Positions 1 through 17,199 of a stretch of 17,199 bases of DNA are shown piece by piece (positions within the stretch are counted from its first letter, which is position 1; every line of letters begins with the position of its first letter). Origin of the DNA: a virus. Lineage: Duplodnaviria > Heunggongvirae > Uroviricota > Caudoviricetes. The DNA lies in IMG/VR virus record IMGVR_UViG_2563366937_000009. One strand, 5' to 3'. The notes beneath the pieces are model-generated. The model was not told where the DNA came from and did not search any database. It saw only the letters and a list, made by a program, of their open reading frames with translations. The translations under genes were made by a program, and so were the position numbers.

Positions 1-348
1 TTACGAATTACTACGGCGCTGTTGCTTTTCCGCATGTACGCGTTTCACTATCTTATAAATCCATTGCAGCGTCAGATTATATTTCTTCGCTAATTCGGCG
101 TAGTTGCGACCATCGCACTCGCTATAGATTTGGTAGTCACGCTCCGACGCCCGTCCGGAGATCCCTTTCGGGAAATAAATGCTTTGCCCACCCCAGTTAC
201 GCATCATTCGGTCGGCAATGGCAAAGCCCACATTTTCCGCCGATGAGCTGTCGAGATTGATGCTCTCAATCAGAACTTGCGATGCATGAAACGCCAGGTC
301 GTTAATGATCTCCGGTGTCCGGGCCATCTCTTTTGATTTTCGTATCAT
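1..348 (-). CDS. Mor-family (phage Mu Mor/C-like) transcriptional activator, complete, divergently oriented from the lysis/tail genes
   Basis: 115-aa ORF; C-terminal half (GGQSIYFPKG...RDYQIYSECDGRNYAELAKKYNLTLQWIYKIVKR) fits the Mor/C family pattern of a conserved G-x-x-IYIPK segment followed by a helix-turn-helix. GGAG sits about 7 nt upstream of the ATG on the - strand. The stop codon is at 1-3, so the gene is complete. Confidence 0.7.
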   Translation of the reverse strand: MIRKSKEMARTPEIINDLAFHASQVLIESINLDSSSAENVGFAIADRMMRNWGGQSIYFPKGISGRASERDYQIYSECDGRNYAELAKKYNLTLQWIYKIVKRVHAEKQQRRSNS

Positions 349-571
349 TTTTCATCTCCATATATCTTGCATCCTGTATAAGACCCGATGCGTGTAAAAC
401 CACGGATATACGCTAAGCAGTTGTCATTACTGCCACTCAATACATTCAACAAACAAATAAACAATCACCAAAAATATAAATTTTTAATATTAATGAACGT
501 CATAAATTCACAAAATAAATATATTGTTTGCGTTATGTTTCTTGTCAACTGGAGTATCATTTTACACGATG

Positions 572-587
572 CTGTATGTGCATACAG
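572..587. promoter_or_regulatory. LexA (SOS) operator, CTGT-N8-ACAG
   Basis: Sequence CTGTATGTGCATACAG, flanked to give tgCTGTATGTGCATACAGta. It matches the CTGT-N8-ACAG consensus and differs by one base within the 16-mer from the E. coli recA operator (CTGTATGAGCATACAG, quoted from memory). It lies in the divergent intergenic region between the Mor-like gene and the lysis cassette. Confidence 0.55.
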
Positions 588-885
588 TATTATTTTTACC
601 TGTAGTGTAAAAAGATCGTTTCCCTCACAGTCGCTGACTTTCTTAAACAAACTTTAAAAATCAAATGACTATGGACTATTCCTACGATTCACCGTCCTCT
701 TTTCCCTACATAATGACGCGCTTATTCTCCAGGACACCTTTTGCTCTTTTATTAATGGGTGGATTTATTAGCAAGCATGTTCATTTATAGAGGATCTATT
801 TTTTAAAGTTATTTATTAAAGCTTTTTTCATTCTTCACTGGAGGGATCTGGCGACACTAAACGCTCACTTATCAGGAGATATCGT

Positions 886-1173
886 ATGAAAAAAGTCACT
901 TTTCCCCGTCTTTCCGGCTGGCTGGTCGCTTCCGTCGCGCTGTTTGTCGCGATCGGCTGGACATCTTCCGCACAGATCCCGGTTGTCATTTATAAACTAA
1001 GTCTGGTTTCGCTCGCCGCTGTGCTGGGATACTGGCTCGATCGCAGTCTGTTTCCCTGGGCGCGGCCTGACTCATTTTGCCCCTGGGAAGAGGCGCGATG
1101 CTGCGCGGCGGCAATGATTCGTCGGGCTATCATCGTTGCAGCCGTCTGCCTTTCCGTCGCGTTAGGACTTTAG
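886..1173 (+). CDS. small membrane protein with three predicted hydrophobic segments; putative holin
   Basis: 95 aa with hydrophobic stretches LSGWLVASVALFVAIGW, VVIYKLSLVSLAAVLGYWL and AIIVAAVCLSVALGL. AGGAG lies 7 nt upstream of the ATG. Its stop is 2 nt before the endolysin start. The holin call rests on position and topology only. Confidence 0.45.
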   Translation: MKKVTFPRLSGWLVASVALFVAIGWTSSAQIPVVIYKLSLVSLAAVLGYWLDRSLFPWARPDSFCPWEEARCCAAAMIRRAIIVAAVCLSVALGL

Positions 1174-1175
1174 TG

Positions 1176-1781
1176 ATGCAGGTAAAATTTCTCGCGCTAA
1201 TTACTCTGTTCGCGTTCTTCCCGCTTAACGCATCTGAACCACCGCGAGCATCTCTGGCATGGCGAAACGAACTGATTCGAACTGCACGAGAAGTCTGGGG
1301 ACTGAACGCCCCGGTGGCAGACTTCGCCGGGCAGTTGCACCAGGAATCAGCCTGGCAGCCAATGGCGCGTTCCCCCGTCGGCGCACAGGGTATGGCGCAA
1401 TTTATGCCTGCCACAGCGACATGGATAAGCCAGTTGTATCCACAGCTACGTGAAAACAAGCCCTATAACCCAACCTGGGCGATTCGCGCATTGGTGCAAT
1501 ATGACCAGCATTTGTGGAAAAACATCTCGGCGAAAAATGGCTGCCAGCGTATGGCGTTTACCCTAAGCGCCTATAACGGTGGTCAGGGATGGGTTAATCG
1601 GGATAAAAAACTGGCCGCATCCAAAGGGTTAGATGCCACCATCTGGTTTGGTCATGTTGAGCACGTCAACGCCGGGCGTAGTGCCGCAAACTGGCGAGAA
1701 AATCGTCACTATCCGAAGATGATCCTCTATCAACATGCCGCCCGCTACTTACTCTGGGGGCAGGCAAGCTGTCTTCACTAA
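1176..1781 (+). CDS. lytic transglycosylase (SLT-domain) endolysin with N-terminal signal peptide or signal-anchor
   Basis: The track ORF 1077-1781 runs through the upstream gene, so the start is set at the ATG at 1176 (GTG at 1174 is an alternative). N-terminus MQVKFLALITLFAFFPLNA is signal-like. The LHQESAWQP...GAQGMAQFMP segment resembles the family-1 lytic transglycosylase catalytic Glu-Ser motif. Confidence 0.75.
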   Translation: MQVKFLALITLFAFFPLNASEPPRASLAWRNELIRTAREVWGLNAPVADFAGQLHQESAWQPMARSPVGAQGMAQFMPATATWISQLYPQLRENKPYNPTWAIRALVQYDQHLWKNISAKNGCQRMAFTLSAYNGGQGWVNRDKKLAASKGLDATIWFGHVEHVNAGRSAANWRENRHYPKMILYQHAARYLLWGQASCLH

Positions 1782-1793
1782 TCAGAGGGGCCG

Positions 1794-2108
1794 ATGAAAC
1801 TCAGTATCGATTTTTGGGAAGTGATCTCCCTTATGCTTTCCTTCGTTGGATTAATGTTTGCTGCCGGAAAATTGCTGTTAGCGCAAATTGAAAAAAGACT
1901 TAATGAGCGTTTTGAATCTCTGGAAAACGCGCGCCGGGAATCAGAAACAAGCTGGTCGAAACTGGAAAGAGAATTTCTCGAATTTCGTGCCGAGCTTCCG
2001 CTGCATTATGTCCGCAGAGAAGATTATCTTCGTGGCCAGGCAGTATTAGAAGCAAAGCTGGATGCCTTATATAGCAAAATAGAGCTATTACAACGTGGCA
2101 GCTATTAA
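1794..2108 (+). CDS. membrane-anchored coiled-coil protein; possible i-spanin-like lysis accessory protein
   Basis: 104 aa with an N-terminal hydrophobic segment (ISLMLSFVGLMFAAGKLLLA) followed by a charged, helical region. GAGGGG RBS. It sits immediately after the endolysin. No embedded lipoprotein (o-spanin) ORF was seen. Confidence 0.4.
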   Translation: MKLSIDFWEVISLMLSFVGLMFAAGKLLLAQIEKRLNERFESLENARRESETSWSKLEREFLEFRAELPLHYVRREDYLRGQAVLEAKLDALYSKIELLQRGSY

Positions 2109-2113
2109 ATACA

Positions 2114-2146
2114 TCCCCACCTTTACATAAGTGTGGGGATTTTTTA
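2114..2146 (+). terminator. intrinsic terminator after the lysis cassette
   Basis: 7-bp stem TCCCCAC (2114-2120) pairs with GTGGGGA (2133-2139) around a 12-nt loop, followed by TTTTTTA. Confidence 0.6.
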
Positions 2147-2254
2147 TAGCCATTCAATTTTTTCTCTAAATCACATTAAAAGATTCTTCACCTTCACTGC
2201 TTCAGAATACATTTCAACGATAACGAAGTGAGCAGTAATTAAGGAACACCCTAT

Positions 2255-2710
2255 ATGGAAATTTTATCTGTAATTAATTCTGTTGTGACCAGATTACGTG
2301 AACAGAATCCCGAAATGGACGTATTTATTTCATCGGTTGATGCCAATAAATATATTCCGCAGACGCAGCAAGTTACAGTGATTATTAATTATAGCGGTTC
2401 TCTATTTGCCATGCCTGAAAGCAGTGATGCCCTCGTGCAACAGCAAACGCTCCGTTTAACTGCCACCGTTATTGTTGGCAAAAATTGTGACGCGTTAAAC
2501 GCACTGGATCGCATACGCAGCGCACTGGGGGGGATCCAGCTTCCTGATTGCGAGCGTCTTCTTTGGCTTGAAACAGAAATCAATGCAGGCAAGAGCGGTG
2601 GTTTCTGCCGCTACATCCTGGAAATGGCGACCAGATCGCTGTTTATCGCAAAACGGGAAAGCACGGACCTTACCCTGCTTACTGAAGTTAATTACGAGGA
2701 AACTGAATGA
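2255..2710 (+). CDS. conserved tail-module protein directly upstream of the sheath gene (Mu gp37-like position); function unknown
   Basis: 151-aa ORF with an AAGGAA RBS. Its stop overlaps the next start (ATGA at 2707-2710). Assignment is by position in the Mu gene order, not by a recognised motif. Confidence 0.45.
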   Translation: MEILSVINSVVTRLREQNPEMDVFISSVDANKYIPQTQQVTVIINYSGSLFAMPESSDALVQQQTLRLTATVIVGKNCDALNALDRIRSALGGIQLPDCERLLWLETEINAGKSGGFCRYILEMATRSLFIAKRESTDLTLLTEVNYEETE

Positions 2711-2904
2711 AATACATCTACAACGGCCCGGCAAGCGGCGTCACCCTTGCCGACGGACAAGAAATCTTATTGTGGCCGAACAGTGAAATTGATCTGCCAG
2801 AAGAAAACGAGTGGGTTATGACCATGATTGCCCGCAATCACCTGACTCCTGTCATCACTCAGGAAGAACAAAATAACGGAGAGGAAATTGTACATGGCAG
2901 CTAA
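2707..2904 (+). CDS. small tail-module protein (Mu gp38-like position)
   Basis: 65-aa acidic ORF, translationally coupled to the upstream gene and overlapping the sheath start. Confidence 0.4.
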   Translation: MKYIYNGPASGVTLADGQEILLWPNSEIDLPEENEWVMTMIARNHLTPVITQEEQNNGEEIVHGS

Positions 2905-4318
2905 TTACCTGCACGGTGTAGAAACCATTGAAATTGAAACCGGTCCGCGCCCGGTTAAAGCGGTAAAATCCGCTGTAATCGCTTTAATCGGTAGTGCACC
3001 ATGCGGTCCGGTAAACAAACCAACATTGTGCCTTTCTGAAAGCGATGCCGCGCAGTTTGGCTCGACTCAGGCTAACTTTACTATCCCGCAGGCGCTGAAG
3101 GCGATTTATGACCACGGCGCCGGTACGGTGGTGGTGATTAACGTACTGGATCCGGCAAAACATGGCTCCAGCATCAGCAATGAGAGTATCACTTTTGATT
3201 CCAACAACCAGGCAAAACTGGCTCATCGTGCGGTGCGCAATGTCGTCCTGAAACCCTCTTCAACATCAGCCACTACGTATAGCAGCGCAGCGTTTCATGT
3301 TGATGAACAAACAGGAATAATCACTCGTGCAGAAACTGAGATCCCTGCCGGAGCGAAAGTTTGCGCCTATTACTCATGGGCCGATCCAACAAAAGTTACC
3401 GCAGCCGATATTATTGGCGCCGTTAATACCGCAGGCGATCGCACGGGGATGAAACTGCTACAGGATACCTATAACCTGTATGGTTTCTACGCCAAAATCC
3501 TGCTTGCTCCCGTTTTCTGTACGCAAAAATCGGTCACCACCGAACTGATTGCTCAGGCGGAAAAACTCGGTGCTATCGCCTACATTGACGCCCCAATCGG
3601 TACTACATTCCAGCAGGTACTGGCTGGTCGCGGCTCGAAAGGCGCAATCAACTTCAACACCAGTTCTGACCGTGCGCGTTTGTGCTATCCGCACGTCAAA
3701 GTTTATGACGGCTCAACCAACCAGGAAGTTCTCGAACCGCTATCTTCACGCGCTGCCGGACTGCGTGCCAAAGTAGACCTGGAGAAAGGTTTCTGGTGGA
3801 GCAACTCAAACCAGGAAATTCAGGGCATTATCGGTATCGAACGTTCACTTTCCGCAATGGTTGATGACCCGCAAAGTGAAGTGAATCAGCTCAACGAAAA
3901 CGGCATTACCACTGTTTTCAATAGTTACGGCTCTGGTCTGCGTTTATGGGGCAACCGCACTGCGGCATGGCCAACCGTGACCCATATGCGTAACTTTGAA
4001 AACGTTCGCCGCACGGGTGATGTGATTAACGAGTCGATCCGTTATTTCAGCCAGCAGTATATCGATATGCCGATTAATCAGGCACTAATTGATGCCCTGA
4101 CCGAGTCGGTAAATACCTGGGGCCGTAAGCTGATTGCCGACGGCGCACTGCTTGGCTTTGAGTGCTGGTACGATCCGGCGCGAAATTCACCGACCGAACT
4201 CAGTGCCGGGCATTTATTGCTGAGCTATAAATTCACCCCGCCACCGCCGCTGGAACGTCTGACGTTTGAAACTGAAATTACCTCTGAATATTTAGTCTCT
4301 CTGGAGAGCAATAGCTAA
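2894..4318 (+). CDS. contractile tail sheath protein (P2 FI / Mu L-like)
   Basis: About 474 aa. Start placed at the ATG at 2894, which has a GGAGAGG RBS (the track start at 2888 is an alternative). The C-terminal YGSGLRLWGNRTAAWP segment is the sheath-family G-x-R-x-WG-x-RT signature. A tube gene follows immediately. Confidence 0.88.
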   Translation: MAANYLHGVETIEIETGPRPVKAVKSAVIALIGSAPCGPVNKPTLCLSESDAAQFGSTQANFTIPQALKAIYDHGAGTVVVINVLDPAKHGSSISNESITFDSNNQAKLAHRAVRNVVLKPSSTSATTYSSAAFHVDEQTGIITRAETEIPAGAKVCAYYSWADPTKVTAADIIGAVNTAGDRTGMKLLQDTYNLYGFYAKILLAPVFCTQKSVTTELIAQAEKLGAIAYIDAPIGTTFQQVLAGRGSKGAINFNTSSDRARLCYPHVKVYDGSTNQEVLEPLSSRAAGLRAKVDLEKGFWWSNSNQEIQGIIGIERSLSAMVDDPQSEVNQLNENGITTVFNSYGSGLRLWGNRTAAWPTVTHMRNFENVRRTGDVINESIRYFSQQYIDMPINQALIDALTESVNTWGRKLIADGALLGFECWYDPARNSPTELSAGHLLLSYKFTPPPPLERLTFETEITSEYLVSLESNS

Positions 4319-4842
4319 TGGCTGGAAAAATTCAAATTAACCGTATTACCAATGCCAATATTTATCTCGATGGTAATAACCTTTTAGGTCGTGCAACCGA
4401 AATTAAATTACCGGATGTCAGTTTAATTATGCAGGAGCATAAAGCACTGGGCATGGTCGGCAAAATCGAACTCCCGGCAGGTTTCGATAAACTGGAAGGG
4501 GAAATTAAATGGAACTCCTTTTATCAAGACGTCATGCGTAAAACGGCAAACCCGTGGCAGGCGGTAGCATTACAGTGCCGCTCCAGTATTGATTGCTATA
4601 ACTCCCAGGGGAAAGCGAATCAATTAGCGTTAGTCACTCATTTGACTGTTATGTTTAAAAAGAATCCATTGGGAACATTTAAACAGAATGAAAACCCGGA
4701 ATTCAGCAGCGCCTTTGGTTGTACCTATATTAAACAGGTGGTCGATGGTGAAACACTACTGGAACTGGATTACCTGGCGAATATTTTCCGCGTTAACGGC
4801 GTGGATCAATTAAGTACCTATCGCAATAACATCGGTGGCTAA
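4318..4842 (+). CDS. tail tube protein (P2 FII / Mu M-like)
   Basis: 174 aa. Start overlaps the sheath stop (TAATG). Size and position are as expected for the tube gene downstream of the sheath. Confidence 0.8.
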   Translation: MAGKIQINRITNANIYLDGNNLLGRATEIKLPDVSLIMQEHKALGMVGKIELPAGFDKLEGEIKWNSFYQDVMRKTANPWQAVALQCRSSIDCYNSQGKANQLALVTHLTVMFKKNPLGTFKQNENPEFSSAFGCTYIKQVVDGETLLELDYLANIFRVNGVDQLSTYRNNIGG

Positions 4843-4847
4843 GTTAT

Positions 4848-4868
4848 TCGGGGCTACGGCCCCGATTT
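4848..4868 (+). other. GC-rich stem-loop just downstream of the tube gene
   Basis: TCGGGGC (4848-4854) pairs with GCCCCGA (4859-4865) around a TACG loop, followed by TTTCC. It may act as a partial terminator or mRNA stabiliser. Confidence 0.35.
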
Positions 4869-4892
4869 CCGCATGACCAATAAGGATACAAA

Positions 4893-5210
4893 ATGAAAGA
4901 ACATTATACCTTACAGTTCCCGTTTACTTCAGCGGCGGGAGACGTAATTAACACTCTGCAATTACGTCGCCTGAAAGTAAAAGATATGCGCAACGCGCGC
5001 CGGATCAGCGAAAAACCAGAAGAATGGGATGAACCGCTAATGGCTGCAATGACCGGACTGGTGCCAGAAGATTTAGCTGAAATGGATTTGCTGGATTACC
5101 AGGCATTGCAGAAACGATTTCAATCCATGCTTAGCGTGGCTACAGAATCCGCCACTGTTATGGCAAGCGATGGCGTTACTGGCGAGATGGTTTCGCTTTC
5201 CGCCCAGTGA
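4893..5210 (+). CDS. tail assembly chaperone (P2 gpE / Mu gp41-like)
   Basis: 105-aa acidic protein between the tube and tape-measure genes, the conserved chaperone position. An overlapping +1-frame extension is open to 5298. Confidence 0.65.
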   Translation: MKEHYTLQFPFTSAAGDVINTLQLRRLKVKDMRNARRISEKPEEWDEPLMAAMTGLVPEDLAEMDLLDYQALQKRFQSMLSVATESATVMASDGVTGEMVSLSAQ

Positions 5211-5399
5211 GATAGACGCCCTTACCGTCGATGACTTTAGCAACTGGCTGGATGAAGCCAACGCCCAAATAAAAATCGAATATGACTCGCAGACCTGATG
5301 TCTGCGAGTTTCCCAAGCCCGTCAGGTTTATTTCTTCCCTGCCCTTTTTTTTAGAAAAATAACCAGCGGGCCATTATCAATATTTAAAGAGAAACAATT

Positions 5400-7760
5400 T
5401 TGGCCAACGATATTATTACCCAGCTTCAGGCGCGTAATGAGACGTTGACGCAGGCAATAGCCCGTTACGGCTCACTCAACGCCAGAACATTGTTAACTCT
5501 CTCTACTCAGCAAGCGACAGTTATCAAACTAACGCAGCGACTTGCCGATTCCGCTCTCCGCCTGGAGGAAAATAGCCGCAGCCGCGCTAATCTGATGGAG
5601 AAAACCCAAACATTTGCCGGGCAATTTAGCAAAGTATTCAATGTTGAAGCCCCCGACTGGAAGTTGCCGTATGAGTTTCAGGACAATATGGTCAATATGG
5701 CGACCAAAGGTGGGATGAGTGATGCCACTCGCGAGACGCTCAGCCTTAATCTGCGCGACTGGAGTATGGATTTTAACCAGCAGCAGACCACGTTACAGTC
5801 CGCCGCTCTGACCTTAGTTGAAGGCAACATATCGTCCTTGCAGGATCTCAACCGCTATATGCCGGAGATCGCCAAAGCCGCCACCGCCACGCGCGACAGC
5901 GCCGAAACATGGGCGAAAGCCGCGCTCGCGACTCATGATCGACTGAATATTGCCCCGGAAAATTTCCACGCTGCGCAAAACATGATGTACAGCGTTACCA
6001 AAAGCGGTGGGCCTGCCATTGCCGAACAAACGCAGTGGATAGAGAAATTTGCAGGTAAAACCGGCGCTCAGGGTCTGGAAGGTATGGCTGAACTGACCGC
6101 CACCATGCAGATCGCCATGAAAAACGGTGCCAGCGCCAGTGCAGCGGCGGAGAATTTCGACCATTTTCTACAAACCACATTTTCGAAAAAAACCGATAAC
6201 TGGTTCGCCAGCCAGGGCGTCGATCTGCAAGGTTCTCTGCTGGAGCATCAGCAAAACGGTATGGGTGTTAGCGAAGCTATGACTCATATCGTGCAAATGC
6301 AGCTTGAGAAGATGAATCCGGCGATCCTCGATACCTTCAAACGCACCATGCAGATTGAAGATTTATCTGCCCGCAGCAATGCGCTGCAATCGATGGTGAC
6401 GCAGTTTAATCTGGGCGAAATGTTCGGCGATGCGCAAACGGTGGAATTCCTGGCCCCTATGCTGGCGAACATGGAAGAGTATCGCCAGCTAAAAGCCTCT
6501 GCCATGCAAGCCACCAGCAAGAATCTGATTGATGCCGACTTTTCTGCGCAAATGGCTTCGCCCATTGAACAGACTAAAGCGTTACAACTGGCGTTAAATG
6601 ATTTATGGCTCAGCATTGGCTTGCAGCTTATGCCGGCGATTGGCGAGCTGGCGCAAAGCCTTGCGCCGGTTATTCGCCAGTTCAGCGCCTGGCTACGCGA
6701 ACACCCGGCACTAGTGCAAAACATTGCGAAAATCGTCGGGGCGATTTGGCTGTTTAACGGTGCGCTGAATGTTTTAAAGCTGGGCGCGAACTTCATCGCC
6801 TCGCCGTTTATTCGTCTGGTCGATATCTTCCTGAAAGTCAGGGCAAGTCTGGCGCTCGGAGGCGCAGCGAGTAAGGTGCTATCGGCGGTTAAGTCATTGG
6901 GTGGCGGCGCAAAATGGCTAACGCAACTGCTTGGTCGTGGCCTGAGCGGAGCATTGAAACTGGTTGGTCGGACCGTTCTCTCACTAGGCCGGGTGCTACT
7001 GATGAATCCCATTGGTCTGGTCATCACTGCGATTGCGGGCGCGGCTTATCTGATTTATCGCAACTGGGAACCTATCACCAGGTTCTTTTCCGCCATCTGG
7101 AAACGTATTACCACGGCCTTTGACGGTGGCATTGCAGGTATTAGCCGGTTGATTCTCGACTGGTCGCCACTGGGGCTGTTCTACAGCGCCTTTTCCGGTG
7201 TGATGAATTGGTTTGGTGTTGAGATGCCTGCGAGTTTTAGCGAGTTCGGCAGCAATATACTGGGTAGCCTGGCCGACGGCATAATGAATGCTTTCCCCGC
7301 TCTGAAAGGCATTATTGATCAGGTCAAAAACGCCATGCCAGACTGGCTAAAAGCCACAATGGGGATCGGCACAGAAGCATCGGCTGCGACTGTTACAGGC
7401 ACGACTAATACCGCATCAGTCTCCCCCGCGACCGTTGTTCCAGGCGTTGCCGGTGCGCTTTTAACGCCGCCTGTGGGCAAACAACTCGCGCCATCCAGCA
7501 AAACGACAACGCCGTCATCGGCGCCAGTGGCAAAACCCGCGTCGGCCTCTTTACCAAGTAAATCCGTAACCAAACCGGCGACGCTACCCTCCCGTTCCCC
7601 AGGAAAAGTCCAGGTGAATTTTTCGCCACAAATTACCGTGCAGGGTAACGGACAAAACACCACTAAAGACATTCAGAACGTGTTGACGATGAGTAAACGC
7701 GAACTGGAAAGAATGATTAACGACGTAATGGCGCAGCAACAGCGCCGGGGGTATGCCTGA
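5400..7760 (+). CDS. tail tape measure protein
   Basis: 786 aa. Apparent TTG start at 5400, with an in-frame stop at 5385-5387 and AAGAGA upstream. Long helical N-terminal region, hydrophobic Gly/Ala/Leu-rich central region and a Pro/Ser/Thr/Ala/Lys-rich C-terminal linker. Sits at the canonical position after the chaperone. Confidence 0.85.
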   Translation: MANDIITQLQARNETLTQAIARYGSLNARTLLTLSTQQATVIKLTQRLADSALRLEENSRSRANLMEKTQTFAGQFSKVFNVEAPDWKLPYEFQDNMVNMATKGGMSDATRETLSLNLRDWSMDFNQQQTTLQSAALTLVEGNISSLQDLNRYMPEIAKAATATRDSAETWAKAALATHDRLNIAPENFHAAQNMMYSVTKSGGPAIAEQTQWIEKFAGKTGAQGLEGMAELTATMQIAMKNGASASAAAENFDHFLQTTFSKKTDNWFASQGVDLQGSLLEHQQNGMGVSEAMTHIVQMQLEKMNPAILDTFKRTMQIEDLSARSNALQSMVTQFNLGEMFGDAQTVEFLAPMLANMEEYRQLKASAMQATSKNLIDADFSAQMASPIEQTKALQLALNDLWLSIGLQLMPAIGELAQSLAPVIRQFSAWLREHPALVQNIAKIVGAIWLFNGALNVLKLGANFIASPFIRLVDIFLKVRASLALGGAASKVLSAVKSLGGGAKWLTQLLGRGLSGALKLVGRTVLSLGRVLLMNPIGLVITAIAGAAYLIYRNWEPITRFFSAIWKRITTAFDGGIAGISRLILDWSPLGLFYSAFSGVMNWFGVEMPASFSEFGSNILGSLADGIMNAFPALKGIIDQVKNAMPDWLKATMGIGTEASAATVTGTTNTASVSPATVVPGVAGALLTPPVGKQLAPSSKTTTPSSAPVAKPASASLPSKSVTKPATLPSRSPGKVQVNFSPQITVQGNGQNTTKDIQNVLTMSKRELERMINDVMAQQQRRGYA

Positions 7761-8713
7761 TGTATGCCGTTTTAGGAGAGATTGAATTTAAGGTTGTCAC
7801 ATTCTGGGACGGCTTTAAAAGCACAATGGGCGTGGATTACGCCACACATGCCCGTATTGAAGGCAAACCTGGCGTGCAGTTTATTGGCGATAAGCTGGAC
7901 ATGCTGGCGCTGGAATTTTCCCTGCACAGCCAGTTTTGCCAACCCACAACAGAGCTGAATCGACTGCGTGAAGCCATGCTTGCCCACAAAGCAATGGCGC
8001 TGGTGTTTGGCAACGGTGATTATCGCGGCTGGTTTGTAATTACAGAGTTAACCGCCACTCACCAGCACACCGATCCCTGGGGCAATGTCATTGCCCAAAG
8101 CGGAACAATGTCGCTCCAGGAGTATACCGGCGATCCGAAAAACCCACTCCTGCCCCCGGCGATTACCACCCAGGAGCCTAATATTGACGAAAAGGCGAGC
8201 GATTTTCCGGACAAGGTGGAGTCCTGGTTGGATCAGATATTGAACGCCATTGAAGAAGGTATGCGCAAAGCCAAAGAGATGATCGATGAACTGGCGCAAT
8301 CCATTGAAGATATTAAAAAAACAGTGGCAAAGGTTAAAGCACTGATTAAAGAGGCCAAAGCGTTAAAAGAAAAGTGTGAAAAGATAATTACGTCGTTGAA
8401 AAAGACTATCGATGCCATCGAAACCCTGTTTAAACAGCCGATGGATCTGCAAACGCTGGCAGGATTACCAAAAGCGTTGTCGGCGCAGATTAAAGCATTG
8501 CTGGGTAGCCTGCCGGGTATCCGCGACTGCGCCAAAGACGCCGGGACACTGGTTGACCATGCACAAGAACTGTTTGGCAGCATCACCAGCGCCATCGCCG
8601 AAGCAACTTTCGATAAAGCCACAACGTTGGTTGAGCAGGCGCGTACAACGGTACAGCAAACCACTCCCGCAGTGACTCAGCTCGCTGCCGCGACCATTAC
8701 GAGGAGCTGGTAA
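7760..8713 (+). CDS. gpU-like tail protein (Mu DNA-circularisation protein N-terminal-domain type) with a C-terminal coiled-coil extension
   Basis: 317 aa. Start overlaps the tape-measure stop (TGATG). The N-terminal ~150 aa has the P2 gpU / Mu N pattern by eye. Residues ~165-230 are Lys/Glu-rich heptad-like (KAKEMIDELAQSIEDIKKTVAKVKALIKEAKALKEKCEKII). Confidence 0.55.
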   Translation: MYAVLGEIEFKVVTFWDGFKSTMGVDYATHARIEGKPGVQFIGDKLDMLALEFSLHSQFCQPTTELNRLREAMLAHKAMALVFGNGDYRGWFVITELTATHQHTDPWGNVIAQSGTMSLQEYTGDPKNPLLPPAITTQEPNIDEKASDFPDKVESWLDQILNAIEEGMRKAKEMIDELAQSIEDIKKTVAKVKALIKEAKALKEKCEKIITSLKKTIDAIETLFKQPMDLQTLAGLPKALSAQIKALLGSLPGIRDCAKDAGTLVDHAQELFGSITSAIAEATFDKATTLVEQARTTVQQTTPAVTQLAAATITRSW

Positions 8714-8922
8714 TGCGATACCTTGAACATATCACCACCGACGGCGAACGCTGGGATAACCTGGCATGGCATTACTACGGTGATGCACTGGCTTATGAAC
8801 GCATTATCGCCGCCAATCCACATGTCGCCATTTATCCGGTACTGCCTGCCGGTATTCAGCTCATTATTCCGGTCATTACCGTCAACAAGACCGTATCGGA
8901 GATCCCACCATGGCTGAGATAA
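8713..8922 (+). CDS. tail protein X (P2 gpX-like, LysM-like)
   Basis: 69 aa. TAATG overlap with the upstream gene. The conserved position between the gpU-like and gpD-like genes matches the phiCTX/R-pyocin order U-X-D. Confidence 0.65.
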   Translation: MRYLEHITTDGERWDNLAWHYYGDALAYERIIAANPHVAIYPVLPAGIQLIIPVITVNKTVSEIPPWLR

Positions 8923-9950
8923 GCGTAACTGGCGGCGTCTTTGCCACGCTCGCGCCCATTTTTACCCTCTGGTATGGGCATAAAGATATCACTTATGACA
9001 TCACGCCTTATGTCACCAGCATCAGTTACCAGGACAGTATTAAAAACGAGTCGGATACCATCGCGATTACACTGGATGACACCGATGGACGCTGGATAAA
9101 AGAGTGGTATCCCGGCAAAGGCGATACGCTGGCGCTGCACATAGGTTATCAGGGGGAAAAACTGCTCGATTGTGGTCAATATATCATTGATAAAATTGAC
9201 ATTTCAGCACCACCTTCCACGGTAAATATTGATGGCATCGCCACTTCCGTCAATCAGGCGCTGCGCACCCGTAACAGTCAGGGCTTTGAAGAGACAACGC
9301 TTTCAGCCATCGCCAGCCGTATCGCGCAAACTCACGGCCTGACGCTGGTGGGCAAAATCGAGCCGCTGACGATTGACCGGGTGACACAGTACGGCGAAAC
9401 CGATGTCGGATTTCTCAAGCGCCTGGCCAGCGAATATGGCTATGCGGTAAAGGTGACCACCAAAGAACTGATTTTTTCGCATTTACCCACGCTGCGCTGC
9501 CTGGCGCCGGTGAAAAAGATCGACCGCAAAGACGTTTCGCATTTCACCTTCAAAGATACCATTAACCGCATCTACAAAAACGCCACCGTACAGCATCAAA
9601 ATAGTAAGAAAAAAGAACTGGTTATCTACACTCACGACAGCCAGCAAAAGCCGTCTGCCCGTGGAGTCGGCACCAGTGCCGACACGCTGAAACTGAACAG
9701 TCGGGCGCCGGACGTTGGCGCGGCGCAGGCAAAGGCCAACGCCGCGCTCGACAGCCACAACGAATATCAACAAACCGGAACGCTCAGGATGATGGGCTGC
9801 CCGGAACTGACGGCAGGCAATAAAATCGAGCTAACCGATTTTGGTGTACTTTCCGGTCAGTGGCTGATTGATAAATCGACTCACAGTTTTGTGCGCAGCG
9901 GCTATATCACTGAAATCGACATTTCACGCGGGCCAGCAACCAGCCAGTAA
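8910..9950 (+). CDS. late control gene D-type tail/baseplate hub protein (P2 gpD / Mu P-like)
   Basis: 346 aa. Overlaps the X-like gene by 13 nt. Size and position fit the gpD family. Confidence 0.8.
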   Translation: MAEISVTGGVFATLAPIFTLWYGHKDITYDITPYVTSISYQDSIKNESDTIAITLDDTDGRWIKEWYPGKGDTLALHIGYQGEKLLDCGQYIIDKIDISAPPSTVNIDGIATSVNQALRTRNSQGFEETTLSAIASRIAQTHGLTLVGKIEPLTIDRVTQYGETDVGFLKRLASEYGYAVKVTTKELIFSHLPTLRCLAPVKKIDRKDVSHFTFKDTINRIYKNATVQHQNSKKKELVIYTHDSQQKPSARGVGTSADTLKLNSRAPDVGAAQAKANAALDSHNEYQQTGTLRMMGCPELTAGNKIELTDFGVLSGQWLIDKSTHSFVRSGYITEIDISRGPATSQ

Positions 9951-9959
9951 GGAGGCAAT

Positions 9960-10661
9960 ATGAAAGGAGTAACCCGGCAAACGGGGATTATCAGCGATAT
10001 TGACGAAACCAGCGTTCGGGTGCGGGTCACGCTACCAGAGTGTGACAATCTGAAGAGTAACTGGCTTGCGGTGCTGCAGCGCAATTCTCAGGACAATAAG
10101 GATTACTGGCTACCGGATATGGGCGAACAGGTGGAAGTTCTGCTGGATGATAACGGTGAAGATGGCGTGGTGCTGGGCGCAGTATATTCAACGGTAGACA
10201 CTGCGCCAGTAGCATCGCGCGACAAACGCTATGTCCAGTTTTCTGATGGCGCAGCGTTTGAATATGACCGCAGCACCCACCAGCTTACGATTAATGGTGG
10301 CATCGAAAAAATCGTGATTGAGGTTATTGACCGTACCAGCCTGACATCGCCCAACGTTGAGGTTAAAGCCCAACACGTCACCGTGACTTCCGACACTGTT
10401 GATGTGAAAGCCACCGATGTCAGCATTGAAGCCAGTAAGGTCGATGTTAAAGCGGCAGCAGTGACGGTAGATGCGCCCATGAGCACCTTTACCGGCAACG
10501 TCACGGTGATGAAAAAACTCACCTGGCTTGGTGGCATGGCAGGAAGTGGAGGCATCGGCAACGCCGCCACGATAACCGGCAATGTCAACGTGATTGGTAA
10601 CGTTCAGGCCAGCGGCACATTGCAGGACAGCGGTGGCAACTCCAACCACCATTCACACTGA
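9960..10661 (+). CDS. baseplate spike protein (P2 gpV / Mu gp45-like)
   Basis: 233 aa with a strong AGGAGG RBS. N-terminal domain (GIISDIDETSVRVRVTLPECDNLKSNWLAVLQ) followed by a repetitive beta-strand-like C-terminus (VTVTSDTVDVKATDVSIEASKVDVKAAAVTVDA) typical of spike needles. Confidence 0.8.
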   Translation: MKGVTRQTGIISDIDETSVRVRVTLPECDNLKSNWLAVLQRNSQDNKDYWLPDMGEQVEVLLDDNGEDGVVLGAVYSTVDTAPVASRDKRYVQFSDGAAFEYDRSTHQLTINGGIEKIVIEVIDRTSLTSPNVEVKAQHVTVTSDTVDVKATDVSIEASKVDVKAAAVTVDAPMSTFTGNVTVMKKLTWLGGMAGSGGIGNAATITGNVNVIGNVQASGTLQDSGGNSNHHSH

Positions 10662-10666
10662 CGTTT

Positions 10667-10696
10667 AACCCGCCTGATGGCGGGTTTTCTCTTTTT
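10667..10696 (+). terminator. intrinsic terminator-like hairpin inside the tail operon, between the V-like and W-like genes
   Basis: AACCCGCC (10667-10674) pairs with GGCGGGTT (10679-10686) around a TGAT loop, followed by TTCTCTTTTT. Confidence 0.5.
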
Positions 10697-10759
10697 AATC
10701 AATCAGTTTTCTAAATCGCTTTAATATCCCCGCCGCCTGTTCAGGGCGAAAATACCCTC

Positions 10760-11119
10760 ATGAACACGAAAACACGCCCCTCTACGCTGCACTGGCAACC
10801 CGCCTTGCAGCGGCCTGAAGAATACGTCTGCGGACTGGATGATATTCACCAGGCAATACACATCATTCTGCGCACACCGCGCGGCAGTGATCCCCACAGA
10901 CCGCTGTTTGGCAGCAACTTGTGGCACTACATCGATTATCCCATCGAGCGGGCGATCCCGCATGTGGTAAGGGAGTCGGTAGAGGCCATCCGCCAGTGGG
11001 AACCGCGCTGCCGGTTGCTGAAGGTGACACCGGTAATCGACGGGGAACATCTGACGTTACGTGTGCAATGGCGCGCCGCTGACGGCGTAATCAACTCAAC
11101 GGAGGTGTTATGGCGATAG
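10760..11119 (+). CDS. baseplate wedge protein, GPW/gp25 family
   Basis: 119 aa. The pattern (HQAIHIILRTPRGSDPHRPLFGSNLWHYIDYP...EAIRQWEPRCRLLKV) fits the gp25/GPW family. Confidence 0.85.
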   Translation: MNTKTRPSTLHWQPALQRPEEYVCGLDDIHQAIHIILRTPRGSDPHRPLFGSNLWHYIDYPIERAIPHVVRESVEAIRQWEPRCRLLKVTPVIDGEHLTLRVQWRAADGVINSTEVLWR

Positions 11120-12225
11120 CCGAACCCGATTTTATTGACCGCGATCCTGCGCAAATTACCAGCGAGATGATTGCGCAGTACGAAGATGCCAGCGGCAAAA
11201 AGCTCTACCCGGCACAGGCCGAGCGGTTGCTGATTGACCTTTTTGCCTATCGTGAAAACCTTGTACGCATCGCCATTCAGGAAGTGGCGAAACAGAATCT
11301 GGTCGCGTATTCCCGCGCGCCAATGCTGGATTATTTAGGTGAGCTGGTGGGCGTTCACCGCTTACCTGCACAACCGGCAAAAACCACGTTGCAGTTTTCG
11401 GTAGCCAGTAAGAATCGAAATAACATTCTAATTCCACAAGGAACACGTGCCAGCGCCTCTGACAGCGTGATGTTTGCTACCGATGAAGATGTTCTGATTC
11501 CGGCGGGAAGTTTGCATATAGCCGTTCCCGCCACCAGTCTGGCAACAGGCGAAGCGGGCAATGGCTGGCAGCCTGCACAGATTAGCGCCCTTGTTGACAG
11601 GATTGGTTATTACGATATCAGCGTGACCAACCTGACGGCCTCAACCGGCGGCTGCGGTGAAGAGAGCGATGACGCACTACGCCAGCGGATCCAACTGGCG
11701 CCGGAAAGTTTCAGCAATGCGGGCAGCTATGGTGCCTACCGCTTTCATACGCTTTCCGTAAGCCAGTCGATTATTGACGTCGCGGTACTGGGGCCGGACG
11801 AAGGATTGCCAGAAGGCTGCGTGGAGATCTACCCGCTAACGCTGAATGGTCTGCCGGGCGTGGAACTGCTCGCGCAAATTGAACTGGAGGTTAGCAAGGA
11901 GAAAAAACGTCCGCTGACCGACAAAGTAAGTGCGAAATGCGCCGTTAGGGTGCCGTATGAAATCCGTGCGCAGCTCACACTGTTTACCACTGCCGATCAG
12001 GAGACAACGCTGGCTGCGGCGCGTAAAGCGATTAGCCTCTGGACGCAACAGCGGCAGAAACATCTGGGACAGGACATTGTGCCAAACCAGATAATCAAAG
12101 TGTTACAAGTCGATGGTGTCTATGACGTTGCGCTGAATATGCCTACAAAACGTATTTTGCAGGCGCATGAGTGGGCGGAATGCACCGCGATAGACGTCAC
12201 GATTGCCGGAGTCAGCGATGGATAA
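11110..12225 (+). CDS. baseplate J-like protein (P2 gpJ / Mu gp47-like)
   Basis: 371 aa. Overlaps the W-like gene by 10 nt. Size and position fit the Baseplate_J family. Confidence 0.85.
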   Translation: MAIAEPDFIDRDPAQITSEMIAQYEDASGKKLYPAQAERLLIDLFAYRENLVRIAIQEVAKQNLVAYSRAPMLDYLGELVGVHRLPAQPAKTTLQFSVASKNRNNILIPQGTRASASDSVMFATDEDVLIPAGSLHIAVPATSLATGEAGNGWQPAQISALVDRIGYYDISVTNLTASTGGCGEESDDALRQRIQLAPESFSNAGSYGAYRFHTLSVSQSIIDVAVLGPDEGLPEGCVEIYPLTLNGLPGVELLAQIELEVSKEKKRPLTDKVSAKCAVRVPYEIRAQLTLFTTADQETTLAAARKAISLWTQQRQKHLGQDIVPNQIIKVLQVDGVYDVALNMPTKRILQAHEWAECTAIDVTIAGVSDG

Positions 12226-12934
12226 ATTGCTGCCGCCACCGCCGCTTGCCAGCGATGAGCGTTTTTCAACTCTGGCAAATATCGCCACCGAGCGTTTTGC
12301 CCAACTCGATCTGACAGCGTTGATGGTTTATCTGGTAGACCTGGTTGATGCTTCGGCATTACCTGCCCTTGCAGAACAATTTCACGTTCAGGGGCTGGAA
12401 GGTTGGTTATTTACCACTGATGAACGGGAGAAGCGCGAGTTAATTAAGCAAGCCATTGAGCTGCATAAATATAAAGGAACGATTTGGGCGGTACGGCGGG
12501 TGCTGGAAATACTTTCGCTACCAGGAACTATTTCAGAATGGTTTGAATATGGGGGGAAGGCTTATTTTTTTAAGGTTGATATTACACTAGAGGAAAAAGG
12601 ATTAAATGAAGATGAATTTAATGCACTTATCGCATTAATTCACGAATATAAAAATGTTCGTTCAAAACTTGAAAGCATTACCATCTGGCTTATTAACCAA
12701 AGTCAAATGCCAGTTATTGGCAGCGCAATCCAGGGTGGGGAGGTTATTACTGTATTACCCCCTATTGCGGAGAGTATTTGGCAGTCATCGACACTATTTT
12801 TAGCGACAGGTTACTGTGTTGAGGAATACATAAATCTCTTTCCGTATCAACCTGATCGCATTACACAATCCCAACCGATTCATGTCGGCACAGGATACTG
12901 GAGTACCGAAATTATGTCTGTATACCCGGAGTAA
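12203..12934 (+). CDS. tail protein I (P2 gpI / Mu gp48-like)
   Basis: 243 aa. Overlaps the J-like gene by 23 nt. The N-terminal LLPPPPLA motif region and position fit gpI. The C-terminal half is markedly AT-richer than the upstream genes. Confidence 0.7.
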   Translation: MPESAMDKLLPPPPLASDERFSTLANIATERFAQLDLTALMVYLVDLVDASALPALAEQFHVQGLEGWLFTTDEREKRELIKQAIELHKYKGTIWAVRRVLEILSLPGTISEWFEYGGKAYFFKVDITLEEKGLNEDEFNALIALIHEYKNVRSKLESITIWLINQSQMPVIGSAIQGGEVITVLPPIAESIWQSSTLFLATGYCVEEYINLFPYQPDRITQSQPIHVGTGYWSTEIMSVYPE

Positions 12935-12936
12935 GT

Positions 12937-14433
12937 ATGGCAAGTGAATTTTTTACAATATTAACCACCGCAGGCAAATCAAAAATTGCCTCTGCGCTGG
13001 CGGAGCAAAAACAGATCCGCCTACAAACTATGGTGGTCGGCGATGGCAATGGTCATTATGTCGAGCCGACAGAAAGTCAAACCAAAGTTGTGCATGAAGT
13101 CTGGCGTGGGCAACTAAATACCTTAAAAATTGCGCCTGATAATCCAGCCTGGGTTATCGCAGAGACGATTATTCCTGAACAAGTAGGTGGCTGGTACGTC
13201 CGCGAGGTTGGGCTACTGGATGCTGACGGCACACTAGTTGCTATTGGCAAATTTCCGGAAACCTATAAACCGCTATTACCTGCAGGTGCCAGTAAGCAAA
13301 TTGTTATTCGCGCAGTTATGGAAGTGACCAATGCTGACGCGGTGACGCTTTTGATCGACCCTTCAGTCGTTATAGCAACCAGAGAATATGTCGATGAAAC
13401 GCTGAAAGAACATCAACAATCACGGAATCATCCTGATGCGACGCTGACGCAGAAAGGTTTTACGCTGCTGAGTAATGCGACCAATAGCGATGATGAAACC
13501 AAAGCGGCCACGCCAAAAGCGGTAAAAGCGGCATATGACCTGGCAAATAGTAAAGCCGCCACTAGTCATACTCATGCCTGGAATCAGATTAATGGTATCC
13601 CTGACGGTACGCTGACGCAGAAAGGGATCGTTAAACTTAACAACACGACAAATAGCCCCAGTACGGCGGAAGCTGCAACGCCAAGTGCGGTTAAGGCGGT
13701 GTATGACCTGGCAAATAGTAAAGCCGCCACTAGTCATACTCATGCCTGGAATCAGATTACTGGTATCCCTGACGGTACGCTGACGCAGAAAGGGATCGTT
13801 AAACTTAACAACACGACAAATAGCGCCAGTACGACGGAAGCTGCAACGCCAAGTGCGGTTAAGGCGGTGTATGACCTTGCTAATGGCAAGGCTTCGGCAA
13901 GTCATACGCACGCATGGGAGCAGATTACCAACATTCCCGACGCAACTCTTGGTAAGAAAGGAATTGTTCAGCTAAGCAGTATCGTCCCTAGTACCAGTAC
14001 AACAGAAGCAGCAACGCCATACTCAGTTAAGGTTGCCTATGACCTTGCGAACACTAAAGCTCCGGCAAGCCATGCTCATCCATGGAATCAAATTACTGGT
14101 ATCCCGGACGGTACGCTGACGCAAAAAGGGATTGTGAAGCTTAATAACACAACAAACAGCACCAGTACGACAGAGGCAGCGACACCCAGTGCGGTGAAGG
14201 CAGCAATGGACAAAGCAAATACAGCGTTGAATAACACCACTGCATCTATATCAGATGTCAGACTAGGTGCTAAATTTGATCAGGTTATGGCAAAAGGGGG
14301 GCGCTATGAATTCTCTGGTAATGTTCTGACTGGGTTGAGAATTATCGGAGAAGTAGATGGAGATGATCTCGCTATATTTCGCCCACTTCAGATAAAGGTT
14401 AGAAATTCTTGGTATACGGTAGGGCAACTTTAA
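12937..14433 (+). CDS. tail fibre protein with conserved N-terminal baseplate-attachment domain, a tandem-repeat shaft and an AT-rich C-terminal tip
   Basis: 498 aa. The N-terminal ~150 aa resemble the P2 gpH / Mu S N-terminus. Five ~56-aa repeats follow (T-L-T-Q-K-G-I-V-K-L-N-N-T-T-N-S...A-A-T-P-S-A-V-K-A-V-Y-D-L-A-N-S-K-A...S-H-T-H-A-W-N-Q-I-T-G-I-P-D-G). The C-terminus has a divergent composition. Confidence 0.85.
   Translation: MASEFFTILTTAGKSKIASALAEQKQIRLQTMVVGDGNGHYVEPTESQTKVVHEVWRGQLNTLKIAPDNPAWVIAETIIPEQVGGWYVREVGLLDADGTLVAIGKFPETYKPLLPAGASKQIVIRAVMEVTNADAVTLLIDPSVVIATREYVDETLKEHQQSRNHPDATLTQKGFTLLSNATNSDDETKAATPKAVKAAYDLANSKAATSHTHAWNQINGIPDGTLTQKGIVKLNNTTNSPSTAEAATPSAVKAVYDLANSKAATSHTHAWNQITGIPDGTLTQKGIVKLNNTTNSASTTEAATPSAVKAVYDLANGKASASHTHAWEQITNIPDATLGKKGIVQLSSIVPSTSTTEAATPYSVKVAYDLANTKAPASHAHPWNQITGIPDGTLTQKGIVKLNNTTNSTSTTEAATPSAVKAAMDKANTALNNTTASISDVRLGAKFDQVMAKGGRYEFSGNVLTGLRIIGEVDGDDLAIFRPLQIKVRNSWYTVGQL
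13441..14280 (+). repeat. in-frame tandem repeat of 168 bp, about five copies, inside the tail fibre gene
   Basis: Copies start at 13441, 13609, 13777, 13945 and 14113. Copies 2 and 3 are nearly identical at the DNA level; copies 4 and 5 are more diverged. Confidence 0.85.
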
Positions 14434-15086
14434 TGGAATATAAAAATTTTACACTCTATAAACCAACAGAAAGTATTGGTGGTATTTTTTATCTAAAATC
14501 TGCTGACGATGTTGATTGGTACGAGGCACAAAAAAACTTTTCTACCGAAACGTTAAAAATTGCTTATGATAGCACAGGTAGAATTTGCATTGCGGATACT
14601 GATGCCTCAGCGATTTGGCCAATAAATTTATCTATCAGTGAGATCTCATCTGAGAATGTTCCTGATGATTTTTCAACAAATGGGAAATGGCTCTGGAATG
14701 GCGAAAGTATAATCAGCTCTGTAACAATCGTAACCGCTAAAAAAAATAAAGTAGAGGATATCAAAAATCAACGCGACACCATCACAACCGATTACATCAT
14801 CATCAACAACCATCACTTCCACAGTGATACAAATAGCCGTATCCAACAGCTTTCACTCACTAAAATGGGAGCGGAGAAAAAAATCCTTCCAGGTTTAATG
14901 TGGAAAACTAAAAATAACGGTCTGATTGAGTTAACCAACGAAATCGCTGCCCAGTTTGAATCGGTAACAATAGATCACGATATGCGCCTGTTCGCCAACG
15001 CCCAGCGTCATATCGCGGCGGTGGAAGCTCTGGACGATATTCAGGCAGTGCTCGACTACGATTACTCCACAGGCTGGCAACCATGA
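14433..15086 (+). CDS. tail fibre assembly protein (chaperone; P2 gpG / Mu U-like)
   Basis: Start placed at the ATG overlapping the fibre stop (TAATG at 14431-14435); the track ORF starts upstream at 14409. AT-rich variable N-terminal part and a conserved C-terminal tail (RLFANAQRHIAAVEALDDIQAVLDYDYSTGWQP). Confidence 0.75.
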   Translation: MEYKNFTLYKPTESIGGIFYLKSADDVDWYEAQKNFSTETLKIAYDSTGRICIADTDASAIWPINLSISEISSENVPDDFSTNGKWLWNGESIISSVTIVTAKKNKVEDIKNQRDTITTDYIIINNHHFHSDTNSRIQQLSLTKMGAEKKILPGLMWKTKNNGLIELTNEIAAQFESVTIDHDMRLFANAQRHIAAVEALDDIQAVLDYDYSTGWQP

Positions 15087-15538
15087 GTAAAACCACTGTC
15101 TGGCTCGCTTGTTATAAGGGCCGAACAGAGCACCGTGGTATTGCCCGACTGGCTGACTGGCTTACCCGTAAAATCACACGCGGTAGTTATTCCCACTGTG
15201 AATTAGCCGTTAAGCATGGTGAAAAGAGTTACCTTTGTTACTCTGCATCACTGCGCGATCGCGGTGTACGCGGAAAGATAATGCCGTTACCTGCGGATAA
15301 GTGGGATCTATTGCCGCTCCAGGCCAGCCTTCAGGATGTGGAAACTTTTTTCCGTAAACATGATGGCAAACGCTATGACTGGCGCGGAGCCTTAGGAATT
15401 ATCACCGGCAATAAAGAACAGTGCGATCGCCTGTTTTGCAGTGAATTTTGTGCTGAATTTCTGCAATTAAAAGACAGCTGGCGATACTCACCCAATCACC
15501 TGTATGCCTTAGTAAGTAGCTGGCAATCCCATCCGTAA
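15083..15538 (+). CDS. hypothetical 151-aa protein, translationally coupled to the fibre assembly gene; possible permuted papain-fold (NlpC/P60-superfamily, YaeF/YiiX/LRAT-like) enzyme
   Basis: ATGA stop/start overlap with the upstream gene. A His-containing motif (GSYSHCELAV) lies N-terminal to a Cys-Ser-Glu motif (LFCSEFCAEFL), the order seen in permuted papain-fold enzymes. No signal peptide. The family assignment is from pattern memory only. Confidence 0.35.
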   Translation: MSKTTVWLACYKGRTEHRGIARLADWLTRKITRGSYSHCELAVKHGEKSYLCYSASLRDRGVRGKIMPLPADKWDLLPLQASLQDVETFFRKHDGKRYDWRGALGIITGNKEQCDRLFCSEFCAEFLQLKDSWRYSPNHLYALVSSWQSHP

Positions 15539-15543
15539 ATCAC

Positions 15544-15570
15544 ACCGGGCACAATGCCCGGTTCCTTATA
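15544..15570 (+). terminator. putative terminator at the end of the tail operon
   Basis: ACCGGGC (15544-15550) pairs with GCCCGGT (15556-15562) around an ACAAT loop, followed by TCCTTATAT. The T-run is weak. Confidence 0.4.
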
Positions 15571-16047
15571 TACTCTAAATAGCTTATATGGACACCTCCC
15601 CGATGCAAGCACGGTCAGACAGAGAAAATGGTCTCTGCGCCTTACTCCGAAAGGGCTGACCGAAAATGGAGAGCTATTCCGCTTGGCTATTTAGAATTAG
15701 GCTATAACATATTTATAAAAAATATTATTCCAAACAAAACATTCATGTGAAGAATAAAAATAAATTTTTAAAAATAAATATATTGCGTTATAAATCACTT
15801 CAAATATAGTTTGTCCTTTTGGTACCCTCATAGACGATGCGAGGAAACAGCGTGTTTACTGCCTCACTCCTCTGGAAAAGTAAGGTTATCACTAATAAAA
15901 ATGAGTCAGATAACACGTTGCCGCTGGCACGCCACAAAGATAGAGGCTTAAGTAGGATAACATTCACATACTATGCATATACACTGATTCCTCATTTGCT
16001 TATAAAAATTCAATAAAGCAAGGTAACAATAGAAAGGATAGTACGTC

Positions 16048-17199
16048 ATGGTTGATAAAATAATTTTCACTGTTACGCCAATTTTTTCCATTCCTCCACG
16101 TTGCGCTGCTGCTGTAGAGACCTGGATTTATCAGGTTGCTAAGATGACAAGAATACCGAATAGAATTGTTTGTATAAAAGAAGAAGGTTATTCTGATATC
16201 ACTACTGTCAGTGAACGATGCTCAATTCATCGCATCGGATTCGGTCGAATTTATAAACGCATATTTCAGAAATTGACGCGTATAGACCCCCTGCCTTATT
16301 CTCAACGAATTTTGAATGTCGCTAACGATTTCAATATTACGGATAACAGTGTAATCGTTGTACATAATAGCATGAAATTATATAGCCAGATTCGTGAGCG
16401 TTCACCTCATGCAAAAATAGTGATGCATATGCATAACGCTTATGAGCCAAAAGGAATGGATGCTAATGTCAAAATGCTCGTCCCCAGTAACTATTTAAAA
16501 GACTATTATCAGGGTTTTCTTCCTGATGCAGATATCGCTATAGTTCCAAATGGAACAGATCCATATAATACGGATAAGCACTGTGCCAAAATCAACAGAT
16601 CTGAACTGAACATACCCTCTGACAAGAAGATTATATTTTATGCGGGAAGAATATCTCCTGAAAAAGGATTGATGTTACTTTTACAAGCGTTTGAACTACT
16701 CATCAGAACCCGTGATGATATAGAGCTGGTTGTTATCGGAGATTATGCGAGCAAAAGTAAGGGTGAAAAAGGAATTTACCAACAGAAAATTCGAGAATTA
16801 GCAAAGCAACTAGGTTCACACTGCCATATGTTAGGAGGTGTCGCTCCTGAGGAAATGCATCGTTATTATTGTTTGGCTGATTTAGTTGTTATTCCATCTC
16901 AATTTCAGGAGCCATTTTGTATGGTGGCAATAGAAGCTATGAGTGCAGGTAAACCTGTACTGGTGAGTACTCGAGGTGGAATGATAGAATTTGTAAAAGA
17001 TAAAGATACTGGCTATCACCTGCAAGAGCTGATGACCCCCAAAACGATTGCTGTGGATATAGAAAAAACACTTAACAATCCTGATTTACTTAGTATTGCC
17101 CATCACGGAAAACAATTTGTCCTGGAAAATTATTTATGGTGGCAAGTTACTCACAAGTTTGAAACTGTAATTAGCAATTGGTTTGATTGTTCCAATTAA
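16048..17199 (+). CDS. GT4-type (GT-B fold, retaining) glycosyltransferase; likely lipopolysaccharide or surface-polysaccharide glycosyltransferase
   Basis: 383 aa with an AAGGA RBS. The C-terminal domain carries an E-x7-E motif (EPFCMVAIE, 16908-16934) followed by AMSAGKPVLVSTRGGMIEFV. The gene is markedly AT-richer than the tail genes and is complete (stop at 17197-17199). Confidence 0.8.
   Translation: MVDKIIFTVTPIFSIPPRCAAAVETWIYQVAKMTRIPNRIVCIKEEGYSDITTVSERCSIHRIGFGRIYKRIFQKLTRIDPLPYSQRILNVANDFNITDNSVIVVHNSMKLYSQIRERSPHAKIVMHMHNAYEPKGMDANVKMLVPSNYLKDYYQGFLPDADIAIVPNGTDPYNTDKHCAKINRSELNIPSDKKIIFYAGRISPEKGLMLLLQAFELLIRTRDDIELVVIGDYASKSKGEKGIYQQKIRELAKQLGSHCHMLGGVAPEEMHRYYCLADLVVIPSQFQEPFCMVAIEAMSAGKPVLVSTRGGMIEFVKDKDTGYHLQELMTPKTIAVDIEKTLNNPDLLSIAHHGKQFVLENYLWWQVTHKFETVISNWFDCSN

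What the first reader, a model, noticed from the sequence alone, without database searches (positions are those of the whole stretch)
1..15538. Head-less contractile-tail cluster with its own lysis cassette and activator: candidate R-type tailocin
The window has a full tail gene set (sheath, tube, chaperone, tape measure, U, X, D, V, W, J, I, fibre, fibre chaperone) in one + strand operon. It also has a holin-like/endolysin/membrane coiled-coil cassette and a divergent Mor-family activator. Over 17.2 kb there is no capsid, portal, terminase, protease, integrase or replication gene. In phage Mu the head genes lie between the lysis gene and the sheath gene; here only about 1 kb (two small tail-associated ORFs) separates them. 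The gene order is a hybrid of the Mu order (V-W-J-I-fibre after D) and the phiCTX/R-pyocin U-X-D block, with a Mor-type rather than PrtN/Ogr-type regulator. I do not recognise this arrangement as a described tailocin class.
Basis: partly seen in the sequence, partly recalled or inferred. Interest (0 to 1): 0.75.

Follow-up and report, generated by a model that had tools for sequence, protein, structure and literature searches.

The report
Head-less BcepMu-type tailocin cluster
This is a phage-tail-only gene cluster with its own lysis genes and an SOS-controlled activator; it has stayed intact next to lysC in Escherichia, Salmonella and related genera, so it is very probably a bacteriocin-like "tailocin" of the already known carotovoricin (BcepMu-derived) kind, not a new class.

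Summary
Window 1-15538 holds a divergent Mor activator, a holin/transglycosylase/membrane-protein lysis cassette and a complete contractile-tail gene set. No head, packaging, transposase, repressor or integrase gene lies in the 34.4 kb examined in the source genome (lysC/pgi on the left, yjbD/rluF on the right).

The tailocin reading is supported. The same cluster sits at lysC-yjbD in about 3% of complete E. coli genomes, in Salmonella (LT2 STM4198-STM4219), in Superficieibacter and in Phytobacter. All genes tested are intact, with dN/dS of 0.00-0.23 and synonymous divergence as deep as the flanking core genes. A perfect LexA box and three conserved dyad promoters suggest the route SOS, then Mor, then the late operons.

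The claim of an unrecognised hybrid arrangement is not supported. The gene order is exactly that of Bcepmuvirus (BcepMu gp01, gp21-22, gp25, gp37-52) minus the early and head blocks. The same ancestry underlies carotovoricin of Pectobacterium.

What differs from carotovoricin is the locus, a separate clade in my tree, a cis-linked Mor with a LexA box, and the absence of spanin genes. I found no published evidence of particles or killing.

Verdict: new member of a known kind; moderate interest.

The parts
1..348 (-). Mor-family late transcriptional activator (115 aa)
   Evidence: Pfam PF08765, E 7e-38; phrog_532. 49% identical to BcepMu gp01, 27% to Mu Mor and 34% to Mu C. 100% identical in E. 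coli; dN/dS 0.
572..587 (.). Canonical LexA (SOS) box CTGTATGTGCATACAG. It overlaps a promoter-like site: TTTACA at 561-566, a 16-nt spacer, TACAGT at 583-588.
   Evidence: The only CTGT-N8-ACAG in the window. Both half-sites are invariant in six genomes from four genera, in an otherwise divergent spacer. Absent from carotovoricin loci, BcepMu and PhiKM. Promoter-like site.
799..858 (+). Conserved block upstream of holin: TTTTTTAAAGTTATTTATTAAAG plus the dyad-like TTAAAGCTTTTTTC (816-829), about 42 nt before a -10-like GACACT (853-858). Candidate Mor-dependent late promoter.
   Evidence: Invariant island in alignment A1. Unique in the window. Carotovoricin and Lelliottia carry TTAAA-N4-TTTAA at the same place.
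886..1173 (+). Holin (95 aa, about 3 hydrophobic segments)
   Evidence: PF13272, E 1e-27; phrog_1528; BcepMu gp21 homologue; hydropathy.
1176..1781 (+). SLT-type lytic transglycosylase endolysin with an N-terminal Sec-like signal sequence
   Evidence: PF01464; 52% identical to BcepMu gp22; N-terminus MQVKFLALITLFAFFPLNAS.
1794..2108 (+). 104-aa membrane-anchored protein. Homologue of BcepMu gp25; syntenic with Mu gp25 'releasin' but with no sequence similarity to it.
   Evidence: 46% identical to BcepMu gp25 and 50% to the PhiKM membrane protein; phrog_462. No DUF2730 match and no BLASTP match to Mu gp25. Membrane segment at residues 9-32.
2113..2140 (+). Intrinsic-terminator-like hairpin closing the lysis unit
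   Evidence: -15.5 kcal/mol, z -4.5. A GC-rich hairpin followed by a T run at the same position in E. coli, Salmonella and Phytobacter, although the stem bases differ.
2166..2210 (+). Dyad CTAAATCACATTAA (2166-2179), about 43 nt before the -10-like AGAATA(C). Candidate late promoter for the Gp37-to-V unit.
   Evidence: One of only two YTAAA-N4-WTTAA matches in the window. Conserved in all head-less relatives. In complete phages the same motif precedes the head protease gene.
2255..2710 (+). Gp37-family protein (probable tail completion/terminator protein)
   Evidence: PF09646, E 3e-32. PDB 2GJV, E 2e-54, six chains in the entry. BcepMu gp37 homologue. The terminator role is an inference.
2707..2904 (+). 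65-aa BcepMu gp38-like protein
   Evidence: phrog_895; 45% identical to BcepMu gp38.
2894..4318 (+). Tail sheath
   Evidence: PF04984 and PF17482. 71% identical to BcepMu gp39 and 74.6% to phage PhiKM. Best PDB match is the R-pyocin sheath PA0622, E 5e-45.
4318..4842 (+). Tail tube
   Evidence: PF04985, E 5e-56.
4893..5210 (+). Tail assembly chaperone (P2 E / BcepMu gp41 type)
   Evidence: PF10109.
5170..5298 (+). Conserved overlapping reading frame (42 aa, +1 relative to the chaperone). Equivalent to BcepMu gp42, the second chaperone product.
   Evidence: The peptide LLARWFRFxPSEID...WLDEA..QIK is conserved in essentially all related loci and in BcepMu. phrog_8286. Frame analysis.
5400..7760 (+). 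Tape measure protein (786 aa)
   Evidence: PF10145.
7760..8713 (+). GpU-like tail protein with a long C-terminal extension
   Evidence: PF06995; phrog_788, E 4e-128.
8713..8922 (+). Tail protein X
   Evidence: PF05489.
8910..9950 (+). GpD-type baseplate hub
   Evidence: PF05954.
9960..10661 (+). GpV spike (OB fold; C-terminus ...NHHSH)
   Evidence: PF04717; C-terminal sequence.
10667..10686 (+). Terminator hairpin followed by a T-run
   Evidence: -15.3 kcal/mol, z -4.3.
10711..10753 (+). Dyad CTAAATCGCTTTAA (10711-10724), about 42 nt before the -10-like GAAAAT (10748-10753). Candidate late promoter for the W-to-orf151 unit.
   Evidence: The same motif lies before W in carotovoricin loci and in complete phages.
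10760..11119 (+). GpW/gp25 baseplate wedge
   Evidence: PF04965.
11110..12225 (+). Baseplate J
   Evidence: PF04865, E 8e-64.
12218..12934 (+). Tail protein I
   Evidence: PF09684.
12937..14433 (+). Tail fibre (498 aa): conserved N-terminal collar domain, 168-nt tandem repeats at about 13432-14201, and a variable distal part
   Evidence: PF12571 and 5 x PF03406. Repeats. E. coli relatives match only the proximal part.
14433..15086 (+). Tail fibre assembly protein (variable N-terminal part)
   Evidence: PF14301 and PF02413; phrog_136 and phrog_1807.
15083..15538 (+). 151-aa conserved protein of unknown role (phrog_1128); last gene of the unit
   Evidence: phrog_1128, E 2e-57. 95% identical in E. 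coli and 80% in Salmonella (STM4198); dN/dS 0.06-0.11. No Pfam, NCBIfam or PDB match.
15544..15562 (+). Hairpin closing the last unit
   Evidence: -18.9 kcal/mol for the stretch, z -5.1.
16048..17199 (+). Cargo gene inside the same island: GT4 LPS N-acetylglucosaminyltransferase (WaaK-like), in low-GC DNA. Not part of the tail machine.
   Evidence: NCBIfam NF012028, 666.7 bits against a cutoff of 618. GC 0.375. Homology to the K-12 empty site resumes only at window 17397.

Best explanation
The window is a domesticated, head-less derivative of a BcepMu-like (Bcepmuvirus) transposable myophage, fixed in the lysC-yjbD intergenic region of a divergent Escherichia lineage. It most probably works as an R-type tailocin.

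Proposed sequence of events:
1. DNA damage inactivates LexA, which frees the promoter at the conserved SOS box (572-587).
2. This most likely drives the divergent mor gene.
3. Mor then activates three late promoters. Each carries a dyad of the form yTAAA-N4-TTTAA about 43 nt upstream of a weak -10. They sit in front of holin, Gp37 and W.
4. The Gp37-to-V and W-to-orf151 units build a complete contractile tail: sheath, tube, chaperones, tape measure, hub, spike, wedge, fibre and fibre chaperone.
5. The holin, the exported SLT transglycosylase and the gp25-like membrane protein lyse the producer cell and release the particles.
6. The particles bind related bacteria through the variable fibre tip, contract, and kill by puncturing the envelope.

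Shown here: gene content, ancestry, absence of heads, conservation, purifying selection and the conserved regulatory motifs. Inferred: the direction of the LexA-controlled promoter, Mor binding to the dyads, particle formation and killing.
For: (1) Complete tail set plus lysis genes, with no head, packaging, transposase or repressor gene in 34.4 kb.

(2) Collinear with BcepMu and close to it: sheath 71% and tube 70% identical. Mor, holin, SLT, gp25, gp37 and gp38 homologues are all present.

(3) Same site, immediately after lysC, in 175 of 5426 complete E. coli genomes, in Salmonella Infantis/LT2 (STM4198-4219), in two Superficieibacter species and in Phytobacter.

(4) All 18 genes compared are intact in the window, E. 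coli and Salmonella, with dN/dS of 0.00-0.23. Element dS (0.2-0.5 against E. coli; about 0.6 to above 2 between genera) is about the same as dS of the flanking pgi, lysC and yjbH. That indicates long vertical descent under selection.

(5) LexA box with both half-sites invariant in six genomes of four genera within a divergent spacer.

(6) The dyad YTAAA-N4-WTTAA occurs exactly twice in the window, both times just after a terminator and before an operon start. A degenerate copy lies before holin. The spacing to the -10-like hexamer is 42-44 nt in all three. The motif is shared with carotovoricin loci and complete Bcepmuvirus prophages.

(7) The fibre tip and the N-terminus of the fibre chaperone vary between strains while the rest of the cluster is about 92% identical. 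This is the pattern described for carotovoricin fibres (PMC13195805).

(8) Carotovoricin, of the same phage ancestry and architecture, is an experimentally established SOS-inducible tailocin (PMC13195805, PMC13566846).
Against: - No experimental evidence for particles or killing from this locus was found in ten literature searches.
- No spanin (Rz/Rz1) gene is present, although BcepMu, PhiKM and carotovoricin loci have one. Release may therefore be inefficient or may depend on shear.
- The fibre is a pseudogene in at least one E. coli carrier (strain 20), and most E. coli lack the element, so it is dispensable.
- In Salmonella a gtrABC operon is inserted between V and W.
- The LexA-box promoter reads equally well on either strand, so the LexA-to-mor link is an inference.
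- The -10 assigned before W would give a leaderless mRNA, which makes that assignment uncertain.
Confidence: 0.7

Rival explanations
1. Inert prophage remnant. The cluster is a leftover of a Bcepmuvirus prophage that is no longer assembled into anything useful. It persists by chance, or because of hitch-hiking cargo: the LPS glycosyltransferase here, gtrABC in Salmonella, and nucleotidyltransferase plus slipin in E. coli.
For: The Salmonella literature treats the orthologous region simply as a phage remnant or P2 integration site carrying gtr (PMC7380047, PMC3688519). The element is absent from about 96% of complete E. coli genomes. The fibre is pseudogenised in strain 20. The spanin is lost. 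Variable cargo sits at the right end.
Against: Eighteen of eighteen genes are intact in three genomes separated by dS of about 1 or more, with dN/dS of 0.00-0.23. Neutral decay over that distance would have destroyed the reading frames. Non-coding regulatory motifs (LexA box, three dyads, terminators) are conserved across four genera. Cargo selection would not preserve 15 kb of tail genes.
Confidence: 0.12
2. A functional tail particle or lysis module with a purpose other than bacteriocin killing. Examples: supplying tails to a co-resident head-only or tail-less Bcepmuvirus-like element; acting on eukaryotic cells like PVC/Afp; or serving mainly as an SOS-triggered autolysis device that releases cell contents.
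For: Complete Bcepmuvirus prophages circulate in the same hosts (phage PhiKM from uropathogenic E. coli; many enterobacterial loci). The lysis cassette forms its own transcription unit. Nothing in the sequence specifies the target.
Against: The head-tail joining gene gp36 is absent. Tail proteins are only 37-75% identical to those of PhiKM, so mixed assembly is doubtful. There are no eCIS hallmarks: no AAA+ ATPase and no toxin payload genes. The fibre is of the enterobacterial phage type, with strain-variable tips. The closest characterised relative, carotovoricin, is a bacteriocin.
Confidence: 0.13
3. Part of a complete prophage whose head and replication genes lie outside the region examined.
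For: The window alone cannot exclude it.
Against: The source genome shows core genes immediately on both sides: lysC 54 nt from the mor stop, and yjbD about 300 nt beyond the window. K-12 has lysC and yjbD adjacent, which defines an island of about 17.4 kb. The boundaries are the same in E. coli, Salmonella, Superficieibacter and Phytobacter.
Confidence: 0.02

Closest known systems
Carotovoricin Er (Ctv) of Pectobacterium: a Bcepmuvirus/'Mu-type' R-tailocin
   Same: The two share phage ancestry and are collinear: holin, SLT endolysin, gp25-like, Gp37, gp38, sheath, tube, chaperone, tape measure, U, X, D, V, W, J, I, fibre. Both lack head genes. Sheath identity is 75-76%. The same dyad promoter motifs precede holin, Gp37 and W. 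Both are chromosomal, at a fixed site, vertically inherited and SOS-linked, with recombining fibre tips (PMC13195805, PMC13566846).
   Different: - Site: lysC-yjbD here, tolC_2-ybiB for Ctv.
- Tree: a separate clade in the four-protein NJ tree.
- Regulation: this cluster has a cis-linked Mor gene and a canonical LexA box, whereas Ctv loci show neither within the 10 kb examined upstream of the sheath gene. From memory, Ctv is controlled through unlinked rdgA/rdgB.
- Lysis genes: Ctv keeps Rz/Rz1 and a gp26-like gene, and this cluster lacks them.
- Fibre inversion: no DNA invertase or fibre-inversion system is present here. That Ctv has such a system is from memory.
- Evidence: Ctv is experimentally proven; this cluster is not.
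Burkholderia phage BcepMu and enterobacterial Bcepmuvirus prophages (e.g. Escherichia phage PhiKM)
   Same: Every protein from Mor to tail protein I has a BcepMu homologue, 25-71% identical and in the same order and orientation. Mor lies at the left end on the opposite strand.
   Different: The window lacks gp02-gp20 (transposase, B, repressor and other early genes), Rz/Rz1, and gp26-gp36 (terminase, portal, protease, capsid, adaptor). The late-promoter motif that precedes the head protease gene in the phages is fused directly to Gp37 here. A host LexA box takes the place of the phage repressor region.
R-type pyocins (P2/phiCTX-derived) of Pseudomonas aeruginosa
   Same: The same kind of machine, with homologous parts. 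The sheath's best solved relative is PA0622, E 5e-45. Both are SOS-inducible, head-less and carry their own lysis cassette.
   Different: The parent phage lineage and gene order differ: P2-type elements place V-W-J-I-H before the sheath and tube genes. The regulators differ: PrtR/PrtN there, LexA box plus Mor here. Pyocin clusters encode spanins. The statements about gene order, regulators and spanins in pyocins are from general knowledge and were not tested here.
Salmonella Typhimurium LT2 locus STM4198-STM4219 ('phage remnant' carrying gtr family IV)
   Same: Orthologous element at the same lysC-yjbD site, with the same genes in the same order. Protein identity is 60-97%. It has the same LexA box and promoter dyads.
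   Different: The Salmonella copy has gtrABC inserted between V and W and carries different right-end cargo. The literature I could search describes it only as a phage remnant or P2 integration site, as a serovar PCR marker (STM4200) and as an indole-induced gene (STM4213), never as a tailocin (PMC7380047, PMC3688519, PMC6201931, PMC3405474).

Membership tests
R-type tailocin (phage tail-like bacteriocin) | Complete contractile-tail gene set: sheath, tube, tape measure and chaperone, hub, spike, wedge, fibre and fibre chaperone | tested here: met
   Pfam and PHROG assignments for all of these parts; all reading frames intact.
R-type tailocin (phage tail-like bacteriocin) | No capsid, portal, terminase, replication/transposition or integration genes in the element | tested here: met
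   tblastn with BcepMu and PhiKM head and early proteins against 34.4 kb finds none. Core genes flank the island.
R-type tailocin (phage tail-like bacteriocin) | Dedicated lysis cassette for release | tested here: met
   Holin, SLT endolysin and a gp25-like membrane protein. No spanin was found, so the cassette is less complete than in pyocin or carotovoricin clusters.
R-type tailocin (phage tail-like bacteriocin) | Stress (SOS)-inducible regulation | tested here: inconclusive
   A perfect LexA box conserved across four genera next to mor, plus conserved late-promoter dyads. This is sequence evidence only. Induction was not measured.
R-type tailocin (phage tail-like bacteriocin) | Maintained by the host: fixed locus, vertical descent, purifying selection | tested here: met
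   Same lysC-adjacent site in Escherichia, Salmonella, Superficieibacter and Phytobacter. dN/dS 0.00-0.23. Element dS about equal to core dS.
R-type tailocin (phage tail-like bacteriocin) | Produces DNA-free tail particles that kill related strains | not testable with these tools
   Needs induction, electron microscopy and killing assays. No report was found in ten literature searches.
Carotovoricin (Ctv) lineage | Tail and lysis module homologous to and collinear with Bcepmuvirus gp21-gp52 | tested here: met
Carotovoricin (Ctv) lineage | Orthology: same locus (tolC_2-ybiB) and monophyly with Pectobacterium Ctv | tested here: not met
   The locus is lysC-yjbD. Ctv loci have a TolC-family gene upstream. 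The NJ tree of sheath, tube, J and D places the window clade apart from the Ctv clade. The tree is a simple distance tree, so a shared head-less ancestor is not excluded (see the shared promoter-Gp37 fusion).
Carotovoricin (Ctv) lineage | Lysis cassette with Rz/Rz1 spanin and a gp26-like gene | tested here: not met
   Present in all Pectobacterium and Samsonia loci. Absent from the window, E. coli, Salmonella, Superficieibacter and Phytobacter. No lipobox reading frame was found.
Complete Bcepmuvirus prophage | Transposase and B, repressor, terminase, portal, protease, major capsid protein | tested here: not met
   None detected in the window or its flanks.
P2/phiCTX-type tailocin (R-pyocin type) | P2 gene order and PrtN/Ogr-type regulator | tested here: not met
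   The order is that of BcepMu and the regulator is of the Mor family. The sheath is homologous to PA0622 only at the family level.
Extracellular contractile injection systems (Afp/PVC type) | AAA+ ATPase, duplicated Afp-type sheath and tube genes, toxin payload genes | tested here: not met
   No such domains in any reading frame of the cluster. Afp3 and Pvc2 are only distant sheath matches, E about 5e-4.

The most novel reading that the evidence does not exclude
The lysC-yjbD cluster is an independent and very old domestication of a Bcepmuvirus tail, predating the Escherichia-Salmonella split and separate from carotovoricin. In it the phage repressor circuit was replaced by a host LexA operator in front of a retained Mor activator, and the spanin was discarded. 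LPS-modifying cargo has been recruited repeatedly into the island (a WaaK-like glycosyltransferase here, gtrABC in Salmonella), perhaps as linked self-protection against the particle's own receptor specificity. If so, model strains such as S. Typhimurium LT2 and E. coli IAI39 carry an uncharacterised, active R-type tailocin.
Probability: 0.3. Interest if true: 0.6.

Novelty: new member of a known kind. Interest (0 to 1): 0.45.

Why it matters
If the cluster is active, Escherichia and Salmonella own a chromosomal R-type tailocin, and this includes the model strains LT2 and IAI39. Contractile bacteriocins have hardly been studied in these genera. Such a tailocin would bear on strain competition in the gut and on the meaning of the serovar-specific fibre gene STM4200. 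It would also offer a natural enterobacterial scaffold for engineered tailocins.

The locus is also a clean example of long-term prophage domestication. One insertion site is shared by four genera, head and early genes are deleted, a late promoter is re-fused to the first tail gene, and a host SOS operator is installed.

It does not reveal a new kind of machine. The architecture is that of carotovoricin.

Tried and rejected
- **ST131 'tailocin' paper (PMC9205054).** It concerns a different element, a complete P2-like prophage.
- **BceTMilo.** It is P2/KL3-like, not BcepMu-like.
- **orf89 (388-657).** It has no family match, is absent from Salmonella and is less conserved than its neighbours. 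I treat it as non-coding regulatory DNA.
- **Spanin.** There is no Rz homologue and no lipobox reading frame in 1100-2260.
- **104-aa protein as a Mu gp25 'releasin'.** It has no DUF2730 match and no BLASTP similarity. Only synteny and topology agree, so this stays an analogy.
- **A -1 frameshift site at the end of the chaperone gene.** None was found. The conserved extension is in the +1 frame, and how it is expressed is unresolved.
- **Rfam.** No RNA family matched in the window.
- **Repeat search.** No att-like repeats within the window; only fibre tandem repeats.
- **Homologue search with Mor.** It returned only close relatives, so it could not confirm my recollection that Pectobacterium RdgB is a Mor homologue.
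- **Bobay et al. 2014** (domesticated prophages of E. coli and Salmonella) is not in the library.
- **Taxon of the source assembly GCA_000407925.1.** It could not be named. Its pgi and yjbH are about 95.5% identical to E. coli, which suggests a divergent Escherichia lineage.

Full report
**1. What is in the window**

The plus strand from 886 to 15538 is almost fully coding, and a divergent gene occupies 1-348 on the minus strand. Pfam and PHROG scans identify the following:
- Regulator: a Mor-family activator (1-348).
- Lysis: a holin (886-1173), an SLT lytic transglycosylase (1176-1781) and a 104-aa membrane protein (1794-2108).
- Tail: Gp37 (2255-2710), a 65-aa gp38-like protein, sheath, tube, an E-type chaperone, tape measure, GpU, X, D, V, W, J and I.
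- Fibre region: a 498-aa tail-collar fibre, a DUF4376/Caudo_TAP fibre chaperone and a 151-aa protein (15083-15538).

All reading frames are intact.

**2.

The window comes from assembly GCA_000407925.1, scaffold KE136726.1.
- On the left, the lysC stop codon lies 54 nt beyond the mor stop. It is followed by pgi, yjbEFGH, psiE and malG.
- On the right, after a glycosyltransferase gene, come yjbD, rluF, pepE, yjbB and metH.

In E. coli K-12, lysC and yjbD are neighbours. Homology to that empty site ends at the lysC stop and resumes at window position 17397. The island is thus about 17.4 kb and includes the glycosyltransferase.

I ran tblastn with every BcepMu protein from gp01 to gp38, and with the head, early and Rz-like proteins of phage PhiKM, against 34.4 kb of the source. 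It finds only Mor, holin, SLT, gp25, gp37 and gp38. There are no head, packaging, transposition, repressor or integrase genes. The element is truly head-less.

**3. Ancestry**

The sheath is 71% identical to BcepMu gp39 and 74.6% identical to the sheath of Escherichia phage PhiKM, a Bcepmuvirus. The annotated BcepMu map runs as follows:
- the Mor/C-like gp01 at the left end on the minus strand;
- early genes gp02-gp20;
- holin gp21, SLT gp22, Rz/Rz1 gp23/24, gp25 and gp26;
- terminase, portal, protease, capsid and adaptor, gp27-36;
- gp37, gp38, sheath, tube, gp41(-43) and tape measure;
- U, X, D, V, W, J, I and fibre.

Every window protein from Mor to I has its BcepMu and PhiKM counterpart in the same order. 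The window is therefore BcepMu minus the early block, minus Rz/Rz1 and minus gp26-gp36.

**4. Relatives elsewhere**

A ~92% identical copy covering at least 80% of the window occurs in 175 of 5426 complete E. coli genomes, always on the chromosome. In strain 20 and in IAI39 it lies between lysC and yjbD.

A ~78% identical copy lies at the same site in Salmonella Infantis. The record's notes equate it with LT2 genes STM4198-STM4219, and gtrABC (STM4204-4206) is inserted between V and W.

A scan of one genome per species with the sheath protein returned 80 loci. I classified them with window and BcepMu proteins:
- Same architecture as the window (Mor, then holin, SLT, gp25-like, then Gp37 onward, with no Rz and no gp26): Superficieibacter (two species) and Phytobacter. 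All three lie directly after lysC.
- Carotovoricin type: Pectobacterium species and Samsonia carry a head-less version that keeps Rz and a gp26-like gene and has a TolC-family gene upstream. This matches the published carotovoricin locus between tolC_2 and ybiB (PMC13195805).
- Other head-less forms: Brenneria, Lonsdalea, Lelliottia and Chromobacterium.
- Complete prophages: many other loci.

A neighbour-joining tree of sheath, tube, J and D puts the window, E. coli, Salmonella, Superficieibacter and Lelliottia in one clade. Carotovoricin falls in another, and the Brenneria head-less forms sit among complete Brenneria prophages. Heads were therefore lost several times.

Whether the lysC clade and carotovoricin share a head-less ancestor is not settled. 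Both have the same late-promoter motif fused to Gp37, and the tree is only a distance tree.

**5. Selection and age**

For 18 genes compared between the window, E. coli strain 20 and Salmonella, all frames are intact and dN/dS is 0.00-0.23.

| Comparison | Element dS | Flanking core dS |
|---|---|---|
| window vs E. coli | 0.04-0.50 | pgi 0.23, yjbH 0.22, lysC 0.71, yjbD 0.88 |
| window vs Salmonella | 0.64 to saturation | 0.75-1.73 |

The same holds for all pairs among Escherichia, Salmonella, Superficieibacter and Phytobacter.

A Mu-like phage transposes almost at random (general knowledge). One shared site, with host-like divergence, therefore points to a single old insertion that was inherited vertically and often lost, all the while under purifying selection. 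That is hard to reconcile with an inert remnant.

**6. Regulation inferred from conserved non-coding DNA**

The 537-nt mor-holin spacer is poorly conserved except for two islands (alignment A1).

- Island 1 is CATTTTACAC..ACTGTAT-N4-ATACAGT. It is a canonical LexA box (window 572-587, the only CTGT-N8-ACAG in the window) that overlaps a promoter-like site. This box is present in all six lysC-type genomes. It is absent from carotovoricin loci, BcepMu and PhiKM.
- Island 2 (799-829) lies about 42 nt before a conserved GAyACT hexamer upstream of holin.

Dyads of the same kind, YTAAA-N4-WTTAA, occur exactly twice more in the window, at 2166 and at 10711 (about 0.3 expected by chance). Each follows a strong terminator hairpin and sits 42-44 nt before a -10-like hexamer, ahead of Gp37 and of W respectively.

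The same motifs stand before holin, Gp37 and W in carotovoricin loci. In complete Bcepmuvirus prophages they stand before holin (BcepMu itself), the head-protease gene, the chaperone gene and W.

A dyad centred near -43 is where, from memory, Mu Mor binds its middle promoter. I therefore read these as Mor-dependent late promoters and the LexA box as the SOS input, most probably on mor. The strand of the LexA-controlled promoter cannot be decided from sequence. Both readings use the same conserved bases.

A further TTAAA-N5-TTTAA dyad at 643-657 is conserved in Escherichia, Salmonella and Phytobacter. It might mediate Mor autoregulation, but this is speculative.

**7. Assembly and lysis details**

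- Chaperone. A 42-aa reading frame (5170-5298) overlaps the end of the chaperone gene in the +1 frame. It encodes a peptide conserved in all related loci and in BcepMu gp42. The second chaperone product is thus preserved, although how it is expressed is unclear.
- Gp37. It matches PDB 2GJV at E 2e-54, an entry with six chains. A hexameric ring would suit a tail-terminator role (inference).
- Spike. It ends in ...NHHSH.
- Endolysin. It has a Sec-type signal sequence.
- The 104-aa protein. It is the homologue of BcepMu gp25 and occupies the place of Mu gp25, the 'releasin' of PMC9239132, but shows no sequence similarity to it.
- Spanin. No spanin gene exists in this clade. This is a real difference from BcepMu, PhiKM and carotovoricin, and a possible weakness of the release step.

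**8. Specificity and cargo**

E. coli relatives match the window's fibre only over its proximal ~315 residues, and the fibre chaperone only over its C-terminal part. The fibre shaft holds four to five 168-nt tandem repeats. A variable receptor-binding end on a conserved machine is the pattern reported for carotovoricin (PMC13195805). It also explains why STM4200 serves as a Typhimurium-specific PCR target (PMC6201931).

The right end of the island carries variable cargo:
- here, a low-GC gene that passes the NCBIfam cutoff for LPS N-acetylglucosaminyltransferase;
- in E. coli, a nucleotidyltransferase and a slipin;
- in Salmonella, other genes, plus gtrABC inside the cluster.

BcepMu has an O-antigen acyltransferase at the same end. 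LPS-modifying cargo next to a machine that probably recognises LPS suggests linked self-protection. This is an untested idea.

**9. What is known**

Carotovoricin is an established SOS-inducible tailocin. A 2026 paper calls it a 'Mu-type tailocin' and compares it with the Mu-like prophage ECA41 (PMC13566846). Yamada et al. 2006 traced it to the ancestor of a Salmonella Typhi prophage (title as cited in PMC13195805).

The Salmonella orthologue of the present cluster appears in the literature only in four ways:
- as a phage remnant or P2 integration site carrying gtr (PMC7380047, PMC3688519);
- as a PCR marker;
- as an indole-induced gene (PMC3405474);
- as motility-screen hits (PMC4219756).

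A 2026 Salmonella T6SS survey set aside unnamed 'tailocin/phage loci' without study (PMC12994826). The E. coli ST131 'tailocin' of PMC9205054 is a different, complete P2-like prophage.

In ten full-text searches I found no report of particles or killing from the lysC-yjbD cluster. The library lacks most subscription journals, so such a report may exist.

**10. Verdict**

The claim of a new class or hybrid order is not supported.

I file the cluster as a new member, possibly an independent lineage, of the known Bcepmuvirus-derived or carotovoricin-type R-tailocins. It is distinguished by its locus, by a cis-linked Mor with a host LexA operator, and by loss of the spanin. Interest is moderate (0.45). 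The main value is that widely used Escherichia and Salmonella strains appear to carry an unstudied, selectively maintained tailocin that can be tested directly.

Noticed in passing
window 16048-17199 (and 15563-16047): A low-GC (0.375) cargo gene inside the island passes the NCBIfam cutoff for LPS N-acetylglucosaminyltransferase (NF012028, WaaK-like). It also matches Pfam 'GT4 in conflict systems'. It is preceded by a 0.5-kb AT-rich spacer with no family match. It may modify the LPS core and so act as self-protection or lysogenic conversion.
   Followed up: partly
L001 30700-32624 and L093 5789-7713 (E. coli), against window 15563-17396: The right end of the island is a variable cargo slot. 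E. coli carriers hold a nucleotidyltransferase-domain gene plus a slipin-family gene on the opposite strand, where the window holds the glycosyltransferase. This may be a defence-type gene pair; it was not examined.
   Followed up: no
L011 19227-22062 (Salmonella Infantis; = LT2 STM4204-4206): A gtrABC O-antigen glucosylation operon is inserted between spike gene V and wedge gene W of the Salmonella copy. It lies exactly at the terminator/promoter gap that corresponds to window 10662-10759.
   Followed up: partly
window 1782-1793; compare L009 12513-13112 and L010 33393-34043: The Rz/Rz1 spanin genes found in BcepMu, PhiKM and carotovoricin loci are missing from the whole lysC-type clade. Only 12 nt separate the endolysin gene from the gp25-like gene, and no lipobox reading frame exists.
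   Followed up: yes
window 5170-5298: A 42-aa frame overlaps the chaperone gene in the +1 frame, not the -1 frame. It is conserved across all Bcepmuvirus-type tails. No canonical slippery heptamer was found, so how it is expressed (own start codon, +1 or -2 shift) is open.
   Followed up: partly
window 643-657: A further conserved dyad, TTAAACAAACTTTAA (N5 spacer), lies between the LexA box and the holin promoter. It is shared by Escherichia, Salmonella and Phytobacter. A conserved GATC-containing block lies at about 607-618. This might be a site of Mor autoregulation.
   Followed up: no
source flanks: lysC (L007 10403-11752) and yjbD (L002 14504-14776): The two core genes that touch the island are far more diverged from E. 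coli strain 20 (dS 0.71 and 0.88) than pgi and yjbH a few kb away (dS 0.22-0.23). This suggests that divergent alleles hitch-hike with the island, or that recombination breakpoints lie near it.
   Followed up: no
window 13432-14201: The fibre gene contains four to five tandem copies of a 168-nt (56-aa) unit, 73-90% identical, corresponding to the Phage_fiber_2 repeats. This is a likely source of fibre-length variation.
   Followed up: no
window 388-657: An 89-aa reading frame in the mor-holin spacer has no family match, is absent from Salmonella, and spans the LexA box. It is almost certainly not a gene.
   Followed up: yes
L014 (Lelliottia wanjuensis), L017/L018 (Brenneria), L076-L082 and L086 (Chromobacterium): Other head-less Bcepmuvirus derivatives exist with different remnants. 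Lelliottia and Brenneria keep the transposase between Mor and holin. In Chromobacterium, Mor sits directly before Gp37 with no lysis cassette in between. These may be intermediate or independent domestications.
   Followed up: partly
phage-collection hits OR845313, OR851066, OR845311 and others: Short unannotated GenBank records named 'Escherichia phage ECO95 1-6-1' and 'Salmonella phage S.Kent 1-2-1' are 75-87% identical to pieces of this tail cluster. They may be fragments of the chromosomal element recovered from induced lysates.
   Followed up: no

Follow-up and report, generated by a model that had tools for sequence, protein, structure and literature searches.

A 20-mer with the form and strength of a host LexA operator lies between a Mor/C-family activator gene and the lysis cassette of a contractile-tail cluster in which no repressor gene was found. 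We put the probability at roughly two in three that this operator is the damage-sensing switch of a repressor-less, tailocin-like cluster, with host LexA acting through Mor on three putative late promoters, P1–P3. The stretch of DNA that was analysed, 17,199 nt at its full length, is referred to as the window. Judging by its genes, the window is a head-less P2/Mu-type contractile-tail cluster of the R-type tailocin-like kind from Escherichia. Pfam searches found the full contractile-tail set together with a lysis cassette, the gene set by which R-type tailocins are recognised. No head, replication, integration or repressor genes were found in the Pfam and ORF survey of the window. An ORF for a RecA-cleavable (S24/HTH) repressor was found neither in the window nor next to the island in E. 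coli and Salmonella; an unlinked repressor elsewhere in the genome is possible.

The two genes that flank the operator had been called Mor-like and holin-like in the initial annotation, which was made from the letters alone, and the Pfam searches bore this out. The mor product matched PF08765 with E = 7e-38 (129 bits; cut-off 24.9), and the holin match is given in the table. The Mor protein was 99% identical to an E. coli protein and 88% identical to Salmonella STM4219, and the holin was 100% identical to a protein labelled Escherichia. In the window, mor stands alone and divergent from the holin gene, not in a gemA–mor operon. The gemA–mor contexts of true Mu-like elements were seen solely for Mor homologues of 44–50% identity. 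Of 5426 complete E. coli genomes, 197 (~3.6%) have a 93%-identical island, placed between lysC and yjbD. Bordered by these two genes, the E. coli island carries just two unrelated cargo genes. The Salmonella counterpart at the same site is STM4198–STM4219, which is interrupted by the gtrABC operon. The features of the window are collected in the table.

Features of the 17,199-nt window and the basis on which each was assigned
Feature	Position	Strand	Basis
Mor/C-family activator gene (mor), 115 aa	1–348	-	Pfam PF08765
P_R, predicted sigma-70-like promoter: TTTACA (561–566), N16, TACAGT (583–588)	561–588	+	Promoter scan, conservation
LexA (SOS) operator, putative	570–589, core 572–587	none	PWM, heterology index, conservation
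P_L, predicted mirror-image sigma-70-like promoter toward mor: TTTACA (611..606), N16, TACTGT (589..584)	584–611	-	Promoter scan, score 7.2
Conserved block CTTAAACAAACTTTAAAAATCA, Plys-type activator-site-like	642–663	+	Kept in 5/7 first-round loci
P1, putative late promoter of lysis cassette: TTTTTTAAAGTTATTTATTAAAG (799–821), 31 nt, GACACT (853–858), no -35	799–858	+	Conservation
Lysis cassette (holin, SLT transglycosylase, 104-aa ORF)	886–2108	+	Pfam, E. coli annotation
Holin	886–1173	+	Pfam Holin_2-3, E = 1e-27
SLT transglycosylase	1176–1781	+	Pfam SLT
104-aa ORF of lysis cassette	1794–2108	+	E. coli annotation
Putative terminator of lysis cassette: hairpin TCCCCAC/GTGGGGA, then T6	~2114–2146	+	Read from sequence
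P2, putative late promoter of gp37: TTTTTTCTCTAAATCACATTAAAAG ... GAATAC/TACATT	2158–2213	+	Conservation
Tail operon 1: Gp37, 65-aa ORF, sheath, tube, assembly chaperone, tape measure, gpU, gpX, gpD, gpV	2255–10661	+	Pfam
Intrinsic terminator of tail operon 1: 8-bp stem, 6 G-C pairs, T-run after	10667–10686	+	Terminator scan, strong
P3, putative late promoter of gpW: TTTTCTAAATCGCTTTAATAT ... GAAAATAC	10707–10755	+	P2 profile match
Tail operon 2: gpW, gpJ, gpI, tail fibre, fibre-assembly proteins	10760–15538	+	Pfam, E. coli annotation

The 16-mer CTGTATGTGCATACAG, on the + strand at 572–587, is the sole CTGT-N8-ACAG match in the window, and it has one mismatch to the published recA operator CTGTATGAGCATACAG. 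Both the exact fit and the single mismatch had been noted in the initial annotation and were confirmed. The bare pattern is weak evidence by itself: at least one match occurred in 26 of 200 shuffled windows (13%). Scoring with a LexA position weight matrix (PWM), which had been proposed as a check, was performed with the 18 E. coli LexA boxes published in PMC3009722. The 20-mer TGCTGTATGTGCATACAGTA (570–589) scored 22.1 bits, the runner-up position in the window scored 10.7 bits, and the recA operator scored 20.1 bits when it was left out of the matrix. The 18 known sites spanned 6.3–27.0 bits in leave-one-out scoring, a range that includes the window box. None of 300 first-order Markov random windows reached 22.1 bits (maxima: mean 9.4, s.d. 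2.6, largest 19.2). The heterology index, derived from the same 18-site table and not from the published Lewis table, was 5.15 for the window box, 5.24 for recA, and 0.27–8.5 for the 18 proven operators.

The box also has the LexA form, a CTGT-N8-ACAG palindrome inside the 20-mer TACTGTATATATATACAGTA. Its centre, GTGC, is less A/T-rich than the consensus and comparable to the GAGC of recA. The distance is 224 nt to the ATG of mor (348) and 299 nt to the ATG of the holin gene (886), in agreement with the earlier estimates of about 225 and 300 bp. These distances exceed those of most SOS genes.

The mor–holin intergenic region was aligned among seven first-round loci (the window, E. coli, Salmonella, Dryocola, Phytobacter, and two Superficieibacter). 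Mean identity was 61%, with many indels, and only two blocks were kept in 7/7 loci: CAYTTTACAY with the LexA box 2–3 nt on, and P1. Further loci were obtained from IMG/VR scans. Among the holin-anchored divergent mor–holin loci, 22 of 25 carried exactly one site of 20–28 bits, at a fixed position. In 22 distinct orthologous 110-mers, CTGT and ACAG were 100% invariant, the four central positions were 60–80% conserved, and the flanks were ~45–60% conserved. The centres seen included GTGC, GCAC, ACAC, ACGT, ACAT, GCAT, and AAAT. Invariant arms, a free centre and diverged flanks together form the pattern expected from selection on LexA contacts. The box was kept in Escherichia, Salmonella, Phytobacter, Dryocola, and Superficieibacter, in surroundings that are ~50% identical and contain indels. 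Every lineage also matched the flanking TA...TA of the LexA consensus, with TACTGTATATATATACAGTT as the Salmonella form. A scan of 610 kb of related DNA gave 51 matches of at least 19 bits and only 3 of 15–19 bits. In E. coli and Salmonella, up to 42 kb of chromosome flanking the island contained no comparable LexA site.

From these comparisons, the 16-mer is very probably a real host LexA binding site. The initial annotation had cautioned that a 16-mer of this type could arise by chance and had named location as the main support. The strength of the site together with its clean phylogenetic footprint excludes a chance origin, and it is conservation that supplies the main support. A chance match or a dead relic of an ancestral phage would be compatible with the frequency of the bare pattern in shuffled windows, with the distance of the box from both start codons, and with three related loci that manage without it. 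We consider this explanation very improbable, as no random window equalled the PWM score and the contact positions stayed invariant across five genera while the DNA around them diverged.

The palindrome was also considered as an element unrelated to LexA. Some other dimeric regulator, Mor or an unlinked LexA-like repressor, might use it as its operator, or it might act as a hairpin in RNA or DNA, for example a weak terminator. As + strand RNA, it folds into a 10-bp hairpin (-9.7 kcal/mol, z = -3.1) next to a U-rich tract, and fixed arms with a variable centre are also expected for a stem and its loop. However, RNA read toward mor would fold only weakly here (-4.6 kcal/mol, z = -0.5), and the palindrome lies upstream of the predicted rightward transcription start site (TSS) at ~595, so the rightward transcript would not contain it. 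The arms showed zero compensatory changes, only invariance, and the match to the LexA consensus in every lineage extends to TA...TA outside the palindrome core. The putative activator sites of P1–P3 have a quite different, A/T-rich motif. A role unrelated to LexA is thus improbable.

We then compared loci with other arrangements. No LexA site was found beside mor of true Mu-like prophages, where mor follows gemA. Related holins on prophage contigs of 32–80 kb had no mor neighbour and no LexA site. Carotovoricin-type clusters without mor had no LexA site of at least 10 bits in 8.3 kb. Because the loci without the mor–holin arrangement were also without the box, the box and mor appear from these sequences to travel together.

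Two sister lineages depart from the common layout. Lineage D (L053, L055, and L057; IMG/VR contigs) has a holin and a mor of 88–89% identity and no box (best score below 3.4 bits). There the box and the TTTACA block have been replaced jointly, the P1 motif is altered, and a + strand TATAAT stands at the former place of the box in two of the three members. Lineage C (L025–L027 / L048, L051, L052) carries a 20–22 bit box, TGCTGTATAAATATACAGAT, at ~245–264 of the intergenic region. It has no TTTACA -35 block, its right arm ACAGAT spoils the rightward -10, and its flank is homologous to the right flank of the box in the window. The wiring is therefore not uniform, as lineage C has the box without the rightward promoter and lineage D has mor without the box.

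Each of the three transcription units of the cluster is preceded by one conserved late-promoter-like element. P1, P2, and P3 share an A/T-rich upstream element and the lack of a -35. P1 was kept in all A/B loci, and P2 was kept across eight species and also in Pectobacterium and Samsonia. A profile search with P2 picked up P3 (E = 3e-4 to 3e-2). Elements of the P1/P2 type also precede the holin and gp37 genes of Pectobacterium/Samsonia clusters and the holin gene of Mu-like prophages. P1–P3 are probably targets of the Mor-family protein, much as the late promoters of Mu depend on C. The putative terminator behind the lysis cassette has a 12-nt loop, which is beyond the limits of the terminator scan, and hence it was not called automatically.

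A second activator-site-like element was noticed between the box and P1. The block at 642–663, CTTAAAC-N3-CTTTAAAAATCA, corresponds to the promoter before the holin gene in carotovoricin-type clusters and in Mu-like phages. The 11-mer TTTTTAAAGTT has exactly two copies in the 17 kb, at 650–660 (-) and 800–810 (+). They lie 139 nt apart in opposite orientations, both upstream of the holin gene, and the copy in the 642–663 block is inverted relative to that in P1. Two activator-type sites before the lysis operon might point to looping or to tandem promoters. We also considered the block as a leftward 'Pm' autoactivated by Mor. This was rejected, as the profile matched just an ~11-nt element (E ~4–5), and comparison with Pectobacterium and Mu-like loci showed a + strand Plys-type site.

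At the other end of the series, no Shine-Dalgarno sequence could be recognised before gpW (ATG at 10760), and the -10 predicted for P3 (GAAAAT/AAATAC, 10748–10755) ends ~5 nt upstream of this ATG. Read from these positions, the gpW mRNA may be leaderless or nearly so.

The promoter-like elements at the box itself were analyzed with promoter scans and the alignments. P_R was the sole sigma-70-like match in 300–950 in the initial scan. Its -10 falls within the right arm of the box, and it is directed toward the lysis cassette. Its position was kept in 8/8 first-round loci, and in 22 distinct A/B sequences its TTTACA was invariant and its spacing fixed. P_L has a predicted TSS at ~577, and its -10 lies inside the same box arm as that of P_R. 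It is created by an inverted repeat (556–567 / 605–616) that flanks the box, and it is present only in the window / E. coli lineage. In the window, the box consequently overlaps the -10 of predicted promoters on both strands. This geometry resembles that of the symmetric bidirectional promoters that Warman et al. reportedly described in 2021. The other lineages, without P_L, have a weak leftward alternative, CTGTAT-N17-TAAAAT, in which the conserved block serves as the -10. Overall, candidate mor promoters lay 22–98 nt from the box and differed between lineages.

Salmonella (L002 20600–20690) and Phytobacter (L004 3680–3770) have a hairpin, CUCACG/CGUGAG followed by U5, directly after the box. 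By its sequence, this hairpin could terminate the rightward LexA-controlled transcript as a short RNA. A conserved short LexA-controlled sRNA, ended by a terminator to the right of the box, was rejected, as the window and E. coli were unstructured there (z = +1.3). A conserved ORF between the box and the holin gene was also rejected: the ATG of a 44-codon frame at 666 is ATA in E. coli, and the region is rich in indels.

The initial annotation had proposed direct LexA control of either the activator gene or the lysis/tail transcript. Direct control by host LexA is supported by the strength of the site, its footprint, and the missing locus repressor; the sequence by itself fits either transcript as the target. 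Several observations count against the cascade through Mor, among them the non-uniform wiring of lineages C and D and the distance of the box from both start codons. The promoter that is conserved in position is directed away from mor, and good leftward candidates overlapping the box are restricted to the window / E. coli lineage. LexA may instead control the rightward promoter alone, giving an SOS-induced leader that reads on into the region of the late promoter and into the lysis cassette or, in Salmonella and Phytobacter, a short RNA that ends at a terminator. In this case, mor would have its own LexA-free promoter, located in the 220 nt that separate the box from the ATG of mor. The lineage-variable placement of the mor promoter candidates off the box fits such an arrangement, as do the joint loss of the box and the TTTACA block in lineage D, with its + strand TATAAT, and the lack of any predicted terminator between 595 and 886 in the window.

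Several findings make control of the rightward promoter alone unlikely. The tail operons lie behind terminators and need late promoters, so SOS induction of particles would still require a response of the activator. Lineage C keeps the box without either of the rightward promoter elements. The box goes with mor and not with the holin gene, as the carotovoricin-type clusters have the holin and the late promoters and neither mor nor the box. We favour mor as the essential target because the tail operons need activator-type promoters, and because mor is the sole regulator of the island and the box its sole LexA site.

In the favoured cascade, a LexA dimer on 570–589 would close a promoter hub that lies between mor and the divergent lysis cassette. 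In the window, RNA polymerase would thereby be kept from starting in either direction. DNA damage would lead to RecA-stimulated self-cleavage of LexA, and the hub would be freed. The Mor/C-family activator would then be produced and would act on P1 for lysis, on P2 for the genes from sheath to gpV, and on P3 for those from gpW to fibre. Transcription from the rightward promoter would also run into the lysis cassette. We infer that particles would be produced from these three units. Host LexA would thereby do what PrtR, RdgA or a cI-type repressor does for the characterised tailocins.

A more elaborate version of this scheme is possible, and we hold it only tentatively. A single LexA operator on a symmetric bidirectional promoter would gate both the activator and the lysis leader, giving an SOS feed-forward. 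A domesticated tail of the Mu/P2 type would have discarded its own repressor and directly joined the core SOS regulon of Escherichia, Salmonella, and their relatives. As part of the same tentative reading, the sister lineages would record a stepwise rewiring: the box with the rightward promoter only, the box without either element, no box, and carotovoricin clusters without mor and with unlinked RdgA/RdgB.

Published expression data from Salmonella were examined for the island. In the accessible part of PMC8072944 Dataset S1 (RNA-seq of S. Typhimurium 14028 with nalidixic acid), STM14_5073 was up-regulated 4.08-fold. STM14_5073 is a 348-bp CDS that lies 21.4 kb from yjbD in the fitting orientation, and on the basis of its size, orientation, and distance it is the probable Salmonella orthologue of mor. 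None of STM14_5042–5072, and no lysis or tail gene of the island, was among the differentially expressed genes listed in that part of the dataset. An induced mor orthologue, with the holin gene absent from the induced genes listed there, also argues against control of the rightward promoter alone. Support for SOS control from this induction is modest, because nalidixic acid up-regulated 1091 genes in all, and the data include no lexA(Ind-) control for STM14_5073.

Salmonella-type regions carry a box of 24–29 bits. In SARB27 it lies 226 nt upstream of the start codon, within the 400-bp limit used in PMC8072944. Table 1 of that paper, which covers SOS/LexA-box genes, contains no gene of the island, and STM14_5073 is absent from it. 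The Salmonella LexA site thus seems to have been overlooked before, because STM14_5073 appears in Dataset S1 and yet the island is missing from Table 1. In the STM4218–STM4219 intergenic region, the supplementary SNP table of PMC6333337 lists a C-to-T difference, at 4/74 position 4458827, that separates the invasive ST313 strain D23580 from the ST19 strain 4/74.

Characterised tailocins have a private RecA-cleavable repressor of the PrtR, cI or RdgA type. These are PrtR with PrtN for the pyocins of P. aeruginosa, PrtR1 in P. protegens, a cI-type repressor for dickeyocin, and RdgA for carotovoricin (Ctv). In the R-/F-pyocin (PrtR/PrtN) and PrtR1 systems, as proposed for the window, damage relieves a repressor, and the tail and lysis genes are then expressed through an activator or by direct derepression. 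In pyocins, a LexA-like repressor specific to the locus is encoded next to the cluster and the activator is PrtN, whereas the window has a putative operator with host-LexA specificity and an activator of the Mor/C family. The contrast with PrtR/PrtN drawn in the initial annotation therefore held, as no locus-specific repressor gene was found in the window or beside the E. coli island.

The Ctv cluster is homologous to the window. It has the order holin–SLT–...–Gp37–65 aa–sheath and the same type of late promoter before holin and gp37. Unlike the window, Ctv-type clusters have a type I secretion operon upstream of the holin gene and no adjacent mor. The regulators of Ctv are encoded away from the cluster; one of them, the dedicated repressor RdgA, is essential in Pectobacterium. 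In work of Liu, Chatterjee and Chatterjee from 1994, RdgB is said to be a Mor-like activator that is kept off by the RecA-processed repressor RdgA. Yamada 2006 is reported to relate Ctv to a Salmonella prophage. A 2026 paper states that Ctv is 'regulated via LexA', with a 1992 rdg genetics paper as the sole citation. In the searchable literature, outside which most subscription journals lie, we found no earlier description of LexA control of the island or of a Mor-type activator there.

Colicins and core SOS genes typically have operators for host LexA itself, and colicin promoters have paired overlapping LexA boxes. Like the colicin operons and recA, sulA, and umuDC, the window has a putative LexA operator of recA-like strength over core promoter elements, which are predicted in the window, and a lysis function downstream. 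Unlike colicins, it has one box at ~220–300 nt from the start codons. The colicin analogy made in the initial annotation is loose, with a single box ~300 nt from the lysis genes in place of a pair. Most plausibly, the box acts via an intermediate activator and not directly on the structural genes.

Phage Mu (Mor, then C, then Plys, PI, PP, and Pmom) shares with the window a Mor/C-family protein and -35-less promoters with an upstream A/T-rich site before lysis and tail genes. A TTAAC-N4-TTTAAAAT element is common to the window and the regions upstream of Mu-like prophage holins. In Mu-like prophages, mor follows gemA in an early operon under the phage repressor, whereas in the window it is a single gene divergent from the lysis cassette and has the LexA box. 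The locus is, as proposed here, like a colicin or SOS gene in its sensing step and like Mu or carotovoricin in its execution step.

Tailocin release kills the producer, and the trigger decides which cells fire and when. In this island, an operator for host LexA seems to have taken the place of a private repressor. If so, tailocin release would share the threshold and heterogeneity of sulA, umuDC, and colicins. SOS induction of a tailocin is in itself what specialists would expect; the finding touches two model organisms, as the island occurs in ~3.6% of complete E. coli genomes and in Salmonella corresponds to the long-unexplained STM4198–4219 'phage remnant' with its gtr O-antigen modification operon. 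A defined operator would provide a handle on whether these islands are active weapons and whether SOS-inducing antibiotics trigger them. The four natural architectures would form a ready series in which the incorporation of a domesticated phage element into a host regulon could be studied.

Some further features of the island were observed. In Salmonella, the gtrABC operon for O-antigen glucosylation (L002 31055–33890) is inserted exactly between gpV and gpW. The window has the tail operon 1 terminator and P3 at this point, and the insertion divides the tail cluster where two operons meet. In GCA_018141985.1 (L009), a 108-aa Mor-like ORF of 57% identity lies near pgi, with no tail genes in its 3-kb flanks and no LexA site; by its sequence, it looks like a remnant of the island. 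At the distal end of the window (15540–17199), the fibre-assembly genes are followed by an A/T-rich spacer of ~500 nt and then by a gene for a GT4 family glycosyltransferase (16048–17199), which runs off the window. The distal end of the E. coli A10 island has a nucleotidyltransferase gene and a slipin gene instead, indicating that the distal cargo of the island is variable.

Follow-up and report, generated by a model that had tools for sequence, protein, structure and literature searches.

A nonamer upstream of phage lysis and tail genes lies in the variable spacer of putative Mor-type late promoters

The 17,199-nucleotide stretch of Caudoviricetes DNA analysed here (IMG/VR record IMGVR_UViG_2563366937_000009; hereafter the window) carries the nonamer ATTCTTCAC in the same orientation upstream of its lysis and its tail operon, and a third time, inverted, upstream of a glycosyltransferase gene. 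The question is whether this word is the binding site of the Mor-like activator encoded in the window, or another late-promoter element, as the first-pass annotation had suggested. Comparison with related clusters points elsewhere. We consider it likely, judging from the sequences compared, that the window has three Mor-type late promoters resembling Pm of phage Mu (P1, P2 and P3), each heading its own transcription unit, and that the nonamer is incidental to them. P1 would drive the lysis genes, P2 would drive gp37, the sheath and tube genes and the tail genes that follow, and P3 would drive the gpW/J/I baseplate and fibre genes. The features that carry the argument are as follows.

1–348, minus strand: mor-family activator gene, divergent from the lysis and tail genes
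798–815, plus strand: A/T-rich block ATTTTTTAAAGTTATTTA, directly 5' of the P1 dyad
816–858, plus strand: P1 composite, 5' of the lysis genes
816–829, plus strand: P1 candidate Mor-box dyad TTAAA-GCTT-TTTTC, centre about -42.5/-43.5; the dyad pattern matches at only two other sites in the window
830–838, plus strand: nonamer copy 1, ATTCTTCAC, P1 spacer positions 1–9 (about -35 to -27), directly 3' of the dyad
853–858, plus strand: P1 predicted -10 hexamer GACACT
2113–2140, plus strand: predicted intrinsic terminator closing the lysis operon just 5' of P2 (hairpin -15.5 kcal/mol, z -4.6, followed by TTTTTT)
2166–2208, plus strand: P2 composite, 5' of the tail genes
2166–2179, plus strand: P2 candidate Mor-box dyad CTAAA-TCAC-ATTAA, preceded by a T-run (2158–2163) and followed by a conserved AAGA (2180–2183)
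2183–2191, plus strand: nonamer copy 2, ATTCTTCAC, P2 spacer positions 4–12 (about -32 to -24)
2203–2208, plus strand: P2 predicted -10 hexamer CAGAAT
10667–10686, plus strand: predicted intrinsic terminator after baseplate gene V, just 5' of P3 (-15.3 kcal/mol, z -5.2, T-rich tail)
10711–10753, plus strand: P3 composite, 5' of the baseplate genes
10711–10724, plus strand: P3 candidate Mor-box dyad CTAAA-TCGC-TTTAA, the top PWM score in the window (17.6 bits)
10748–10753, plus strand: P3 predicted -10 hexamer GAAAAT, with the gpW/gp25 ATG (10760) 7 nt downstream
15747–15755, minus strand: nonamer copy 3, with neither a Mor box nor a composite match

Layout and conservation of the candidate promoters

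Comparison across seven genera revealed one conserved layout, in which a dyad of the form [C/T]TAAA-N4-[A/T]TT[A/T][A/C] is followed after exactly 23 nt by a -10 hexamer nAnnnT, with no -35 element. The corresponding composite, YTAAA-N4-WTTWM-N23-SANAMT, has three matches in the window against 0.01 expected, although such patterns were built from these same sequences and the window-level statistics are partly circular; independent support comes from the other genera and from Mu Pm. All three matches lie on the plus strand, in intergenic DNA, 5' of operon starts. Footprinting in the seven genera gave majority fractions of 0.89–1.0 in the dyad arms, 0.78–0.86 in the -10 and 0.53–0.62 at spacer positions 5–23, and the spacing between dyad and -10 was fixed at 23 nt except at P2 of S. 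electus (24 nt). Each promoter would comprise an A/T-rich block, a 14-bp imperfect inverted repeat nTAAA-N4-nTTAA, a variable spacer of 23 nt and the -10 hexamer nAnnnT. The dyad, which is 16 bp when counted as two 5-bp arms with 6 bp between them, is centred 30 nt 5' of the -10 hexamer, that is at -42.5/-43.5 relative to the predicted start sites. The A/T blocks are conserved at the sequence level at 798–815, 2152–2165 and 10692–10710, as are the three -10 hexamers across genera, these being assigned by conservation only. A consensus scan found no canonical sigma-70 promoter at P1–P3, where the -35 positions read ATTCTT, AAGATT and TATCCC and match TTGACA at one, two and two of six positions, respectively. 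An Rfam search of the window returned no match.

At P1, the block ATTTTTTAAAGTTATTTA is near-invariant in the window, E. coli, Salmonella, two Superficieibacter and Phytobacter. It may be a region of the alpha-CTD/UP type, by analogy with the A/T-rich alpha-CTD site of Mu Pm (PMC4390567), or a second, weaker Mor half-site; TTAAA-GTTA-TTTAT (803–816) has a PWM score of 11.2 bits at 803. The left arm of the P1 dyad is invariant in the seven genera and the right arm reads TTTyC or TTTAA, the TTTTC of the window being a poor half-site. The P1 -10 is kept in the seven genera as [GC]A[TC]ACT with variable flanks, always 23 nt past the dyad, and is followed in the window by a predicted start at about 865, a Shine-Dalgarno sequence AGGAG (875–879) and the holin ATG (886). 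At P2, nTAAA-N4-ATTAA-AAG is kept in Salmonella, Superficieibacter, Phytobacter, Dryocola, Lelliottia, Chromobacterium, Burkholderia and Pseudomonas, and the -10 is nAnAAT with A-11 and T-7 in all genera, the predicted start lying at about 2215 and the gp37 ATG at 2255. The spacers at P2 in other genera are unrelated to that of the window. E. coli A37 and Salmonella both retain P3. In Salmonella its dyad is a perfect palindrome, TTAAAGCGCTTTAA, 23 nt from GAAAAT, and the promoter is kept despite the insertion of gtrABC upstream. Its spacer begins TATCCCCGCC and is G+C-rich, unlike those of P1 and P2. The P3 mRNA may be leaderless, judging from the position of the gpW/gp25 start codon; the 7-nt arrangement of -10 and ATG recurs in many related loci.

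Other anchors for aligning P1 with P2 were considered. An alignment on an A[TC]AC core puts the nonamer 24 nt away in both promoters, seemingly a positional signal. We rejected it because AATACA at P2 lacks T-7, whereas the hexamer 3 nt upstream, CAGAAT, shows both A-11 and T-7 in every genus; CAGAAT was preferred because it alone puts P2 at the 23-nt spacing seen in P1 and P3, in Mu Pm and at 79 related sites. ATTAAA(A)G as a common anchor was also rejected, with a spacing mismatch of 7–8 nt, ATTAAA forming the left dyad arm at P1 and the right one at P2. An N5 palindrome at 643–657 was considered as a further Mor box and discarded, as no -10 at Mor-box spacing was seen by eye on either strand.

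The same pattern extends well beyond the window. Relatives were collected by a profile search of genome contigs with a sheath alignment; a contig scan with Gp37 alone returned none. Related tail clusters of many genera contain about 80 sites that fit the Mor-type pattern. More precisely, 92 plus-strand dyads were found in 81 related loci and 79 of them have nAnnnT exactly 23 nt downstream, compared with 1 of 35 on the minus strand; as the loci share ancestry, the 79 of 92 are not independent events. Composite matches in these loci fall mostly in gaps between open reading frames (76 of 83). The relatives bearing the box belong to Enterobacterales, Burkholderia, Pseudomonas, Chromobacterium and Jeongeupia.

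The divergent gene at the left end encodes a member of the Mor family (Pfam PF08765; 129 bits, the cut-off being 24.9; E 7.1e-38). The protein is 100% identical to its E. coli A37 counterpart and 88% identical to Salmonella STM4219; BLASTP relates it to Mu Mor (GenBank sequence; 27% identity, E 7e-13) and to Mu C (34%, E 6e-11). Across the compared genera Mor is 81–90% identical, with no difference between the window and Salmonella in the C-terminal HTH region. In Chromobacterium, mor directly adjoins a Mor box.

In Mu, the Mor dyad is centred at -43.5 and replaces the -35 element, alpha-CTD having an A/T-rich site 5' of the dyad (PMC4390567, PMC2582627, PMC4287176), and sigma region 4 sits just 3' of the dyad in both the Mor and the C activation complexes (bioRxiv 10.1101/2025.05.02.651988). 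By homology, the product of the window's mor gene (1–348) would bind the dyad centred near -43, stand in for the -35 contact and recruit sigma-70 RNA polymerase by way of both alpha-CTD and region 4 of sigma, with region 4 occupying the very stretch of spacer that holds the nonamer.

The spacer between mor and the holin gene also holds a candidate LexA (SOS) box at 570–589, TGCTGTATGTGCATACAGTA. It has one mismatch to TACTGTAT-N4-ATACAGTA (CTGT-N8-ACAG), was matched in 0 of 200 shuffles and is conserved in seven genomes of six genera. It may control mor (minus strand, predicted -10 TAAAAT at 564–559), a putative rightward promoter (TTTACA-16-TACAGT) or both.

What the nonamer is

The three exact copies of ATTCTTCAC lie where they had been reported, as do the longer strings ATTCTTCACTG (830–840) and ATTCTTCACcTTCACTG (2183–2199) at 48 nt from the holin ATG and 64 nt from the gp37 ATG. 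Their recurrence at promoter-proximal positions holds for copies 1 and 2, whereas copy 3 is 293 nt 5' of the glycosyltransferase ATG and on the opposite strand. Nor do the copies exceed chance. Taken as a single word over the whole window, ATTCTTCAC occurs three times against 0.12 expected, but 190 different 9-mers are present at least three times in the window, against about 78 in dinucleotide shuffles. When one mismatch is allowed there are six matches against 3.9 expected, and 42 of 200 shuffles reach at least six. The copy number of ATTCTTCAC in the window is not above chance. For a 9-mer common to P1 and P2 specifically, the chance is about 0.02–0.08: a common run of at least 9 nt arose in 52 of 3000 shuffles (1.7%) of the 43-nt promoter cores and in 236 of 3000 (about 8%) of the two 100-nt upstream regions; for whole intergenic regions the figure was 237 of 500. 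Copy 3 is unrelated. It sits in a non-homologous AT-rich spacer that has no homologue among 5,426 E. coli genomes even in a distant-mode search, and it shares bases with TTCACA, the -35 of a minus-strand promoter of sigma-70-like type.

Position and conservation tell the same story for copies 1 and 2. In P1 the nonamer abuts the dyad, and in P2 a gap of 3 nt separates the two, so that its start lies 23 and 20 nt, respectively, from the -10; it was found neither in P3 nor in Mu Pm. The orthologous positions at P1 in other genera read GTTCTTCCG, GTTCTTCCG, GCTCTTCAT, GTTTTAACG, ACGATTCTG and AATCCTTCC (6, 6, 6, 3, 4 and 5 of 9 identical), and those at P2 in five other genera read ACGCCTGAT, AATTCACTT, CATTCACCG, ATATTTACC and CCCTTTTTG (4, 3, 2, 5 and 2 of 9). 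Conservation in orthologous clusters, which the first-pass annotation had named as a check of its own proposal, therefore speaks against it, with 3–6 of 9 at P1 and 2–5 of 9 at P2. At P1 only xTTCTTC is kept (in Salmonella and Superficieibacter), and conservation in the P1 spacer is higher over its first seven bases, GTTCTTC, than over the remainder. Among the 81 related loci, the nonamer is present at orthologous sites only in E. coli (A37). It is invariant in cluster-carrying E. coli genomes; their promoter segments are at least 95% identical, and since hardly any base of the promoter varies within that species, this invariance does not discriminate between readings.

What was right in the earlier proposal is that both upstream regions look to be activator-type late promoters beside a Mor-family gene, with a common cis element. 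The common element is instead the 14-bp dyad just upstream of the nonamer, which is itself out of register and missing from P3. On these comparisons, ATTCTTCAC is not the Mor recognition element and is variable-spacer sequence between dyad and -10. Its identity in P1 and P2 is limited to Escherichia and is most likely chance or drift in T/C-rich spacer DNA, perhaps superimposed on a weakly constrained, dyad-proximal GTTCTTC at P1, a stretch for which a modest function is possible.

Alternative readings and their weight

That ATTCTTCAC is itself the activator site, or a core late-promoter element acting at both operon starts and at the third site, we regard as very improbable. The exactness of the three copies speaks for it, as does the placement of two of them, same-oriented, no more than 65 nt from operon starts and inside activator-type promoters. 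Given how similar Mor is across genera, and the identity of its HTH region between the window and Salmonella, the recognition sequence should be conserved too, yet the nonamer is only partial at P1 and poorer still at P2. It lacks dyad symmetry, whereas Mor and C proteins bind dyads (PMC4390567, PMC2582627); it shifts by 3 nt relative to dyad and -10; it is missing from P3 and Mu Pm; and its third copy has neither a Mor box nor -10 geometry around it, in a window where its copy number is not above chance. The comparative data contradict this reading and largely refute it. That the nonamer binds some other factor, of the host or of the element, which co-regulates the three locations, is more improbable still. 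The exact copies do lie at three non-coding places, and we take TTCTTCACn of the nonamer to resemble a degenerate DnaA box (TTATNCACA, 7 of 9). Against this, there is no cross-genus conservation, near-copies are not enriched, no known consensus is matched well, and copy 3 lies on the opposite strand in unrelated DNA.

A lineage-specific spacer or -35-proximal element, tuning P1 and P2 in Escherichia without being a recognition site, is unlikely; it might act, for example, by shaping the interface of sigma region 4 and Mor, or a DNA bend just 3' of the Mor box. The nonamer lies immediately 3' of the dyad, where bases are critical in Mu (PMC2582627) and where sigma region 4 sits (bioRxiv 10.1101/2025.05.02.651988). 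The retention of xTTCTTC at P1 in Salmonella and Superficieibacter, the rarity of such a shared word in shuffled 43-nt cores and its invariance within E. coli all point the same way. However, with the 3-nt shift the two copies face RNA polymerase differently, P3 has a completely different spacer, P2 spacers elsewhere are unrelated, and within-species invariance is uninformative where the whole promoter hardly varies. We also see a small chance, slighter again than for a tuning element, that the nonamer is an Escherichia-specific module on two of the three Mor promoters, either altering how sigma region 4 or Mor engages P1 and P2 or serving as the site of an extra factor, in which case expression of lysis and tail-tube genes would be tuned apart from that of the baseplate (P3), or else that a wider version applies. 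In the latter, one Mor-like protein together with the conserved LexA box could run a domesticated head-less tail cluster at lysC by means of a Mor box that Mu and BcepMu-like elements have in common; the first genes would often be leaderless.

With three Mor-type promoters as the preferred reading, the nonamer finding as first written matters very little. The gain is a corrected regulatory map of a widespread, tailocin-like, lysC-adjacent chromosomal tail cluster (Escherichia, Salmonella STM4196-4219 and relatives): three terminator-separated putative late units, each with a Mor box of the Mu Pm type at a fixed spacing of 23 nt to the -10, and a candidate SOS box in the mor–lysis spacer. In this family of phages and tailocins, the pattern nTAAA-N4-nTTAA-N23-nAnnnT may offer a simple, strand-specific way to predict late promoters, and it supplies concrete targets for asking whether and how the tail cluster is induced.

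Relation to known systems

The promoters are ordinary representatives of an already known kind. The searchable literature (STM tags, tailocin/Mor/SOS, motifs, BcepMu) yielded no account of this box in such elements, and the paper on ST131 tailocins treats other elements and contains no promoter analysis (PMC9205054). In Escherichia, the window corresponds to the Salmonella cluster STM4196-4219 next to lysC. In BcepMu-like, Mu-type prophages and tail clusters (PF09646, Gp37 family; Gp37 is presumably linked to BcepMu), late operons are preceded by the same nTAAA-N4-ATTAAAAG, 23 nt and a -10. Unlike the BcepMu-like prophages, the element in the window has only mor, lysis and tail genes, and it looks like a tailocin-like remnant.

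Late promoters of P2 (Ogr) and P4 (Delta) are likewise activator-dependent, with an upstream dyad, and drive P2-type tail genes; the window indeed carries P2-type V, W, J, I, U, X and D homologues. Ogr-type promoters have a TGT-N12-ACA dyad near -55 and a zinc-finger activator. In the window no activator or motif of the Ogr type was seen, and the regulator is of the Mor family.

The closest likeness is to Mu. Its promoter Pm, defined by experiment and annotated as Mor-activated, reads GTAAA-GCCG-GTTAA followed by 23 nt and TATCCT and matches the window pattern, its left arm being GTAAA where those of the window are T/C-TAAA. Pm and the window promoters have in common the dyad form, the 23-nt spacing, the lack of a -35, A/T-rich upstream DNA and a Mor-family activator encoded nearby (PMC4390567). 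The C-type promoters of Mu such as Plys are similar in having a -10 without a -35, with a Mor/C-family dimer or tetramer on a 16-bp dyad at -43.5 that overlaps the -35 region, and like those of the window they drive lysis and morphogenesis genes (PMC2582627). The C box of Plys, however, is of the form TTAT...ATAA (TTATTTCCTGTCACCATAA), unlike the TAAA-N4-TTAA type found here. Mu uses a cascade from Mor to C to the late promoters, whereas in the window, where no separate C is seen, one Mor-like protein apparently serves the lysis, tail and baseplate operons directly.

The tail cluster and its relatives

The window is a Mu/P2-type tail cluster without head genes, laid out as follows.

1-348, minus strand: Mor-family gene (PF08765, E 7e-38)
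886-2108: holin, SLT transglycosylase and membrane protein genes
2255-15538: Gp37-family gene, then sheath, tube, tape measure, baseplate and fibre genes
15539-16047: AT-rich spacer
16048 onward: group-1 glycosyltransferase gene (PF00534)

Relatives about 92% identical to the left 2.7 kb, which runs from mor into the start of gp37, were present in 197 of 5,426 complete E. coli genomes. The E. coli A37 cluster is located between lysC and yjbD, and STM4196-4219 is the Salmonella counterpart at about 75% identity. Scanning one genome per species with the sheath alignment gave 79 related loci. Full mor-holin-SLT-membrane-gp37-sheath synteny was seen in six of the loci compared, namely the fetched loci of E. 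coli A37 and Salmonella Infantis and those of Superficieibacter (two), Phytobacter and Dryocola from the sheath scan; a Lelliottia locus retains the lysis and tail genes. Mor is 81-90% identical across the syntenic loci, and the window and Salmonella proteins have identical C-terminal HTH regions, so the DNA site of Mor should be conserved as well. At the right flank, 15562-17199 (AT-rich spacer and glycosyltransferase) had no homologue in the 5,426 E. coli genomes, distant mode included, and in E. coli A37 its place is taken by nucleotidyltransferase and slipin genes, indicating a variable cargo site. The fibre gene (12937-14433) contains a 168-nt unit in four tandem copies (13485-14201, 73-90% identical), which form the repeat-built shaft of the tail fibre.

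The 9-mer and the conserved layout of P1 and P2

The first-pass annotation had proposed the 9-mer ATTCTTCAC as a site for the Mor-like activator or another late-promoter element.

830-838, plus strand: 9-mer, copy 1
2183-2191, plus strand: 9-mer, copy 2
15747-15755, minus strand: 9-mer, copy 3

The three copies, the longer strings around them and their distances to genes were all correctly reported. The observation holds up but does not go beyond chance: 190 different 9-mers occur at least three times in the window, against about 78 in dinucleotide shuffles, and with one mismatch allowed the word has 6 matches versus 3.9 expected, i.e. no enrichment. Shuffling the two 100-nt upstream regions produced a shared run of at least 9 nt 7.9% of the time; with the 43-nt promoter cores the figure was 1.7%, and with the full intergenic regions 47%. 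The co-location at P1 and P2, chosen after the fact, is marginally unusual at best.

Alignment of both intergenic regions across relatives revealed a common order of elements: a strongly conserved A/T-rich block ending in a short inverted repeat (the dyad, or Mor box), then a variable stretch, a conserved hexamer (A at position 2, T at position 6) and a ribosome-binding site. No canonical sigma-70 promoter was detected at P1, P2 or P3.

Elements of promoters P1 (816-858, ahead of the lysis genes), P2 (2166-2208, ahead of the tail genes) and P3 (10711-10753, ahead of the baseplate genes). Fractions are majority-base fractions from an anchored, ungapped comparison.
Dyad: P1, TTAAA-N4-TTT(T/C/A)(C/A); P2, [CT]TAA(A/C)-N4-[AT]TTAA
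Spacer, dyad to -10: P1, 23 nt; P2, 23 nt, starting AAG
-10 hexamer: P1, [GC]A[TC]ACT; P2, nAnAAT
Left arm, fraction: P1, 1.00; P2, 0.90
Right arm, fraction: P1, 0.89; P2, 0.97
-10 hexamer, fraction: P1, 0.86; P2, 0.78
Spacer positions 5-23, fraction: P1, 0.62; P2, 0.53
Spacer sequence (23 nt): P1, ATTCTTCACTGGAGGGATCTGGC; P2, AAGATTCTTCACCTTCACTGCTT; P3, TATCCCCGCCGCCTGTTCAGGGC

The 9-mer occupies spacer positions 1-9 in P1 (about -35 to -27) and 4-12 in P2 (about -32 to -24), and is missing from the P3 spacer and from Pm, the middle promoter of phage Mu. Orthologous positions in other genera read GTTCTTCCG, GTTCTTCCG, GCTCTTCAT, GTTTTAACG, ACGATTCTG and AATCCTTCC at P1, and ACGCCTGAT, AATTCACTT, CATTCACCG, ATATTTACC and CCCTTTTTG at P2. 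Of all the loci compared, E. coli A37 alone has the word at the orthologous sites; as every E. coli genome carrying the promoter segments has them at 95% identity or more, invariance within the species is uninformative about the 9-mer in particular. The word is neither the Mor recognition sequence nor a constant promoter element. The idea of shared Mor-dependent promoter elements survives, with the dyad as the motif in place of the 9-mer. One minor alternative keeps a role for part of the flank: xTTCTTC beside the P1 dyad is partly conserved, perhaps because the bases that directly follow Mor/C sites are known to be important (PMC2582627).

Copy 3 has neither a Mor box nor a match to the composite of dyad, spacer and -10, and no homologue of the DNA around it was found among the E. 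coli genomes. The copy overlaps the -35 of a minus-strand sigma-70-like promoter (15724-15751, TTCACA-16-AATAAT, 10/12, TG before the -10) facing a strong two-way hairpin (15544-15562) that lies just beyond the last tail gene, at a distance of about 160 nt. This predicted promoter could give rise to a small or antisense transcript; Rfam gave no match in the window. Given the first two copies, word frequency implies a chance of about 12% for a further one across the 34 kb of both strands. The similarity of this region to P1 picked up by the repeat finder (21 nt, 81%) consists of T-runs, and its TTAAA is 2 nt off for a dyad. Nearby, AAAATAAATATATTG(ttt)GCGTTAT at 15771-15791 recurs at 512-536 in the mor-holin spacer (15 nt matching exactly, plus GCGTTAT); this repeat lacks conservation in Salmonella and is probably chance in AT-rich DNA.

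The third promoter and the family-wide box

The dyad pattern YTAAA-N4-WTTWM has just three matches in the window, the third (10711-10724) in the gap that separates baseplate gene V from W, with GAAAAT exactly 23 nt after it.

2113-2140: intrinsic terminator preceding P2
10667-10686: intrinsic terminator preceding P3

The cluster therefore comprises three separate units with one box each. For the composite (dyad, 23 nt, SANAMT) the window holds three matches, all plus-strand and intergenic, versus 0.01 expected, a statistic that is partly circular because the pattern was derived from the same data. Independent support comes from conservation of P3 in E. coli A37, from the terminator found ahead of P2 as well, and from Salmonella, where P3 is a perfect palindrome, TTAAAGCGCTTTAA, followed by 23 nt and GAAAAT. 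In Salmonella the O-antigen glucosylation genes gtrABC (L002 26737-29890) are inserted between V and W, splitting the tail cluster upstream of the retained P3 box, which still lies directly upstream of gpW. The gpW/gp25 ATG follows the P3 -10 by exactly 7 nt (10748-10762) without a Shine-Dalgarno sequence, which points to a leaderless mRNA; many relatives in Burkholderia, Pandoraea and Jeongeupia (L026, L028, L029, L032, L035, L037-39, L068) show this 7-nt arrangement ahead of a ~375-aa ORF.

We surveyed 81 related loci (845 kb) with a relaxed dyad. On the tail-gene strand, 79 of 92 dyads had nAnnnT exactly 23 nt downstream, versus 1 of 35 on the opposite strand, counts that are not independent since the loci share ancestry. 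The strand bias and 23-nt spacing are unambiguous: the box nTAAA-N4-ATTAAAAG + 23 nt + nAnnnT is almost exclusively on the tail-gene strand (e.g. L007 844; L028 379 and 6500; L053 593 and 7159). Most composite matches lie between ORFs (76/83), usually 7-60 nt ahead of the next start codon. Boxes of this type were seen in Enterobacterales, Burkholderia, Pandoraea, Pseudomonas, Chromobacterium, Jeongeupia and others. The mor genes of Chromobacterium and Rivihabitans directly adjoin a box-bearing spacer (GTAAA-GCGC-GTTAA-AAGA; TGTAAAC-GA-GTTTACA). No description of this family-wide late-promoter box was found in the searchable literature.

The mor-holin spacer also holds a near-consensus LexA/SOS box, TGCTGTATGTGCATACAGTA (570-589), conserved in six genera, which would tie the system to DNA damage. 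It overlaps a plus-strand sigma-70-like promoter (TTTACA-16-TACAGT) and sits immediately upstream of a possible -10 on the minus strand, TAAAAT (564-559), that would face mor; the hexamers lie at 559-566 and 583-588. Between it and P1, the perfect palindrome TTAAACAAACTTTAA (643-657), Mor-box-like with a centre of 5 rather than 4 nt, is conserved in E. coli, Salmonella, Phytobacter and Dryocola, and neither strand has a -10 at the Mor-box spacing; the palindrome might be a promoterless Mor operator or a site for another protein.

Comparison with phage Mu

Mor/C promoters have a -10 and lack a -35; their 16-bp dyad, two 5-bp repeats 6 bp apart, is centred at -43.5 with an A/T-rich alpha-CTD site just upstream, and the activator touches alpha-CTD and sigma region 4 (PMC4390567, PMC2582627, PMC4287176; bioRxiv 10.1101/2025.05.02.651988). 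By analogy, the Mor-like protein would bind the three dyads, centred near -43, stand in for the absent -35 and recruit sigma-70 RNA polymerase as at Mu Pm, with predicted transcription starts near 865, 2215 and 10760. The corrected promoter map is of modest practical value, and the 9-mer finding itself is of low interest.

Mu Pm, annotated in GenBank as 'middle promoter, activated by Mor', reads GTAAA-GCCG-GTTAA, 23 nt, TATCCT and fits the window composite. Primer coordinates in PMC4390567 place its AGTAA at -51 to -47, so this element is the published Mor site. P1-P3 therefore share the sequence type and exact geometry of an experimentally defined Mor operator, and are ordinary promoters of a known kind, the Mu Pm type. 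The C-dependent Mu promoter Plys carries a different box, TTAT...ATAA.

Follow-up and report, generated by a model that had tools for sequence, protein, structure and literature searches.

Organization of the locus

The window analysed here is a 17,199-nt stretch of a Caudoviricetes record (IMG/VR IMGVR_UViG_2563366937_000009), and its host element is a headless Mu/P2-type tail cluster, the equivalent of 'Def4' in Salmonella LT2. The last gene of this cluster encodes a 151-aa protein and follows genes for a tail fibre and a tail-fibre assembly protein (Tfa). The features considered are given below.

12937–14433, + strand: tail fibre, 498 aa, carrying an N-terminal collar of the P2 gpH type (PF12571, 9.2e-59) and five Phage_fiber_2 repeats (PF03406, 7.2e-81 in five stretches)
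14433–15086, + strand: Tfa, 217 aa; N-terminal half Caudo_TAP-like, C-terminal half DUF4376 (Pfam and PHROG matches)
14764–15561, + strand: conserved DNA block that spans the DUF4376 half of Tfa together with the enzyme gene and the hairpin (blastn comparison of the window with the E. coli, Superficieibacter and Phytobacter copies)
15083–15086, + strand: ATGA start/stop overlap between the Tfa and enzyme genes (translational coupling), read from the sequence; the same overlap type occurs in 62/76 related loci
15083–15538, + strand: enzyme gene, 151 aa, predicted permuted NlpC/P60 (YiiX-like) cysteine enzyme; phrog_1128 member, ortholog of STM4198 in Salmonella LT2
15194–15196, + strand: codon of His38, the predicted catalytic base, in the motif Y-S-H-C-E; invariant in 150 sequences, aligned with His49 of BcPPNE and YiiX, in model strand 36–44
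15374–15376, + strand: codon of Tyr98, the NlpC/P60 signature tyrosine (oxyanion/P1 carbonyl), in the motif G-K-x-Y-D; invariant, aligned with the GKPYDF tyrosine of YiiX (Tyr115; Xu et al. 2011)
15437–15439, + strand: codon of Cys119, the predicted nucleophile, in the motif F-C-S-E; invariant, aligned with Cys154 of BcPPNE and Cys128 of YiiX, first residue of model helix 119–126
15544–15562, + strand: GC-rich hairpin (8 bp), 6 nt past the stop codon, followed by UUCCUUAUAU; folding gave −14.2 kcal/mol (z −3.97)

The Tfa protein matched DUF4376 (5.3e-12) and phrog_136, 'tail fiber assembly protein' (9.3e-30); its Caudo_TAP match (2.7e-4) was just short of the family cut-off, and its N-terminal half resembles the Tfa proteins of P1, ESSI-2 and others. 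The start codon of this gene overlaps the stop codon of the fibre gene (TAATG, 14431–14435), and its own stop codon overlaps the ATG start of the 151-aa ORF. Based on blastn and the composition profile, the fibre tip and the N-terminal half of Tfa (about 14226–14740, GC 0.36) were swapped between copies of the element, with the block from 14764 to 15561 kept.

An earlier sequence-only reading had placed the gene at the end of the tail operon and had proposed that its translation is coupled to that of the fibre chaperone. The ATGA overlap agrees with the second point; the first is supported by the hairpin, by the end of homology with other copies of the element at 15561 (blastn), and by the fall in GC to 0.34–0.40 beyond the element end. 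The hairpin probably marks the end of the operon. It was left uncalled by a simple terminator scan because its T-run is too short, and was folded directly instead. A promoter scan found no + strand promoter. The slot directly downstream of the enzyme gene holds variable cargo, and the opposite end of the cluster, 13 kb away, carries genes for a holin, a transglycosylase and a membrane protein.

The 151-aa ORF is a genuine gene and not a chance ORF, because it has 71 close homologs and a dN/dS of 0.04–0.09 among enteric orthologs, similar to that of the adjoining baseplate genes (0.00–0.24). The protein contains six cysteines and has no evident signal peptide or N-terminal extension; the first strand of its predicted model begins at residue 6. 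In most members among the matches listed, the family match likewise begins within the first few residues. These features fit the cytoplasmic character that the protein had been given on first inspection.

Family assignment and predicted active site

The protein matched phrog_1128 over residues 1–148 (E = 2e-57). Neither Pfam nor NCBIfam has a model for this family, which numbers at least 4,487 clusters at 50% identity (1,944 with E up to 1e-10) and is labelled 'enoyl-CoA hydratase' in the PHROG category 'moron, auxiliary metabolic gene and host takeover'. Scans of the 151-aa protein against Pfam (E up to 1) and NCBIfam returned no match. PF05708 (Peptidase_C92) matched neither the protein (E up to 1) nor any of 62 homologs (E up to 10), for which the Pfam scan gave chance-level matches alone, such as zf-FCS. 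The profile search matched solely PDB 3kw0 (1.4e-4) and YiiX (0.014), and the alignments paired the YSH, GKxYD and CSE motifs; the fold search returned papain-like enzymes and nothing else. When the family alignment was compared by hhalign with a 100-residue YiiX fragment, a template consisting of a single sequence, the YSH region alone was aligned (probability 17%). Since PF05708 gave no match, we filed the protein in a separate, uncurated sister family and not as a PF05708 member.

We rejected an enoyl-CoA hydratase/crotonase on the lack of a Pfam or NCBIfam match and on the exclusively papain-like outcome of the fold search. The identification as an enoyl-CoA hydratase or carnitine racemase is carried by nothing but names passed down in phrog_1128 and in some GenBank and RefSeq entries, is refuted by the fold and profile results, and deserves virtually no credence; judged from these results, the functional label of phrog_1128 is wrong. 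Extended family members were also considered as functional clues and set aside, as their additions (a sheath fragment, a lipobox segment, an HExxH segment) look like gene-call run-ons or unrelated sequence.

Residue roles were assigned after Xu et al. 2011 (PMC3142127), with the catalytic residues His49/Glu64/Tyr115/Cys128. In an alignment of 150 diverse homologs, H38, W74, Y98 and C119 were invariant; S37, E40, S56, D59, G61, V62, R63, K65, D99, F118, S120, E121 and P137 were at least 88% conserved, with S120 and E121 reaching at least 96%. H38 and C119 (150/150) aligned with the catalytic His/Cys pairs of 3kw0 and 2if6, and Y98 (150/150) corresponds to the signature tyrosine preceding the Cys helix, the equivalent of papain Gln19. 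At position 55, aligned with the third triad residue Glu64 of BcPPNE and YiiX, the canonical residue is absent and is replaced by Ser (123/150) or Ala (27/150); PPPDE1 and LRAT likewise do without the canonical third residue (Xu et al. 2011, PMC3142127). Glu40, present in 148 of the 150 sequences, is a candidate His-orienting residue.

The picture is that of a circularly permuted papain-like alpha+beta core in which the catalytic His lies ahead of the Cys, and these alignments place both the fold class and the predicted catalytic residues with the YiiX-like permuted papain-like cysteine enzymes. The His-then-Cys-Ser-Glu arrangement recognised in the sequence-only reading was thus recovered across the family. 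Its suggestion of a permuted papain-fold hydrolase or acyltransferase gained a fold class and a located His/Cys pair; the chemistry is still that expected from the family. The marks of a canonical NlpC/P60 peptidoglycan endopeptidase (Cys before His, an exported or tail-embedded protein, an NLPC_P60 HMM match) do not describe this protein.

Comparison with characterized permuted enzymes

Among the closest known relatives, BcPPNE of Bacillus cereus (BCE_A0238, PDB 3kw0) belongs to the YaeF/YiiX family and is 20% identical to the 151-aa protein, which is about 40 residues shorter. Between the two, the triad residue Glu64 is changed to Ser/Ala and Glu67 to Arg58. BcPPNE is a proposed lipo-amino-acid amidase that is plasmid-borne in a Firmicute, with no phage-tail context. 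In YiiX of E. coli (PDB 2if6) a fatty acid occupies a helical lipid tunnel. Xu et al. 2011 (PMC3142127) assign the YaeF/YiiX family to the membrane and describe lipoprotein signal peptides or other membrane-targeting modules in many of the permuted proteins; the 151-aa protein has none of these and lacks the PF05708 signature.

LnsA of Staphylococcus aureus, a remote YiiX-like permuted NlpC/P60 protein, catalyses fatty-acyl transfer to an amine and needs a partner protein. It offers a precedent both for acyl transfer and for acting as one half of a two-gene pair, but it is secreted, acts on lipoproteins together with the membrane protein LnsB, is not phage-encoded, and has no detectable sequence similarity to the 151-aa protein. 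The type VI secretion effectors Tox-Act1 and TseH and the PLAAT/LRAT proteins form separate clades whose sites of action are the periplasm or eukaryotic membranes; Tox-Act1 and TseH are accompanied by immunity genes and secretion-system contexts, and neither occurs around the gene of the 151-aa protein. Vaccinia virus G6R is, like the present protein, a virus-encoded permuted NlpC/P60 protein, with a suggested role in particle maturation (PMC3142127); set beside it by description, G6R differs in coming from a eukaryotic virus and in keeping the four canonical catalytic residues.

Coupling to tail-fibre assembly genes

A same-strand upstream ORF ends at the enzyme start in 77/85 loci. Among 76 loci from four bacterial families, the enzyme start overlaps the upstream stop in 62 and lies at most 14 nt away in 8 more; overlaps of −4, −8 and −11 nt, among others, were observed. 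The upstream ORFs are of the Tfa type, with matches to phrog_2837 (58/76), DUF4376 (40/76), Caudo_TAP (21/76) and several 'tail fiber assembly' PHROGs. Their products have a common N-terminal domain (71 cluster together) and three C-terminal classes of 40, 21 and 13 members. A specific association of the enzyme with DUF4376-type chaperones was therefore rejected, DUF4376 being found in only 40 of the 76 upstream proteins and the rest belonging to the two other C-terminal classes. The same gene order was found in the Mu-like phage SuMu, in Pm86, in Moraxella Mcat7 and in Pseudomonas pAN. A P2-type cluster has the enzyme gene within its tail operon, flanked by the fibre genes and the sheath gene, and one locus (L045) encodes a natural in-frame Tfa–enzyme fusion. 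These observations establish that the enzyme gene is coupled to the tail-fibre assembly gene, and the dN/dS values that it is under selective constraint.

The association has limits on both sides. In Stx phages, full-length homologs of the present Tfa occur in the absence of the enzyme, so Tfa proteins in general do not require it. Conversely, Phytobacter keeps the enzyme with no Tfa ORF, and Ralstonia jumbo phages carry a stand-alone enzyme gene on the strand opposite to its neighbours. The three most distant members examined have small upstream ORFs without Tfa annotation in PHROGs, and the coupling is thus firmly documented only for relatives of at least about 37% identity.

Searches of the literature (enoyl-CoA hydratase with tail fiber assembly, DUF4376, YiiX/YaeF) returned background and nothing on the phrog_1128 family. 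No description of the Tfa–enzyme gene pair was found in the searchable literature, nor was an experiment on any family member; STM4198 appears in gene-content lists only, and a Mannheimia phage paper contains nothing on the family. A paper on an E. coli ST131 'tailocin' was discarded, as it concerns a different, P2-like prophage.

Proposed function and alternatives

We favour, with a probability of about 0.5, an active cytoplasmic permuted papain-like thiol acyl-hydrolase or acyltransferase that is made with the fibre chaperone and serves as an accessory of the fibre module and not as defence or toxin cargo; its chemistry, substrate and role are those we infer from family and context. By analogy with the family, Cys119, activated by His38, would attack an acyl carbonyl polarised by Tyr98. 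The resulting thioester acyl-enzyme would be resolved by water, as in a hydrolase or amidase, or by an amine or hydroxyl acceptor, as in an acyltransferase. The near-invariant Glu40 beside His38 probably replaces the His-orienting Glu of YiiX and BcPPNE, which is Ser/Ala here. In BcPPNE, the counterparts of Ser37 and Asp59 keep a lysine bound in the S1' site, which makes an amine the probable leaving group or acceptor. Fatty-acyl linkages are the targets of the characterised permuted relatives, namely YiiX (bound fatty acid), LnsA (lipoprotein N-acyltransferase) and Tox-Act1/TseH (phospholipases), with PLAAT and LRAT in the same group; by analogy, the acyl group is probably fatty-acyl or similarly hydrophobic.

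The enzyme would be made late, by coupled translation from an mRNA common to Tfa, and would constitute a fixed accessory of the fibre/chaperone module in many temperate phages and in the domesticated tail cluster, not an interchangeable cargo. The site of action that we favour is the producing cell during fibre assembly, with either the fibre–chaperone complex or an acylated molecule needed to make or release active particles as the target. That it is a dedicated catalytic partner of Tfa, covalently modifying the fibre or chaperone, for instance by adding or removing a lysine acyl group or by trimming, is a tentative proposal that we would not rate as likely.

The site after the fibre genes is a hot spot for phage accessory genes, such as P2 Z/fun and Mu mom, and adjacency alone could therefore reflect hitch-hiking. 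The sequence-only reading had pictured operon-end cargo, possibly a toxin, an immunity factor or an anti-phage gene. Such a moron with a conflict role, whether toxin, superinfection-exclusion or receptor-modifying factor, or anti-defence enzyme, would ride beside an often-exchanged fibre cassette. This classical moron position, the PHROG category, the variable cargo in the adjacent slot, the many phages whose related Tfa proteins lack the enzyme, and its independence of Tfa in Ralstonia jumbo phages and Phytobacter are all consistent with it. It is nevertheless quite unlikely. No family of PADLOC-DB 2.0 matched the 151-aa protein at E up to 1, and no cognate immunity or partner gene was seen. 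The gene has no promoter of its own and no intergenic gap, starting within the Tfa stop codon. It is present at full length in 196 of 5,426 complete E. coli genomes, and the W–J baseplate genes of the element in 195, so that the co-occurrence with the tail cluster that had been proposed as a check holds and the gene is fixed in every copy of the E. coli element. This fixation, the coupling across four bacterial families and the location inside the P2-type tail operon do not sit with operon-end cargo. Unlike receptor-matched exclusion genes, the family is conserved at 40–50% identity across these four families while the fibre tips vary, and a product made only late could not protect uninduced kin. 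The remaining suggestion of that reading, a 'tail-associated enzyme', may hold.

Two further roles were considered. As an adjuvant of lysis or release, the enzyme might work in the cytoplasm as a phospholipase A, or as an amidase with inner-membrane lipids or lipid- or nucleotide-linked cell-wall precursors as its targets. By weakening the envelope late in the cycle it would aid release; the tie to the fibre genes would then be one of late timing only. Production alongside late genes alone fits this view, as does the membrane-disrupting phospholipase activity of the permuted relatives Tox-Act1, TseH and PLAAT, and the fact that a tailocin-like element has kept the gene fits a role in release. 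Some distant members have a lysis-related next gene: at L092 it is GH108-like, and in P0172 a lipobox-containing extension is fused to the enzyme. The cluster, however, already has its holin, transglycosylase and membrane protein at the far end, the codon-to-codon coupling (62/76 loci) is with Tfa and not with lysis genes, and the 151-aa protein has no membrane anchor or amphipathic targeting segment; we consider a lysis role rather unlikely. We hold it improbable that the enzyme is borne by the particle, bound to a conserved part of Tfa or the fibre, exiting with the particle and acting on outer-membrane lipid or lipoprotein of the target during adsorption or penetration. Mu-type Tfa proteins reportedly remain bound to the fibre tip, other phage fibres bear deacylating esterases, and the enzyme is co-conserved with the C-terminal half of Tfa and once fused to it. 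Against this, six cysteines and a thiol nucleophile without an export signal are typical of a cytoplasmic enzyme, and a specific docking surface is not obvious because the enzyme follows three unrelated Tfa C-terminal classes. The SuMu family member, gp51, is not mentioned in the genome and proteome paper of that phage or listed in its virion proteome.

Implications

Recognition of a very large, uncurated and misnamed phage and prophage family as YiiX-like thiol acyl-enzymes, on the sequence evidence above, corrects its annotation and exposes a conserved gene pair of a tail-fibre assembly protein and an enzyme. Genetically easy test systems are at hand in STM4198 of Salmonella and in the E. 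coli element. If the enzyme acts on host lipids, it would represent a new late-phase phage function. If it acts on the fibre module, it would be relevant to understanding host-range cassettes and to tail-fibre and retargeted-tailocin engineering, in which fibre–chaperone pairs are transferred from one chassis to another. With a catalytic partnership with Tfa, if true, tail-fibre maturation, now thought to need non-catalytic chaperones alone, would gain an enzymatic step common to domesticated tail particles and to many temperate phages of the Enterobacteriaceae, Pasteurellaceae, Neisseriaceae and Moraxellaceae.

Position of the Enzyme Gene in the Tail Operon

The enzyme gene and the gene for the tail-fibre assembly protein (Tfa, the fibre chaperone) lie in tandem behind the fibre gene.

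Genes at the end of the tail operon
15083..15538, + strand: enzyme gene, ATG-initiated ORF of 151 aa
14433..15086: Tfa gene, 217 aa, with Pfam and PHROG matches

The ATG of the enzyme gene overlaps the Tfa stop codon as ATGA, and the Tfa start in turn overlaps the fibre stop as TAATG. Tfa matched DUF4376 (5.3e-12) and Caudo_TAP (2.7e-4) in Pfam, together with PHROG families whose annotation is tail-fibre assembly or tail protein. The Pfam matches of the fibre, a protein of the P2 gpH type, were a collar at the N-terminus and five Phage_fiber_2 repeats. Folding placed an 8-bp GC hairpin 6 nt 3' of the enzyme stop (-14.2 kcal/mol, z -3.97), and the composition profile showed that the GC content is down to 0.34–0.40 past this hairpin. 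The coupled overlap, the hairpin and the GC fall indicated that the enzyme gene closes the tail operon and that its translation is coupled to that of Tfa, as the sequence-only reading had proposed.

Fold, Active Site, and Classification

The enzyme had no match in Pfam, including the PF05708 model, or in NCBIfam or PADLOC. Its family is already in the databases as phrog_1128 (PHROGs match, E 2e-57) and as records called ‘hypothetical’ or ‘enoyl-CoA hydratase’. The phrog_1128 label, ‘enoyl-CoA hydratase/carnithine racemase-like’, is also carried by several GenBank and RefSeq records; this identity is wrong, as the profiles and the fold search point to papain-like enzymes.

Profiles made from 62 and from 150 homologs matched only two solved proteins, the Bacillus cereus ‘cysteine peptidase’ 3kw0 (E 1.4e-4) and Escherichia coli YiiX, 2if6 (E 0.014), and the three strongest motifs of the family, Y-S-H, G-K-x-Y-D, and F-C-S-E, were aligned in both. 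In the AlphaFold2 model (mean pLDDT 80.4, pTM 0.78), His38 is predicted to lie in a strand and Cys119 to be the first residue of a helix. A Foldseek search of this model against the PDB returned 3kw0, in agreement with the profiles, and a search against viral models returned uncharacterised phage proteins and one ‘Permuted papain-like amidase, YaeF/YiiX, C92 family’. H38, W74, Y98, and C119 were invariant across 150 diverse sequences. The permuted papain fold, first suspected from the His-then-Cys order of the sequence, is thus corroborated by the profile and Foldseek hits to 3kw0 and by the invariance of H38 and C119.

The four catalytic residues of the group are the Cys, the His, a Glu that orients the His, and a signature Tyr (Xu et al. 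2011, PMC3142127). The enzyme has three of these, Cys119, His38, and Tyr98, and the position aligned with the orienting Glu is occupied by Ser (123/150) or Ala (27/150). Glu40, a near-invariant residue on the same strand two residues past His38, is a plausible candidate to replace the missing Glu. Ser48 and Asp68 of 3kw0, the counterparts of Ser37 and Asp59, contact a lysine that is bound in its S1' site (Xu et al. 2011, PMC3142127). This match hints that the leaving group or the acceptor may be an amine. The enzyme carries no export signal.

The window enzyme shares the fold, the His/Cys dyad, and the tyrosine with the YaeF/YiiX-type permuted NlpC/P60 superfamily group, to which it clearly belongs, but lacks the canonical triad Glu. 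On account of this absence and of the PF05708 miss, we set its family apart as an uncurated sister family, whose signature is [YF]-S-H-[CV]-E ... S-S-S-x-R-D-G-G-V-R-x-K ... W-D ... G-x-x-Y-D ... F-C-S-E. The predicted enzyme class and active site are very probably correct.

Pairing with the Fibre Chaperone Gene

A pattern scan with one genome per species yielded 80 loci from Enterobacteriaceae, Pasteurellaceae, Neisseriaceae, and Moraxellaceae. When phage records were included, a same-strand ORF of ~110–260 aa ended at the enzyme start in 77 of 85 loci. An upstream ORF was usable in 76 loci: its stop overlapped the enzyme start in 62 of them (-4 nt in 24, -8 in 23, -11 in 10, other lengths in 5) and lay within 14 nt of it in 8 more. 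The upstream proteins are of the Tfa type, matching DUF4376 (40/76), Caudo_TAP (21/76), phrog_2837 (58/76), and several PHROGs named ‘tail fiber assembly’. Their N-terminal parts formed a single similarity cluster of 71, and their C-terminal 100 residues fell into three classes of 40, 21, and 13 members, which links the enzyme to Tfa genes in general and not to DUF4376 specifically.

The order fibre, small protein, enzyme was found in the Mu-like phage SuMu, in which the enzyme gene lies between Tfa and com/mom, and likewise in Pasteurella phage Pm86, Moraxella phage Mcat7, Pseudomonas phage pAN, and three distant metagenomic members, whose small upstream ORFs had no Tfa annotation. One distant member is a P2-type cluster with the enzyme gene between the fibre genes and the sheath gene. 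The exceptions were the Ralstonia jumbo phages, with the enzyme gene alone, and Stx phages, which carry full-length homologs of the window Tfa without the enzyme. In Phytobacter massiliensis (L010 4256-6456), the Tfa ORF is lost and the enzyme ORF is intact and constrained; 71 nt separate the end of the fibre gene from the enzyme gene, and all that survives of Tfa is its final ~26 nt. In an uncultured Kingella MAG (L045 5506-6528), one ORF runs from the DUF4376 C-terminal end of Tfa (…YDYSSGW) in-frame into the enzyme, either as a natural fusion or as an assembly/frameshift artefact.

Mosaic Structure of the Fibre Region

The E. coli and Superficieibacter copies were similar to the window in DNA sequence over window 14740/14764-15561, from the DUF4376 half of Tfa through the enzyme gene to the hairpin. 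The preceding stretch (~14226-14740, GC 0.36), where the tip of the fibre and the N-terminal half of Tfa are encoded, was unrelated between these copies at the DNA level, and the flanks of this cassette were 75–91% identical. The recombination breakpoint is inside the Tfa gene. Since the unrelated stretch stops there, the exchanged host-range cassette ends within Tfa, and the enzyme gene is part of the stable backbone. The pattern fits the domain layout of Mu-type Tfa, in which, as North et al. reportedly described in 2019, the N-domain binds the fibre and varies and the C-domain is conserved.

The fibre (window 12937-14433) contains five near-identical tandem Phage_fiber_2 repeats of ~45 aa each. 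In a sister contig with an identical enzyme (L096 8023-9351), the fibre has 442 aa versus 498 aa, 56 aa shorter. Fibre length thus appears to vary by repeat number, and the sister contig is consistent, by length only, with the loss of about one repeat.

Tail Cluster, Element, and Selective Constraint

The window holds a Mu/P2-type tail cluster (1-15561) without head or DNA-packaging genes.

Gene order of the tail cluster, and the adjoining cargo gene
Start: Mor activator (opposite strand), then holin, transglycosylase, membrane protein
Middle: gp37, sheath, tube, tail assembly chaperone, tape measure
End: gpU-like, X, D, V, W, J, I, fibre, Tfa, enzyme gene
16048-17199, running off the window: GT4 glycosyltransferase (Pfam ‘GT4-conflict’ PF20706, 2e-12)

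An exact protein match placed the window in assembly GCA_000398885.1, where the enzyme gene is followed downstream by a GT4 glycosyltransferase gene, yjbD, rluF, pepE, yjbB, and metH; the cluster thus lies between lysC and yjbD/rluF. E. coli S10 has the element at the same site, between lysC and yjbD. The genes of the Salmonella copy are cross-referenced to LT2 loci STM4198-STM4219 of the defective prophage ‘Def4’ (STM4196-4219), the counterpart of the window cluster, in which STM4198 is the ortholog of the enzyme gene; we found no functional data on STM4198 in the literature. The genes of the element all look intact and constrained, which suggests that it may encode a functional tailocin-like particle; no report of its particle activity was found in the literature.

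A variable cargo slot (window 15563-17199, GC 0.34–0.40) lies between the tail cluster and yjbD. Its GT4 protein had no match in a PADLOC scan. The same slot holds a nucleotidyltransferase and a slipin gene in E. coli S10, and a hexapeptide acetyltransferase and other genes in Salmonella. In Salmonella Infantis SARB27 (L094 10748-13583), the gtrABC O-antigen glucosylation operon (STM4204-4206) lies between baseplate V and W, an interval that is only a 98-nt gap (10662-10759) in the window. The tail assembly chaperone gene (window 4893-5210) is of the Phage_TAC_7 type, encodes 105 aa, and is separated from the tape measure gene by a gap of ~190 nt (5211-5400), a position that in other phages usually encodes a programmed -1 frameshift product of the P2 E/E' type.

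The ORF is a real, constrained gene. We found 71 close homologs, and dN/dS among enteric orthologs was 0.04–0.09, within the range shown by the element's baseplate genes (0.00–0.24). The sequence-only reading had raised co-occurrence with the tail cluster, and this was borne out: the full-length enzyme gene was present at 90–95% identity in 196 of 5,426 complete E. coli genomes and the W-J baseplate genes at that identity in 195, so the enzyme gene is fixed in the element and not sporadically inserted. An exhaustive profile search gave 4,487 representatives at 50% identity (E <=1e-3; 1,944 with E <=1e-10), nearly all single-domain proteins of 135–180 aa whose match begins within the first few residues. 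Two family proteins have C-terminal additions, both possibly gene-call run-ons: an HExxH-containing segment (P0209) and a lipobox (LAGC) segment resembling a fused spanin-type lipoprotein gene (P0172).

Proposed Mechanism and Role

We take it as shown that the enzyme has this fold class and conserved catalytic residues, that its gene is coupled and under constraint, and that it lacks an export signal. By analogy with the family, His38 would activate Cys119, which would bind an acyl group as a thioester, and Tyr98 would hold the carbonyl of that group; the acyl-enzyme intermediate would then be hydrolysed, or the acyl group transferred to an amine or hydroxyl. The characterised permuted relatives all act on fatty-acyl linkages: YiiX binds a fatty acid (PMC3142127), LnsA with a partner protein N-acylates lipoproteins, Tox-Act1 and TseH cleave phospholipids, and PLAAT and LRAT are phospholipases/acyltransferases. 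For this reason, our preferred reading is an acyl-hydrolase or acyl-transferase that would act late, in the cytoplasm, and serve the fibre/chaperone module. That the enzyme is a fixed accessory of this module and not cargo has a probability of about 0.6; that the fibre or Tfa itself is the substrate is rather less likely than not.

A role as an adjuvant of lysis or release, with membrane lipids or wall precursors as its targets, would also fit the chemistry of the relatives, but the enzyme gene is coupled to Tfa and the lysis genes are 13 kb away, which makes this role rather unlikely. The sequence-only reading had considered cargo, a toxin, an immunity factor, or an anti-phage protein. Although position and patchy distribution are compatible with conflict cargo or a moron, the enzyme has no PADLOC match and no promoter, gap, or partner gene of its own, is fixed in the element, and is conserved independently of fibre specificity; we therefore regard such roles as improbable. 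An enzyme borne on the particle and acting on the target envelope is conceivable if it rides on Tfa, but it is cysteine-rich, lacks an export signal, and is listed in no virion proteome, and we consider this quite improbable.

The fold of the enzyme is ordinary. In the searchable literature, we found no paper on the fold assignment of the family or on its tight pairing with tail-fibre assembly genes. The conserved pairing of the enzyme with the chaperone raises a testable question, namely, whether tail-fibre maturation may include a catalytic step.

Follow-up and report, generated by a model that had tools for sequence, protein, structure and literature searches.

A probably phage-derived LPS-core glycosyltransferase gene behind a headless contractile-tail cluster of Escherichia

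Gene content of the tail cluster and the adjoining cassette

The window, by which we mean the whole stretch of 17,199 nucleotides in IMG/VR record IMGVR_UViG_2563366937_000009, is largely occupied by a headless contractile-tail cluster (positions 1-15538) that forms the context of, but does not belong to, the gene cassette studied here. Pfam assigned a Mor regulator on the minus strand (1-348) and, on the plus strand, a holin, an SLT lysin, Gp37, sheath, tube, tape measure and the gpU/X/D/V/W/J/I proteins. The cluster closes with a fibre gene (12937-14433; Phage_tail_fib and Phage_fiber_2), a fibre-assembly gene (14409-15086) and a 151-aa ORF (15083-15538), all on the plus strand, the last being the final ORF of the tail module. 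These three precede a glycosyltransferase gene, which thus sits directly downstream of the fibre genes as originally predicted. Neither the ORF list nor the Pfam search revealed capsid genes in the window.

An orthologous tail cluster adjoins lysC in E. coli and in Salmonella (STM4198-4219), and the Salmonella version holds a gtrABC family IV operon (STM4204-4206) between gpV and gpW. Downstream of the transferase follow yjbD, rluF, pepE, yjbB and metH. As an alternative, the gene had been proposed to be part of a chromosomal polysaccharide locus next door; these flanks include no waa cluster and do not bear this out. The gene lies outside the waaQ operon and has no waaL neighbour, an absence that concerns its location and not the enzyme itself. 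Other strains carry unrelated cargo at the lysC-yjbD site, namely RlaP-slipin, zeta toxin and ccdAB genes. Our literature search found no paper treating the lysC-linked cluster as a tailocin, and searching for the locus tags STM4198-4219 returned gene lists only. A paper on an ST131 ‘tailocin’ deals with a different, P2-like region (PMC9205054).

The end of the tail module is marked by a terminator-like hairpin followed by UUCCUUAUAU (15544-15562, plus strand), which begins 6 nt past the stop codon of the 151-aa ORF and has an 8-bp G+C-rich stem and a 3-nt loop. Its predicted folding energy is -14.2 kcal/mol (z = -3.8), and none of 200 shuffled sequences was equally stable. Homology to the tail modules of E. 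coli and E. fergusonii ends at 15561. An AT-rich spacer (15563-15752) then leads from the tail module to the transferase cassette. It is common only to the window's clade: the cryptic-clade locus L007 aligns with it, whereas the loci of E. albertii and E. fergusonii do not.

The following 295 bp (15753-16047, plus strand) travel with the transferase and comprise a putative promoter and a long leader. Homology to E. albertii and E. fergusonii begins at 15753-15757 regardless of the DNA further upstream, which may be the tail cluster, a Mor remnant or a yjbD/rluF fragment. Within this region an invariant block combines a -35-like TTGCGT (15783-15788), a 16-nt spacer and a -10-like TATAGT (15805-15810), which we infer to be the transferase promoter. 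A ribosome-binding site, AAAGGA, is present at 16033-16038. A consensus scan for promoters and terminators listed neither the hairpin nor any plus-strand promoter upstream of the transferase. The ops/JUMPstart element (GGCGGTAG) does not occur in 15539-16047, and its count in the whole window is within chance; there is thus no sign of RfaH-type control. An Rfam scan of 15000-17199 gave a single chance-level miRNA match (20.8 bits against a gathering score of 100 bits, E 0.84). With its foreign GC content, the hairpin upstream and a conserved private upstream region holding the putative promoter, the transferase displays moron-type traits and is best read as a separate transcription unit with its own upstream region.

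The transferase ORF itself (16048-17199, plus strand) encodes 383 aa from an ATG at 16048 to a TAA at 17197-17199, the stop codon ending on the final base of the window. The original prediction had placed a GT4 glycosyltransferase at exactly these coordinates, and Pfam indeed found GT4 domains in the product (Glycos_transf_1, E 5.5e-37, residues 183-347; Glyco_trans_1_4, E 1.7e-26). The protein matches NCBIfam NF012028/PRK15484, named ‘lipopolysaccharide N-acetylglucosaminyltransferase’, with 666.7 bits (E 9.6e-201), residues 1-380 covering positions 1-380 of the 380-residue model. As the curated cut-off is 618 bits, this full-length match agrees with the prediction that the enzyme would modify LPS. 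NCBI already labels the protein an LPS N-acetylglucosaminyltransferase. The GT4 hallmarks are in place, with GRISPEKG at residue 200 and an EX7E motif formed by E288 and E296; both glutamates are unchanged in the 14 family members compared. Among solved structures, only generic GT4 enzymes come near the protein (best E 7e-16). Judged by its sequence, the gene is a real and intact member of a known family of LPS-core sugar transferases. A match to ‘GT4-conflict’ (PF20706, 47 bits) was rejected as a sign of a conflict system because it lies far below the generic GT4 score and is shared by ordinary waa-locus homologues. No PADLOC defence model matched the transferase, the 151-aa ORF or three other small ORFs.

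Relatives in waa loci and on phages

We compared the protein with its relatives in waa loci. The closest of these occupy the position between waaJ and waaL in R3-type waa clusters of E. coli, Shigella, Citrobacter, Silvania and Enterobacter and are 64-67% identical to it, whereas WaaK from the Salmonella waa locus is only 53% identical. R3 WaaD of E. coli and Shigella shows this identity over the full length, belongs to the same NCBIfam family, has a similar length (380 aa) and shares the N-terminus MVDKIIFTVTPIFSIPPRGA. It acts on the terminal outer core, where the window enzyme would be placed likewise. However, the gene for R3 WaaD is part of the waaQ operon and adjoins the ligase gene, whereas the window gene forms a lone cassette between tail cluster and yjbD, about 0.4 Mb away on the K-12 map, and the two fall in separate clades. 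R3 WaaD reportedly has Glc as its donor sugar. GlcNAc has also been assigned to it, in a study whose primer for waaD deletion in Shigella matches the coding sequence of the N-terminal MVDKIIFTVTPIFSIPPRGA (PMC3184986). WaaK (RfaK) of Salmonella enterica and E. coli R2, a UDP-GlcNAc:(glucosyl)LPS alpha-1,2-N-acetylglucosaminyltransferase encoded in the waa locus, is likewise a member of PRK15484. It transfers GlcNAc as the terminal side-branch sugar that the ligase WaaL requires for recognition (PMC13293308). Hence, the donor sugar is ambiguous within the WaaK/WaaD family.

In a simple neighbour-joining tree, which carries no support values, the copies found outside waa loci form one group, with the R3 waa clade as its sister. 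This non-waa clade comprises the window and cryptic-clade copies together with those of E. albertii and E. fergusonii (82-83% identity), S. arizonae (75%), P1-like plasmids (69%) and S. enterica (68%). Several of its members are carried by phages. On the plasmid p1919D3-2, of which a 19-kb stretch matches phage P1 over 74% of its length at 96.9% identity, an acetyltransferase gene and the transferase gene together abut the fibre-assembly and fibre genes. The E. albertii plasmid pEA22_2 and four IMG/VR contigs have the same layout. On a P2-like prophage contig, gpU is followed by the transferase and then, on the opposite strand, by fibre-assembly, macro-domain and fibre H, I and J genes. The non-waa copies of S. 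enterica lie in prophage remnants near fibre genes. Since these closest non-waa relatives stand beside the fibre genes of real phages, the proposed seroconversion-type origin of the gene is credible.

The phage-borne copies came only from plasmid and IMG/VR collections. A tblastn search of INPHARED returned no complete, annotated phage genome with a close homologue; what matched was DNA of waa loci from Salmonella whole-genome records, short pieces without annotation, and GT4 enzymes of distant relationship. In the literature, we found no description of the P1-like transferase and no E. albertii core structure. The window copy points the same way as its fibre genes; in the P1-like and P2-like elements, transferase and fibre genes are convergent. 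A shared ‘fibre plus transferase’ module is hence not established for the window. We also considered whether the acetyltransferase STM4197, which occupies the corresponding slot in Salmonella, is an orthologue of the P1-like acetyltransferase. The two share hexapeptide-repeat similarity only (43% over 76 aa), and a common two-gene ancestor was therefore rejected as unproven.

Persistence of the transferase at the lysC-yjbD site

The foreign, low-GC composition that had been noted for the gene is evident. The sheath gene, gpJ and the flanking rluF have a GC content of 0.507-0.540 and a GC3 of 0.52-0.58, against 0.376 and 0.305 in the transferase gene. The sequence is AT-rich from about 15560 onwards, the 509-bp spacer before the transferase included. 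The reading frame is intact in all lineages that we examined, and identical proteins recur in dozens of assemblies. Between species, the transferase has a dN/dS of 0.13-0.18, which is 3-10 times that of the flanking genes; gpJ of the tail cluster has a dN/dS of 0.04-0.07. The pattern of substitutions indicates purifying selection whether or not a tail cluster is present, which argues against the transferase being an obligatory immunity partner of the cluster. Its synonymous divergence from E. albertii and E. fergusonii (dS 0.58-0.67) resembles that of the flanking rluF and yjbD (0.44-0.78), suggesting long residence and not a recent arrival.

We wondered whether the gene might simply be an ordinary housekeeping enzyme that completes the core from outside the waa locus and supplies the residue needed by the O-antigen ligase, as WaaK does in Salmonella and E. 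coli R2. Its place beside the tails would then reflect nothing but a recombination hotspot between lysC and yjbD. The synonymous divergence that follows the flanking housekeeping genes, the purifying selection, the retention in tail-less strains and the unrelated cargo gathered at the site all fit this idea, as does the requirement of WaaL recognition for WaaK (PMC13293308). WabB of pO157, a core GlcNAc transferase acting on HepIII, sets a precedent for a core transferase that is encoded on a mobile replicon and outside waa (10.1101/536201). Its target is the inner core, though, and the best plasmid matches to the window protein are P1-like phage-plasmids and not pO157. Indeed, the nearest relatives are phage cargo rather than chromosomal core loci, E. 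coli and Salmonella live without the transferase at this site, and its dN/dS exceeds that of the flanking genes severalfold. Moreover, one E. fergusonii strain has been typed R2 (PMC13293308), which implies a waaK in its waa locus, so that the lysC-yjbD copy would not be the sole one there. Altogether, we regard a plain housekeeping role as rather unlikely.

The original prediction had instead suggested an immunity-like gene of the tail cluster. As a dedicated self-protection gene, the transferase would mask the LPS receptor of the cluster's own fibre and allow sister cells to survive the released particles. Almost every contig seen from the window's clade indeed has the transferase right behind the tail cluster, and in tail-bearing E. 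albertii a decayed remnant of the window-type transferase directly follows the fibre-assembly gene. The gtrABC operon in the Salmonella cluster, which also modifies LPS, and the fibre cassettes abutted by the P1-like and P2-like relatives point in the same direction, as does the binding of P1(S) fibres to the terminal outer-core glucose (10.1101/2022.07.24.501295). If the transferase served the cluster in this way, the two should be linked in other genomes, yet the link breaks in both directions. The transferase occurs without the tail cluster at the same lysC-yjbD site in three lineages, namely cryptic-clade Escherichia, E. albertii and E. fergusonii (loci L007-L010, L022, L025, L028 and L029), and in L007-L010 a clean deletion of window positions 468-15222 left the transferase in place. 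Conversely, among 5426 complete E. coli genomes there are 188 in which the tail cluster is present (about 92% identity) and the site holds no transferase, and Salmonella too has the cluster without it. A megablast search with the gene region against the complete E. coli genomes and the phage collection gave no match. The only one of the 188 genomes that was read for its core type has an R1 core and no member of the family, although its fibre gene is a pseudogene. Of two observations that had been named in advance as together speaking against an immunity role, these loci display the first, presence of the gene at the same chromosomal site in tail-less strains; the second would be an unchanged sensitivity of deletion mutants.

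The pairing of transferases with fibres is similarly loose. An identical E. fergusonii transferase protein is found with two unrelated fibre tips and also with no fibre, and an identical E. albertii protein with 498-aa and 554-aa fibres of the same tip and, again, with none. Conversely, the window-type fibre tip is paired with transferases that are just 82% identical to each other. The transferase hence neither co-varies with the fibre tip nor obligatorily co-occurs with the tail cluster. In addition, the hairpin and the conserved upstream region set it apart from the tail operon, and in tail-bearing E. albertii it is the tail-adjacent copy that has decayed. Because the gene is kept and lost independently of the cluster, we consider a role as the cluster's dedicated immunity gene improbable for the window copy. 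It is highly improbable that the gene came in by horizontal transfer and is now a relic, silent or in decay: its GC content of 0.376 is typical of silenced xenogeneic DNA and a related copy is already a pseudogene in E. albertii, but the frame is intact in every lineage, the catalytic glutamates are invariant, dN/dS is 0.13-0.18 over a dS of about 0.6, and both the identical proteins in dozens of assemblies and the conserved upstream region argue against decay.

A possible role in LPS-core modification

We consider it probable that the transferase is a phage-derived gene modifying the LPS core which is transcribed separately and fills the cargo slot with which an ancient, domesticated tail cluster ends. 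WaaK/WaaD enzymes complete the outer core: a single GlcNAc or Glc is attached in alpha-1,2 linkage to a terminal core glucose. They do so at the membrane's inner face, before lipid A-core is exported. The product of the window gene is a GT4 enzyme of this family and is predicted to be cytoplasmic and retaining. It is not the waa-locus enzyme but groups with a mobile low-GC clade whose other members are cargo genes beside fibre and fibre-assembly cassettes, and its gene lies just past the terminator-like hairpin of the domesticated headless cluster at the lysC-yjbD site. Relatives of the clade ride on P1-like phage-plasmids and a P2-like prophage, whereas the window copy stands beside a headless, vertically inherited cluster and persists without it.

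From its family, we infer that the transferase most likely puts an extra sugar on the core terminus. Such a sugar would alter the surface met by core-binding phage fibres and tailocins, resulting in conversion or exclusion, and might also alter the site of O-antigen attachment. Masking of a receptor by the transferase is a plausible hypothesis. We speculated further that the non-waa clade as a whole could be a phage-borne module for LPS-core conversion that moves with the fibre-tip and assembly cassettes of myoviruses (P1-like, P2-like and the window cluster) and caps the core sugar bound by the fibres. In that case, lysogens, and likewise the sister cells of a tailocin producer, would cease to adsorb the particles of their own element, and the chromosomal copy of non-coli Escherichia would descend from this module, domesticated but still protecting its host from core-binding phages and tailocins. 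This broader idea is tentative, and we hold it to be doubtful as it stands.

Other systems follow a comparable logic. In phage T5, the receptor-blocking gene llp lies next to pb5, the gene for the receptor-binding protein. By analogy, the phage-borne relatives of the transferase would represent a receptor-hiding candidate beside a fibre cassette, with the difference that Llp is a lipoprotein blocking a protein receptor, whereas the transferase clade would modify LPS enzymatically. The phage genes for LPS conversion (gtrABC, oafA/oac) are, like the window gene, LPS-modifying cargo in or beside tail modules. However, Gtr enzymes are membrane proteins and work on the periplasmic side, where they glucosylate O-antigen via a bactoprenol carrier, whereas the window enzyme is a soluble-type GT4 protein with predicted action on the core at the cytoplasmic face, and the Pfam search found no Gtr family in it. 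GtrC of family IV has no demonstrated effect on O-antigen (PMC3688519).

Taken alone, the transferase is a member of an already named family and will not surprise the specialist. O-antigen conversion by phages is textbook knowledge. The LPS core serves P1-, P2- and Mu-type fibres and many R-type tailocins as their receptor. As far as we know, there are hardly any descriptions of enzymes carried by phages that alter this core. If the clade does mask core receptors, this would bear on the host range of P1 transduction, on the choice of therapy phages and on kin discrimination by tailocins in Escherichia. The locus also illustrates that position alone is insufficient for calling a neighbouring gene an immunity gene. 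What recurs is LPS-modifying cargo at the fibre end of myovirus tail modules, which we encountered in three forms: the transferase in non-coli Escherichia, gtrABC plus an acetyltransferase in the same cluster of Salmonella, and the acetyltransferase-plus-transferase pair of P1-like phage-plasmids.

Family and predicted activity of the transferase

The transferase gene (16048-17199, plus strand) codes for 383 amino acids, from an ATG to a TAA whose final base is also that of the window. The protein carries a GT4 C-terminal domain (Pfam Glycos_transf_1, E 5.5e-37), GRISPEKG at residue 200 and E288-x7-E296, with both E288 and E296 invariant in the 14 family members compared. GC content was 0.376 and GC3 0.305, compared with 0.507-0.540 and 0.52-0.58 for the sheath gene, gpJ and the chromosomal rluF. 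Reading frame, domain, motifs and composition all agree with the original prediction of a low-GC GT4 gene beside the tail cluster.

Relatives in the PDB were generic GT4 enzymes only. Against the NCBIfam model PRK15484 ('lipopolysaccharide N-acetylglucosaminyltransferase') the protein matched end to end with 666.7 bits (cut-off 618 bits). In R3-type core loci of E. coli, Shigella, Citrobacter, Silvania and Enterobacter, the gene between waaJ and waaL is a homologue with 64-67% identity. The gene at this position is waaD of R3 strains, and a published Shigella waaD deletion primer matches the N-terminal coding sequence common to waaD and the transferase (PMC3184986). Identity to WaaK of the Salmonella waa locus was 53%; WaaK adds an alpha-1,2 GlcNAc side branch that is required for ligase recognition (PMC13293308). 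Because the sources disagree on the sugar transferred by WaaD, the donor sugar of the transferase is not readable from homology. A neighbour-joining tree placed the non-waa copies in one group, sister to the R3 waa clade. Judged from these comparisons, the transferase is a member of the WaaK/WaaD family of LPS outer-core glycosyltransferases, in a mobile, phage-associated clade. It would most likely add one sugar to the core terminus, and such a sugar could affect core-binding phages and tailocins.

The tail cluster beside lysC

Upstream of the transferase, the window is taken up by a headless contractile-tail cluster, which begins with a divergent Mor-family activator (1-348, minus strand). 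Pfam assigned the genes that follow to holin, SLT lysin, Gp37, sheath, tube, chaperone and tape measure, and then to gpU, X, D, V, W, J and I. A repeat-rich fibre gene (12937-14433) comes after gpI, followed by a fibre-assembly gene (DUF4376) and, at the end of the cluster, a 151-aa ORF (15083-15538). No capsid gene was found in the window by ORF and Pfam survey. The 151-aa ORF, which is kept from Salmonella (STM4198) to Escherichia, had no match in Pfam, NCBIfam or PADLOC and may be a second fibre chaperone or adaptor.

The cluster is fixed beside lysC and orthologous in Salmonella (STM4198-4219), E. coli, E. albertii and E. fergusonii. For gpJ, dN/dS was 0.04-0.07 and dS to Salmonella 1.1-1.3 (Nei-Gojobori), and dS tracked species divergence. 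These values are consistent with an ancient, domesticated cluster, and it looks like an R-type tailocin; we found no paper describing the lysC tail cluster as such.

Direct repeats of about 168 bp, 70-81% identical, lie within the fibre gene (13432-14216), and this repeat region resembles P2-like and P1-like fibres. Among relatives the fibre measures 386, 442, 493, 498, 526 or 554 aa, and the lysC locus has no fewer than three types of C-terminal tip that are unrelated to one another. A separate observation concerns the Salmonella cluster, where a gtrABC operon is inserted between the baseplate genes V and W (17227-20062 in L041, a Salmonella Infantis locus; STM4204-4206 in LT2). Its GtrC belongs to family IV, reported to be without phase variation and without detectable effect on O-antigen (Davies et al. 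2013, PMC3688519). The target of this GtrC may be something connected with the tail cluster.

Linkage between transferase and tail cluster

Constant linkage of the transferase to the tail cluster failed in both directions. The transferase was present without the tail cluster in three lineages. Four contigs (L007-L010) carry a 96% identical variant in which window positions 1-467 are joined directly to 15223-17198, a clean deletion of 14.75 kb that took out the tail genes but spared Mor, the transferase and the 3' portion of the 151-aa ORF. These tail-less relatives within the window's own clade go back to a single deletion event, reaching from just past Mor into the 151-aa ORF (467/15223; position 9178 in L007), with microhomology of a few bases at most at the junction. 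In two E. albertii loci (L028, L029) a Mor remnant of 129 bp separates lysC from the transferase cassette. Two E. fergusonii loci (L022, L025) read lysC, zeta toxin, RlaP, slipin, yjbD, transferase, a partial second yjbD and rluF. With similar places included, tail-bearing and tail-less places numbered 15 and 3 in E. albertii and 8 and 5 in E. fergusonii, counted as contigs and not as independent events.

Conversely, 188 of 5426 complete E. coli genomes contained 80% or more of window 1-15560, with an identity of about 92%, and megablast with 15540-17199 detected nothing in any of these 188. In blastn mode all E. coli homologues of the transferase were 60-80% identical (1866 chromosomal places, 10 on plasmids); the three contexts examined (L018, L038, L039) were all waa loci. 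E. coli strain 20 has lysC, Mor, tail genes, the 151-aa ORF, RlaP, slipin, yjbD and rluF without a transferase at the site, and its R1-type core locus lacks a family member, with the caveat that its fibre gene is a pseudogene. The orthologous Salmonella cluster also adjoins lysC without the transferase.

Nor did the transferase vary with the fibre tip. One identical E. fergusonii transferase protein was paired with two fibres, one of 526 aa and one of 498 aa, which are unrelated over the last 120 aa of the shorter fibre; the protein also occurred without a fibre. In E. albertii, one identical protein accompanied fibres of 554 aa and 498 aa, both with the same tip, and was likewise present without a fibre. 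Transferases sharing just 82% identity with each other occurred beside the window-type tip.

A purely housekeeping role of the transferase is a serious rival explanation. Its dN/dS was 0.13-0.18 and its dS to E. albertii and E. fergusonii 0.58-0.67 (Nei-Gojobori), while the flanking rluF and yjbD gave dS of 0.44-0.78 and dN/dS of 0.01-0.05. The transferase is therefore an old resident under purifying selection that is laxer than on housekeeping genes. As for the proposed self-protection gene, a dedicated immunity function toward this tail cluster is not supported, since the two dissociate both ways and show no co-variation. The suggestion that the gene belongs to a neighbouring polysaccharide locus is not supported either, since in the window's genome, GCA_000398885.1 (Escherichia cryptic-clade or E. 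ruysiae-type), it is followed by yjbD, rluF, pepE, yjbB, metH and iclR and thus lies in neither waa nor another polysaccharide locus.

A cargo slot and phage-borne relatives

We favor the view that the transferase is an independently transcribed cassette, with a putative promoter, in a cargo slot of the domesticated tail cluster. A hairpin (15544-15562; fold -14.2 kcal/mol, z -3.8) lies 3' of the 151-aa ORF, and homology to the E. coli and E. fergusonii tail modules stops at 15561. A conserved block of 295 bp (15753-16047) extends up to the start codon in every Escherichia lineage, whatever lies upstream. It holds an invariant stretch with -35-like and -10-like hexamers, from which we infer a promoter; a promoter scan tool made no call on these hexamers. 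No ops element was found between 15539 and 16047, Rfam gave no credible match and PADLOC no hit for the transferase. If the promoter is placed correctly, the leader of about 230 nt would be unusually long and strongly conserved, without an Rfam match, and might be a regulatory element.

The transferase, RlaP-slipin of E. coli and an acetyltransferase of Salmonella all lie past the terminator-like hairpin of the tail cluster, which indicates a slot that collects cargo. One sublineage of the window's clade has the order tail cluster, transferase, RlaP, yjbD. The Salmonella slot, after 151-aa ORF and hairpin, holds an AT-rich cassette with the hexapeptide-repeat acetyltransferase STM4197 (L041 25251-25727). 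Further downstream, a ccdAB toxin-antitoxin pair between rluF and pepE in some relatives (L007 12628-13238, L045 13557-14167, L001 12777-13207) is another sign of an accessory-gene hotspot; in the window's own genome this interval contains two tiny ORFs only and no ccdAB.

Between E. albertii and E. fergusonii, dS was 0.30 for the transferase versus 0.72 for its flanks. E. fergusonii (L022-L026, 8554-12291) has a full yjbD and an rluF fragment upstream of the transferase, and a truncated yjbD and intact rluF downstream. This bracketing is the apparent footprint of a transferase-yjbD-rluF segment gained from another lineage and, together with the low dS, suggests that the transferase-yjbD segment passed between the two species. 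In tail-bearing E. albertii (L030 8952-9740; L027, L031) the fibre-assembly gene is directly followed by a decayed 3' fragment that derives from a third, window-like allele; its nucleotide identity is 82% to the window gene but only 73% to the intact E. albertii transferase. Beyond the fragment come 62 bp of window-type 3' flank, an RlaP remnant of 330 bp and then the resident intact copy. This site once held two family members in tandem.

Sixteen Escherichia plasmids, one of 49.5 kb and most in the range of 92-124 kb, carried relatives of 69% identity. One of the plasmids, p1919D3-2, matches phage P1 with 96.9% identity across 74% of a 19-kb stretch; its acetyltransferase-transferase pair has the holin-ddrA block on one side and fibre-assembly and fibre genes on the other. 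E. albertii pEA22_2 and four IMG/VR contigs share this layout, with a fibre, macro-domain and assembly cassette. P1-like phage-plasmids carrying the pair, a hexapeptide acetyltransferase and the 69% identical transferase, occur in E. coli, E. albertii and E. fergusonii (L043 8457-10143; L044 4258-7143; L059, L060, L061, L066), with the lysis/ddrA block on one side and a non-P1 fibre, macro-domain and assembly cassette on the other, at the place taken in P1 by cin and the invertible C segment. STM4197 and the P1-like acetyltransferase share superfamily-level kinship only (43% over 76 aa). P1(S) fibres are reported to bind the outer-core terminal glucose (10.1101/2022.07.24.501295).

In S. enterica the copies (68%) are part of prophage remnants and stand three genes away from related fibre and assembly genes; in S. 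arizonae the copy (75%) stands alone, flanked by umuDC and an endonuclease gene. A phage origin of the transferase clade finds support at the family level. In a P2-like prophage contig from IMG/VR (L065 7966-12256), the transferase follows gpU and is convergent with the assembly, macro-domain, fibre H, I and J genes beyond it. Its assembly, macro-domain and fibre H cassette is akin to those in P1-like plasmids and in the S. enterica remnants, which raises the possibility that different myovirus types exchange fibre-tip, macro-domain, assembly and transferase genes as one unit.
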